The notes below the pieces were generated by a model. The model worked only from the letters and a program-made list of their open reading frames with translations, did not search any database and had not been told where the DNA came from. A stretch of DNA of 64,000 nucleotides, from assembly GCA_964016885.1 (NCBI GenBank), contig OZ024744.1:15128001-15192000 (forward strand). Reading direction: 5' to 3'. Source of the DNA: Eledone cirrhosa (lineage: Eukaryota). Below, in pieces: positions 1-64,000 of the stretch. Positions within the stretch are counted from its first letter, which is position 1; each line of letters starts with the position of its first letter. The position numbers and the translations under genes are program-made.

Positions 1-2945
1 TTCGGCCTGGATGGCGCGGCACCAACATAACTTTACATAGAACGGGGTGGTGTGGATGGGGTGGGGGTGGTGGTGGTGGGACGGGGTGTATTTTGTTAGA
101 GATGCCTACTGGCTGGAGTAGGTTTTACTATATATTTAGGTAAGGCAGGTCTTCTCTGTTACTGAGTACCGCCAAAGGTCTCGGTCCAGTGACATTGTCT
201 TGGAGAGGTGTAAGTGTGTGATGTCGGAGTTTATCAGCTCGTCCCAGGTTTTTCTAGGTCTGCCTATTCCGTGACTACCGTCTATCTTTATTGCCCTGCA
301 CTTTGTTATACAGCTATCGACTTTCATGCGCATCACGTGTCCATACCAACGTAGCCTTCTCTCGAGTAAACAACATCTGATCCCTCTTATCTCTAATTTT
401 TTCCTTAGTTCGTTTATGCTTTGCCGTTCATGTATATTACTGTTACACATCCAGCGGAGCATGCAAGCTTCGTTCCTCTCTAGTCTGCGTATATCCTCTG
501 CACACAATGCCCAGGTCTCACTGCCATGCAGCATTGCTGTTCGTATGCAGGCATCGTACAACCTGCCTTTCATTTTTAGGGAGAACCCTTTAGCAGCTAA
601 TAGTGGTATAAGCTCTCTGAACTTTTTCCAACCAGTTCTGACTCTAGCTACAGTACTTTCAGAGCACCCTCCCCCACTGCTGATTTTATCGCCCAGGTAA
701 CGGAAGCTGTCCACTATTTCTATAGAACCCTCTGCGCAATTGAAAGAGCTAGTATTTTGTGGGCACTTGCTGCTACTTATTGCACCAGAACACCGGCCAC
801 ATGTAAAATCTATGTTCTTAGTTAGCTTACCTGTGATCCCACTACATCTTTTATGCACCCATACTTTGCATTTAGGACATAAAATGGAGTTTCTACCTAC
901 GCCTTTCCTACACACCGAGCACGACCATTTCCCAGAAGGGACCGCCGCCTTGTTTTCTTTCCTTCAAACTAGTACTTTGGTCTTAGCCAGGTTAATTTTA
1001 AGTCCTTTTGACTCTAGGCCGTGCTTCCATGTTTGGAATTTCTTCTCTAGCTCGGCCATTGATTCTGCTATGAGTGTCAGGTCGTCTGCGTATAGGAGTT
1101 CCCATGGGCAGCCTGTCTTGAACTCCTCTGTTATAGCCTGAAGGGCAATAATAAATAGTAGGGGGCTGAGAACAGAGCCCTGATGGACGCCAACTTTTAC
1201 GCTAAACTCTTCACTATATTCGTTGTTAATTCTAACCTTGCTGACTGTTTCTTTATACATGGCTTGTATAGCCCTCACAAGCCATTCGTCAACGCCTAGT
1301 TTTCTAAGAGCCCACCAGATAATGGAGCAGGGGACTCTGTCGAAGGCTTTCTCCAAGTCGACAAAAGCTAAGTAGAGGGGTTTACCTTTAGCTAGGTACT
1401 TCTCCTGTAGTTGTCGTACTATGAAAAGAGCGTCTGTGGTACTTTTGCCTGACACAAACCCGAACTGCATTTCATCTAGGTCAATTCTCTCTCTGATTAG
1501 TTGCACTATTACTTTTTCCGTGACCTTCATGACCTGGTCGATTAATTTAATGCCTCTATAGTTACTCCTATCTAGGGCGTCTCCTTTACCCTTATAACAG
1601 TTAACGATGATGCTGCTATGCCAGTCCTTCGGAACAACCCCATTCTGTACGACTTGGTTAACTATGCGGGTGACCATGGTGTGTCCCACCGTGCCAGATG
1701 CCTTCAGCATCTCAGCAACTATTTCCGAAGGCCCAGCCGCCTTACCCGTCTTCATATCCTTGATTGCCTTACTTATTATACTCCCCTCGACTAACACTGC
1801 TGGTCCCTCTATTGGGTCGATATGGGGGAGACTGTCTTTCTCCCATTTATTCTCCTCATTTAGTAGCCTTTCATAGTGACACTTCCAAGCTACCTTCTTA
1901 TCAGCGTCGGTGATGGCAAGTGTGCCATCGTCGTTTAGTACACACTTCTCCCCGACAATATCACAGTTTTCCTTGACGCATTGCCTAGCAATCCTGAATA
2001 CCTCACGTTTTTGGTCATCGCGTTGTAGAACATGCTTGAACTTTCTTTCCTCAGCTTCCCTTGCTAAGTACACCTGATACTTCCCTCCTGGCCACTTGAT
2101 AGTTTTCTCTACTTCCCCCATCCCGCCATACTTTCCAAGCCTGCTTTTTGGCCTTAATTGACCCCTCCACCTTACTGTTCCACCACCATGTTACTCTCCT
2201 CCTGCCTACAGGCCTGCTCCAGCCACAGACTTCGTCTGTCGCCAACAGCAGGTTTGCTTTCAGAAATTCCCACTCTCCCTCTATATTGTCCGACTCTAAA
2301 TGTTCTTCCTTACTGTCGAAAGCATCAAGTAATATGCTTTGAAATTTATTCCTGGCTGTGGGGTCCTTTAGCTTCCATATTTTTCTCCTGATGATAGTCC
2401 TCTTCTGCTGTCGAGTACGTCTCGTCCTGACTATGAGGTCGCTAATTATCAGTCTATGTTGGGAGGTGCATTCTTCATGGGGGAGGGATTTAGTGTTTAC
2501 AACAGACACTCTGTCACGTCTTCTGGTAAGGATATAATCTACCTGGCTTGTGTGTTCCCCGGATCTATAGGTGATCAGGTGATTGTCACGTTTTTTGAAG
2601 TTAGTGTTACAGATAGTTAGGTTATTTGCATCACAGAATTCCAGGATTCTGGAGCCTTCCTCATTTCTAGTACCAAACCCATAGCCTCCATGGATTTCGT
2701 CGTAGCCGTCACAATGTTGTCCAACGTGACCATTTAGGTCGCCTGCGATAATTATATAGTCACTGTCGGATATTTGGGAGGTAGTTAGCATCAGTGTCTC
2801 ATAGAATCTGTCTTTTATAGTGCCGGGCAGTCCGGATTGGGGTGCGTACGCAGATATTACTGTCACCGTAGTTCTATTGAGGACAAGTCGTATTTTAATT
2901 ATTCTGTCGTTCACTCTATTTACGTCTATTATCTTATCTGCCCAG
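1..2945 (-). mobile_element. RTE-clade non-LTR retrotransposon (LINE), 5'-truncated and relatively intact; 3' UTR runs off the left edge
   Basis: Three collinear minus-strand ORFs. 2051-2914 is an APE endonuclease (SAYAPQ, GDLNGHVG, SQVDYIL, SQHRL). 964-2121 is an RT (YRGIKL, FVDLEKAFD, GVHQGSVLSP, YADD). 136-915 holds a C4HC3 finger and the RTE C-terminus (RLRWYGHV, GRPRKTW). Visible lesions are one in-frame TGA at 964-966 and one frameshift near 2070-2120. Confidence 0.93.
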
Positions 2946-3250
2946 AAATTTAGAAGTGCAGTCAGAGGGATTGTTCATGTTTCAGGGTAGTAGACATTAT
3001 ACCTCATTCAGTTTTGTCTGCACCACCATCACCCACCCATGGTCCGCAAATAGATTACAACCTCTCTCAGTAGGTTACAGAAATCATCTGTCTTCAAAGG
3101 ATAGAAAGCCCCTATTATTCTCAGCCATTTTGTGGATGGGGTTGATATAGTGATGGGTATGGATACAACCAGCTGTCTTTCAGGTGATACAATCAGAAAT
3201 TGTTGGGTCTCTACAGATACATCCACATGCTATACAAGGAAGAATGAGGT

Positions 3251-3533
3251 CCTGCCCTAGTCCCCTTCCCCTCATATGATGTCACAGCTTCCCATACTTC
3301 CAGCAAGACCCTGCCCTAGTCCCCTTCTCCTCATATGATGGCACAGCTCCCCATACTTACAGCAAGACCCTGCACTAGTCCCCTTCCCTTCATATAATGT
3401 CACAGCTCCCCATATTTACAACAACACCCAGCCCTAATGCCTTCCCCTCATATGGTGTCACAGCTCCCCATACTTCAAGCAAGACCCTACACTAGTCCCC
3501 TTCCCACCATTTGATGCCAGAGCGCCCCATACT
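3251..3533. repeat. 59-bp minisatellite, ~5 diverging copies
   Basis: Unit ~agcaagaccctgccctagtccccttcccctcatatgatgtcacagctccccatacttac; ctg(c/a)ctag-type anchor recurs at 3252, 3311 and 3370. Confidence 0.9.
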
Positions 3534-3683
3534 CTGAAGTGCCACCCATAACTCCACAATGAGACTAAAAGCATCCCTGTCATGAAATGATAAAAAGCTC
3601 CTATCATGAAGTTATAGAAAGTGTCAAGAGACCAATTTATGCTATAATTTCATTTGAAATATGTGATATTTTAGAAAACTTAC

Positions 3684-3761
3684 AGTGAGTGCGTTGTCCA
3701 AGAGAAATTCTTCAGGGGGAACCTTCTGTATTTTGCCAGTTGTCAGTCCTTTGCTAATACT
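3684..3761 (-). CDS. AK7: AK7-like coding exon (5th in window): SISKGLTTGKIQKVPPEEFLLDNALT
   Basis: Minus strand tttcag|AGT...ACT|gtaagt; 78 nt, phase 0/0. Resembles the AK7 segment [21 protein letters not shown] (recalled, not searched). In frame with the previous exon. Confidence 0.85.
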
Positions 3762-3794
3762 CTGAAATAGAAGAAGAATATTTCATGTATGCCC

Positions 3795-3842
3795 TTGTAT
3801 GTTGTGTTCTTGAGCAAGATACTTCATTTCATTTTATTTCGG
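3795..3842 (+). mobile_element. 5' part of a SINE core that is interrupted by the RTE at 3843-5030
   Basis: tgttgtgttcttgagcaagatacttcatttca matches the SINE at 22297-22330; its continuation resumes at ~5031. Confidence 0.7.
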
Positions 3843-5030
3843 TACAAGAAATTCCAAACATGGAATCAGGGACTAGAAAGAAGTGGTCTCAGAGTCAATC
3901 TGACAAAGAGTAGGATCCTTGTAAGTAGACAAGAAAACAGAACCCAGATCCCCCCAGGGAAATGGCCTTGCTCAGTATGTAGGAAAGGTGTAGGTAGAAA
4001 TTCCATCCTCAGCCCCAAATGCAAACTATGGGTATACAAGTGGCGTAGTGGCATCTCAGGAAGCTTAGTTAGGAATGTAGGCTTCATATGTAGCAGCTGC
4101 ACTGGGACAGTAAGCAGCAAACAACCACAGGAAACAAGCACCACCAAACTCTAGGAGTGATCTGTAGAAACAGTAGACAACTTCTGCAACCTAGGTGACT
4201 TAATTAGCAGTGGAGGTGGGTATTCTGAAAGTACAGTAACCAGGGTAAGAACAGGATGGAGGAAGTTCAGGCAGGTACTACCACTGCTAGCTGCAAAAGG
4301 CTTTTCCCTCAAAATGAAAGGCAGACTGTATGATACGTGTATACGAACAGCGATTTTACATGGTAGTGAGACCTGGGCGCTGAAGGTGGAAGACTTACGT
4401 AGATTAGAAAGAAATGAAGCCTGCATACTCCAATGAATGTGTAATAGTAATATACACAAACGACAAAGCATAAATGAATTGAGAGAGAAACTGAGCATAA
4501 GAGGAATCAAATGCTGTGTGCAGGAAAGGAGGTTAAGTTGGTATGGACATGTGATGCGTATGAAGAATGACAGCTGCATAAAAAGGTGCAGAGCACTAGA
4601 AGTCGATGGAAACCGCGGAGTGGGGAGACCCAAGATGACCTGGGATGAGGTGATAAAAGCTGACCTTGCCTGATTGCACCTCCAAAGGGCAATGACATAC
4701 AACCGTGACCTCTGGTGTCACGCAGTAATACAGAAGACCCGACCCCCCATGGGTACAAGCCGAAGCTGAAGCATATAGACAATATGCCCTCACACCCTCC
4801 CACTGCAAAGTGGTCGTGGAGGTGTCATGACAAAAAAAGCACCCAGCCCAAACTCTAAATGAGGTTGGTGTTAGGAATGGCATCCAGCTGTAGAAATCAA
4901 GCCAGAATCAGTTCCCGTATGAGCAAGACAAGGTCAGCCAACCAGACACTGCCCACAACAGGACAACCTGTCTAACCCATGCTAGCGTGGAAGAATGTAT
5001 GTAAAACGGTGATGATGATGATGATGACGA
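3843..5030 (+). mobile_element. RTE LINE 3' fragment, degenerate, with (GAT)n tail
   Basis: Encodes KKFQTWNQGLE..KWPCSVCRKGVG..RRLSWYGHVMR..GRPKMTWDE with stops. The 3' region carries the ccactgcaaagtgg...ggaatggcatcc motif and ends ggtgatgatgatgatgatgacga. Same family as 62520-63686. Confidence 0.92.
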
Positions 5031-5180
5031 CTCAGATGAAAACGAGTACCAGAATAGATGGGTATTTAACCCTGTGTTGGACTATCATCTTGTCCAGGAG
5101 AGTCTTGCACTCTCGGTCACCTAACACCAAGGAAACCAGGATGAACACCAGTCTGATGAACCTCCAAGCTTGAGACAGCT
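5031..5180 (+). mobile_element. 3' part of the interrupted SINE (V-domain-like segment)
   Basis: ctcagatgaaaacgagtaccag...aaccctgtgttggactatcatcttgtccag...ctgatgaacc...gcttgagacag is collinear with 22346-22497. Confidence 0.7.
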
Positions 5181-5623
5181 TTTAGACATTAAAATATAAA
5201 AAAGACAAAAAACAATGTCACCTTCTCCCAACCTACCTGACATCATATAGTAAGTGGTTAGGATATTTGGACCAAGATTGGAAATGTGTTTTTGATCAGT
5301 GTTTTAAATATTGGGTCTATTTATACAATGTGGCTAAATGTAAATATATGTATTTATGTCTGTTAAACATATTCATGTAAACTTATTTACAACATTTTGA
5401 CACACAGGGTCAATACTTTATGTGGTTGGAGATTTCATGATACATTCAGGAGGATGGAATCATAACATTTAGACTCACCTAAGATTGTGCTGTTGTCCAA
5501 GGGTTACATCCGATACATTGGTAGGTGGAGCCGAGTAGCTCAGGTGTCACAGAGTTATTTCACAGAGACAGAGTACAGCAGCACCTCACCACAGATCTGT
5601 GTTTACCAAGCATTTGATATATA

Positions 5624-5999
5624 CAGAGTACCCCTAGTATTTGCAGTCCTGGCATTCAAGGCTATTCGTGGAATTTTGCCTCAGAACCTAACTAATAATT
5701 GTTCGTGGAAACCATCGCATATTCGCGGAATCGTAAATATCTTCCGTGATTTTTTTATGCCTTTTTTCGTGGCAATATCATCACCGTTTTACGTCCGCGC
5801 TAGCATGGGTTAATATATATATTTCTTCACACTTTTTAACTTTAAATTATTAATAACAGTATATCGTATTTTCTGGCCTATATTTTACGTTGTTTTGACG
5901 TTTATAGGCATTTTTATGGACCACGTCCAATATTTATGGTTTTTCACTGTTTGTGGATGCTCTCGGAATGTAATCCCTGCAAATACCAGGTGACAATTG
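5624..5999. mobile_element. pogo/Tigger-type MITE
   Basis: TA-flanked imperfect TIRs (cagagtacccctagtatttgcag / ctgcaaataccaggtgacaattg); internal atggaccacgtccaatatt shared with the copy at 11271-11570. Confidence 0.7.
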
Positions 6000-6246
6000 T
6001 ATATATAATTGCTAATTGACACATATCAAACATGTCTCGATTTACACAATAGCTAGAAGGACCTTTTAGGAACTCATATGCTTGTCAGGCACACAAGAAG
6101 ATGAACATGTTTTGCCTGCAGCATGTTACATAAATGTAAATTCATCTGATGACATCACACCCGCACCAGCAACACAACTGCACCTTCACTGCATACGGGA
6201 CACCATAGAAATAATTATAATGAATAAACACATTATGTAAACACCT

Positions 6247-6248
<2 letters not shown>

Positions 6249-6281
<33 letters not shown>

Positions 6282-9200
6282 TTTACGTCTGTTTTTCCCT
6301 GCTTGCAAGGGTGGGACGGGTCTTATTCAGCACAGCATCTCTCCACTTGTCACGGATCTTCGTCATCTCCTCCGTGAGCTTCAGCGATCTGTGGTCAGCT
6401 CTCACCATCTCTGTCCATGTTTTTCGTGGTCTTTCTCCACTGAGACTTCCTGGCACTTCTTTACCCATCGGTCATCCTCTATGTGCATCACATGTCCATA
6501 CCATCTCAGCCTTCTCTCCTGCACACCACAACTTATTCCTCTTAAACACAGTTTCTCTCTCAACTCGTCTATGCTTGGTCGTTCACTCACATTGACATTG
6601 CACATCCAACGGAACATTCTTGCCTCATTTCTCTCCAGCCGTCACATATCCTCTGCAGTTGCTGCCCATGTACCACTACCATCGCGCATCTCACACAGGC
6701 ATCATATAACCGTCCTTTCGTACGGAGGGAGAAACCCTTCTTTGTCAACACTTTTGTCTTAGACCTCTTGATTCCAACTGCTGTTTCAATAGTCAGAATT
6801 TATTCTCTAGCTCCTCTACTGATTCTGCTATCAGCATAGAGAAGTTCCCATGGGCATCCAGTCTTAAACTCCAGTAATGGCTTGGAGGACTATAATGAAC
6901 AAGAGCGGGTTGAGGACCGAACCCTGATGTACATCTACTTGTATCTGGAATTCCTCACTAAACTCCATGCCTACTCTCACTTTACTGACAGCACCCCTGT
7001 ACATAGCTTGCACTGTCCTCACAAGCCATTCCTCTACACCTAGTTTACTTAGGGACCACCAGATGACAGATCGGGGTACCCTATCAAAGGCCTTCTCTAG
7101 GTCAACAAAAGCTAAGTATAGTGGCTTATTCTTCTCTAAGAAGAGGGCATCTGTTGTACTTTTCCGGGGCACAAAACCAAACTGCATCTCATTTAATTTG
7201 ACCCTTTCTCTAATCAGTTGCGCTAATATAACCTGATCCATTAGCTTTAAGCCCCTATAATTGCTCCTCTCTAGAGCATCACCTTTACCTTTGTAGCAAT
7301 TTATGAGAATACTGCTGCACTAGTCTTTGGGTATGACATCACCATATATAGCTTGATTGATGATGCATGCAACCAGCTGAGTGCCTACTTCTCCTGCTAC
7401 CTTCAGCATCTCAGCAACTATCTCTGACGGTCCAGCAGCCTTACCATTCTTAATTTCCTTAATTTCCTCTTGTACCCTATATTCATCAATCTCAATAGCT
7501 GGTCCCACTGTTGGGTCTACTGGGGGTAATTACTCTCTGTCCCATTCATTCTCCACATTCATCAGTCTCTCATAGTGACATTTCCAGGCCTCCTTTTTTT
7601 GATCACTCATGACACTAAGTACACCGGCATCATTCCGGATACACTTATCTCCAACAACATCCTGATTTGCACTGACACACTGCCTTGCAATGCGGAACAC
7701 CGCACATCTCTGATCTTCCTGTTGCAGAACATTGGCAAACCTCCAACTCTCAGCCTCCCTGGGTGCTAAGTACACCTGACGTCTAGCTTATTTCTTAGCG
7801 GCTGTGTATCCTTCCCTACTCCCACCATTTTTCCAAGCCTTCCATGCCAGTCTTTTGTCTCTAATGGCCCTATCTACCGTGCTGTTCCACCACTAGGTCA
7901 CTCTCTGTCTGGTTGAAGCTCTGCCCCAACCACAAGTTTCTTCAGTAGCCTGTAGTAAGTTGTCACGCAAGAAATTCCAGTTATCATCTATGTCATACAA
8001 CTCTAAATCGTCTTCTTTTTCGTCATACACATCTTGAAAGGCTTTGCTAAATTTATATTTTAATGAAAGCTCTTTTAGCTTCCAGACCTTTCTTTTCCAC
8101 ACCTTCCTGTATGTCTCATTCTTTCTCATGCTTACTGAGATGTCACTAACGACTAACCTATGCTGTGGGGTACATTCTTCCCCAGGGTATTCCCTAGTAT
8201 TTGACACCATCTGTCTATCTCACTGTCTAACTAGCAGGAAGTCAATCTGGCTTATGTGCTCGCCTGATTTGTAGGTTATTAGGTGGCTGGTAGGCTTCTG
8301 GAAGTTAGTGTTGCAAATGGTTAGTGCATATCCATCACAAAATTCAAGAAGCATCACTCCTTCATTTCTTGAGCCATAACTGTGCCCACCATGTACCCCA
8401 GTGTATCCATCCTGGAGCTGTCCAACATGTCTATTGAAGTCCCCTGCTAGCATAACGATGTCTCTGTCCTCTGTCATTGAGGCTGTTTGTAAAAGTTGCT
8501 CATAAAAGCAGTCTTTCTCTTCTTTACCTAGGCCTGCCTGGGGAGCATAGGCAGAGACGATTGTCAGCAGTCTCTTGCCTACAACTAATCTAAGCTTAAT
8601 TATTCTATCACTAACTCTAACTACCTCTATTGTCTTATTGATCCATCTCTCAGCCTGTAATATGCCACCCCACCTAACCCATCATCATTACCCACCCAGA
8701 AAAGCTTATAACTACGATGTTTGCCTGCGATTAGTCTTGCAGAGGCACCTCTCCATCTCACCTCTTGCACACAGCACACATCCACATACCTTCTCTCCAG
8801 CATCTCCGCTATCTCACCAGATCTACCTGTTAGAGTGCCAACATTAAGTGTGGCAACTCTGAGATGCGACATCTCGTTCTTTTTCCAGTTGTGCGATTGC
8901 TTGAAGACAGTCGGGGGGGTTCTCATACATGGACTCACTAGCCACCCCACTACCGTGTGCAGCCCTGACATGGTTAGTGTTATTGCTGTTTACGCAGTTG
9001 TTTTTGTGCGATTACTTGATGACCGTCTTGCACATGGTCGCACCAGACACCCCACTACCGTGCGCAGCCCTAACATGGTTAGTGTTATTGCTGTTTACGC
9101 ATTTTTTGCGCTTATAGTGTTTGGCAGTAGTATATATACTGGTTGGATGCCCTTCCTAACACCAGCACCACTTTACAGCATGAACTGGGTGCTTTTATTC

Positions 9201-9340
9201 ATGCCACCAACACTAGAGAGGTTGTCTTACTGGACTCAGGGGCCCTATCCACTACTCCATTTTACAGCATGGACTGGGTGCTTTTATTCATGCCACCAAC
9301 ACTAGGGAAGTTGTCATACTGGACTTAGGGGACTTCTCTA
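6249..9340 (-). mobile_element. Near full-length but degenerate RTE LINE (5' UTR, endonuclease, RT, (GAT)n tail) with an internal deletion
   Basis: (cat)n tail at 6249-6280. ORF fragments: LRVATLNVGTL..DVCCVQEVRW (8627-8971), GDFNRHVG, FVDLEKAFD, VHQGSVL, RLRWYGHV. A deletion at ~6745 removes the finger/YLG region. The putative 5' UTR has two internal duplications. Confidence 0.92.
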
Positions 9341-9592
9341 CCCCGCAGCAATTTATTTGGAGTGGTAGCTCTCCTAGACGGGTTGCCTACACTATGGCTT
9401 ATGGAGCCTCAGTCCACCCCTTGTCAGCTCGATAATATATTCACAAGGAAGTGGTTATCATACAGCATTGGACATGTATACCAAACGTGGTCGAGGTGGG
9501 GTGGGTTGGCGGGAAATGAGAAGGAAATATGGCTATACGCACAAATTTAAATATCAACATTCACATCACATATATATATATATATATATATA

Positions 9593-10904
9593 CGAGGGGG
9601 GATCAAAAAGTTCGCGCAATTTTTCAGAAAATATTCTAATTTTCAAAAAATATGATTTACCATCAATTTATTTTTCTACATAGTTGCTATCCAGGTCAAT
9701 ACACTTGACAAGGCGATGCTTCCAGCTTCGTAAGCCATCTCTAAAGAAAGTAGAAGGCCTTGTTCGAAGCCATGTGTTGGCAGTGTTTTTAGCTTCTTCA
9801 ACACCACTAAAACGGGTTCCTTTTAGCATTTCTTTGAGTTTTGGAAAGAGGAAAAAGTCTGATGGGGCTAAATCTGGACTATAAGGTGGGTGAGGAAGCA
9901 CTTCCCATCGAAATTCTCGAAGAACTTCTTTTGCAACTCACGCAGAATGCGCTGGTGCATTGTCATGGTGAAACAAGATCCCACCATGAAGTTTCCCTTT
10001 TCGTTTCTTGACTAAAGCCTCTTTCAGCTTCCTTAAAACATTTGCATAGTAAGCTCCTCTCACAGTTCTTTGACCTTCAAGATAATCTATTAGTATCACC
10101 CCATCTGAATCCCAGAAAATGGTGGCCATCACTTTTTGATCCGACTTTTGAGATTTGAACTTGATTGGCCCCGATGATCCACGTGGAAGCCACTGTTTTG
10201 ACTGCTGTTTGGATTCAGCATCATACTGGTAGATCCAGGTTTCATCTCTGGTGATGCTTCTGGTCAGGAAATGCTCTTCATCAACTTCAATTTTGTTAAA
10301 TATCGCCAAAGACAGATCACTTCGAAGAATCAGCTGATCAGGCCGCAACGCTTTTGGGACCCATTGCGCTGAAAGCTTGCTTAGTCCCAAATTATCGTGC
10401 AGAATTGAATTTGCCGAACCATATGAAATGTCTAAGGACTTAGCTAACTGATTAACTGTTATTCTTCGATCTTCTACAATTAAAGTCTGAGCAGCCTCAA
10501 CGTTTTGGTCATTTTTTTATGTTCCTAGTCTTCCACTGTGATGGTCATCTTCAAGGTCGTCTCTCCCTTGTTTGAATCGCTGAATCCACTTGTAGACAGC
10601 AGTTTTCTTTGGAGCAGTAGTACTGTAAACTTTAACTAAAACCTCCATAATCTGTGTCCCTTTCCATTTGAGTTTCACCAGAAACTTGATATTCGATCTT
10701 ATCTCAAAATAACTATTTTCCATTGTTCCAAAAAGAGGTTTTTTAAAGAGTGTCAGTACTGTACAATAGTCCACGCATAACTGACTGCAAGTGACTAATA
10801 GCAAGGTAAACACCCAGTGACAATGTTCTGACATGTTTAATATTGTTTTAATCTATTTTTTTCTTACTACGATAAAATTCCGCGAACTTTTTGATCCCCC
10901 CTCG
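9593..10904 (-). mobile_element. Full-length mariner (DD34D) DNA transposon, 1312 bp
   Basis: 30-bp TIRs cgaggggggatcaaaaagttcgcg(c/g)aattt with 1 mismatch; TA on both sides inside a (TA)n tract. Confidence 0.95.
9668..10723 (-). pseudogene. Disrupted mariner transposase
   Basis: MENSYFEIRSNIKF..HTH, WVPKAL, RDETWIYQYD, HHDNAPAH, YSPDLAPSDFFLF. Split into three ORFs by a frameshift/stop near 10517 and a TGA at 9938. Confidence 0.92.
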
Positions 10905-11154
10905 TATATATATATATACAAATCTCATGCGAACTGAAAAGTTTGGAGATACGAATAATAATAAACTTAAACTTATCTCAACGGATTTTCCAAATTATGT
11001 AGCATATTCAACCAAACACCAAACATGTCTTCCTGCATTTAAGCCGTGAGTGAATACATTTCCGGATAAACAAAACAAACTTAAACCTACATCAACGGAT
11101 TTTCCAAATCATGAAATATGGCTATACGCACAAATTTAAATATCACATATACAA

Positions 11155-11187
<33 letters not shown>

Positions 11188-11270
11188 CATCTATATATGT
11201 ATATATATATACAAATCTCATGCGAACCGAAAAGTTTGGCAATACGAATAATGTTATTTTTATATATATA

Positions 11271-11570
11271 CAGTGTACCCCTGAGTATTTGCAGTTCGGC
11301 TTATTTCCAGAATTGTAAATATCTTTTTTATGACTATTTTCATAGCAATATATATTTTTAACACTAAATTAATAACAACAATATACCGTATTTGCCAGCT
11401 TATTGGACGCCCCTTCATAAAAGATGCTCCCTCTTTTTTATTATATTTTATGTTATATTTTGATGCATATAGGCATTTTAATTTTCATGGACCACGTCCA
11501 ATATTCCCAGTTCTTCACTCTTCGTGGGTGCTCTAGGAATGTAAGCTCCACGAATACCAGGGGACAATTG
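11271..11570. mobile_element. pogo/Tigger-type MITE, second copy
   Basis: TA|cagtgtacccctgagtatttgcag ... cacgaataccaggggacaattg|TA; homologous to 5624-5999. Confidence 0.7.
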
Positions 11571-11777
11571 TATATATATATGGGTGTGTTACATCTGTAG
11601 ATAACGGTGTGGCAGGTATTTTCCCAACACATAAATGTTCACACGTCTGATGAGCTATTGATTTCCGAGTCAGGCCTGATTGTGGCTGATCATACCTTGA
11701 GCTGATCAATGGTGAAATGTGCATCACAGGTGAATAAAATATGCACAAGAGGCTAAACTGATACTTAATTTCCACTT

Positions 11778-12097
11778 ATGATTGGCAGTATCGGTAGAGC
11801 GTCAAACACAATGCTTTGCAGCATAGAGTTATGACCCTTTACTTTCTGAGTCCAAATCCTGTCAAAGTTAACTTTGCCTTTCAACCTTATGGGGTCGATA
11901 AAATAAAGTACCAGTAATACACTGGGGTAATTGCTGGCCTTGTACCAAAAGTAGAAACAATTATTGGTGGACTGGCAGTATTGGTAGAGAGTCAGATGCC
12001 ATGCTTTGTAGCATAGAGTTATGACTCTTTACGTTCTAAGTTCAAATCTCGCTTTGCTTTTCATCCTTATGGGGTTGATAAAATAAAGTACCAGTAA
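11778..12097 (+). mobile_element. Two tandem tRNA-derived SINEs with a Nin/Deu-like core
   Basis: Each has an A-box-like tggcagta(t/c)..gtagag, a B-box-like gagt(t/c)caaatc and the core ctttcatccttatggggt.gataaaataaagtaccag. Units start at ~11778 and ~11966. Confidence 0.75.
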
Positions 12098-12198
12098 TGC
12101 CTCATTTTTCTCCAGTCTATACATGTCCCCTGCTGTAACAGCCCATGTTTCACTACCATGCAGCATAGTACACACATAGGTGTCATACAGTTGTCCTT
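12098..12198 (-). mobile_element. Small RTE fragment
   Basis: Encodes GQLYDTYVCTMLHGSETWAVTAGDMYRLEKNEA, homologous to the RTE C-terminal domain. Confidence 0.75.
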
Positions 12199-12567
12199 TT
12201 GATATATATATGTACAAGAAGTTGAAAATGCAACTGAAGTGTTTAAAAAGGTTTATTTACAATAACTTATAACTTTACCTGTTTCACAAGTTTCATGATT
12301 TTCAAAAGTGGCTATGCCGACTTGTAACTTGAATCTAATTGATCTTGGCAATTTCTTTCAGTTTTATGAAAAAAATTGACTCAGATTGTTATATGTTTGA
12401 AGTACAATTTAATAAGTTGAGGAAGGTCATGTGATTAGGCACTGAATTTTGTGGTAACTTTGAACCAAAAAAGGGAGTGTCATGGTTTAGTGAATATTGA
12501 CAGTAGCAATTCATGCCTGTTTCTCCATGTATTCAGTAGCAAGGGAGGTTGGTATTGTTTTATTGTT

Positions 12568-12726
12568 AACATTAGGAAGGGCACCCAGCCATAGAAACCA
12601 AGTCAGAAACAGTTCTGTATGAGCATGGCATAGTTATCTAATCTGACTTGTCTCACAACGCGATAACATATCCAATTCATGCTAGCATGGAAAAATGGAC
12701 TTTAAACGGTGATGTTGATGATGATT
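12568..12726 (+). mobile_element. SINE/RTE-type 3' tail fragment
   Basis: ttaggaagggcacccagccatagaaacc...catgctagcatggaaaaatggac...ggtgatgttgatgatgat; same tail type as 4860-5030. Confidence 0.75.
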
Positions 12727-12740
12727 ATATATATATATAT

Positions 12741-13333
12741 ATCATCATCATTATACGTCCGCTTTTCCCTGCTTGCAAGGGTGGGACGGGTCCTGTTCAG
12801 CACAGCATCTCTCCACTTGTCACGGATCTTCGTCATCTCCTCCGTGAGCTTCAGCAATCTGAGGTCTGCTCTCACCAACTCCCCTCATATTTTTCGTGGT
12901 CTTCCTCTAATACGTCTTCCTCTTACTGGGATTTCTTGGCACTTCTTCACCCATCAGTCATCCCCCATGCACATCACATGTCCATACCATCACAGTCTTC
13001 TCTCCCGGACACCACAACTTATCCCTCTTATACACAGTTTCTTTCTCAACTCGTCTATGCTTGGTTGTTCATGTACATTGACATTACACATCCAGAAGAG
13101 CATGCTTGCTTCATTTCTCTCCAGCCGTCGCATATCCTCTGCAGTTGCTGCCCATGTCTCACTAACATGCATCATATAACCGGCCTTTCGTACGCAGAGA
13201 GAAACCCTTCTTTGTCAGCAGAGGAAGCAGCTCCCTAAACTTCTTCCAACCCATCCTTATTCTAGATACTATGGCCTCGGACCCCCCCCCCCCCTCCCAT
13301 GCTAATCTGATCACCTAGGTACCGGAAGCTATC
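12741..13333 (-). mobile_element. RTE LINE 3' fragment (family of 6249-9340)
   Basis: (cat)n tail; near-identical to 6280-6740; encodes SFRYLGDQI, SETWAATAEDMRRLERNEA and KKCQEIPV. Tail-to-tail with the 12568-12726 element across (TA)n. Confidence 0.9.
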
Positions 13334-13776
13334 AATAAATTCCTTAGAATAACAATAAATATGCATAGGCCTGTGACAAAATACATCATTCATACAGAAT
13401 ATCACATGTGTACAACAACGTTCAAATTCCAACTAATATTAACTACATTTACTGCTACATATGGCACATAGCCTACTATTGTAAAGACTTTATTGCCAAA
13501 GTGGGTTGTGTAATTTTTTTGTAGTACGTACAGTTGAGGAGAAGATAAGAAGAATAAGATAAAACTTGTTTAAAAACGGTTTATGTTTTGTGTTTAATCA
13601 TTTGTTTAGGTAAAGGTAGAGGTAGAAAAAAAGAGTGTGTGAAAGTTAATGTTAGAAGTAAAATAAGAGTTAGAGTTAGGATTAATATTAGTGTTAGAAT
13701 AGTTATTGTGAATGGTCACATGGCTACAGACTACATGTTGTTCTTTAGATGCACCAATGCAATATATATATATATA

Positions 13777-13876
13777 CAGGGTGTCCCAAAATAATGTATA
13801 CAGGCTTCAACAGCATTCTAATAAATATTGCCTGTACAGGTAATCAGAATGTTTATACATTGTTTGGGACATCCTG
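13777..13876. mobile_element. 100-bp Tc1/mariner-type MITE
   Basis: TIRs cagggtgtcccaaaataatgtata / tatacattgtttgggacatcctg, flanked by TA in (TA)n. Confidence 0.8.
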
Positions 13877-13948
13877 TATATATATATATATTTATATATA
13901 AGCTTATGAATGACACACAAACTTTTATAAAATTAATAAAAATATCAC

Positions 13949-14039
13949 CTTAATAATTTCCTCGAGGGTATTCATGGATTCATCCTTAGCTATGATGAAT
14001 TTTCCTTGATAATTGCCATCAGCAATATTTTGGATAATC
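13949..14039 (-). CDS. AK7: AK7-like coding exon (4th in window): (A)IIQNIADGNYQGKFIIAKDESMNTLEEIIK
   Basis: ttatttattttag|G...AAG|gtgata; 91 nt, phase 2/0, completing the GC|G codon from exon 22601-22686. Resembles AK7 VIQNVID..VAVDESVHTLEDIVK (recalled). Confidence 0.88.
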
Positions 14040-14227
14040 CTAAAATAAATAAAGAAACAGTGAAAAAGGAAACAGGTACCAGTCTGTATTGATGAAAACA
14101 ATCAAAGGTGGTCTTGCAGTAATTTCAAAGAGGAAGCTTCTCATACTCAACTATACACACACACAAAGACATGCACACGCTTGTGCACATGCACACACAC
14201 ACATACGTGTATATATGTGAACATGAC

Positions 14228-14352
14228 TTGACTTTCGCTTTTCCATGTTTGCATGGGTTGGCCAGGTGTTTTCCTGCACAACTTCCCTCCACTTATCTCC
14301 TTCCTTTGTCATCTCCTCTATGAACAATTTGAGATCAGCTATCACCACCTCT
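14228..14352 (-). mobile_element. RTE LINE 3' terminus attached to the 43-bp satellite
   Basis: Minus strand encodes EVVIADLKLFIEEMTKEGDKWREVVQENTWPTHANMEK, homologous to the termini at 6283-6420 and 58020-58140. Confidence 0.85.
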
Positions 14353-17300
14353 GCACTTCTTGAACTTCCTCTACAGTAGTTACTGGGATTTTCTGGCACT
14401 TCTTGGACTTCCTCTACAGTAGTTACTGGGATTTCCTGGCACTTCTTGGACTTCCTCTACAGTAGTTACTGGGATTTCCTGGCACTTCTAGGACTTCCTC
14501 TACAGTAGTTACTGGGATTTCCTGGCACTTCTAGGACTTCCTCTACAGTAGTTACTGGGGTTTCCTGGCACTTCTTGGACTTCCTCTACAGTAGTTACTG
14601 GGATTTCCTGGCACTTCTTGGACTTCCTCTACAGTATTTCACTGGTATTTCCTGGCACTCCTTGAACTTCCTCTAGTGTAGACACTGGGATTTCCTAGCA
14701 CTTCTTAGACTTCTTCTACTGTAGTCACTGGGATTTTCTGGCACTTCTTAGTATTCCTCTACAGTAGTCACTGGGATTTCCTGGCACTTCTTGGACTTCC
14801 TCTACTGTAGTCACTGCGATTTCCTGGCACTTCTTGGACTTCCCCTACAGTATTTCATTGGGATTTCCTGCCACTTCTTAGACTCCCTCTACTGTAGTCA
14901 CTGGAATATCCTGGCACTTCTTGGACTTCCTCTACTGTAGTCACTGGTATTTCCTGGCACTTCTTGGACTTCCTCTACTGTAGTTACTGGGATTTCCTGC
15001 CACTTCTTAGACTTCCTCTACTGTAGTCACTGGAATATCCTGGCACTTCTTGGACTTCCTCTACTGTAGTCACTAGTATTTCCTGGCACTTCTTGGACTT
15101 CCTCTACTGTAGTTACTGGGATTTCCTGCCACTTCTTAGACTCCCTCTACTGTAGTCACTGGAATATCCTGGCACTTCTTGGACTTCCTCTACTGTAGTC
15201 ACTGGTATTTCCTGGCACTTCTTGGACTTCCTCTACTGTAGTTACTGGGATTTCCTGGCATTTCTTAGACTTCCTCTACTGTAGTCACTGGAGTTTCCTG
15301 GCACTTCTTGGACTTCCTCTACAGTATTTCATGGGATTTCCTGGCACTTCCTGAACTTCCTCTACTGTATTTACTGGGATTTCCTGCCACTTCTTAGACT
15401 CCCTCTACTGTAGTCACTGGAATATCCTGGCACTTCTTGGACTTCCTCTACTGTAGTCACTGGTATTTCCTGGCACTTCTTGGACTTCCTCTACTGTAGT
15501 TACTGGGATTTCCTGGCATTTCTTAGACTTCCTCTACTGTAGTCACTGGAGTTTCCTGGCACTTCTTGGACTTCCTCTACAGTATTTCATGGGATTTCCT
15601 GGCACTTCCTGAACTTCCTCTACTGTATTTACTGGGATATCCTGGCACTTCTTAGACTTCCTCTACTGTAGACACTGGAATTTCCTGGCACTTCTTGGAC
15701 TTCTTATACAGTATTTCACTGGGATTTTCTGGCATTTCTTAATCTTCCTCTACGGTAGTCACTGGGTTTTCCTGGCATTTCTTGGACTTCCCCTACAGTA
15801 TTTCAATGGTATTTCCTGCCACTTCTTAGACTTCCTCTACTGTAGTCACTGGGATTTCCTGGCACTTCTTGGACTTCCGCTACAGTATTTCCCTGGGATT
15901 TCCTGGCACTTCTTGGACTTTCTCTACTGTAGACACTGGGTTTCCTGGCACTTCTTAGACTTCCTCTACTGTAGACACTGGGATTTCCTGGCACTTCTTA
16001 GACTTCCTCTACTGTAGTCACTGGTATTTCCTGGCACTTCTTGGACTTCCTCTACTGTAGTCACTGCGATTTCCTGGCACTTCTTGAACTTCCCCTACAG
16101 TATTTCACTGGGATTTCCGGCCACTTCTTAGACTTCCTCTACTGTAGTCACTGGAATTTCCTGGCACTTCTTGGTCTTCCTCTACTGTAGTCACTGGGGT
16201 TTCCTGGCACTTCTTGGACTTTCTCTTCAGTATTTCATGGGATTTCCTGGCACTTCCTGAACTTCCTCCACTGTAGTTACTGGGATTTCCTGGCACTTCT
16301 TGGACTTCCTCTACTGTAGACACTGGGATTTCCTGGCACATCTTAGACTTCCTCTACTGTAGTTACTGGGATTTCCTGGCACTTGTTGAACTTCCTCTAC
16401 AATATTTCACTGGGATTTCTGGCCACTTCTTAGACTTCCTCTACTGTAGTCACTGGAATTTCCTGGCACTTCTTGGACTTCCTCTACTGTAGACACTGGG
16501 ATTTCCTGGCACTTCTAGGACTTCCTCTACTGTAGTCACTGGGATTCCCTGGCACATCTTGGACTTCCTCTACTGTAGACACTGGGATTTCGTGGCACTT
16601 CTTGGACTTCCTCTACTGTAGTCACTGGGATTTCCTGGCACTTCTTGGACATCCTCTACAGTATTTCATTGGAATTTCCTGGCACTTCTTAGACTTCTTC
16701 TACTGTAGTCACTGGGATTTCCTGGCACTTCTTGGACTTCCTCTACTGTAGATACTAGGATTTCCTGGCACTTCTTGGACTTCCTCTACTGTAGTTACTG
16801 GGATTTCCTGGCACTTCTTGAACTTCCCCTACAGTATTTCACTGGGATTTCCGGCCACTTCTTAGACTTCCTCTACTGTAGTCACTGGAATTTCCTGGCA
16901 CTTCTTGGTCTTCCTCTACTGTAGTCACTGGGGTTTCCTGGCACTTCTTGGACTTTCTCTTCAGTATTTCATGGGATTTCCTGGCACTTCCTGAACTTCC
17001 TCCACTGTAGTTACTGGGATTTCCTGGCACTTCTTGGACTTCCTCTACTGTAGACACTGGGATTTCCTGGCACATCTTAGACTTCCTCTACTGTAGTTAC
17101 TGGGATTTCCTGGCACTTGTTGAACTTCCTCTACAATATTTCACTGGGATTTCTGGCCACTTCTTAGACTTCCTCTACTGTAGTCACTGGAATTTCCTGG
17201 CACTTCTTGGACTTCCTCTACTGTAGACACTGGGATTTCCTGGCACTTCTAGGACTTCCTCTACTGTAGTCACTGGGATTCCCTGGCACATCTTGGACTT

Positions 17301-20300
17301 CCTCTACTGTAGACACTGGGATTTCGTGGCACTTCTTGGACTTCCTCTACTGTAGTCACTGGGATTCCCTGGCACATCTTGGACTTCCTCTACTGTAGAC
17401 ACTGGGATTTCGTGGCACTTCTTGGACTTCCTCTACTGTAGTCACTGGGATTTCCTGGCACTTCTTGGACATCCTCTACAGTATTTCATTGGGATTTCCT
17501 GGCACTTCTTGAACTTCCTCTACTGTAGTCACTGGGATTTCCTGGCACTTGATGGACTTCCTCTACTGTAGTCACTGGGATTTCCTGGCCCTTCTTAGAC
17601 TTCCTCTACACTATTTCACTGGGATTTCTTGGCACTTCTTGGACTTCCTCTACCGTAGTCATTGGGATTTCCTGGCACATCTTAGACTTCCTCTACTGTA
17701 GTCACTGGGATTTCCTGGCACTTCTTGGACTTCCTCTACAGTATTTCACTGGGATTTCCTGGCACTTCAATGACTTATTCTACAGTAGTTACTGGGATTT
17801 CTTGGCACTTCCTGGACTTCCTCTACTGTAGTCATTGGGATTTCCTTGCACATCTTGGACTTCCTCTACTGTAGTCACTAGGATTTTTTGGCACTTCTTG
17901 GACTTCCTCTACTGTAGTCACTGGGATTTCCTGGCACTTTTTGGACTTCCTCTACTGTAGTCACTGGGATTTCCTGGCACTTCTTGAACTTCCTCTACCG
18001 TTGTCATTGGGATTTCCTGGCACATCTTAGACTTCCTCTACTGTAGTCACTGGGATTTCCTGGCACTTCTTGGACTTCCTCTACTGTAGTCACTGGGATT
18101 TCCTGGCACTTCTTGTACTTCCTCTACTGTAGTCACTTGGATTACCTGGCACTTCTTGGTCTTCCTCTACAGTATTTCATTGTGATTTCCTGGCACTTCT
18201 TGAACTTCCTCTACTGTAGTCACTGGAATTTCTTGGCACTCCTTGGACTTCCTCTAATGTAGTCATTTTGATTTTCTGGCACATCTTAGACTTCCTCTAC
18301 AGTAGTTACTGTGATTTCCTGGCACTTCTTAGTCTTCCTCTACTATAGTCACTGGGATTTCCTGGCACTTCTTGGTCTTCTTCTACTGTAGTCACTGGGA
18401 TTTCCTGGGACCTCATGGACTTCCTCTACTGTAGTCACTGGCATTTCCTGGCACTTCTTCGACTTCCTCTACAGTATTTCACTGGGATTTCCTGGCACTT
18501 CTTGGACTTCCTCTACAGTATTTCATTGGAATTTCCTGGCACTTCTTAGACTTCTTCTACTGTAGTCACTGGGATTTCCTGGCACTTCTTGGACTTCCTC
18601 TACTGTAGATACTAGGATTTCCTGGCACTTCTTGGACTTCCTCTACTGTAGTTACTGGGATTTCCTGGCACTTATTGGAATTTCTCTACTGTAGTCACTG
18701 GGATTTCCTGGCACTTCCTAGACTTCCTCTACTGTAGTCACTAGGATTTCCTGGCGCTTCTTAGACTTCCTCTACTGTAGTTAATGGGAATTCCTGGCAC
18801 TTATTGGACTTCCTCTACTGTAGTCACTGTATTTCCTGGCACTTCTTAGACTTCCTCTACAGTATTTCACTGGGATTTCCTGGCACTTCTTGGACTTCCT
18901 CTACTGTAATTACTGGGATTTCCTGCCGCTTCTTGCTCTTCCTTGCCAGTATTTCACTGGGATATCCTGGCATTTCTTAGTCTTCCTCTACAGTATTTAA
19001 CTGGTATTTCCTGGCACTTCTTAGACTATTTCTACAGTATTTCACTGGGATTTCCTGGCATTTCTTGGACTTCCTCTACTGTTGTCACTGGGATTTCCTG
19101 GCACTTCTTACTATTCTTCTACTGTAGTCACTGTATTTCCTGGCACATCTTAGACTTCCTCTACTGTATTTCACTGGGATTTCCTGGCACTTCTTGGTCT
19201 TCCTCTACAGTATTTCACTGGGATTTCCTGGCATTTCTTAGTCTTCCTCTACAGTATTTCACTGGGATTTCCTGGCACTTCTTGGACCTCCTCTACAGTA
19301 TTTAACTGGGATTTCCTGGCACTTCTTAGTCTTCCTCTACAGTATTTCACTGGGATTTCCTGGCACTTCTTGGTTTTCCTCTACAGTATTTCACTGGTAT
19401 TTCCTGGGACTTCTTAGTCCTCCTCTAAAGTATTTCACTACTGTAGTCATTGGGACTTCCTGGCACTTCTTAGACTTCTTCTACTGTAGTCACTGGGATT
19501 CAACTGGCACTTCTTGGTCCTCTTCTACTGTAGTCACTGGGATTTCCTTGCACTACTTTGACTTCCTCTACTGTAGTGACTGGGATATCCTGGCACTTCT
19601 TAGACTTCCTCTACTGTAGTTACTGGTATTTCCTGGCACTTCTTGGACTTCCTCTACTGTAGTCACTGGGATTTCCTGGCACTTCTTGGACTTCCTCTAC
19701 TGTAGTCACTGGGATTTCCTGGCACTTCTTGGACTTCCTCTACAGTATTTCACTGGGATTTCCTGGGACTTCATGGACTTCCTCTACAGTATTTCACTGG
19801 GATTTCCTGGAACTTCTTAGACTTGCTCTACAGTATTTTGCTGGGATTTCCTGGCACTTCTTGGTTTTCCTCTACAGTATTTCACTGGGATTTCCTGGCA
19901 CTTCCTAGTCCTCCTCTAAAGTATTTCACTGGGATTTCCTTGCACTTCTTGGTCTCCCTCTACTGTAGTCACTGGGATTTCCTGGCACTTCTTGGTCTTC
20001 CTCTACTGTAGTCACTGCAATTTCTTGTCACATCTTAGTCTCCCTCTACAGTATTTCACTGGGATTTCCTGGCACTTATTGGACTTCCTCTACAGTATTT
20101 CACTGGGATTTCCTGGAACTTCTTAGACTTGCTCTACAGTATTTTGCTGGGATTTCCTGGCACTTCTTGGACTTCCTCTACTGTAGTCACTGGGATTTCC
20201 TGGCACTTCTTGGACTTATACAGTATTTCACTGGGATTTCCTGGCACTTCTTGGACTTCCTCTACTGTAGTCACTGGGATTTCCTGGCACTTCTTGGTCT

Positions 20301-21812
20301 TCCTCTACAGTATTTCACTGAGATTTCCTGGCACTTCTTGGTCTTCCTCTACAGTATTTCACTGGGATTTCCTGGCACTTCTTAATCTTCATCTACTGTA
20401 GTTACTGGGATTTCCTGGCACTTCTTAGTCTTCCTCTACAGTATTTCACTCGGACTTTCTGGCACTTCTTGGTCTTCCTCTACAGTATTTCACTGGGATT
20501 TCCTGGCACTTCTTGGTCTTCCTCTACTGTAGTTACTGGGATTTCCTGGCACTTCTTGGACATCCTCTACTGTAGTCACTGGGATTTCCTGGCACTTCTT
20601 GGACTTCCTCTACTGTAGTCACTGGGATTTCCTGGCACTTCTTGGTCCTCCTCTACAGTATTTCACTGGGATTTCCTGGCACTTCTTAATCTTCATCTAC
20701 TGTAGTTACTGGGATTTCCTGGCACTTCTTAGTCTTCCTCTACAGTATTTCACTCGGATTTTCTGGCACTTCTTGGTCTTCCTCTACAGTATTTCACTGG
20801 GATTTCCTGGCACTTCTTGGTCTTCCTCTACTGTAGTTACTGGGATTTCCTGGCACTTCTTGGACTTCCTCAACTGTAGTCACTGGGATTTCCTGGCACT
20901 TCTTGGACTTCCTCTACTGTAGTCACTGGGATTTCCTGGCACTTCTTGGTCCTCATCTACTGTAGTCACTGGGATTTCCTTGCACTTCTTTGACTTCCTC
21001 TACTGTAGTGACTGGGATATCTTGGCACTTCTTAGACTTCCTGTACTGTAGTTACTGGTATTTCCTGGCACTTCTTGGACTTCCTCTACTGTAGTCACTG
21101 GGATTTCCTGGCACTTCTTGGACTTCCTCTACAGTATTTCACTGGGATTTCCTGGGACTTCATGGACTTCTTCTACTGTAGTCACTAGGATTTCCTGGCA
21201 CTTCTTGGACTTCCTCTACTGTAGTCACTGGGATTTCCTGGCACTTCTTGGACTTCCTCTACTGTAGTCATTGGGATTTCCTGGCACTTCTTGGACTTCC
21301 TCTACTGTAGTCACTGGGATTTCCTGGCACTTCTTGGTCTTCCTCTACTGTAGTTAGTGTGATTTCCTGGCACTTCTTGGACTTCCTCTACTGTAGTCAT
21401 TGGGATTTCCTGGCACTTCTTGGACTTCCTCTACTGTAGTCATTGGGATTTCCTGGGACTTCATGGACTTCTTCTACTGTAGTCACTCGGATTTCCTGGC
21501 ACTTCTTGGTCTTCCTCTACTGTAGTCACTGGGATTTCCTGGCACTTCTTGGACTTCCTCTACTGTAGTCACTCGGACTTCTTGGACTTCATCTACTGTA
21601 GTCACTGGGATTTCCTGGCACTTCTTGGACTTCCTCTACTGTAGTCACTGGTATTTTCTGGCACTTGTTAGTCTTCCTCTACAGTATTTCACTGGGATTT
21701 ACTGGCACTTCTTAGTCTTCTTCTACTGTAGTTACTGGGATTTTCTGGCACTTCTTGGACTTCCTCTACAGTATTTCACTGGGATTTCCTGGCACTTCTT
21801 GGACTTCCTCTA
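14353..21812. repeat. 43/44-bp tandem satellite, ~170 copies, RTE-coding-derived
   Basis: Consensus ctgggatttcctggcacttcttggacttcctctactgtagtca (43 bp), with a 44-bp variant ...tacagtatttca. A 734-bp higher-order duplication is shown by identical ORFs at 16105 and 16839. Confidence 0.97.
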
Positions 21813-21884
21813 GTATTGTCAATACAACAAAGAATAGTAACATGATTGAAAATAGATAAATAATCATGAGATATTTTAAACCTG

Positions 21885-22160
21885 GTGAATTGGGAGAATC
21901 ATTAGAGCATCAAATGAAATCATTTGCTGTATTTGTTCTGGTTCCTAATATTCTGGGCTCAACTCCCAAGATTGTCTCTGCCTTTTATCCTGTTAATTGA
22001 CTTTCCCCCAAAAAATGCTGGCCTTGAGCCTAAATTAAATACCAGTTCAAATCCCGCCGAGGTTAACTTTGCCTTTCATCCTTACCGGGTCTATAAAATA
22101 AAGTACCAGTAATACACTGGGTAATTGCTGGCCTTGTGCCAAATGTAGAAACAATTATTT
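21885..22160 (+). mobile_element. Degenerate Nin/Deu-like SINE fragments
   Basis: gttcaaatcccgccgaggttaactttgcctttcatcc...taaaataaagtaccagtaatacactggg...gtagaaacaattatt matches 11850-11965. Confidence 0.7.
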
Positions 22161-22269
22161 TATTTTTGTCCTTTTATATTTTGAGTTTGAATCCTACTAA
22201 GGTCATTTTTAGCTGTTTTTTATTCCAGGTTTGATAAAAAAAAAGTACCAGTGGTACTTATGTTCATAA

Positions 22270-22500
22270 TGTAGGTTTGATTCCTTGACCTGGTTGTGTG
22301 TTGTGTTCTTGAGCAAAACATTTCATTTCAAGTTGCTCCAGTATACTCAACTGAAAATGAGTACCAGCAATGGCTGAGGATTTAACCCTGCGATGGACTA
22401 GCGTCCTGTCCAGTGGGGAGTCTTGTACCCTAAGTCACTTAATGTCACAAAACCAGAATAAGCACTGGCCTGATGAGCCTGCTGGCTTGAGACAGACTTA
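22270..22500 (+). mobile_element. tRNA-derived SINE with a CORE/Meta-like domain followed by a V-domain-like segment
   Basis: B-box-like ggtttgattcc; gtgttcttgagcaaaac; aaccctgcgatggactagcgtcctgtccag resembles the V-SINE central domain (recalled). Confidence 0.65.
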
Positions 22501-22600
22501 ATTAAGTACTGGTGTCAATATAATTAGTGATATTACTCTTGCAAACAGGTATGCGTGGCCTCGGTCAGAAATCAATGATCATAAAATGTGGTTTACTTAC

Positions 22601-22686
22601 GCAGCAAGATCTTGTATGTGAATTGTGGGCACAACATTATTTCCACTCCCAATACATTTCAAGACAGGATCATTGTGCCAAGCATT
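22601..22686 (-). CDS. AK7: AK7-like coding exon (3rd in window): NAWHNDPVLKCIGSGNNVVPTIHIQDLA
   Basis: tttcattcatag|AAT...GC|gtaagt; 86 nt, phase 0/2. Resembles AK7 AWLG..FGDGTNVIPTIHVLDLA (recalled). Confidence 0.9.
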
Positions 22687-23205
22687 CTATGAATGAAACA
22701 GGACAAAGTAAATATTCAAGAGGAGATGAAGAGGAAAGGGAGATATTCAGAATGTTTATATATATAACCAATGTTAATACAAAAAAAAAAAAAAATATAT
22801 GACAGATGTCCCGCCGCCACCAGAAGAGGATTGTTCTCTCTACTAAAGCAAAAATTAGCCCTGTAGGCACCCATGACAAACCTGTTTATTTCGCCCTATA
22901 GTCTGCATCACATTTCATCAATCCTTGACTTTCATTTACTCATGTCTTTCTTAGTCTTCCACATTTATTTCCATCACTCCTCACACCCAGTCATCCTTCC
23001 TTAATACACGATTAAATTGTTTCATTCCATTACCATAAGTCCTCAGTTTAGAACAGGTACACAACATTTTCACATCTTGTAAGATATGACTAGAAAGATA
23101 TCTGCCAGGAAAGGTATCTGGTAATAAAAAATTACCCCAAAGGCAGTCATAGTTCTATTTTATCTTTTTTTTAAAAGTTTCATGGAGTGGAGGATGTTAA
23201 TCCAC

Positions 23206-23364
23206 ATCATCCTCATCCTCATCTTGTTTAACGTCCATCTTCCATGCTAGCATAGATAGGACGGGCTGTCCCTTTGTGAGGGATCAGGTCGGGGGACAGT
23301 GATTCGCACACACAGAAATGATTTTAGCTTGGTTTCTATGGCTGGATGTCATTCCTAATGCCAA
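23206..23364 (-). mobile_element. RTE/SINE 3' end attached to the 48-bp satellite
   Basis: Degenerate (cat)n tail, aacgtccatcttccatgctagc, and gcttggtttctatggctggatgtcattcctaatgccaacc, which matches the reverse complement of 4860-4900, 62355-62400 and 63520-63565. Runs directly into the first monomer. Confidence 0.88.
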
Positions 23365-26300
23365 CCACATTTACAGTGTGGACTGGGTATTTTTGTCATG
23401 ACACCTACATGACCACTTTACAGTGTGGACTGGGTGCTTTTTGTTGTGACACCTACATGACCACTTTACAGTGTGGACTGGGTGCTTTTTGTTGTGACAC
23501 CTACATGACCACTTTACAGTGTGGACTGGGTGCTTTTTGTTGTGACACCTACATGACCACTTTACAGTGTGGACTGGGTGCTTTTTGTTGTGACACCTAC
23601 ATGACCACTTTACAGTGTGGACTGGGTGCTTTTTGTTGTGACACCTACATGACCACTTTACAGTGTGGACTGGGTGCTTTTTGTTGTGACACCTACATGA
23701 CCACTTTACAGAGTGGACTGGGTACTTTTTGTTGTGACACCTACACAACCACTTTACAGTGTGGACTGGGTACTTTTTGATGTGACACCTACATGACCAC
23801 TTTACAGTGTGGACTGGGTACTTTTTGTTGTGACACCTAGATGACCACTTTACAGTGTGGACTGGGTACTTTTTGTTGTGACACCTACATGACCACTTTA
23901 CAGTGTGGACTGGGTACTTTTTGATGTGACACCTACATGACCACTTTACAGTGTGGACTGGGTAGTTTTTGTTGTGACACCTACATGACCACTTTACAGT
24001 GTGGACTGGGTACTTTTTGTTGTGACACCTACATGACCACTTTACAGTGTGGACAAGGTACTTTTTGTTGTGACACCTACATGACCATTTTACAGTGTGT
24101 ACTGGGTACTTTTTGTTGTGACACCTACATCACCACTTTACAGTGTGACTGGGTAGTTTTTGTTGTGACACCTACATGACCACTTTACAGTGTGGACTGG
24201 GTACTTTTTGTTGTGACACCTACATGACCACTTTACAGTGTGGACTGGGTGCTTTTTGTTGTGACACCTACATGACCACTTTACAGTGTGGACTGGGTAG
24301 TTTTTGTTGTGACACCTACATGACCACTTTACAGTGTGGACTGGGTACTTTTTGTTGTGACACCTACATGACCACTTTACAGTGTGGACTGGGTGCTTTT
24401 TGTTGTGACACCTACACAACCACTTTACAGTGTGGACTGGGTAGTTTTTGTTGTGACACCTACATGACCACTTTACAGTGTGGACTGGGTACTTTTTGTT
24501 GTGACACCTACATGACCATTTTACAGTGTGGACTGGGTGCTTTTTGTTGTGACACCTACATGACCACTTTACAGTGTGGACTGGGTACTTTTTGTTATGA
24601 CACCTACATGACCACTTTACAGTGTGGACTGGGTAGTTTTTGTTGTGACACCTACATGACCACTTTACAGTGTAGACTGGGTAGTTTTTGTTGTGACACC
24701 TCCATCACCACTTTACAGTGTGGACTGGGTGTTTTTGTTGTGACACCTACATGACCACTTTACAGTGTGGACTGGGTACTTTTTGTTTTGACACCTACAT
24801 GACTTTACAGTGTGGACTGAGTACATTTTGTTGTAACACCTACATTACCACTTTACAGTGTGGACTGGGTACTTTTTGTCGTGACACCTACATGACCACT
24901 TTACAGTGTGGACTAGGTACTTTTGTCATGACACCTTCATGAGCACATTTACAGTGTGGACTGGGTGTTTTTGTTGTGACACCTACATGACCACTTTACA
25001 GTGTGGACTGGGTACTTTTTGTTGTGACATCTACATGACAACTTTACAGTGTGGACTGGATACTTTTTGTCATGACACCTACATGACCAATTTACAGTGT
25101 GGGCTGGGTGTTTTTGTTGTGACACATACATGACCACTTTACAGTGTGGACTGGGTACTTTTTGTTGTGACACCTACATGACCACTTTACAGTGTGGACT
25201 GGGTACTTTTTGTTGTGACACCTACATGACAACTTTACAGTGTGGACTGGATACTTTTTGTCATGACACCTTCATGACCACTTTACAGTGTGGACTGGGT
25301 ACTTTTGTTGTGACACCTACATGACCACTTTACAGTGTGGACTGAGTACTTTTTGTTGTGACACCTACATGACCACTTTACAGTGTGGACTAGGTACTTT
25401 TATCATGACACCTTCATGACTACATTTACAGTGTGGACTGGGTGTTTTTGTTGTGACACCTACACAACCACTTTACAGTGTGGACTGGGTGTTTTTGTTA
25501 TGACACCTACATGACCACCTTACAGTGTGGACTGGGTACTTTTTCACATGACACCTACATGACCACTTTACAGTGTGGACTGGGTACTTTTGTCATGACA
25601 CCTTCATGACCACATTTACAGTGTGGACTGGGTCCTCTTCGTCATGACACCAACATGACCACTTTACAGTGTGGACTGGGTCCATTTTGTCATGACACCT
25701 ACATGACCACTTTACAGTGTGGACTGGGTACTTTTTGTCATGACACCTTCATGACCACATTTACAGTGTGGACTGGGTGTTTTTGTTGTGACACCTACAT
25801 GACCACTTTACAGTGTGGACTGGGTACTTTTTGTCATGACACCTACATCACCACTTTACAGTGTGGACTAGGTACTTTTGTCATGACACCTACATGATCA
25901 CTTTACAGTGTGGACTGGGTATTTTTTGTCATGACACCTTTATGACCACATTTACAGTGTGGACTGGGTGTTTTTGTTGTGACACCTACACAACCACTTT
26001 ACAGTGTGGACTGGGTACTCTTTGCTGTGACACCTACATGACCACTTTAAAGTGTGGACTGGGTACTTTTTGTTGTGACACCTACATGAGCACTTTACAG
26101 TGTGGACTGGGTACTTTTTGTTGTGACACATACATGACCACTTTACAGTGTGGACTGGGTACTTTTTGTTGTGACACCTACATGACCACTTTACAGTGTG
26201 GACTGGGTACTGTTTGTTGTGACACCTACATGACCACTTTACAGTGTAGACTGTGTACTTTTTGTCGTAACACCTACATCACCTCTTTACAGTGTGAGCT

Positions 26301-29300
26301 GGGTACTTTTTGTCATGACACCTACATGACCACTTTACAGTGTGGACTGGGTACTTTTTGTTGTGACACGTACATGACCACTTTACAGTGTGGACTGGGT
26401 ACCTTTTTTCATGATACCTTCATGACCACTTTACAGTGTGGACTGGGTACCTTTTGTCATGACACTTACATGATCACTTTACCGTGTGGACTGGGTACTT
26501 TTTGTGATGACACCTACGTGACCACTTTACAGTGTGGACTGGGTGTTTTCGTTGTGACAGCTACATGACCACTTTACAGTGTGGACTGGGTACTTTTTGT
26601 CATGACACCTACATCACCACTTTACAGTGTGGACTAGGTACTTTTGTCATGACACCTACATGATCACTTTACAGTGTGGACTGGGTATTTTTTGTCATGA
26701 CACCTTTATGACCACATTTACAGTGTGGACTGGGTGTTTTTGTTGTGACACCTACACAACCACTTTACAGTGTGGACTGGGTACTCTTTGCTGTGACACC
26801 TACATGACCACTTTAAAGTGTGGACTGGGTACTTTTTGTTGTGACACCTACATGAGCACTTTACAGTGTGGACTGGGTACTTTTTGTTGTGACACATACA
26901 TGACCACTTTACAGTGTGGACTGGGTACTTTTTGTTGTGACACCTACATGACCACTTTACAGTGTGGACTGGGTACTGTTTGTTGTGACACCTACATGAC
27001 CACTTTACAGTGTAGACTGTGTACTTTTTGTCGTAACACCTACATCACCTCTTTACAGTGTGAGCTGGGTACTTTTTGTCATGACACCTACATGACCACT
27101 TTACAGTGTGGACTGGGTACTTTTTGTTGTGACACGTACATGACCACTTTACAGTGTGGACTAGGTACCTTTTTTCATGATACCTTCATGACCACTTTAC
27201 AGTGTGGACTGGGTACCTTTTGTCATGACACTTACATGATCACTTTACCGTGTGGACTAGGTACTTTTTGTGATGACACCTACGTGACCACTTTACAGTG
27301 TGGACTGGGTGTTTTCGTTGTGACACCTACATGACCACTTTACAGTGTGGACTGGGTACTTTTTGTCATAACACCTACATGACCACTTTACAGTGTGGAC
27401 AGGGCACTTTTTGTTGTGACACCTACATGACCACTTTACAGTGTGGACAGGGCACTTTTTGTTGTGACACCTACACAACCACTTTACAGTGTGGACTGGG
27501 TACTGTTTGTCGTGAAACCTACATGACCACTTTACAGTGTGGACTGGGTACTTTTTGTCGTGACACCTACATCACCACTTTACAGTGTGGACTAGGTACT
27601 TTTGTCATGACACCTTCATGACCACTTTACAGTGTGGACTGGGTACTTTTTGTCATAACACCTACATGACCACTTTACAGTGTGGACTGGGTACTTTTTG
27701 TTGTGACACCTACATGACCACTTTATAGTGTGGACTTGGTACTTTTTGTCGTGACACCTACATGACCACTTTACAGTGTGGACTAGGTACTTTTGTCATG
27801 ACACCTTCATGACCACTTTACAGTGTGGACTGGGTACTTTTTGTCATGACACCTTTATGACCACATTTACAGTGTAGACTGGGTGTTTTTGTTGACATCT
27901 ACATGACCACTTTACAGTGTGGACTGGGTACTTTTTGTTGTGAGACGTACATGACAACTTTACAGTGTGGACTGGGTACTTTTTGTCATGACACCTACAT
28001 GACCACTTTACAGTGTGGACTGGGTACATTTGTCATGTCCCCCTTCATGACCACATTTTTAGTGTGGACTGGATACTTTTTATCATGACACCAACATGAC
28101 CACTTTACAGTGTGGACTGGGTCAATTTTGTCATGACACCTACATGACCACCTTACAGTGTGGACTGGGTACTTTTTGTCATGACACCTTTATGACCACA
28201 TTTACAGTGTGGACTGGGTGTTTTTGTTGACATCTACATGACCACTTTACAGTGTGGACTGGATATTTTTTGTCATAACACCTACATGACCACTTTACAG
28301 TGTGGACTGGGTACTTTTGTTGTGACACCTACATGACCACTTTACAGTGTGGACTGGGTACTTTTTGCATGACACCTACCTGACCACTTTACAGTGTGGA
28401 CTGGGTACTTTTGTCATGACACCTTCATGACCACTTTACAGTGTGGACTGGGTACTTTTTGTCATGACACCTACATGACCTCTTTACAGTGTGTACTGGG
28501 TACTTTTTGCTGTGAGACCTACATGAACACTTTACAGTGTGGACTGGGTATTTTTGTTGTGACACCTACATGACCACTTTACAGTGTGGACTGGGTACTT
28601 TTTGTCATGACACATACATGACCACTTTACAGTGTGGACTGGGTACTTTTTGTCGTGACACCTACATGACCACTTTACAGTGTGGACTGGGTACTTTTTG
28701 TTATGACACCTACATGACCACTTTACAGTGTAGACTGGGTAGTTTTTGTTGTGACACCTCCATCACCACTTTACAGTGTGGACTGGGTGTTTTTGTTGGG
28801 ACACCTACATGACCACTTTACAGTGTGGACTGGGTACTTTTTGTTGTGACACCTACATGACCACTTTACAGTGTGGACTGAGTACATTTTGTTGTAACAC
28901 CTACATTACCACTTTACAGTGTGGACTGGGTACTTTTTGTCGTGACACCTACATGACCACTTTACAGTGTGGACTAGGTACTTTTGTCATGACACCTTCA
29001 TGAGCACATTTACAGTGTGGACTGGGTGTTTTTGTTGTGACACCTACATGACCACTTTACAGTGTGGACTGGGTACTTTTTGTTGTGACATCTACATGAC
29101 AACTTTACAGTGTGGACTGGATACTTTTTGTCATGACACCTACATGACCAATTTACAGTGTGGGCTGGGTGTTTTTGTTGTGACACATACATGACCACTT
29201 TACAGTGTGGACTGGGTACTTTTTGTTGTGACACCTACATGACCACTTTACAGTGTGGACTGGGTACTTTTTGTTGTGACACCTACATGACCACTTTACA

Positions 29301-32300
29301 GTGTGGACTGGGTGCTTTTGTCATGACATCTTCATGACCACTTTACAGTGTGGACTGGGTAGTTTTTGTCATGACACCTACATGACCACTTTATAGTGTG
29401 GACTGGGTACTTTTTGTCATGACACCAACATGACCACTTTACAGTGTGGACTGGGTCCTTTTTGTCATGACACCTACATGACCACTTTACAGTGTGGACT
29501 GGGTGTTTTTGTTGTGACACCTACATGACCACTTTACAATGTGGACTGGGTACTTTTGTTGTGACACCTACATGACCACTTTACAGTGTGCACTGGGTAC
29601 TTTTGTTGTGACACATACATGACCACTTTACAGTGTGGACTGGGTACTTTTTGTCATGACACCTACATGACCACTTTAGAGTGTGGACTGGGTGCTTTTG
29701 TCATGACACCTACATGACCACTTCACAGTGTGGACTGGGTACTTTTTGTCGTGACACCTACATGTCCACTTTACAGTGTGTACTGGGTACTTTTTGCTGT
29801 GACACCTACATGACCACTTTACAGTGTGGACTGGGTACTTTTTGTTGTGACACCTACGTGACCACTTTACAGTGTGGACTGGGTACGTTTTGTTGTGACA
29901 CCTACATGACCACTTTACAGTGTGTACTGGGTACTTTTTGCTGTGACACCTACATGACCACTTTACAGTGTGTACTGTGTACTTTTTGTTGTGACACCTA
30001 CATGACCACTTTACAGTGTGGACTGGGTACTTTTTGTCATAACACCTACATAACCACTTTACAGTATTGACTGGGTACTTTTTGTCATGACACCTACATG
30101 ACCACTTTACAGTGTGCACTGGGTACTTTTGTTGTGACACATACATGATCACTTCACATTGTGGACTGGGTACTTTTTGTCATGACACCTACATGACCAC
30201 TTTAGAGTGTGGACTGGGTGCTTTTGTCATGACACCTACATGACCAATTTACAGTGTGGGCTGGGTGTTTTTGTTGTGACACATACATGACCACTTTACA
30301 GTGTGGACTGGGTACTTATTGTCATGACACCAACATGACCACTTTACAGTGTGGACTGGGTACTTTTTGTCATGACACCTACATGACCACTTTACAGTGT
30401 GGACTGGGTCTTTTTGTTGTGACACCTTCATAACCACTTTACAGTGTGGACTGGGTACTTTTTGTTGTGACACCTGCATGACCACTTTACAGTGTGGACT
30501 GGGTACTTTTGTTGTGACACCTACATGACCACTTTACAGTGTGGACTGGGTACTTTTTGTCATAACACCTACATGACCACTTTACAGTGTGGACTGGGTA
30601 CTTTTTGTCATGATGCCTTCATGACCACTCTAGAGTGTGGACTGGGTGCTTTTGTCATGACACCTTCATGACCACTTCACAGTGTGGACTGGGTACTTTT
30701 TGTCGTGACACCTACATGACCACATTACAGTGTGGACTGGGTACTTTTTGTTGTGACACCTAGATGACCACTTTACAGTGTGCACTGGGTACTTTTGTTG
30801 TCACACATACATGATCACTTTACAGTGTGGACTGGGTACTTTTTGTCATGACACCTACATGACGACTTTAGAGTGTGGACTGGGTGCTTTTGTCATGACA
30901 CCTACATGACCACTTCACAGTGTGGACTAGGTACTTTTGTCATGACACCTTCATGAGCACATTTACAGTGTGGACTGGGTGTTTTTGTTGTGACACCTAC
31001 ATGACCACTTTACAGTGTGGACTGGGTACTTTTTGTTGTGACATCTACATGACAACTTTACAGTGTGGACTGGATACTTTTTGTCATGACACCTACATGA
31101 CCAATTTACAGTGTGGGCTGGGTGTTTTTGTTGTGACACATACATGACCACTTTACAGTGTGGACTGGGTACTTTTTGTTGTGACACCTACATGACCACT
31201 TTACAGTGTGGACTGGGTACTTTTTGTTGTGACACCTACATGACCACTTTACAGTGTGGACTGGGTGCTTTTGTCATGACATCTTCATGACCACTTTACA
31301 GTGTGGACTGGGTAGTTTTTGTCATGACACCTACATGACCACTTTATAGTGTGGACTGGGTACTTTTTGTCATGACACCAACATGACCACTTTACAGTGT
31401 GGACTGGGTCCTTTTTGTCATGACACCTACATGACCACTTTACAGTGTGGACTGGGTGTTTTTGTTGTGACACCTACATGACCACTTTACAATGTGGACT
31501 GGGTACTTTTGTTGTGACACCTACATGACCACTTTACAGTGTGCACTGGGTACTTTTGTTGTGACACATACATGACCACTTTACAGTGTGGACTGGGTAC
31601 TTTTTGTCATGACACCTACATGACCACTTTAGAGTGTGGACTGGGTGCTTTTGTCATGACACCTACATGACCACTTCACAGTGTGGACTGGGTACTTTTT
31701 GTCGTGACACCTACATGTCCACTTTACAGTGTGTACTGGGTACTTTTTGCTGTGACACCTACATGACCACTTTACAGTGTGGACTGGGTACTTTTTGTTG
31801 TGACACCTACGTGACCACTTTACAGTGTGGACTGGGTACGTTTTGTTGTGACACCTACATGACCACTTTACAGTGTGTACTGGGTACTTTTTGCTGTGAC
31901 ACCTACATGACCACTTTACAGTGTGTACTGTGTACTTTTTGTTGTGACACCTACATGACCACTTTACAGTGTGGACTGGGTACTTTTTGTCATAACACCT
32001 ACATAACCACTTTACAGTATTGACTGGGTACTTTTTGTCATGACACCTACATGACCACTTTACAGTGTGCACTGGGTACTTTTGTTGTGACACATACATG
32101 ATCACTTCACATTGTGGACTGGGTACTTTTTGTCATGACACCTACATGACCACTTTAGAGTGTGGACTGGGTGCTTTTGTCATGACACCTACATGACCAA
32201 TTTACAGTGTGGGCTGGGTGTTTTTGTTGTGACACATACATGACCACTTTACAGTGTGGACTGGGTACTTATTGTCATGACACCAACATGACCACTTTAC

Positions 32301-35300
32301 AGTGTGGACTGGGTACTTTTTGTCATGACACCTACATGACCACTTTACAGTGTGGACTGGGTCTTTTTGTTGTGACACCTTCATAACCACTTTACAGTGT
32401 GGACTGGGTACTTTTTGTTGTGACACCTGCATGACCACTTTACAGTGTGGACTGGGTACTTTTGTTGTGACACCTACATGACCACTTTACAGTGTGGACT
32501 GGGTACTTTTTGTCATAACACCTACATGACCACTTTACAGTGTGGACTGGGTACTTTTTGTCATGATGCCTTCATGACCACTCTAGAGTGTGGACTGGGT
32601 GCTTTTGTCATGACACCTTCATGACCACTTCACAGTGTGGACTGGGTACTTTTTGTCGTGACACCTACATGACCACATTACAGTGTGGACTGGGTACTTT
32701 TTGTTGTGACACCTAGATGACCACTTTACAGTGTGCACTGGGTACTTTTGTTGTCACACATACATGATCACTTTACAGTGTGGACTGGGTACTTTTTGTC
32801 ATGACACCTACATGACGACTTTAGAGTGTGGACTGGGTGCTTTTGTCATGACACCTACATGACCACTTCACAGTGTGGACTGGGTACTTTTTGTTGTGAC
32901 ACATACATGACCACTTTACAGTGTGGACTGGGTACTTTTTGCTGTGACACCTACATGACCACTTTACAGTGTGGACTGGGTACTTTTTGTTGTGACACCT
33001 AGGTGACCACTTTACAGTGTGGACTGGGTACGTTTTGTTGTGACACCTACATGACCACTTTACAGTGTGTACTGGGTACTTTTTGCTGTGACACCTACAT
33101 GACCACTTTACAGTGTGTACTGTGTACTTTTTGTTGTGACACCTACATGACCACTTTACAGTGTGGACTGGGTACTTTTTGTCATAACACCTACATAACC
33201 ACTTTACAGTATTGACTGGGTACTTTTTGTCATGACACCTACATGACCACTTTACAGTGTGCACTGGGTACTTTTGTTGTGACACATACATGATCACTTC
33301 ACATTGTGGACTGGGTACTTTTTGTCATGACACCTACATGACCACTTTAGAGTGTGGACTGGGTGCTTTTGTCATGACACCTTCATGACCACTTCACAGT
33401 GTGGACTGGGTACTTTTTGTCGTGACCTACATGACCACTTTACAGTATGGACTGGGTACTTTTTGTTGTGACACCTACATGACCACATTACAGTGTGGAC
33501 TGGGTACTTTTTGTTGTGACACCTAGATGACCACTTTACAGTGTGCACTGGGTACTTTTGTTGTCACACATACATGATCACTTTACAGTGTGGACTGGGT
33601 ACTTTTTGTCATGACACCTACATGACCACTTTAGAGTGTGGACTGGGTGCTTTTGTCATGACACCTACATGACCAATTTACAGTGTGGGCTGGGTGTTTT
33701 TGTTGTGACACATACATGACCACTTTACAGTGTGGACTGGGTACTTATTGTCATGACACCAACATGACCACTTTACAGTGTGGACTGGGTACTTTTTGTC
33801 ATGACACCTACATGACCACTTTACAGTGTGGACTGGGTCTTTTTGTTGTGACACCTTCATAACCACTTTACAGTGTGGACTGGGTACTTTTTGTTGTGAC
33901 ACCTGCATGACCACTTTACAGTGTGGACTGGGTACTTTTGTTGTGACACCTACATGACCACTTTACAGTGTGGACTGGGTACTTTTTGTCATAACACCTA
34001 CATGACCACTTTACAGTGTGGACTGGGTACTTTTTGTCATGATGCCTTCATGACCACTCTAGAGTGTGGACTGGGTGCTTTTGTCATGACACCTTCATGA
34101 CCACTTCACAGTGTGGACTGGGTACTTTTTGTCGTGACACCTACATGACCACATTACAGTGTGGACTGGGTACTTTTTGTTGTGACACCTAGATGACCAC
34201 TTTACAGTGTGCACTGGGTACTTTTGTTGTCACACATACATGATCACTTTACAGTGTGGACTGGGTACTTTTTGTCATGACACCTACATGACGACTTTAG
34301 AGTGTGGACTGGGTGCTTTTGTCATGACACCTACATGACCACTTCACAGTGTGGACTGGGTACTTTTTGTTGTGACACATACATGACCACTTTACAGTGT
34401 GGACTGGGTACTTTTTGCTGTGACACCTACATGACCACTTTACAGTGTGGACTGGGTACTTTTTGTTGTGACACCTAGGTGACCACTTTACAGTGTGGAC
34501 TGGGTACGTTTTGTTGTGACACCTACATGACCACTTTACAGTGTGTACTGGGTACTTTTTGCTGTGACACCTACATGACCACTTTACAGTGTGTACTGTG
34601 TACTTTTTGTTGTGACACCTACATGACCACTTTACAGTGTGGACTGGGTACTTTTTGTCATAACACCTACATAACCACTTTACAGTATTGACTGGGTACT
34701 TTTTGTCATGACACCTACATGACCACTTTACAGTGTGCACTGGGTACTTTTGTTGTGACACATACATGATCACTTCACATTGTGGACTGGGTACTTTTTG
34801 TCATGACACCTACATGACCACTTTAGAGTGTGGACTGGGTGCTTTTGTCATGACACCTTCATGACCACTTCACAGTGTGGACTGGGTACTTTTTGTCGTG
34901 ACCTACATGACCACTTTACAGTATGGACTGGGTACTTTTTGTTGTGACACCTACATGACCACATTACAGTGTGGACTGGGTACTTTTTGTTGTGACACCT
35001 AGATGACCACTTTACAGTGTGCACTGGGTACTTTTGTTGTCACACATACATGATCACTTTACAGTGTGGACTGGGTACTTTTTGTCATGACACCTACATG
35101 ACCACTTTACAGTGTGGACTGGGTACTTTTTGTCATGACACCTACATGACCACTTTACAGTGTGGACTGGGTACTTTTTGTCATGACACCTACATGACCA
35201 CTTTACAGTGTGGACTGTGTAGTTTTTGTCATAACACCTACATGACCACTTTACAGTATGGACTGGATACTTGTTGCCATGACAAATACATGACCACTTT

Positions 35301-38300
35301 ACAGTGTGGACTGGGTACTTTTTGTTGTGACACCTGCATGACCACTTTACAGTGTGCACTGGGTACTTTTTGTTGTGGCACCTACATGACCACTTTACAG
35401 TGTGGACTGGGTAGTTTTTGTCATAACACCTACATGACCACTTTACAGTATGGACTGGATACTTGTTGCCATGACAAATACATGACCACTTTACAGTGTG
35501 GACTGGGTACTTTTTGTTGTGACACCTGCATGACCACTTTACAGTGTGCACTGGGTACTTTTTGTTATGACACCTACATGACCACTTTACAGTGTAGACT
35601 GGGTAGTTTTTGTTGTGACACCTCCATCACCACTTTACAGTGTGGACTGGGTGTTTTTGTTGGGACACCTACATGACCACTTTACAGTGTGGACTGGGTA
35701 CTTTTTGTTGTGACACCTACATGACCACTTTACAGTGTGGACTGAGTACATTTTGTTGTAACACCTAGATGACCACTTTACAGTGTGGACTGGGTACTTT
35801 TTGTCGTGACACCTACATGACCACTTTACAGTGTGGACTAGGTACTTTTGTCATGACACCTTCATGAGCACATTTACAGTGTGGACTGGGTGTTTTTGTT
35901 GTGACACCTACATGACCACTTTACAGTGTGGACTGGGTACTTTTTGTTGTGACATCTACATGACAACTTTACAGTGTGGACTGGATACTTTTTGTCATGA
36001 CACCTACATGACCAATTTACAGTGTGGGCTGGGTGTTTTTGTTGTGACACCTACATGACCACTTTACAGTGTGGACTGGGTACTTTTTGTTGTGACACCT
36101 ACATGACCACTTTACAGTGTGGACTGGGTACTTTTTGTTGTGACACCTACATGACCACTTTACAGTGTGGACTGGGTGCTTTTGTCATGACATCTTCATG
36201 ACCACTTTACAGTGTGGACTGGGTAGTTTTTGTCATGACACCTACATGACCACTTTATAGTGTGGACTGGGTACTTTTTGTCATGACACCTACATGACCA
36301 CTTTAGAGTGTGGACTGGGTGCTTTTGTCATGACACCTACACGACCACTTCACAGTGTGGACTGGGTACTTTTTGTCGTGACACCTACATGTCCACTTTA
36401 CAGTGTGTACTGGGTACTTTTTGCTGTGACACCTACATGACCACTTTACAGTGTGGACTGGGTACTTTTTGTTGTGACACCTACATGACCACTTTACAGT
36501 GTGGACTGGGTACGTTTTGTTGTGACACCTACATGACCACTTTACAGTGTGTACTGGGTACTTTTTGCTGTGACACCTACATGACCACTTTACAGTGTGT
36601 ACTGGGTACTTTTTGTTGTGACACCTACATGACCACTTTACAGTGTGGACTGGGTACTTTTTGTCATAACACCTACATAACCACTTTACAGTATGGACTG
36701 GGTACTTTTTGTCATGACACCTACATGACCACTTTACAGTGTGCACTGGGTACTTTTGTTGTGACACATACATGATCACTTCACATTGTGGACTGGGTAC
36801 ATTTTGTCATGACACCTACATGACCACTTTAGAGTGTGGACTGGGTGCTTTTGTCATGACACCTCCATGACCACTTTACAGTGTGGACTGGGTAGTTTTT
36901 GTCATGACACCTACATGACCACTTTACAGTGTGGACTGGGTACTTATTGTCATGACACCAACATGACCACTTTACAGTGTGGACTGGGTACTTTTTGTCA
37001 TGACACCTACATGACCACTTTACAGTGTGGACTGGGTCTTTTTGTTGTGACACCTTCATAACCACTTTACAGTGTGGACTGGGTACTTTTTGTTGTGACA
37101 CCTGCATGACCACTTTACAGTGTGGACTGGGTACTTTTGTTGTGACACCTACATGACCACTTTACAGTGTGGACTGGGTACTTTTTGTCATAACACCTAC
37201 ATGACCACTTTACAGTGTGGACTGGGTACTTTTTGTCATGATATCTTCATGACCACTCTAGAGTGTGGACTGGGTGCTTTTGTCATGACACCTTCATGAC
37301 CACTTCACAGTGTGGACTGGGTACTTTTTGTCGTGACCTACATGACCACTTTACAGTATGGACTGGGTACTTTTTGTTGTGACACCTACATGACCACATT
37401 ACAGTGTGGACTGGGTACTTTTTGTTGTGACACCTAGATGACCACTTTACAGTGTGCACTGGGTACTTTTGTTGTGACACATACATGATCACTTTACAGT
37501 GTGGACTGGGTACTTTTTGTCATGACACCTACATGACCACTTTACAGTGTGGACTGGGTAATTTTTGCTGTGACACCTACATGACCACTTTACAGTGTGG
37601 ACTGGGTAGTTTTTGTCATAACACCTACATGACCACTTTACAGTATGGACTGGATACTTGTTGCCATGACAAATACATGACCACTTTACAGTGTGGACTG
37701 TGTACTTTCTGTCATGACACCTACATGACCACTTTACAGTGTGGACTGGGTACTTTTTGTCATAACACCTACATGACCACTTTACAGTGTGGACTGGGTA
37801 GTTTTTGTCATAACACCTACATGACCACTTTACAATATGGACTGGATACTTGTTGCCATGACAAATACATGACCACTTTACAGTGTGGACTGGGTACTTT
37901 TTGTTGTGACACCTGCATGACCACTTTACAGTGTGCACTGGGTACTTTTGTTGTGACACATACATGATCACTTCACATTGTGGACTGGGTACTTTTTGTC
38001 ATGACACCTACATGACCACTTTAGAGTGTGGACTGGGTGCTTTTGTCATGACACCTACATGACCAATTTACAGTGTGGGCTGGGTGTTTTTGTTGTGACA
38101 CATACATGACCACTTTACAGTGTGGACTGGGTACTTATTGTCATGACACCAACATGACCACTTTACAGTGTGGACTGGGTACTTTTTGTCATGACACCTA
38201 CATGACCACTTTACAGTGTGGACTGGGTCTTTTTGTTGTGACACCTTCATAACCACTTTACAGTGTGGACTGGGTACTTTTTGTTGTGACACCTGCATGA

Positions 38301-41300
38301 CCACTTTACAGTGTGGACTGGGTACTTTTGTTGTGACACCTACATGACCACTTTACAGTGTGGACTGGGTACTTTTTGTCATAACACCTACATGACCACT
38401 TTACAGTGTGGACTGGGTACTTTTTGTCATGATGCCTTCATGACCACTCTAGAGTGTGGACTGGGTGCTTTTGTCATGACACCTTCATGACCACTTCACA
38501 GTGTGGACTGGGTACTTTTTGTCGTGACACCTACATGACCACATTACAGTGTGGACTGGGTACTTTTTGTTGTGACACCTAGATGACCACTTTACAGTGT
38601 GCACTGGGTACTTTTGTTGTCACACATACATGATCACTTTACAGTGTGGACTGGGTACTTTTTGTCATGACACCTACATGACGACTTTAGAGTGTGGACT
38701 GGGTGCTTTTGTCATGACACCTACATGACCACTTCACAGTGTGGACTGGGTACTTTTTGTTGTGACACATACATGACCACTTTACAGTGTGGACTGGGTA
38801 CTTTTTGCTGTGACACCTACATGACCACTTTACAGTGTGGACTGGGTACTTTTTGTTGTGACACCTAGGTGACCACTTTACAGTGTGGACTGGGTACGTT
38901 TTGTTGTGACACCTACATGACCACTTTACAGTGTGTACTGGGTACTTTTTGCTGTGACACCTACATGACCACTTTACAGTGTGTACTGTGTACTTTTTGT
39001 TGTGACACCTACATGACCACTTTACAGTGTGGACTGGGTACTTTTTCTCATAACACCTACATAACCACTTTACAGTATTGACTGGGTACTTTTTGTCATG
39101 ACACCTACATGACCACTTTACAGTGTGCACTGGGTACTTTTGTTGTGACACATACATGATCACTTCACATTGTGGACTGGGTACTTTTTGTCATGACACC
39201 TACATGACCACTTTAGAGTGTGGACTGGGTGCTTTTGTCATGACACCTTCATGACCACTTCACAGTGTGGACTGGGTACTTTTTGTCGTGACCTACATGA
39301 CCACTTTACAGTATGGACTGGGTACTTTTTGTTGTGACACCTACATGACCACATTACAGTGTGGACTGGGTACTTTTTGTTGTGACACCTAGATGACCAC
39401 TTTACAGTGTGCACTGGGTACTTTTGTTGTCACACATACATGATCACTTTACAGTGTGGACTGGGTACTTTTTGTCATGACACCTACATGACCACTTTAC
39501 AGTGTGGACTGGGTACTTTTTGTCATGACACCTACATGACCACTTTACAGTGTGGACTGGGTACTTTTTGTCATGACACCTACATGACCACTTTACAGTG
39601 TGGACTGGGTAGTTTTTGTCATAACACCTACATGACCACTTTACAGTATGGACTGGATACTTGTTGCCATGACAAATACATGACCACTTTACAGTGTGGA
39701 CTGGGTACTTTTTGTTGTGACACCTGCATGACCACTTTACAGTGTGCACTGGGTACTTTTTGTTGTGGCACCTACATGACCACTTTACAGTGTGGACTGG
39801 GTAGTTTTTGTCATAACACCTACATGACCACTTTACAGTATGGACTGGATACTTGTTGCCATGACAAATACATGACCACTTTACAGTGTGGACTGGGTAC
39901 TTTTTGTTGTGACACCTGCATGACCACTTTACAGTGTGCACTGGGTACTTTTTGTTATGACACCTACATGACCACTTTACAGTGTAGACTGGGTAGTTTT
40001 TGTTGTGACACCTCCATCACCACTTTACAGTGTGGACTGGGTGTTTTTGTTGGGACACCTACATGACCACTTTACAGTGTGGACTGGGTACTTTTTGTTG
40101 TGACACCTACATGACCACTTTACAGTGTGGACTGAGTACATTTTGTTGTAACACCTACATGACCACTTTACAGTGTGGACTGGGTACTTTTTGTCGTGAC
40201 ACCTACATGACCACTTTACAGTGTGGACTAGGTACTTTTGTCATGACACCTTCATGAGCACATTTACAGTGTGGACTGGGTGTTTTTGTTGTGACACCTA
40301 CATGACCACTTTACAGTGTGGACTGAGTACATTTTGTTGTAACACCTACATGACCACTTTACAGTGTGGACTGGGTACTTTTTGTCGTGACACCTACATG
40401 ACCACTTTACAGTGTGGACTAGGTACTTTTGTCATGACACCTTCATGAGCACATTTACAGTGTGGACTGGGTGTTTTTGTTGTGACACCTACATGACCAC
40501 TTTACAGTGTGGACTGGGTACTTTTTGTTGTGACATCTACATGACAACTTTACAGTGTGGACTGGATACTTTTTGTCATGACACCTACATGACCAATTTA
40601 CAGTGTGGGCTGGGTGTTTTTGTTGTGACACCTACATGACCACTTTACAGTGTGGACTGGGTACTTTTTGTTGTGACACCTACATGACCACTTTACAGTG
40701 TGGACTGGGTACTTTTTGTTGTGACACCTACATGACCACTTTACAGTGTGGACTGGGTGCTTTTGTCATGACATCTTCATGACCACTTTACAGTGTGGAC
40801 TGGGTAGTTTTTGTCATGACACCTACATGACCACTTTATAGTGTGGACTGGGTACTTTTTGTCATGACACCTACATGACCACTTTAGAGTGTGGACTGGG
40901 TGCTTTTGTCATGACACCTACACGACCACTTCACAGTGTGGACTGGGTACTTTTTGTCGTGACACCTACATGTCCACTTTACAGTGTGTACTGGGTACTT
41001 TTTGCTGTGACACCTACATGACCACTTTACAGTGTGGACTGGGTACTTTTTGTTGTGACACCTACATGACCACTTTACAGTGTGGACTGGGTACGTTTTG
41101 TTGTGACACCTACATGACCACTTTACAGTGTGTACTGGGTACTTTTTGCTGTGACACCTACATGACCACTTTACAGTGTGTACTGGGTACTTTTTGTTGT
41201 GACACCTACATGACCACTTTACAGTGTGGACTGGGTACTTTTTGTCATAACACCTACATAACCACTTTACAGTATGGACTGGGTACTTTTTGTCATGACA

Positions 41301-44300
41301 CCTACATGACCACTTTACAGTGTGCACTGGGTACTTTTGTTGTGACACATACATGATCACTTCACATTGTGGACTGGGTACATTTTGTCATGACACCTAC
41401 ATGACCACTTTAGAGTGTGGACTGGGTGCTTTTGTCATGACACCTCCATGACCACTTTACAGTGTGGACTGGGTAGTTTTTGTCATGACACCTACATGAC
41501 CACTTTACAGTGTGGACTGGGTACTTATTGTCATGACACCAACATGACCACTTTACAGTGTGGACTGGGTACTTTTTGTCATGACACCTACATGACCACT
41601 TTACAGTGTGGACTGGGTCTTTTTGTTGTGACACCTTCATAACCACTTTACAGTGTGGACTGGGTACTTTTTGTTGTGACACCTGCATGACCACTTTACA
41701 GTGTGGACTGGGTACTTTTGTTGTGACACCTACATGACCACTTTACAGTGTGGACTGGGTACTTTTTGTCATAACACCTACATGACCACTTTACAGTGTG
41801 GACTGGGTACTTTTTGTCATGATATCTTCATGACCACTCTAGAGTGTGGACTGGGTGCTTTTGTCATGACACCTTCATGACCACTTCACAGTGTGGACTG
41901 GGTACTTTTTGTCGTGACCTACATGACCACTTTACAGTATGGACTGGGTACTTTTTGTTGTGACACCTACATGACCACATTACAGTGTGGACTGGGTACT
42001 TTTTGTTGTGACACCTAGATGACCACTTTACAGTGTGCACTGGGTACTTTTGTTGTGACACATACATGATCACTTTACAGTGTGGACTGGGTACTTTTTG
42101 TCATGACACCTACATGACCACTTTACAGTGTGGACTGGGTAATTTTTGCTGTGACACCTACATGACCACTTTACAGTGTGGACTGGGTAGTTTTTGTCAT
42201 AACACCTACATGACCACTTTACAGTATGGACTGGATACTTGTTGCCATGACAAATACATGACCACTTTACAGTGTGGACTGTGTACTTTCTGTCATGACA
42301 CCTACATGACCACTTTACAGTGTGGACTGGGTACTTTTTGTCATAACACCTACATGACCACTTTACAGTGTGGACTGGGTAGTTTTTGTCATAACACCTA
42401 CATGACCACTTTACAATATGGACTGGATACTTGTTGCCATGACAAATACATGACCACTTTACAGTGTGGACTGGGTACTTTTTGTTGTGACACCTGCATG
42501 ACCACTTTACAGTGTGCACTGGGTACTTTTGTTGTGACACATACATGATCACTTCACATTGTGGACTGGGTACTTTTTGTCATGACACCTACATGACCAC
42601 TTTAGAGTGTGGACTGGGTGCTTTTGTCATGACACCTACATGACCAATTTACAGTGTGGGCTGGGTGTTTTTGTTGTGACACATACATGACCACTTTACA
42701 GTGTGGACTGGGTACTTATTGTCATGACACCAACATGACCACTTTACAGTGTGGACTGGGTACTTTTTGTCATGACACCTACATGACCACTTTACAGTGT
42801 GGACTGGGTCTTTTTGTTGTGACACCTTCATAACCACTTTACAGTGTGGACTGGGTACTTTTTGTTGTGACACCTGCATGACCACTTTACAGTGTGGACT
42901 GGGTACTTTTGTTGTGACACCTACATGACCACTTTACAGTGTGGACTGGGTACTTTTTGTCATAACACCTACATGACCACTTTACAGTGTGGACTGGGTA
43001 CTTTTTGTCATGATGCCTTCATGACCACTCTAGAGTGTGGACTGGGTGCTTTTGTCATGACACCTTCATGACCACTTCACAGTGTGGACTGGGTACTTTT
43101 TGTCGTGACACCTACATGACCACATTACAGTGTGGACTGGGTACTTTTTGTTGTGACACCTAGATGACCACTTTACAGTGTGCACTGGGTACTTTTGTTG
43201 TCACACATACATGATCACTTTACAGTGTGGACTGGGTACTTTTTGTCATGACACCTACATGACGACTTTAGAGTGTGGACTGGGTGCTTTTGTCATGACA
43301 CCTACATGACCACTTCACAGTGTGGACTGGGTACTTTTTGTTGTGACACATACATGACCACTTTACAGTGTGGACTGGGTACTTTTTGCTGTGACACCTA
43401 CATGACCACTTTACAGTGTGGACTGGGTACTTTTTGTTGTGACACCTAGGTGACCACTTTACAGTGTGGACTGGGTACGTTTTGTTGTGACACCTACATG
43501 ACCACTTTACAGTGTGTACTGGGTACTTTTTGCTGTGACACCTACATGACCACTTTACAGTGTGTACTGTGTACTTTTTGTTGTGACACCTACATGACCA
43601 CTTTACAGTGTGGACTGGGTACTTTTTGTCATAACACCTACATAACCACTTTACAGTATTGACTGGGTACTTTTTGTCATGACACCTACATGACCACTTT
43701 ACAGTGTGCACTGGGTACTTTTGTTGTGACACATACATGATCACTTCACATTGTGGACTGGGTACTTTTTGTCATGACACCTACATGACCACTTTAGAGT
43801 GTGGACTGGGTGCTTTTGTCATGACACCTTCATGACCACTTCACAGTGTGGACTGGGTACTTTTTGTCGTGACCTACATGACCACTTTACAGTATGGACT
43901 GGGTACTTTTTGTTGTGACACCTACATGACCACATTACAGTGTGGACTGGGTACTTTTTGTTGTGACACCTAGATGACCACTTTACAGTGTGCACTGGGT
44001 ACTTTTGTTGTCACACATACATGATCACTTTACAGTGTGGACTGGGTACTTTTTGTCATGACACCTACATGACCACTTTACAGTGTGGACTGGGTACTTT
44101 TTGTCATGACACCTACATGACCACTTTACAGTGTGGACTGGGTACTTTTTGTCATGACACCTACATGACCACTTTACAGTGTGGACTGGGTAGTTTTTGT
44201 CATAACACCTACATGACCACTTTACAGTATGGACTGGATACTTGTTGCCATGACAAATACATGACCACTTTACAGTGTGGACTGGGTACTTTTTGTTGTG

Positions 44301-47300
44301 ACACCTGCATGACCACTTTACAGTGTGCACTGGGTACTTTTTGTTGTGGCACCTACATGACCACTTTACAGTGTGGACTGGGTAGTTTTTGTCATAACAC
44401 CTACATGACCACTTTACAGTATGGACTGGATACTTGTTGCCATGACAAATACATGACCACTTTACAGTGTGGACTGGGTACTTTTTGTTGTGACACCTGC
44501 ATGACCACTTTACAGTGTGCACTGGGTACTTTTTGTTATGACACCTACATGACCACTTTACAGTGTAGACTGGGTAGTTTTTGTTGTGACACCTCCATCA
44601 CCACTTTACAGTGTGGACTGGGTGTTTTTGTTGGGACACCTACATGACCACTTTACAGTGTGGACTGGGTACTTTTTGTTGTGACACCTACATGACCACT
44701 TTACAGTGTGGACTGAGTACATTTTGTTGTAACACCTACATGACCACTTTACAGTGTGGACTGGGTACTTTTTGTCGTGACACCTACATGACCACTTTAC
44801 AGTGTGGACTAGGTACTTTTGTCATGACACCTTCATGAGCACATTTACAGTGTGGACTGGGTGTTTTTGTTGTGAAACCTACATGACCACTTTACAGTGT
44901 GGACTGGGTACTTTTTGTTGTGACATCTACATGACAACTTTACAGTGTGGACTGGATACTTTTTGTCATGACACCTACATGACCAATTTACAGTGTGGGC
45001 TGGGTGTTTTTGTTGTGACACCTACATGACCACTTTACAGTGTGGACTGGGTACTTTTTGTTGTGACACCTACATGACCACTTTACAGTGTGGACTGGGT
45101 ACTTTTTGTTGTGACACCTACATGACCACTTTACAGTGTGGACTGGGTGCTTTTGTCATGACATCTTCATGACCACTTTACAGTGTGGACTGGGTAGTTT
45201 TTGTCATGACACCTACATGACCACTTTATAGTGTGGACTGGGTACTTTTTGTCATGACACCTACATGACCACTTTAGAGTGTGGACTGGGTGCTTTTGTC
45301 ATGACACCTACACGACCACTTCACAGTGTGGACTGGGTACTTTTTGTCGTGACACCTACATGTCCACTTTACAGTGTGTACTGGGTACTTTTTGCTGTGA
45401 CACCTACATGACCACTTTACAGTGTGGACTGGGTACTTTTTGTTGTGACACCTACATGACCACTTTACAGTGTGGACTGGGTACGTTTTGTTGTGACACC
45501 TACATGACCACTTTACAGTGTGTACTGGGTACTTTTTGCTGTGACACCTACATGACCACTTTACAGTGTGTACTGGGTACTTTTTGTTGTGACACCTACA
45601 TGACCACTTTACAGTGTGGACTGGGTACTTTTTGTCATAACACCTACATAACCACTTTACAGTATGGACTGGGTACTTTTTGTCATGACACCTACATGAC
45701 CACTTTACAGTGTGCACTGGGTACTTTTGTTGTGACACATACATGATCACTTCACATTGTGGACTGGGTACATTTTGTCATGACACCTACATGACCACTT
45801 TAGAGTGTGGACTGGGTGCTTTTGTCATGACACCTCCATGACCACTTTACAGTGTGGACTGGGTAGTTTTTGTCATGACACCTACATGACCACTTTACAG
45901 TGTGGACTGGGTACTTATTGTCATGACACCAACATGACCACTTTACAGTGTGGACTGGGTACTTTTTGTCATGACACCTACATGACCACTTTACAGTGTG
46001 GACTGGGTCTTTTTGTTGTGACACCTTCATAACCACTTTACAGTGTGGACTGGATACTTTTTGTTGTGACACCTGCATGACCACTTTACAGTGTGGACTG
46101 GGTACTTTTGTTGTGACACCTACATGACCACTTTACAGTGTGGACTGGGTACTTTTTGTCATAACACCTACATGACCACTTTACAGTGTGGACTGGGTAC
46201 TTTTTGTCATGATACCTTCATGACCACTCTAGAGTGTGGACTGGGTGCTTTTGTCATGACACCTTCATGACCACTTCACAGTGTGGACTGGGTACTTTTT
46301 GTCGTGACCTACATGACCACTTTACAGTATGGACTGGGTACTTTTTGTTGTGACACCTACATGACCACATTACAGTGTGGACTGGGTACTTTTTGTTGTG
46401 ACACCTAGATGACCACTTTACAGTGTGCACTGGGTACTTTTGTTGTGACACATACATGATCACTTTACAGTGTGGACTGGGTACTTTTTGTCATGACACC
46501 TACATGACCACTTTACAGTGTGGACTGGGTAATTTTTGCTGTGACACCTACATGACCACTTTACAGTGTGGACTGCGTAGTTTTTGTCATAACACCTACA
46601 TGACCACTTTACAGTATGGACTGGATACTTGTTGCCATGACAAATACATGACCACTTTACAGTGTGGACTGGGTACTTTCTGTCATGACACCTACATGAC
46701 CACTTTACAGTGTGGACTGGGTACTTTTTGTCATAACACCTACATGACCACTTTACAGTGTGGACTGGGTAGTTTTTGTCATAACACCTACATGACCACT
46801 TTACAGTATGGACTGGATACTTGTTGCCATGACAAATACATGACCACTTTACAGTGTGGACTGGGTACTTTTTGTTGTGACACCTGCATGACCACTTTAC
46901 AGTGTGCACTGGGTACTTTTTGTTGTGGCACCTACATGACCACTTTACAGTGTGGACTGGGTAGTTTTTGTCATAACACCTACATGACCACTTTACAGTA
47001 TGGACTGGATACTTGTTGCCATGACAAATACATGACCACTTTACAGTGTGGACTGGGTACTTTTTGTCATGATACCTTCATGACCACTTTACAGTGTGCA
47101 CTGGGTACTTTTTGTTGTGGCACCTACATGACCACTTTACAGTATGGACTGGGTACTTTTTGCCATGACACGTACATGACCACTTTACAGCGTGGAGTGG
47201 GTGTTTTTGTTGTGACACCTACATGACGCCTTTACAGTGTGGACTGGTAACTTTTGTCATGACACCTACATGACCACTTTACAGTGTGGACTGGGTACTT

Positions 47301-50300
47301 TTTGTCATGACACATACATGACCACTTTACAGTGTGGACTGGGTACTTTTTGTCGTGACACCTACATGACCACTTTACAGTGTGGACTGGGTACTTTTTG
47401 TTATGACACCTACATGACCACTTTACAGTGTAGACTGGGTAGTTTTTGTTGTGACACCTCCATCACCACTTTACAGTGTGGACTGGGTGTTTTTGTTGGG
47501 ACACCTACATGACCACTTTACAGTGTGGACTGGGTACTTTTTGTTGTGACACCTACATGACCACTTTACAGTGTGGACTGAGTACATTTTGTTGTAACAC
47601 CTACATGACCACTTTACAGTGTGGACTGGGTACTTTTTGTCGTGACACCTACATGACCACTTTACAGTGTGGACTAGGTACTTTTGTCATGACACCTTCA
47701 TGAGCACATTTACAGTGTGGACTGGGTGTTTTTGTTGTGACACCTACATGACCACTTTACAGTGTGGACTGGGTACTTTTTGTTGTGACATCAACATGAC
47801 AACTTTACAGTGTGGACTGGGTACTTTTTGTTGTGACACCTACATCACCACTTTACAGTGTGGACTGGGTGCTTTTGTCATGACATCTTCATGACCACTT
47901 TACAGTGTGGACTGGGTAGTTTTTGTCATGACACCTACATGACCACTTTATAGTGTGGACTGGGTACTTTTTGTCATGACACCTACATGACCACTTTAGA
48001 GTCTGGACTGGGTGCTTTTGTCATGACACCTACATGACCACTTCACAGTGTGGACCGGGTACTTTTTGTCGTGACACCTACATGACCACTTTACAGTGTG
48101 GACTGGGTACTTTTTGTTGTGACACCTACATGACCACTTTACAGTGTGGACTGGGTACGTTTTGTTGTGACACCTACATGACCACTTTACAGTGTGTACT
48201 GGGTACTTTTTGCTGCGACACCTACATGACCACTTTACAGTGTGTACTGGGTACTTTTTGTTGTGACACCTACATGACCACTTTACAGTGTGGACTGGGT
48301 ACTTTTTGTCATAACACCTACATAACCACTTTACAGTATGGACTGGGTACGTTTTGTCATGACACCTACATGACCACTTTACAGTGTGCACTGGGTACTT
48401 TTGTTGTGACACATACATGATCACTTCACATTGTGGACTGGGTACATTTTGTCATGACACCTACATGACCACTTTAGAGTGTGGACTGGGTGCTTTTGTC
48501 ATGACACCTCCATGACCACTTTACAGTGTGGACTGGGTAGTTTTTGTCATGACACCTACATGACCACTTTACAGTGTGGACTGGGTACTTATTGTCATGA
48601 CACCAACATGACCACTTTACAGTGTGGACTGGGTACTTTTTGTCATGACACCTACATGACCACTTTACAGTGTGGACTGGGTCTTTTTGTTGTGACACCT
48701 TCATAACCACTTTACAGTGTGGACTGGGTACTTTTTGTTGTGACACCTGCATGACCACTTTACAGTGTGGACTGGGTACTTTTGTTGTGACACCTACATG
48801 ACCACTTTACAGTGTGGACTGGGTACTTTTTGTCATAACACCTACATGACCACTTTACAGTGTGGACTGGGTACTTTTTGTCATGATACCTTCATGACCA
48901 CTCTAGAGTGTGGACTGGGTGCTTTTGTCATGACACCTTCATGACCACTTCACAGTGTGGACTGGGTACTTTTTGTCGTGACCTACATGACCACTTTACA
49001 GTATGGACTGGGTACTTTTTGTTGTGACACCTACATGACCACATTACAGTGTGGACTGGGTACTTTTTGTTGTGACACCTAGATGACCACTTTACAGTGT
49101 GCACTGGGTACTTTTGTTGTGACACATACATGATCACTTTACAGTGTGGACTGGGTACTTTTTGTCATGACACCTACATGACCACTTTACAGTGTGGACT
49201 GGGTACTTTTTGCTGTGACACCTACATGACCACTTTACAGTGTGGACTGGGTAGTTTTTGTCATAACACCTACATGACCACTTTACAGTATGGACTGGAT
49301 ACTTGTTGCCATGACAAATACATGACCACTTTACAGTGTGGACTGGGTACTTTTTGTCATGACACCTACATGACCACTTTACAGTGTGGACTGGGTACTT
49401 TTTGTCATGACACCTACATGACCACTTTACAGTGTGGACTGGGTAGTTTTTGTCATAACACCTACATGACCACTTTACAGTATGGACTGGATACTTGTTG
49501 CCATGACAAATACATGACCACTTTACAGTGTGGACTGGGTACTTTTTGTTGTGACACCTGCATGACCACTTTACAGTGTGCACTGGGTACTTTTTGTTGT
49601 GGCACCTACATGACCACTTTACAGTGTGGACTGGGTAGTTTTTGTCATAACACCTACATGACCACTTTACAGTATGGACTGGATACTTGTTGCCATGACA
49701 AATACATGACCACTTTACAGTGTGGACTGGGTACTTTTTGTTGTGACACCTGCATGACCACTTTACAGTGTGCACTGGGTACTTTTTGTTGTGGCACCTA
49801 CATGACCACTTTACAGTATGGACTGGGTACTTTTTGCCATGACACGTACATGACCACTTTACAGCGTGGAGTGGGTGTTTTTGTTGTGACACCTACATGA
49901 CGCCTTTACAGTGTGGACTGGTAACTTTTGTCATGACACCTACATGACCACTTTACAGTGTGGACTGGGTACTTTTTGTCATGACACATACATGACCACT
50001 TTACAGTGTGGACTGGGTACTTTTTGTCGTGACACCTACATGACCACTTTACAGTGTGGACTGGGTACTTTTTGTTATGACACCTACATGACCACTTTAC
50101 AGTGTAGACTGGGTAGTTTTTGTTGTGACACCTCCATCACCACTTTACAGTGTGGACTGGGTGTTTTTGTTGGGAGACCTACATGACCACTTTACAGTGT
50201 GGACTGGGTACTTTTTGTTGTGACACCTACATGACCACTTTACAGTGTGGACTGAGTACATTTTGTTGTAACACCTACATGACCACTTTACAGTGTGGAC

Positions 50301-53300
50301 TGGGTACTTTTTGTCGTGACACCTACATGACCACTTTACAGTGTGGACTAGGTACTTTTGTCATGACACCTTCATGAGCACATTTACAGTGTGGACTGGG
50401 TGTTTTTGTTGTGACACCTACATGACCACTTTACAGTGTGGACTGGGTACTTTTTGTTGTGACATCTACATGACAACTTTACAGTGTGGACTGGATACTT
50501 TTTGTCATGACACCTACATGACCAATTTACAGTGTGGGCTGGGTGTTTTTGTTGTGACACCTACATGACCACTTTACAGTGTGGACTGGGTACTTTTTGT
50601 TGTGACACCTACATGACCACTTTACAGTGTGGACTGGGTACTTTTTGTTGTGACACCTACATGACCACTTTACAGTGTGGACTGGGTGCTTTTGTCATGA
50701 CATCTTCATGACCACTTTACAGTGTGGACTGGGTAGTTTTTGTCATGACACCTACATGACCACTTTATAGTGTGGACTGGGTACTTTTTGTCATGACACC
50801 AACATGACCACTTTACAGTGTGGACTGGGTCCTTTTTATCATGACACCTACATGACCACTTTACAGTGTGGACTGGGTGTTTTTGTTGTGACACCTACAT
50901 GACCACTTTACAGTGTGGACTGGGTACTTTTGTTGTGACACCTACATGACCACTTTACAGTGTGCACTGGGTACTTTTGTTGTGACACATACATGACCAC
51001 TTTACAGTGTGGGCTGGGTACTTTTTGTCATGACACCTACATGACCACTTTAGAGTGTGGACTGGGTGCTTTTGTCATGACACCTACATGACCACTTCAC
51101 AGTGTGGACTGGGTACTTTTTGTCGTGACACCTACATGTCCACTTTACAGTGTGTACTGGGTACTTTTTGCTGTGACACCTACATGACCACTTTACAGTG
51201 TGGACTGGGTACTTTTTGTTGTGACACCTACATGACCACTTTACAGTGTGGACTGGGTACGTTTTGTTGTGACACCTACATGACCACTTTACAGTTTGTA
51301 CTGGGTACTTTTTGCTGTGACACCTACATGACCACTTTACAGTGTGTACTGGGTACTTTTTGTTGTGACACCTACATGACCACTTTACAGTGTGGACTGG
51401 GTACTTTTTGTCATAACACCTACATAACCACTTTACAGTATGGACTGGGTACTTTTTGTCATGACACCTACATGACCACTTTACAGTGTGCACTGGGTAC
51501 TTTTGTTGTGACACATACATGATCACTTCACATTGTGGACTGGGTACATTTTGTCATGACACCTACATGACCACTTTAGAGTGTGGACTGGGTGCTTTTG
51601 TCATGACACCTCCATGACCACTTTACAGTGTGGACTGGGTAGTTTCTGTCATGACACCTACATGACCACTTTACAGTGTGGACTGGGTACTTATTGTCAT
51701 GACACCAACATGACCACTTTACAGTGTGGACTGGGTACTTTTTGTCATGACACCTACATGACCACTTTACAGTGTGGACTGGGTCTTTTTGTTGTGACAC
51801 CTTCATAACCACTTTACAGTGTGGACTGGGTACTTTTTGTTGTGACACCTACATGACCACTTTACAGTGTGGACTGGGTACTTTTTGTCATAACACCTAC
51901 ATGACCACTTTACAGTGTGGACTGGGTACTTTTTGTCATGATACCTTCATGACCACTCTAGAGTGTGGACTGGGTGCTTTTGTCATGACACCTTCATGAC
52001 CACTTCACAGTGTGGACTGGGTACTTTTTGTCGTGACCTACATGACCAATTTACAGTATGGACTGGGTACTTTTTGTTGTGACACCTACATGACCACATT
52101 ACAGTGTGGACTGGGTACTTTTTGTTGTGACACCTAGATGACCACTTTACAGTGTGCACTGGGTACTTTTGTTGTGACACATACATGATCACTTTACAGT
52201 GTGGACTGGGTACTTTTTGTCATGACACCTACATGACCACTTTACAGTGTGGACTGGGTACTTTTTGCTGTGACACCTACATGACTACTTTACAGTGTGG
52301 ACTGGGTAGTTTTTGTCATAACACCTACATGACCACTTTACAGTATGGACTGGATACTTGTTGCCATGACAAAAACATGACCACTTTACAGTGTGGACTG
52401 GGTACTTTTTGTCGTGACACCTACATGACCACTTTACAGTGTGGACTGGGTACTTTTTGTTATGACACCTACATGACCACTTTACAGTGTAGACTGGGTA
52501 GTTTTTGTTGTGACACCTCCATCACCACTTTACAGTGTGGACTGGGTGTTTTTGTTGGGAGACCTACATGACCACTTTACAGTGTGGACTGGGTACTTTT
52601 TGTTGTGACACCTACATGACCACTTTACAGTGTGGACTGAGTACATTTTGTTGTAACACCTACATGACCACTTTACAGTGTGGACTGGGTACTTTTTGTC
52701 GTGACACCTACATGACCACTTTACAGTGTGGACTAGGTACTTTTGTCATGACACCTTCATGAGCACATTTACAGTGTGGACTGGGTGTTTTTGTTGTGAC
52801 ACCTACATGACCACTTTACAGTGTGGACTGGGTACTTTTTGTTGTGACATCTACATGACAACTTTACAGTGTGGACTGGATACTTTTTGTCATGACACCT
52901 ACATGACCAATTTACAGTGTGGGCTGGGTGTTTTTGTTGTGACACCTACATGACCACTTTACAGTGTGGACTGGGTACTTTTTGTTGTGACACCTACATG
53001 ACCACTTTACAGTGTGGACTGGGTACTTTTTGTTGTGACACCTACATGACCACTTTACAGTGTGGACTGGGTGCTTTTGTCATGACATCTTCATGACCAC
53101 TTTACAGTGTGGACTGGGTAGTTTTTGTCATGACACCTACATGACCACTTTATAGTGTGGACTGGGTACTTTTTGTCATGACACCAACATGACCACTTTA
53201 CAGTGTGGACTGGGTCCTTTTTATCATGACACCTACATGACCACTTTACAGTGTGGACTGGGTGTTTTTGTTGTGACACCTACATGACCACTTTACAGTG

Positions 53301-55755
53301 TGGACTGGGTACTTTTGTTGTGACACCTACATGACCACTTTACAGTGTGCACTGGGTACTTTTGTTGTGACACATACATGACCACTTTACAGTGTGGGCT
53401 GGGTACTTTTTGTCATGACACCTACATGACCACTTTAGAGTGTGGACTGGGTGCTTTTGTCATGACACCTACATGACCACTTCACAGTGTGGACTGGGTA
53501 CTTTTTGTCGTGACACCTACATGTCCACTTTACAGTGTGTACTGGGTACTTTTTGCTGTGACACCTACATGACCACTTTACAGTGTGGACTGGGTACTTT
53601 TTGTTGTGACACCTACATGACCACTTTACAGTGTGGACTGGGTACGTTTTGTTGTGACACCTACATGACCACTTTACAGTTTGTACTGGGTACTTTTTGC
53701 TGTGACACCTACATGACCACTTTACAGTGTGTACTGGGTACTTTTTGTTGTGACACCTACATGACCACTTTACAGTGTGGACTGGGTACTTTTTGTCATA
53801 ACACCTACATAACCACTTTACAGTATGGACTGGGTACTTTTTGTCATGACACCTACATGACCACTTTACAGTGTGCACTGGGTACTTTTGTTGTGACACA
53901 TACATGATCACTTCACATTGTGGACTGGGTACATTTTGTCATGACACCTACATGACCACTTTAGAGTGTGGACTGGGTGCTTTTGTCATGACACCTCCAT
54001 GACCACTTTACAGTGTGGACTGGGTAGTTTCTGTCATGACACCTACATGACCACTTTACAGTGTGGACTGGGTACTTATTGTCATGACACCAACATGACC
54101 ACTTTACAGTGTGGACTGGGTACTTTTTGTCATGACACCTACATGACCACTTTACAGTGTGGACTGGGTCTTTTTGTTGTGACACCTTCATAACCACTTT
54201 ACAGTGTGGACTGGGTACTTTTTGTTGTGACACCTGCATGACCACTTTACAGTGTGGACTGGGTACTTTTGTTGTGACACCTACATGACCACTTTACAGT
54301 GTGGACTGGGTACTTTTTGTCATAACACCTACATGACCACTTTACAGTGTGGACTGGGTACTTTTTGTCATGATACCTTCATGACCACTCTAGAGTGTGG
54401 ACTGGGTGCTTTTGTCATGACACCTTCATGACCACTTCACAGTGTGGACTGGGTACTTTTTGTCGTGACCTACATGACCAATTTACAGTATGGACTGGGT
54501 ACTTTTTGTTGTGACACCTACATGACCACATTACAGTGTGGACTGGGTACTTTTTGTTGTGACACCTAGATGACCACTTTACAGTGTGCACTGGGTACTT
54601 TTGTTGTGACACATACATGATCACTTTACAGTGTGGACTGGGTACTTTTTGTCATGACACCTACATGACCACTTTACAGTGTGGACTGGGTACTTTTTGC
54701 TGTGACACCTACATGACTACTTTACAGTGTGGACTGGGTAGTTTTTGTCATAACACCTACATGACCACTTTACAGTATGGACTGGATACTTGTTGCCATG
54801 ACAAATACATGACCACTTTACAGTGTGGACTGGGTACTTTTCGTTGTGACACCTGCATGACCACTTTACAGTGTGCACTGGGTACTTTTTGTTGTGGCAC
54901 CTACATGACCACTTTACAGTATGGACTGGTTACTTTTTGCCATGACACGTACATGACCACTTTACAGCGTGGAGTGGGTGTTTTTGTTGTGACACCTACA
55001 TGACGCCTTTACAGTGTGGACTGGTAACTTTTGTCATGACACCTACATGACCACTTTACAGTGTGGACTGGGTACTTTTGTCATGATACCTTCATGACCA
55101 CTTTATAGTGTGGACTGGGTACTTTTTGTCATGACACCTACATGACCACTTTACCGTGTGGACTGGGTACTTTTTATCATGACACCAACATGACCACTTC
55201 ACAGTGTGGACTGGGTCCTTTTTGTCATGACACCTACATGACCACTTTACAGCGTGGACTGGGTGTTTTTGTTGTGACACCTACATGACCACTTTACAGT
55301 GTGGACTGGGTGCTTTTGTCATGATACCTACATGACCACTTTACAGTGTGGACTGGTTGCTTTTGTCATGATACCTTCATGACCACTTTACAGTGTGGAC
55401 TGAGTAGTTTTTGTCATGACACCTACGTGACCACTCTACCGTGTGGACTGGGTACTTTTTGTTGTGACATCTACATGACCACTTTACAGTGTATATTGGG
55501 TACTTTTTGTCATAACACCTACATGTCCACTTTACAGTGTGGACTGGGTACTTTTTGTTGTGACACCTACATGACCACTTTACAGTGTGGACTGGGTACT
55601 TTTGTTGTGATACCTACATGACCACTTTACAGTGTGGACTGGGTGATTTTTGTTGTGACACCTACATGACCACTTTACAGTGTGGACTGAGTACTTTTGT
55701 CGTGACACCTACATGACCACTTTACAGCGTGGACTGGGTACTTTTTGTTGTGACA
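23365..55755. repeat. 48-bp tandem satellite, ~32.4 kb (~675 copies), with nested higher-order repeats
   Basis: Consensus gtggactgggtactttttgt(tg/ca)tgacacctacatgaccactttacagt. Identical ORF-track translations recur at offsets of 766, 1953, 1476, 4390/4581, 2674 and 2385 bp. Confidence 0.98.
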
Positions 55756-56009
55756 GTTTTGAGTTGTATTGAGTGTAATAGGGGTAAATTTAGTGAGTAG
55801 TTGAGTTGTTTTATATGCAAGTTAGATTTAGATGAGTGACATGTTTGATTTCAGTACTGCAGTTATGTTGTATATTATTGGCATGATGCAAAATTAACAA
55901 CTGCTTTAATTTTTAGTTAATTTAATTAGCATCTGCTTTTTATTTTTATTTAGTTGGTGTTATATTGTAACAACCTTCTGAAGCACTTCAGCTCAAATGA
56001 CTGGATTCT

Positions 56010-56420
56010 TTGTTCCATGTCAGCTGTGAAAATGCAACTCTCACACCCATAAAAAAGGATTGAAGTCATTTGAGAAGAGATGCTTCAGAATGTTACTACA
56101 GATCCCATACATCCCATACATGGAGCACAAAACAAACAGCTTTGTCAGACAATAAGTTAACACATATGCTGACAGGAATCATTGATGGTGAGAAGACAGA
56201 AGCTTGGCTGGTATGATCTTTGGTCATATATCCCGCCACAACTCCTTGTCTAAAACCATCCTTCAGGACATATTTGAGGGAGGGTGAAAAAGAGGCAGAC
56301 AAAGAAAATCCTGGTCCAACAACATCAAAGACTGGACTGGTCACAACACTGAGACCTTTATACGCCAGACGGAGAATAGAGATCAATGTTGATAACTGAC
56401 TGTAAAAGTGTCTAGAGTGG
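56010..56420 (+). mobile_element. BovB-like RTE 3' fragment (a different family from the other RTEs here)
   Basis: Degenerate FEKRCFRMLLQIPY..EHKTN..FGHISRHNSLSKTILQ..EG..KRGRQRKSWSNNIKDWTG..ENRDQ. Confidence 0.8.
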
Positions 56421-57170
56421 CACACCAATGACTAGCTGCACTAATGGCACATCTAGAGTGACACCCCAAAGAAAAGCTGCACCAGTGGCACATCTAGAGA
56501 GGCACCCCAATGACTGGCTGCACCAGTGGCACCCGAATGACTAGCTGTACCAGTGGCACATCTAGAGTAGAACCCCAACTACTGGCTGTACCAGTGGCAC
56601 ATCTAGAGTGGCACCCCAATGACTGGCTGTACTGCTGGCACATCTAGAGTAGCACCCCAACTACTGACTGTACCAGTGGCACAGCAAGAATGTCACCCCA
56701 ATGATTGGCTGTACCAGTGGCACATCTAGAGAGGCATCCCAATGACTGGGTGTACCAGTGGCACATCTAGTGTGGAACCCCAAAGACAAGCTGCACCTGT
56801 CGCACATCTAGAGAGGCACTCCAACGACTGGCTGTACCAGTGGCACAGCAAGAATGTCACCCCAAAGACAAGCTGCAACAGTGGCACATCTAGAGTGGCA
56901 CTCCAAAGACTGGCTGTACCAGTGGCACAGCAATAATGTCACCCCAATGACTGACTGCACCAGTGGCACATCTAGAGAGGCACCTAATGACTGGCTGTAG
57001 CTGTACCAGTGGCACATCTAGAGAGGCACTCCAATAACTGGCTGTAGCTGTACCAGTGGCACATCTAGAGAGGCACTCCAATGACTGGCTGTACCAGTGG
57101 CACAGCAATAATGTCACCCCAAAGACTGGTTGCACAAGTGGCACATCTAGAGTGGGACCCCAAAGACTGA
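56410..57170. repeat. ~41-bp minisatellite, ~18 diverged copies, continuous with the RTE C-terminus
   Basis: Unit tctagagtggcaccccaatgactggctgtaccagtggcaca. Confidence 0.92.
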
Positions 57171-57384
57171 TAGCACCATTGTGGGAATCAATAAATATTA
57201 GAATCAATAAAAACGGTTATTAATTTTGCAACAGTCAAATATAAAAGACTCATGATAGATTCTGATGAGAGTAACAAAGTAATTTTAGTGGGATAGTGAG
57301 GTGGGGGAGTATAAAGATTAGGGAGATGATTTTATGCAGTTCAGGTGTTTGGTAGTACAGGGCAGATTTTAGTGGGTGTAGCCT

Positions 57385-57553
57385 AGTAACTTTAGTGAAC
57401 AGGGTGTGGTATATAGGGTAGATATAACATAGTAACTTTAGTGAACAGGGGTGTGGTATATAAGGTAGATATACCATGGTAACTTTAGTGAGCAGCGGTG
57501 TAGTGTATAGGGTAGATATACCATGGTAACTTTAGTGAACAGGGGTGTGGTAT
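57385..57553. repeat. 46-47-bp minisatellite, ~3.5 copies
   Basis: gtaactttagtga recurs at 57386, 57432, 57479 and 57526. Confidence 0.85.
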
Positions 57554-57862
57554 AGTATAATGACTACAGAACATATTTTTGGCTGTATATGTAAGTAAGG
57601 TAAGTAGTGTAACTTAATATAATATGTACAGAATAGATCTTGAAAGGGGTAGTGATGTTTATAGTGTGTTGGCTACAGAGAAGATACATGGAGAAGGTTT
57701 CAATAGACCTAGTGAGGGTTGGTGAGATGAAGGAATACAATGGTTTCTGTCTAACTGGAATCTATAATGATAAATCAGTGAGTGAAATTACTCAGCTGTA
57801 ATTTAATCTAGTTTAGACAAAAAAATTCTTCACTGTAGAAAATATATATTTTTATATGTGGA

Positions 57863-58155
57863 CGAACTTTGAGGGAAAAGCTGGGTATATGAGGAACCAA
57901 ATGTAGTGTGCTGGTACAGACATGATGTGCAAAGATGAAGATTGCTTGGTGAAGAAATGCCAAGTAATCCCAGTGGATGGAAACTATAGTAGAGGAAGAC
58001 CAGGGAAGAACTGGATAGAAGTGATGAGAGCGGATCTCAAATCTCTGAAGTTCACAGAAGAGATGACAAAGGAATGCGGGAAGTGGATAGGTGCTGTAGT
58101 GAGAAGGACCCATTCAACACATGGAAGAGCGGAACAACAGATGATGATGTTGATG
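57863..58155 (+). mobile_element. RTE LINE 3' fragment with (GAT)n tail
   Basis: ORF 57922-58182: KKCQVIPVDGNYSRGRPGKNWIEVMRADLKSLKFTEEMTK; ends gatgatgatgttgatg. Confidence 0.85.
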
Positions 58156-58557
58156 AAAAACCTAAAATATAGCCTTAAATGAGCCAGATTTTTCCAACTA
58201 GACAGAAATGTTCATAGAAATATCTCCATATTTATAATGCATGTAGTGATATTTGTTTACATCCTGCATAACAGAAGCCTTGTGGCACACCAATTAAACA
58301 CGCACAAATCAGTAGCCTACTTATAAAGCAAGTGAGGTTCAGTATCAGGAAGTTCTTCTGCCTGCCATAAAATTATGTCTCAAAACATCTGGTCCAACCC
58401 ATACCAAGATTGAAAAACTGATGTAAATCCAATGAAATAGCAGATAGTTCTCACTTTGTTTTAGCATTATTGCATTGACTCTTTTGAGTAGAGAAAGGAA
58501 GAATAGCTTAGAATAGAATTGTGATACACTGTAATAATATTGTATTGTGAAACTCAC

Positions 58558-58641
58558 CTTAAACCAATAATGAAAAATATCTTCTTTGCCACCATATGTT
58601 GCTCCAATTGTAACAATACACGTCTGTAATTTCTTCTTTGT
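58558..58641 (-). CDS. AK7: AK7-like coding exon (2nd in window): TKKKLQTCIVTIGATYGGKEDIFHYWFK
   Basis: atatttcag|ACA...AAG|gtgagt; 84 nt, phase 0/0. Resembles AK7 [21 protein letters not shown] (recalled). Confidence 0.87.
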
Positions 58642-59772
58642 CTGAAATATTTGAAAAATGTCATCAAACATTGAAATATTTCTGATATCCAATAGAACTC
58701 AGACTAAATTGTCTTACAATAATTATTTTAGGTTTTGTGAGGACATAGATCTTTACTCCAATGTACTGTCCTAGGCAAAGATTTCTGTGGAAGATGACCA
58801 GTTACCCATCATGCAAGTCTTCCCCTTACCATGCTGCTTATGTTATTCCAAGAGAAAGGTAATGACCTATAAAGTTGGGAACCAGTATCGTTGCAGGCAA
58901 ATTCAGAAAACAAAGTTACAACAAAACAGAATAAGTTTTCCAAACCACCAACCCTGTATTGATACTTTATTTATCAACCTTGAAAAGATGAAAGGTAAAA
59001 TTGACCTGTATGCTGGTAGATCAGAAAAGACATTAAGATGTAGGACAAAATGTCTTGTATTTTTTCCAGTTCTCTATACTCTGAGTTCAAAACCCATAAA
59101 GGTCAGCTTTGTCTTTCAGGATTAACAAAATAAAGTAACAATAGATAGAATTGTTAGACCATTGGACAAAATGATATTTGTTCCAGCTCTTTGCATTTTG
59201 AGTTCAATTCTCACTGCTACCTACTTGGAGAGTAGAATTGATCTATTAACCAGTTTAAAACCACCACCTAAACCTTGTATGCTGTTAGCAAAGTTTACTC
59301 TCTTGCATTCGGAACTGGTCTCAAGTTTAAGGATATCTACCTCCCTACTTCCATCCTACTAGTCATGGAAACCTAGAAAAGGACCATAGGCATGGCCCTT
59401 TCCTCCTTGACTAATCAGTAAAAAATACATATATATAAATGACTAATATGTGTGTGTGTATGTATATATAGATATATATAGAGAGAGATACACCTCTGAA
59501 ACAAGGGATATTAACAAACTTAACTTTCTATAATCTATTTCAATAAATCTAATTCCAAGAGAGGAAAATAAGATTTGATGTACAATACATAGTAAAACTA
59601 TAAACATGTTGGAGTATATGGAGGTTAAGATAATATTCAACAGAACCTCCTCTTTTACAGCTTCCCTTGCTCCACCATTTTTCTTTATCTTTTTTATGCT
59701 TATTTTACCTCCAGTTGGCCTTCCATATTCAATTTTATATTTTTATATTCACTTATCTCTATATCTTTTTTG

Positions 59773-60769
59773 TTTTGTTTCTCAACTGTAAGAAGTACTA
59801 GATACCCCCCCCCCCCTAGTCTGCCATGGCTTACTAGCTCTATACAGACGTCTTTTGTTTCTCAACTGTAAGAAGTACTACATACCCCCACCTCTAGTCT
59901 GCCATGGCTTACTAGCTCTATACAGACGTCTTTTGTTTCTCAACTGTAAGAAGTACTAGATACCCCCCCCCCTAGTCTGCCATGGCTTACTAGCTCTATA
60001 CAGACGTCTTTTGTTTCTCAACTGTAAGAAGTACTAGATACCCCCCCCCTAGTCTGCCATGGCTTACTAGCTCTATACAGACGTCTTTTGTTTCTCAACT
60101 GTAAGAAGTACTAGATACCCCCTCCTTAGTCTGTCATGGCTTACTAGCTCTATACAGACGTCTTTTGTTTCTCAACTGTAAGAAGTACTACATACCCCCC
60201 CCCCTAGTCTGCCATGGCTTACTAGCTCTATACAGACGTCTTTTGTTTCTCAACTGTAAGAAGTACTAGATACCCCCCTCCCCCCTAGTCTGTCATGGCT
60301 TACTAGCTCTATACAGACGTCTTTTGTGTCTCAACTGTAAGAAGTACTCAATACTCCCCCCTAGTCTGTCATGACTTACTAGCTCTATACAGACGTCTCT
60401 TGTGTCTCAACTGTAAGAAGTACTAGATACCCCCCCTTTAGTCTGTCATGGCTTACTAGCTCTATACAGACGTCTTTTGTTTCTCAACTGTAAGAAGTAC
60501 TACATACCCCCCCCCTTAGTCTGTCATGGCTTACTAGCTCTATACAGACGTCTTTTGTTTCTCAACTGTAAGAAGTACTAGATACCCCCCTAGTCTGTCA
60601 TGACTTACTAGCTCTATACAGACGTCTCTTGTGTCTCAACTGTAAGAAGTACTCAATACTTCTAGTCTGTCATGACTTACTAGCTCTATACGGACGTCTC
60701 TTGTGTTTCAACTGTAAGAAGTACTCAATACTTCCTCTAGTCTGTATGGCTTTAAATTCTATACAGATG
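59773..60769. repeat. ~76-bp minisatellite, ~13 copies, with a variable poly-C tract
   Basis: Unit ttttgtttctcaactgtaagaagtactagata(c)n tagtctg(c/t)catggcttactagctctatacagacgtc; degenerates rightwards. Confidence 0.95.
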
Positions 60770-60838
60770 TTTAAATTGATTAAATTAAGTAAATACATAA
60801 CAAACTAAAAATATTATTCCCAGAACTAAGCACATTAC

Positions 60839-60949
60839 CCCTTTGCCAAGTTTTATGACAGTCTTCTCGGCATTGATGTGTTCCTTAAAGTTTGGATGTG
60901 GTCTTCTTCGGCGGTAATCATCTCTGGTGAAAGGGATATCAGGCTCATC
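60839..60949 (-). CDS. AK7: AK7-like coding exon (1st in window): [37 protein letters not shown]
   Basis: ttgtttattgtag|GAT...GGG|gtaatg; 111 nt, phase 0/0. Strongly resembles AK7 [33 protein letters not shown] (recalled). Confidence 0.92.
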
Positions 60950-61344
60950 CTACAATAAACAAACATGTTTCAGATCTTAAAGATTATTAAAAGTGACACA
61001 CAAAATAGCTGTCTATTCATAAATCTATGATAGAAAAAGAAATAAAAAGTTGAGATTGAGAAGAAAGAATGGAATGTAAAATAAGAAAATATAAAGAAAA
61101 ACAGAAAAGGGAAGGAATGGCAAGGACTGTAGTGTCACAGAGGAATGGGAGGGCGAGAGTGGGGCTGATTGGGCTCTGTACCTAGTGTGCAGTGGTAATA
61201 GGGCTGTGGACAAGACTGTAAAAAGCATTCCTATAGAATGGGTTTTTTTAAAGTTTCCACTGACATTAATCAAAGAACATTGAAGGTCGACAGACATTTA
61301 TTCGATAACAATAATGATAATGGTTTCTAATTTACACACATTGT

Positions 61345-61490
61345 CATTATCATCATCACTATCCTGGTCATCATCAACGTAACCATCATCATCATCATCA
61401 ATATTGCCATCAACATCATCATCATCATCGTCATCACCATCACCATCATCATCACCAACATCACCACCACCACCATCATCATCATCAACA
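61345..61490. repeat. Degenerate (CAT/CAC)n microsatellite
   Basis: catcatcatcatcaa...caccaccaccaccatcatcatcatcaac. Confidence 0.85.
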
Positions 61491-61784
61491 TTATATTTTG
61501 TGTAACAACAAAAGAGGCACTCTCTTATTCTGGGTATAGGGTATAATAGTCAGTAAATGATGACGGAGGCAATGTAAAGTATTTGCCACTTCTGGGTGAG
61601 AGATGCTACACTAACATCATCCCAGTTCCTGTCCACCCGGAGCTCCCGACTGAACCAAACCCCATACAGCTTGCCTGATCTGTCGGTATATAATTTCTAT
61701 TTTACTGAACCAAGGGAGACTACTCTCGGTTGTCGTTATAGAGAATTACTTTCCTTTTCAAATGCAAACTTGTTCTAATTAATT

Positions 61785-61935
61785 GTTTCTACTTTTGGCA
61801 CAAGTCCAGCAATTATCCCAGTGTATTATTTTCTCGACCCCGTAAGGATGAAAGGCAAAGTTAACCTCGGCGGATTTGAGCTCAGTCCATAAAGGGCCGT
61901 AACTCTTTGCTTAAAAGTAAGATTCTTTTACACGG
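61785..61935 (-). mobile_element. Nin/Deu-like SINE fragment, reverse orientation
   Basis: tcgaccccgtaaggatgaaaggcaaagttaacctcggcggatttgagctc is the reverse complement of the core at 22045-22090. Confidence 0.75.
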
Positions 61936-62141
61936 TTCAGTAAAATTGTACAGAAAAAAAAGGTTTTCTTATAATGTGATTTCTCTGTACATGAGTTGGC
62001 CAGTATGTGTTGTGTGTGAGCGAAATTTCAGCAAGATCTATCTGTATATCTATAAGATGTGCAATAGGTAAAAACACATACTCCCACGTACAATACACAC
62101 ACATCCACAATATATATATATATATATACCCATGTATACAC

Positions 62142-62470
62142 ATGGAGGCACATGGTTGGCCTTGCAATCGAAAGGTTGTGAGTTCAATTCTCAGACTGGG
62201 TGATGTGTTGTTTCCTTGAGCAAGACACTTTATTTCACATTGCTCCAGTTTACTCAGCTGTAGAAATGAGATGGTAGGGACTGGGGTCCCTATCATTCCA
62301 CTGCAAAGTGGTCGTGGAGGTGCCACGGCAAAAAAGCACCCAGCACTCACTGTAAATGAGGTTGGTGTTAGGAAGGGCATCCAGCTGTAGAAATCAAGCC
62401 AGAGTTAGTTCCCGTCCTACCCTTGCAAGCAGGGAAAAGTGGACGTAAAATGATGATGATGATAATGATG
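62142..62470 (+). mobile_element. Complete composite SINE: tRNA-like head, CORE/Meta-like body, RTE-derived structured motif, RTE 3' tail
   Basis: gagttcaattctc B-box; gtttccttgagcaagacac core; ccactgcaaagtgg..gcacc..ggaagggcatcc motif. Tail cccgtcctacccttgcaagcagggaaaagtggacgtaaaa(tga)n matches the LINE end at 6275-6320. Confidence 0.85.
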
Positions 62471-62519
62471 ACATGAACAATGTGTAGACACACATCCACA
62501 ATGTATATATATATATTGT

Positions 62520-63686
62520 ATAGTGGAGTCATGTATAGGGGAGCAGTCAGCAAAGTTAGGGTTAACAATGATTATAGCAAGGAATTTAGCATACAGGTCG
62601 GTGTCCACCAGGGCTCTGTTCTTAGCCCTTTCCTGTTTATTATGTATGTAGGAAAGGTGTAGGTAGGAACTCCATTCTCTGCTCCAAATGCAAACAATGG
62701 GTATGCAAGAGATGTAGTGGGATCTCAGGAAGCTTAGCTAAGTATGTAGGCTTCATATGTAGCAGCTGTGCCGGGGCAGCAAACAGCTACAGGAAACAAG
62801 TACCACCAAACTCTGGGAGGGCTCTGTAGAAACAGTAGACAACTTCTGCAACCTAGGTGACCGAATTAGCAGTGGAGGTAGGTGTTCAGAAAGTACAGTA
62901 ACCAGGGTAAGAACGGGATGGAAGAAGTGCAGGGAGCTACTACCACTGCTAGCTTCAAAAGGCTTTTCCCTCAAAATGAAAGGCAGACTGTATGATGCAT
63001 GAATACGAACAGCAATGTTACATGGTAGTGAGACCTGGGTGCTGTCTGTAGAAGACTTACGTAGATTAGAAAGAAACGAAGCCTGCATGTTCCGATGGAT
63101 GTGTAATAATATACGCGAACAGCAAAGCATAAACAAATTGAGAGAGAGACTGAGTATAAGAGGAATCAAATGTTGTTTGCAGGAGAGGCGGTTGCATTGG
63201 TATGGACATGTGATGCGTATGAAGGGTGATGATAGCTGCAGAAAAAGGTGCAGAGCACTAAAGATTGATGGAAGCCGTGGAGTGGGGAGACCCAAGAAGA
63301 CCTGGGATGAGGTGATAAAAGCTGACCTTGCCCAATTGCACTTCTCAAAGGTGATGACACAGGACTGTGACCTCTGGTGCCACGCACTAATAAAAAAACA
63401 CCCGACTTCGCACAGGAACAAGCCGAAGCTGAAGCATATAGACAATATGCCCCCACACCCTCCCACTGCAAAGTGGTCGTGGAGGTGCCAGGGCAAAAAA
63501 GCACCCAACATTCACTGTAAATGAGGTTGGTGTTAGGAAGGGCATCCAGCTGTAGATATCAAGCCAGAATCACTTCCCATATGAGCAAGACATGGTCAGC
63601 TGACTGGACACTGCCCACAACAGGACAACCCATCTAACCCATGCTAGCGTGGAAGAATGGACATAAAACGGTGATGATGATGATAA
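62520..63686 (+). mobile_element. RTE LINE 3' fragment with internal deletion (family of 3843-5030)
   Basis: MYRGAVSKVR..GVHQGSVLSP joined to CRKGVG; ORF 63015-63524 RLHWYGHV..GRPKKTWDE..PTAKWSWRCQGKKAP; (GAT)n tail. Confidence 0.92.
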
Positions 63687-63719
63687 ACATGTACAATGTA
63701 TACACACACATCAACAATG

Positions 63720-63754
<35 letters not shown>

Positions 63755-63811
63755 ATACACATCTACAATGTAGATATACACATACATACATATTAACAAG
63801 GTATATATATA

Positions 63812-64000
63812 CAGGGTGCGGACGATATTTGTTCGCAAGATTACTGTCTAGGAAAAAATAACACAGTAGTTTTATTTTTTAAGATTTATTTATCAAACTT
63901 GGGTCAGTTTGTCTTCATGACTTGTTCTTTCGATCTCACTCAATAAACCCGCCATTGGCTTTGATGACGGCCTCAAGGCGGCCTCGGAACCGGCTACAGG
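63812..64000 (-). mobile_element. End of a Tc1/mariner-superfamily transposon; runs off the right edge
   Basis: TA|cagggtgcggacg terminus. Minus strand 64000-63936 encodes CSRFRGRLEAVIKANGGFIE*, typical of a Tc1/maT transposase C-terminus. Confidence 0.75.

What the first reader, a model, noticed from the sequence alone, without database searches (positions are those of the whole stretch)
14228..57170. Three independent tandem arrays from three RTE-related termini in one gene: a possible retroelement-driven satellite-forming process
Seen: the 43-bp array (14353-21812), 48-bp array (23365-55755) and 41-bp array (56410-57170) have unrelated monomers of similar size. Each is contiguous with an RTE-type end, and each unit is delimited by short direct repeats (aagaa, cactgYaaa, agtggcac). 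The two large arrays share one architecture: intact 3' tail, ~125-160 bp of element, then the array, then no further element sequence. Established: non-LTR RTs start cDNA at the RNA 3' end and can slip or jump templates. Inference: the RT may have copied a short direct-repeat-bounded template segment reiteratively during TPRT (loosely telomerase-like), seeding arrays that later grew by unequal exchange. Post-insertion DNA slippage plus deletion is the simpler alternative and cannot be excluded here.
Basis: partly seen in the sequence, partly recalled or inferred. Interest (0 to 1): 0.8.

Follow-up and report, generated by a model that had tools for sequence, protein, structure and literature searches.

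The report
Satellites grown from retrotransposon 3' ends
Three long tandem repeats in the introns of an adenylate kinase 7 gene are built from 41-48-base pieces of old retrotransposon ends and contain large duplicated DNA blocks, so they are likely an ordinary case of mobile elements seeding satellite DNA rather than a new reverse-transcriptase mechanism.

Summary
The three arrays are real (43 bp x ~173, 48 bp x ~679, 41 bp x ~18). They lie in introns of an AK7 gene, and each unit is a piece of the 3' end of an RTE-type LINE or its SINE-shared tail. The two large arrays are one-sided (element end, array, abrupt mid-unit end). The tail is decayed in the first, no target-site duplication exceeds chance, and the third array has the opposite polarity. 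Growth was at the DNA level: 481 of 678 units of the 48-bp array lie in exact duplicated blocks of 10 or more units (longest 68; shuffled order 2-4), and six identical units sit beside a decayed tail. The 43-bp unit carries a frameshifting 7-nt deletion and seems private to this locus. The 48-bp segment is also tandem at other loci and in a second organism. One-sided SINE-derived satellites are already described in reptiles, in both polarities, and short direct repeats are the classical slippage signature. Seeding by a reiterating reverse transcriptase is not excluded (about 12%), but nothing requires it. Verdict: new members of a known kind.

The parts
14228..14352 (-). Decayed 3' end (ORF end and short 3' UTR) of an APE+RT+PHD LINE; parent of array 1
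   Evidence: 73-82% identical to three in-window copies (58% to a fourth); two 6-nt deletions; no (GAT)n tail
14353..21812 (-). Array 1: 43-bp unit x ~173, from the ORF C-terminal KC-x11-GRP segment minus 7 nt
   Evidence: mean 7.4% from the majority unit; one exact 12-unit block duplicated (16080/16814)
23205..23363 (-). 3' UTR and (GAT)n-like tail shared by the LINE family and a SINE; parent of array 2
   Evidence: 72-76% identical to four in-window copies; flank-to-tail junction bridged by X2 record 15 and X3 record 23
23364..55755 (-). Array 2: 48-bp unit x ~679; segment between two natural imperfect direct repeats of the 3' UTR; nested block duplications of 31-97 units
55963..56058 (-). 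Inverted piece of the array-3 parent, partly duplicating the start of the + piece (resembles a twin-priming 5' inversion)
   Evidence: tblastn with P0001, E 3e-10; overlap 51 of 69 nt identical
56055..56410 (+). Broken C-terminal ORF of a second, distantly related RT LINE (BovB-like by recalled motifs); parent of array 3
   Evidence: P0001, 45% identity, E 2e-19
56411..57177 (+). Array 3: 41-bp compound unit (27+14 bp) beginning at the last codons of the ORF
   Evidence: mean 11.6% from majority, 18.8% pairwise; recurring two-unit variant
60836..60949 (-). AK7 exon
   Evidence: phmmer to adenylate kinase 7, E 4e-12
58559..58640 (-). AK7 exon (approximate bounds)
   Evidence: open frame with AG/GT splice context; assignment rests on position between matched exons
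22595..22686 (-). AK7 exon between arrays 1 and 2
   Evidence: only AK7 chains hit, E 0.09 and 0.41, residues 233-259; present in organism A (X1 record 7)
13947..14040 (-). AK7 exon downstream of array 1
   Evidence: open frame and splice context; identity as AK7 is recalled, not searched
9168..9331 (-). Independent 89-bp x1.8 duplication holding the same segment as the array-2 unit, upstream of the ORF of another LINE copy
   Evidence: score 50 against null 15.3+-2.6

Best explanation
The three arrays are retrotransposon-derived satellites: each unit is a 41-48-bp piece of a LINE or SINE 3' end, likely first duplicated by DNA slippage or unequal exchange at short internal repeats, then enlarged by single-unit and kilobase block duplication. 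Shown: the source segments, the hybrid repeat at array 2's junctions, and block-wise DNA growth. Inferred: array 1 was born at this locus after its parent decayed (private 7-nt deletion in the unit) and later lost its distal element part. Array 2 belongs to a multi-locus family of element copies with tandem 44-49-bp units. Its one-sided form would follow from 5' truncation inside a source that already had several units, or from later deletion. In that case the RT dispersed the seed but did not make it. [quoted passage not shown]
For: Block duplication: 481 of 678 full A2 units lie in exact duplicated blocks of 10 or more units; longest 68 units against 2-4 in 20 shuffled orders; a 97-unit tandem block (35680-40308/40261-44889) differs by 5 nt; A1 has a 12-unit exact block against 1-2 shuffled. 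Variants are mostly shared: singletons are 19 of 2122 variant cells in A2 and 37 of 548 in A1. Six identical units (23416-23703) adjoin a decayed tail; the chance of 288 unchanged nt is 2e-4 at 3% divergence and 8e-10 at 7%, so single-unit reiteration occurred after insertion. The A1 unit has 9 nt where 5 of 6 in-window relatives have 16 and the sixth has lost all 16; 13 of the 14 intact relatives with the Cys, among 25 rows printed, have 11 residues to GRP. Summed contig depth on the A1 unit is 522 (X2) and 248 (X3) against single-copy 6 and 3.5, but 15.5 in organism A and 0.02 in RAD reads, as expected of a locus-private array. On the A2 unit it is millions in both organisms. Joints imply 44-49-bp tandems with letters absent from this array (7 of 7 joints with inserted letters had 0 exact matches). 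X1 record 8 and X2 record 16 are other copies with element body plus about two units, 16-19% diverged. Precedent: PMC10702118, PMC4432496, PMC3389668, PMC6947457, PMC7004042.
Against: Both large arrays keep the 3' side and end mid-unit distally, which TPRT-coupled models predict directly; a DNA-only origin of A1 needs an extra deletion. Three of 7 arrays with units of 40 bp or more sit at LINE 3' ends, which are 12.3% of non-array DNA (P 0.045, post hoc), so 3' ends may be favoured. A3's divergence (19% pairwise) is not clearly lower than that of its parent's inverted duplication (26%, n=69), so A3 could date from about the time of insertion. The order of deletion and insertion for A1 is by parsimony only. 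The true subfamily consensus is unknown. Only 2 of the 7 variant joints have a listed side length. Summed depth is not a copy number, and X2/X3 may be the assembly's own sample.
Confidence: 0.72

Rival explanations
1. The LINE reverse transcriptase re-copied a 40-50-nt internal segment bounded by direct repeats several times during TPRT and then stopped. This seeded short arrays that later grew by unequal exchange.
For: Tail side retained and mid-unit distal ends in 2 of 2 large arrays. RT slippage lengthens simple repeats in RTE 3' ends (PMC2887409, passages). The A3 parent has what looks like an RT-level rearrangement, and A3 may be as old as it. Weak 3'-end enrichment, P 0.045.
Against: No TSD above chance (A1 best 9 nt with 1 mismatch, P 0.19, 27 bp beyond the array; A2 P 0.39), though six control copies also gave only 5-8 nt exact matches. 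A1's unit carries a frameshifting deletion, and its tail-side junction is also altered. A3 has the opposite polarity. Squamate SINE satellites retain either end (PMC10702118). De novo LAVA integrants showed no VNTR change against their source (PMC4432496). Three of 7 arrays in the window have no LINE link.
Confidence: 0.12
2. The arrays were copied in from other loci by ectopic repair (gene conversion or break-induced replication) that started in the old element's tail homology and ended by end-joining, removing the 5' element part and the TSD.
For: Array-2-type tandems exist at other loci and the segment is extremely abundant. One-sided form and missing TSDs fit. Element bodies are only 72-82% like their closer in-window relatives, while those are 91% like each other.
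Against: No donor is visible for array 1: depth stays within what the local array supplies. No microhomology is evident at the distal junctions. No donor locus was identified for array 2.
Confidence: 0.11
3. The arrays, or most of their length, are assembly artefacts (falsely duplicated blocks).
For: Kilobase blocks in A2 are 99.9-100% identical. No read data span the arrays.
Against: 161 distinct units among 678 (A2) and 120 among 172 (A1); nested blocks with 1-10 differences.
Confidence: 0.05

Closest known systems
SINE-derived satellites (sSat) of squamate reptiles (Vassetzky et al. 2023, PMC10702118; parts 1-4 of 5 read)
   Same: Unit is a sub-segment of a retroposon; arrays of a few to about 1000 units; element sequence extends to the terminus on one side only; locus-specific higher-order variants; some families multi-locus, others single-locus.
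   Different: Units here are 41-48 bp (there about 70-290). Two of three come from LINE coding ends rather than SINEs. Different animal group (probably a cephalopod; recalled resemblance, untested). Subtelomeric position is untested.
Alu- and other TE-derived minisatellites born at 5-10-bp direct repeats (Haber-Louis model, as described in PMC3389668 and PMC6947457; passages read)
   Same: Unit bounded by short direct repeats of the parent; local expansion after insertion; hot segments within an element.
   Different: Most human cases have only two units; these arrays reach 7.5 and 32 kb and have lost one side of the element.
SVA/LAVA VNTR (PMC4432496, PMC12593883; passages read)
   Same: About 40-50-bp units inside a non-LTR element; microhomology-driven remodelling at the DNA level; 5' truncation common.
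   Different: There the VNTR is a fixed, functional part of an active family. Here the in-window family copies have one unit and the arrays dwarf the element.
LINE-derived satellites: cetacean common satellite (L1 3' end), chicken HinfI (CR1 ORF2/3' UTR), PROsat; Ogre 3' UTR satellites (PMC9659126 passages; PMC7004042 abstract)
   Same: Satellite units from LINE ORF ends or retrotransposon 3' UTRs; short element-internal arrays that sometimes expand.
   Different: Other element clades and mostly longer units; no RTE case appeared in that review (0 occurrences of the term).
RTE-generated microsatellites in Lepidoptera (Tay et al. 2010, PMC2887409; passages read)
   Same: RTE 3' ends as a source of tandem repeats; RT slippage proposed.
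   Different: Those are simple repeats at the terminus between TSDs. These are 41-48-bp units, 125-160 bp inside the end for arrays 1 and 2, with no TSD.

Membership tests
TE-derived minisatellite/satellite (sSat-type) | Unit homologous to a sub-segment of an interspersed element | tested here: met
   A1, A2; A3 begins at the motif matching P0001's last residues
TE-derived minisatellite/satellite (sSat-type) | Head-to-tail array of at least 4 internal units | tested here: met
TE-derived minisatellite/satellite (sSat-type) | Terminal unit extended by element sequence on one side | tested here: met
   A1 and A2 on the 3' side, A3 on the 5' side
TE-derived minisatellite/satellite (sSat-type) | Homogenisation and higher-order structure by DNA duplication | tested here: met
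TE-derived minisatellite/satellite (sSat-type) | Subtelomeric or heterochromatic location | not testable with these tools
   no genome held; the arrays are intronic in AK7
Haber-Louis minisatellite | 5-10-bp direct repeat bounding the unit in the parent | tested here: inconclusive
   A2 met (8 of 9 nt in two of three relatives); A1 5 nt, chance level; A3 parent unit unavailable
RTE-clade non-LTR retrotransposon (parents) | Single ORF of about 1000-1100 aa with AP endonuclease and RT | tested here: met
   Pfam RVT_1 1.6e-32, Exo_endo_phos_2 2.6e-8 and PHD on the 136-2974 copy; the best relatives are 1040-1100-aa proteins with the same domains
RTE-clade non-LTR retrotransposon (parents) | Short 3' UTR ending in a short tandem repeat | tested here: met
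   (GAT)n tails in in-window copies; decayed in the A1 parent, not identified for A3
RTE-clade non-LTR retrotransposon (parents) | RT phylogeny with named RTE references | not tested
   hits carried no clade names; the labels RTE and BovB-like rest on architecture and recall
RT-slippage tail repeats / telomerase-like reiteration | Repeats enclosed by target-site duplications | tested here: inconclusive
   no TSD above chance, but none in six control copies either
RT-slippage tail repeats / telomerase-like reiteration | Short unit at the extreme 3' terminus | tested here: not met
   units of 41-48 bp, 125-160 bp inside the end for A1 and A2
RT-slippage tail repeats / telomerase-like reiteration | Units diverge independently from one template (star-like) | tested here: not met
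   shared variants and block duplications dominate; this tests growth, not the seed
RT-slippage tail repeats / telomerase-like reiteration | Concatemeric cDNA from a single-unit RNA | not testable with these tools
   needs an RT assay

The most novel reading that the evidence does not exclude
RTE-type reverse transcriptase reiteratively copies 40-50-nt direct-repeat-bounded segments near its RNA's 3' end during integration, so that these elements seed satellites genome-wide, and the 48-bp family spans at least two species by this route.
Probability: 0.12. Interest if true: 0.75.

Novelty: new member of a known kind. Interest (0 to 1): 0.3.

Why it matters
As most likely read, the locus is a clear but ordinary example of retroelement ends seeding satellites: 41 kb of intronic DNA in a conserved axonemal gene, with parents visible in the same window. 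It extends the one-sided sSat pattern beyond reptiles and to LINE coding ends. It also points to a multi-locus 48-bp family, shared by two organisms, that a long-read genome could use to ask how the first duplication arises; one human survey left that step unexplained for 94% of TE-derived repeats (PMC3389668). If RT reiteration were shown, it would be a new route to satellite birth, linking LINE RTs to telomerase-like repeat synthesis.

Tried and rejected
No genome was held, so no census was possible. Rfam gathering scan: 0 matches, so no ribozyme explanation. A degenerate pattern for the 48-bp core found 0 matches in metagenome, viral and prokaryote contigs. TSD search: chance level. Hairpin potential of the three units: none below shuffles, P 0.15-0.79 in 6 of 6 folds. 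An edge-to-centre divergence or ancestral-state gradient was expected and not found: A2 bins show 3.0-3.5 differences except 1.9 in the first, and ancestral-like units lie mid-array. The first monomer split mis-cut array 1 and was replaced. I first read the 'goes back' joints as many different periods; one search showed that they are 44-49-bp tandems or two-unit wraps. Pfam found nothing on the short ORF ends at 14154, 57907 and 63003. Look-ups of earlier findings by place, by sequence and the first by words returned nothing. Paper searches listed no report of RTE-derived 41-48-bp satellites in cephalopods, nor of RT reiteration of internal units of this size; the library lacks most subscription journals. 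No supplements were read; the repeat library of PMC13282606 may already hold these units. X1's share of 0.11 is used only through the laid reads.
Full report
OBSERVATION. Tandem Repeats Finder gives arrays at 14353-21812 (43 bp, 172.5 copies; A1), 23364-55755 (48 bp, 678.8; A2) and 56411-57169 (41 bp; A3). Wrap-around alignment yields 172 and 678 full units, 7.4% and 6.5% from their majority units, and 17 near-full A3 units used for statistics, 11.6% from majority (one partial and one indel-rich row dropped). The three units are unrelated (P 0.56, 0.017, 0.053 among 21 comparisons). The host gene is adenylate kinase 7 on the minus strand: exon 60836-60949 hits AK7 at E 4e-12, exon 22595-22686 hits only AK7 chains, and two more exons have open frames and splice sites. 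A1 fills one intron; A2 and A3 share another. The organism is probably an octopus (recalled resemblance of its repeats; not tested). No genome was held.

PARENTS. The window holds several copies of a LINE with AP endonuclease, RT and PHD domains. Its best database relatives are single ORFs of about 1050 aa, an RTE-type architecture; no tree with named references was made. A1's unit is the ORF-terminal KC...GRP segment. It has 9 nt where 5 of 6 in-window copies have 16 (the sixth lost all 16), which is a frameshift: 13 of the 14 intact relatives with this Cys, among 25 rows printed, have 11 residues before GRP. The adjoining 125-bp body has two more 6-nt deletions and no (GAT)n tail, so it is decayed, not intact. 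A2's unit is the 3' UTR segment between two natural imperfect repeats 48-49 bp apart. Its junctions join the left part of the downstream repeat to the right part of the upstream one. This hybrid is expected from slippage by a DNA polymerase or by an RT alike. A3 follows a broken ORF end of a second LINE family (P0001, 45% identity, E 2e-19), starts at its last codons, and is built of 27- and 14-bp subunits.

ARCHITECTURE. A1 and A2 end mid-unit on the distal side, with no element match in the next 231 and 235 bp. At least two units therefore existed before the distal end was formed. No TSD exceeds chance (A1: 9 nt with one mismatch, P 0.19, 27 bp past the array; A2: P 0.39), but six control copies also gave only 5-8 nt exact matches, so the test is weak. 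A3 has the opposite polarity; about 20 nt after it may be the element's natural end (untested). Five-nt repeats at 35-55-bp spacing occur at 17-24 sites per kb of LINE DNA, so A1's boundary repeat is not evidence. Of 7 arrays with units of 40 bp or more, 3 adjoin LINE 3' ends (12.3% of non-array DNA; P 0.045, post hoc) and 4 lie in LINE-family DNA (45.9%; P 0.41); 3 have no LINE link. Arrays with shorter units were left out of this count.

GROWTH WAS AT THE DNA LEVEL. In A2, 481 of 678 units lie in exact duplicated blocks of at least 10 units. The longest has 68 units against 2-4 in 20 shuffled orders, and a 97-unit block repeats with 5 differences. A1 has an exact 12-unit block (shuffled 1-2). 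Singletons make up 19 of 2122 and 37 of 548 variant cells. Six identical units (23416-23703) adjoin A2's substituted tail; 288 unchanged bases are unlikely at even 3% divergence (2e-4), so single-unit reiteration continued after insertion without an RT. A3 repeats a two-unit variant four times. No edge gradient was found.

OTHER GENOMES. Seven runs were listed and four were laid on 21720-23470 at 80% likeness. Organism B contigs match the flank-to-tail junction of element 2 and the distal junction of A1 with 0 differences; the latter has only 30 letters on the array side, and the sample may be the assembly's source. Summed depth on A1's unit is 522 and 248 (single copy 6 and 3.5) but 15.5 in organism A and 0.02 in RAD reads. 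This is within what the local array supplies, so A1 looks locus-private; a diverged array in organism A would be missed. Depth on A2's unit is 4.7-6.7 million in both organisms. Joints at 48, 95, 80 and 81 are tandem continuations. Seven joints with inserted letters imply periods of 44-49 bp and have 0 exact matches in this array; two of them have listed sides of up to 46 and 64 letters, enough to show tandem units. X1 record 8 and X2 record 16 are copies with element body plus about two units, 16-19% diverged. The 48-bp segment is thus tandem at other loci and in a second organism. The same segment is also duplicated with an 89-bp period at 9168-9331. Summed depth is not a copy number, and 1821 joints were not shown.

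MECHANISM. Best reading (0.72): first duplication by DNA slippage or unequal exchange at short internal repeats, then local growth. A1 was probably born here after decay of its parent and later lost its distal element part (inferred by parsimony). A2 probably descends from a source that already had several units and was truncated within them, or lost its 5' part later (inferred). RT reiteration (0.12) explains tail retention and mid-unit ends directly. It is also compatible with A3, whose parent shows a 5' inversion with a short duplication like the twin-priming products described for L1 (10.1101/2024.08.27.596794 and PMC2912911, passages), and whose divergence (19%) is not clearly below that of this duplication (26%, n=69). 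Nothing requires it, however. Ectopic transfer (0.11) fits A2 but lacks a donor for A1. An artefact (0.05) could affect only the length.

KNOWN SYSTEMS. Squamate SINE-derived satellites mostly have element sequence up to the terminus on one side only, 5' or 3', and reach about 1000 units (PMC10702118, parts 1-4 of 5 read). Retention of a 5' end cannot come from 3'-primed truncation (inference), so one-sidedness does not identify an RT origin. Direct repeats of 5-10 bp are the classical slippage model of minisatellite birth (PMC3389668, passages and part 3 of 4; PMC6947457, passages). SVA/LAVA VNTRs are remodelled at microhomologies at the DNA level, and de novo integrants showed no change (PMC4432496, passages); another paper lists ORF2p slippage as a possibility (PMC12593883, passages). 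RT slippage is proposed for simple repeats in RTE tails (PMC2887409, passages). LINE-end and 3' UTR satellites are listed in PMC9659126 (passages) and PMC7004042 (abstract). PMC9115989 and PMC4758252 (passages) and PMC13282606 (part 1 of 3) gave background only. The searches named under Tried and rejected listed no account of these particular arrays. Supplements were not read.

VERDICT. The arrays are new members of a known kind; interest 0.3. The RT-seeding reading stays open at about 12% and is testable by a genome census.

Noticed in passing
window 55963-56130: The parent of array 3 has an inverted 5' piece that overlaps the start of the forward piece (51 of 69 nt identical). It resembles a twin-priming inversion with internal duplication in a non-L1 element; two separate insertions are not excluded.
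   Followed up: partly
window 9120-9345 (-): The segment that forms the array-2 unit also lies upstream of the ORF of another LINE copy, there duplicated with an 89-bp period; the same motif thus occurs at both the 5' and 3' sides of family members.
   Followed up: partly
window 6405-6445 (-): A sister LINE copy has a clean 16-nt deletion within the segment that forms the array-1 unit, where copy 12735 shows a direct repeat; the segment is slippage-prone.
   Followed up: partly
window 3251-3533, 57384-57554, 59773-60725: Three further minisatellites (59 bp x4.8, 47 bp x3.7, 78 bp x12.3) with no match to LINE sequence in the window; the region forms arrays readily.
   Followed up: partly
window 9938-10852 (-): Transposase-like reading frames resembling a mariner/Tc1 element (recalled resemblance; not searched).
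   Followed up: no
window 136-2974 (-): Near-complete LINE ORF in three frames with endonuclease, RT and a PHD finger after the RT; many unnamed relatives share this layout.
   Followed up: partly
window 21813-21820 and 55756-55763: The flanks at the two distal array junctions share 5 of 6 adjacent bases; n=2 and post hoc, probably chance.
   Followed up: no
window 22044-22160: A very abundant short interspersed repeat (summed depth 10-17 million in both organisms) with many go-back joints of about 115 bp, suggesting that it also forms tandems elsewhere.
   Followed up: no

Follow-up and report, generated by a model that had tools for sequence, protein, structure and literature searches.

Host gene and content of its introns

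The window, that is, the whole 64,000-nucleotide stretch of Eledone cirrhosa DNA analysed here, carries exons of the adenylate kinase 7 gene (AK7), whose product has an axonemal role. The following exons were recognised:

60839..60949, minus strand: AK7 exon, matches residues 167-202 (E 1.1e-11)
58558..58641, minus strand: likely AK7 exon of 28 codons, which fits the gap 204-231 by length and phase and has no match alone
22601..22686, minus strand: AK7 exon, matches residues 233-259 (E 0.15, both hits AK7); bounds the 35.9-kb intron with the 48-bp array
13949..14039, minus strand: AK7 exon, matches residues 261-290 (E 0.26, AK7 in two of nine hits); bounds the 8.6-kb intron with the 43-bp array

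Together with smaller arrays, the 48-bp and 43-bp arrays make up 87-93% of their two AK7 introns. The 48-bp array is likely a tolerated intron filler, with no function implied. Neither the host gene nor the 43-bp twin array had been recognised in the initial annotation of this DNA.

Structure of the 48-bp array

The larger array and its two ends are as follows:

23364..55755, minus strand: 48-bp satellite of 678 complete units, with a partial unit of 26 nt at its far end, which is the 5' side of the element
55730..55755, minus strand: far end, a partial unit (positions 23-48) against unrelated DNA, with no upstream element and no target site duplication (TSD)
23205..23378, minus strand: 3' remainder of the parent, comprising the downstream direct repeat, a conserved RTE 5'-UTR-type motif, a spacer, the RTE 3' end and a degenerate (GAT)n tail

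TRF applied to the window returned positions 23364-55755 with period 48, 678.8 copies and 89% matches, and our own segmentation counted 678 full units and the 26-nt partial unit at the far end, in agreement with the ~675 units annotated earlier; one pseudo-unit within the tail was left out of later unit counts. As assembled, the array spans 32.4 kb and repeats a fixed monomer head-to-tail. Two monomer variants are common, with TG in 293 and CA in 330 of the 678 units; the monomer given in the initial annotation is a real variant, but only one of these two.

Only 160 distinct units were found among the 678, of which 576 belong to near-identical blocks of 8-94 units; the ~675-fold amplification that had been proposed was not a single process. 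Nested, near-perfect block duplications of 16-96 units (0.8-4.6 kb) lie in the middle of the array; the largest duplicated block has 94 units with 1 difference, another has 41 units with 0 differences, and blocks of 31-41 units without any difference are present. The nested blocks are graded in divergence, from 0 to 10 differences, at lags of 16 to 498 units. Units 1-30 and 660-678 lie outside every block, and next to the tail the pattern is that of homogenisation at the scale of single units. Since homogenisation resets unit divergence, the latter offers no basis for dating the array.

The far end starts at unit position 23 and fails to reach the upstream direct repeat by 22 nt. In all four comparisons, the far flank matched the upstream sequence of the parents no better than shuffles, and the longest word common to both flanks of the 48-bp or the 43-bp array had 7 nt, so that neither array has a TSD; the reported lack of an upstream element or TSD at the right end was thus borne out. 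At the four dispersed RTE copies, shared words were of 6 nt or none.

Among the contigs listed, none identical to the window bridges position 23364. The translated plus-strand frame of the array had no protein match among 1914 candidates, and pattern scans for further copies found nothing in metagenome contigs, viral contigs and prokaryote genomes. Rfam gave 0 matches at 23100-25000, and 21 and 31 weak matches around the parents, with no ribozyme among them. A ribozyme or structured-RNA origin of the unit, of the retrozyme type, was rejected, there being no Rfam support and folding no better than that of shuffles.

The attached tail and single-unit relatives

Elements related to the unit and its tail lie elsewhere in the window:

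4800..5026, plus strand: single-unit module and tail ending a 5'-truncated RTE (3846-5026); related subfamily, not the progenitor
9144..9331, minus strand: the same domain in the 5' UTR, ahead of the ORF, of an almost full-length RTE (6248-9331)
62298..62471, plus strand: module with one unit, belonging to a SINE-like element whose head lies at about 62140-62297 and whose RTE 3' end is short
63463..63684, plus strand: single-unit module and tail ending a 5'-truncated RTE (62527-63684)

The tail to the left of the array has the orientation of the units, as the initial annotation stated, and joins them in register. In X1 contig 22470-23253 it is joined to the unique flank with 0 differences. The segment 23425-23205 (minus strand) is 75% identical to 4801-5026 over 228 columns (E 6e-35) and 72% identical to 63464-63684. 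The monomer itself resembles these RTE and SINE ends beyond shuffled controls: its best local score against the non-array part of the window was 63, while 300 dinucleotide shuffles scored 24.3 +/- 2.1, with a maximum of 33, and the consensus plus 14 nt aligned to the dispersed copies at 49/60 (4801), 47/58 (62299) and 46/60 (63464) positions. The direct repeat CACTGYAAA, said to bound the unit at a distance of 49 bp, is present at 62299/62348 and at 63464/63513; at 4801 the distance is 50 bp and the second repeat has degenerated. In all three dispersed copies, the shared module begins exactly at the first base of the unit.

Unit positions 17-48 and the repeat match RTE 5' UTR sequence at 38/45 and 39/46 positions, and judged by this likeness the 48-bp unit is an RTE 5'-UTR-type domain. 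At 9144-9331 the domain is itself duplicated as an 89-bp tandem that ends at the same motif. An RTE 5'-UTR segment is thus followed by an RTE 3' end with a microsatellite tail, which is the organisation of a bipartite RTE derivative. Besides the element at the array, the window has four RTE copies with 5' truncation. Frameshifted pieces at 139-2974 contain Exo_endo_phos_2, RVT_1 and PHD domains, in keeping with a single ORF for AP endonuclease and reverse transcriptase in the parents. By their anatomy the parents are putative members of the RTE clade, and the element at 62298..62471 is presumably a SINE on the same kind of grounds; ARAGORN detected no tRNA in it. Pfam gave no name to the 63015 ORF, the 55961 fragment or the 14214-14351 peptide.

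The three local copies had been regarded as progenitors of the array. Between the tail of the array and those at 4801, 63464 and 12570 the difference is 28-29%, whereas the 4801 and 63464 tails are only 9.5% apart, and for this reason the local copies are assigned to another subfamily, as cousins and not progenitors. The ORF at 63015 does end in PTAKWSWRCQGKKAP, followed by five more residues, but its reading as the coding counterpart of the array is not supported: the same frame in the sister copy stops before the motif, and the database relative P0003 ends at the matching point. The copy at 63015 has likely suffered a frameshift that lets its frame read through. We therefore rejected the idea that the 48-bp unit derives from coding sequence; it is untranslated.

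The 43-bp and 41-bp arrays

Two other arrays adjoin remains of retrotransposon ORFs:

14353..21812, minus strand: 43-bp satellite, 172 units, from a C-terminal coding stretch of an RTE ORF; far end mid-unit
14210..14352, minus strand: 3' remainder of the RTE that parented the 43-bp array; ORF C-terminus still open
55961..56437, plus strand: disrupted C-terminal part of the ORF of another LINE, which is only distantly related
56411..57169, plus strand: 41-bp array, about 18 units, beginning at the last codons of the 55961 LINE ORF

The 43-bp array has the anatomy of the 48-bp array, but comes from a different part of an RTE, the end of the ORF. A tblastn search with P0003 matched 14456-14235 (E 5e-8), and the 43-bp monomer scored 41 against a maximum of 37 in 200 shuffles, a modest excess. 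Depth over this array was 735, with about 616 expected, and the array looks locus-specific. Its blunt far end, the same as that of the 48-bp array, is not explained by a pre-existing multi-unit subfamily.

The position of the 41-bp array suggests that it was born from the 55961 LINE. For the 59-, 41-, 47- and 78-bp arrays (four of four), no parent scoring above shuffles was found elsewhere in the window.

Multi-unit copies at other loci

Ten of the 24 pieces listed run past position 23425, where a single-unit parent would stop, with about 85-91% identity. They are X1 records 7-8, X4 records 14-16, which carry a second organism label, and X5 records 20-24, so that copies with the tail and 2-3 units are present at other loci and in a second organism. 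Joints of the 'goes back 96' kind were seen in all four runs. Summed depth on the unit in X1 was 3.8-5.1 million, with about 1,400 expected from this locus alone; this sum takes in single-unit relatives and is no copy number. These other multi-unit loci may be independent duplications rather than one mobile subfamily.

Origin of the 48-bp array

The far end lies mid-unit with no upstream element, and a single-unit copy truncated there could therefore not be the seed; either two or more units were already present in the seed, or the 5' part was lost in a subsequent deletion. The former is favoured because copies with the tail and 2-3 units are present at other loci. We thus consider it somewhat probable that a 5'-truncated retrocopy already holding two or more units came to lie in the AK7 intron and later grew there through slippage and unequal exchange. 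The starting point would be copies like the dispersed RTE and SINE, in which the unit stands once between two short direct repeats. Mispairing of these repeats would have given dimers and trimers in a subfamily still retrotransposing, a stage of which the tail-plus-multi-unit copies at other loci would be representatives. Reverse transcription of a multi-unit RNA, starting at its (GAT)n end, would then have placed a copy in the intron, on the sense strand of the gene, with truncation within a unit. Unequal sister-chromatid exchange is the probable cause of the subsequent unit-scale homogenisation and nested duplications. A single insertion is not established for this explanation, as no TSD links the ends of the array, and the four dispersed RTE copies are also devoid of one.

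The initial annotation had the array seeded at this site from one unit. The derivation from an RTE/SINE 3' module with a direct repeat and a tail in register holds, while the seeding here from a single unit does not stand as stated; it would need a later deletion, running from the array into the flank, that took the upstream repeat and the 5' part of the element. This is possible, if unlikely: where the unit is present once it stands between direct repeats, the tail joins the units in perfect register, such a deletion would erase the TSD too, and the route is established for Alu minisatellites in the available text of PMC3389668 and PMC6947457. However, an additional event is required, which must also have happened in the 43-bp array, and multi-unit copies already exist elsewhere.

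A further proposal is that the RTE reverse transcriptase seeds the units at insertion, by stalling near the 5' end of the template, re-priming on a short repeat and writing tandem units. In its favour, both large arrays, from different RTE parts, reach exactly to the 5' end of the element without unrepeated element sequence. If re-priming seeded units before the 5' junction closed, every such array would consist of a tail, units and a blunt mid-unit end. At the 48-bp boundary a small hairpin with a GYAA loop was predicted in four of six folded sequences (five with a 4-bp form), the SINE and both RTEs cease to share sequence at that hairpin, and the 43-bp array looks specific to its locus. Nevertheless, there are only two cases, the fold of the whole module does not stand out from that of shuffles (z -0.25 to -1.47), variation in the hairpin columns, at 0.036, is just below that of the other columns (0.050), and the 41-bp array, located downstream of its ORF, has the opposite arrangement. 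We regard this mechanism as rather unlikely. A broader and speculative form of it, also unlikely, is that RTE retrotransposition acts as a satellite factory, probably in octopods, with the enzyme re-priming on short repeats at the 5' junction and different RTE segments seeding three arrays in two adjacent introns of one ciliary gene; it may be a main route by which introns grow in these genomes.

Another possibility is that the origin was as in our preferred explanation, a multi-unit retrocopy expanded in place, and the 32-kb length was inflated by the assembly, which duplicated perfect multi-kb blocks in silico. The identical blocks of 31-41 units and the 94-unit block with a single difference fit this idea, but the nested blocks show graded divergence (0 to 10 differences), which is what real duplications in succession would leave, and with 160 distinct and 176 non-copied units the array should not be shorter than about 8 kb; such inflation is improbable. 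It is very improbable that the satellite came first and one of its units was captured by the RTE/SINE module, as might be read from the exact start of the shared module at the unit's first base and from the apparent abundance of the unit family in two organisms, given that the unit and repeat match the RTE 5' UTR, that a 5'-UTR domain of this kind, with which identity is putative, is reported to be conserved across animal RTEs (available part of PMC5786205), and that the 43-bp unit stems from protein-coding RTE sequence, which makes the direction clear in that array.

The first copies of satellites are usually hidden, as arrays lose their parents; here the parent tail is attached in register. 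The single-unit and 2-3-unit relatives, and a second array from coding sequence, make the question of seeding countable. Roughly 90% of the sequence of two introns in a conserved gene consists of retrotransposon-born arrays, and such arrays are a possible contributor to the large introns of cephalopods.

Comparison with known systems

Satellites born from transposons are of a known kind, and the general principle is already known. A search of titles and abstracts in mostly non-subscription literature found no RTE-derived or octopus satellite of this kind; Repbase, Dfam or the O. vulgaris repeat library may already annotate the family. The term 'RTE' does not occur in the accessible text of two of three reviews on such satellites.

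Kojima describes, in the part of PMC5786205 available, a domain of RTE 5' UTRs and bipartite SINEs that is sometimes present twice per 5' UTR. The bipartite RTE derivatives, or Ceph-SINEs, of that work likewise have an internal RTE 5'-UTR domain and an RTE 3' end, with exchange of tails between elements; here the module also ends autonomous-type RTEs (4801, 63464), and satellites are not described in that part.

According to the text available for PMC7004042, the Ogre-derived satellites of Lathyrus and pea (FabTR, PisTR-A) occur as short arrays within the retrotransposon at many loci, some grown long with the element still joined. Those are LTR elements of plants, mainly centromeric, whereas here a non-LTR RTE module, with its 5' part absent, lies in a gene intron. 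Alu-derived minisatellites with direct repeats of 5-20 bp (Haber-Louis; Jurka and Gentles, as cited in the portions seen of PMC3389668 and PMC6947457) share an internal segment bounded by a short direct repeat. The Haber-Louis type is flanked on both sides by repeat and parent, while only the 3' flank of the element remains here, and most TE-derived repeats without such flanks have two units in those sources, in contrast to 678 units, 32 kb and multi-kb blocks.

LINE-derived satellites include the cetacean common satellite (L1 3' end), chicken HinfI (CR1 3' UTR and ORF2), PROsat and 18HT, and Hy/Pol III is SINE-derived (PMC9659126, PMC6947457, in the text available). In these, as here, the monomer shows homology to a non-LTR element, in its 3' region or ORF; they are known by monomer similarity, whereas here the parent tail is physically attached, twice, within 10 kb. 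Finally, the giant introns of Drosophila kl-3 and kl-5 (PMC6508621, consulted in part) also consist mostly of tandem DNA, and the genes likewise encode ciliary or flagellar components, but these introns span megabases of simple repeats, while the AK7 intron has 36 kb of complex units derived from a retrotransposon.

Structure of the 48-bp satellite

The 48-bp array was present as assembled, at 23364-55755 (period 48, 678.8 copies). Segmentation on the minus strand gave 678 full units, a count that leaves out one pseudo-unit inside the tail. The far end, which is the right end of the array on the element's 5' side, is closed by a partial unit of 26 nt. The consensus is similar to the single-unit modules dispersed in the window, at the ends of 5'-truncated RTEs (4801, 49/60; 63464, 46/60) and in a SINE-like element (62299, 47/58). 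The best score against the non-array window was 63, compared to a maximum of 33 in 300 shuffles, so the similarity claimed in the initial annotation exceeds that of shuffled controls. The parent's 3' tail is also attached as claimed: to the left of the array, 23425-23205 keeps the register and supplies the remainder of the module, up to a degenerate (GAT)n tail, with 75% identity to 4801-5026 (E 6e-35). The direct repeat bounding the unit has the described 49 bp spacing in two parents and is degenerate in the third; the reported lack of a TSD around the array and of upstream element sequence at the far end was confirmed. No ribozyme was found. The 48-bp array is real and richer than first reported, although satellites of this sort are already known.

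The units show a two-letter dimorphism along 23378-55729 (TG in 293, CA in 330 and CG in 42 of the 678). The unit adjoining the tail has TG, as does the 4801 copy, and TG is missing from units 2-32.

Identity of the repeat unit

Unit positions 17-48 plus the next repeat also match 9144-9331 (38/45 and 39/46), which on the minus strand lies upstream of the ORF in the near-full-length element 6248-9331. A related element at 139-2974 contains endonuclease, RT and PHD domains; we take these elements to be RTEs from domain anatomy, rather than from a tree. Since the unit matches sequence upstream of the ORF, the module combines a 5'-UTR domain with a 3' end, and follows the bipartite RTE design that passages of Kojima (PMC5786205) describe in many SINEs, together with RTEs having the domain twice. 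At 9144-9331 an independent duplication of the domain has produced an 89-bp tandem, and this tandem and the 48-bp unit end at the same motif; more direct repeats are found just downstream, at 8960-9110. The sequence common to the SINE and both RTE copies starts one base ahead of the unit start.

The array had been given a coding counterpart in the ORF at 63015. This ORF does run into the unit, but the unit was rejected as coding sequence because a sister copy stops ahead of it and P0003, a database relative, ends at the matching point. The window probably comes from an octopod: among the 120 relatives listed, Octopus bimaculoides gave the only named eukaryotic match (73%, covering 29% of the query). 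The RTE copies 3846-5026 and 62527-63684 are 87% alike, and both have, after the end of the ORF, ~280 nt of additional 3' UTR including the bipartite SINE-type module. This pair probably represents a LINE that acquired a SINE-like tail by exchange and remained mobile.

Tandem arrays in the AK7 introns and other elements

Four AG/GT-bounded exons form an in-phase chain on the minus strand (13949-60949). Three match adenylate kinase 7 (AK7) in order (167-202, E 1e-11; 233-259, E 0.15; 261-290, E 0.26), and the fourth, with no match on its own, has a length fitting the 28-residue gap. Candidates in 2950-13950 and 60950-64000 yielded no further AK7 exon. All three introns between these exons carry tandem arrays, which occupy 93% of the 35.9-kb, 87% of the 8.6-kb and 43% of the 2.2-kb intron. 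Both large arrays are in sense orientation to AK7, and neither contains AATAAA or ATTAAA on the AK7 sense strand. The arrays other than the 48-bp satellite, not all of them in these introns, are as follows.

14353-21812, minus strand: 43-bp array, the twin of the 48-bp array, 172 units, 117 distinct
56411-57169: 41-bp array, ~18 units, beginning where the ORF of a distantly related LINE has its last codons
3251-3533: 59-bp array
57384-57554: 47-bp array
59773-60725: 78-bp array

To the left, the 43-bp array is bordered by an RTE 3' end; to the right, it breaks off mid-unit. Its tail still encodes the ORF C-terminus (tblastn E 5e-8; RTE-attached region from 14210). Apart from a 7-nt deletion, its unit corresponds to the coding stretch immediately upstream; the monomer alone had a modest score (41 against a maximum of 37 in 200 shuffles). 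The location of the 41-bp array downstream of the LINE ORF suggests that it derived from that ORF. At 55961-57169 the broken ORF end, whose relatives include one from Littorina, passes directly into the array. Parents of the 59-, 47- and 78-bp arrays were not found elsewhere within the window; the 78-bp array is ~110 nt away from an AK7 exon.

At 9560-10938 the remnant of a mariner-type DNA transposon, which has inverted ends and a Transposase_1 match (E 3e-21), is inserted in (TA)n, and a MITE-like inverted repeat (13762-13891) has (TA)n on its flanks; Rfam miRNA matches to the latter were far below threshold. The SINE-like element and its adjoining RTE are both flanked by short (CA/TA)-rich motif copies (within 62090-62520 and 63690-63790), and thus look inserted successively into the same simple repeat.

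Progenitor and place of birth

The local copies, initially proposed as progenitors, do not fit this role: the window has three long tails, and the array tail differs from each by 28-29%, whereas two of the three differ mutually by 9.5%. The far end begins at unit position 23, and a single-unit copy cut there, without the first 22 nt, could not give rise to a complete unit again. This leaves two options: an insert with at least two units from the start, or a later loss of the 5' part. Of the proposed seeding in place from one unit, repeat mispairing is kept as the seeding step, but a single-unit copy cut at position 23 is ruled out. On balance we favor a scenario in which direct-repeat mispairing would have generated a multi-unit subfamily, one copy of which would have inserted here, 5'-truncated within a unit, and expanded in place.

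Four of the eight sequencing runs listed were compared over 21740-23500. Of the 24 pieces listed, beside 262,154 others, 10 reach beyond 23425, the point at which a single-unit parent would end (two from run X1; three from X4, organism B; five from X5), and their ~85-91% identity indicates that they derive from other loci. Joints going back 96 nt were seen in 4/4 runs, although those of organism A may come from the 48-bp array itself. Summed X1 depth was 6-20 on the unique flank. For the 43-bp unit it reached 735, with ~616 expected if this locus were the only source, and for the 48-bp unit 3.8-5.1 million, with ~1,400 expected. Such sums are no copy number and take in single-unit relatives; the reading is based on the contrast between the two arrays. 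The 43-bp array looks locus-specific, and the depth of its unit was lower in organism B (81 vs 735). X1, which may be the source sample, joins the tail's end to the unique flank with 0 differences (22470-23253); no identical contig bridging 23364 was among the pieces listed for the four runs.

The highest summed depth of the run comparison belonged to a very abundant dispersed element at 22044-22159 (also 11849-11965 and 61777-61882). Some contigs show it in tandem, with joints that return by 115-117 nt, and it is a possible further seed of arrays.

Birth at this locus from one unit, with the 5' part lost later, would also accommodate the far end, and we consider it rather unlikely. Seeding of tandem units at the 5' junction by reverse transcriptase is the sole reading that covers both arrays without a second event. 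It is doubtful, and its support comes from two cases and from a hairpin signal that is weak.

Growth of the array

The 678 units comprise only 160 distinct sequences, and near-identical blocks of at least 8 units take in 576 of the 678. The largest block, of 94 units (4581 bp), has a single difference; blocks of 41 (1953 bp), 38 and 31 units have none, and older blocks have up to ten. Parsed from left to right, the array resolves into 176 new units and 26 phrases that are copies. Every block leaves out units 1-30 and 660-678. Differences from the consensus per unit average 1.5 in the tail-proximal 30, which include identical runs; the averages are 3.2 for the middle units and 4.2 for those of the far end. 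Slippage at the scale of single units, and then recurrent unequal exchange, would be expected to give this distribution. The perfect blocks could have been inflated by assembly, with ~8 kb as the length floor; an inflated array length, which is compatible with the other readings, is improbable. That an element captured one unit of the satellite is hardly credible.

Comparison with known systems

A literature search, with repeat databases and supplements outside its scope, found no RTE-derived satellite. LINE- and SINE-derived satellites are already catalogued in the available portions of two satellite reviews (PMC9659126, PMC12628747), where the term 'RTE' is absent. The corresponding portions of the octopus repeat literature (PMC13282606, PMC12988792) have nothing on such satellites, with 'satellite' occurring 0 times in that of PMC12988792. 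The 48-bp array resembles Ogre-derived satellites, for which sections of PMC7004042 describe short arrays within elements and occasional expansion. Drosophila giant satellite introns, from excerpts of PMC6508621, are a loose parallel. Alu minisatellites, as presented in parts of PMC3389668 and PMC6947457, are similar in their seeding between short repeats, but they have parent sequence on both sides, a feature missing here.
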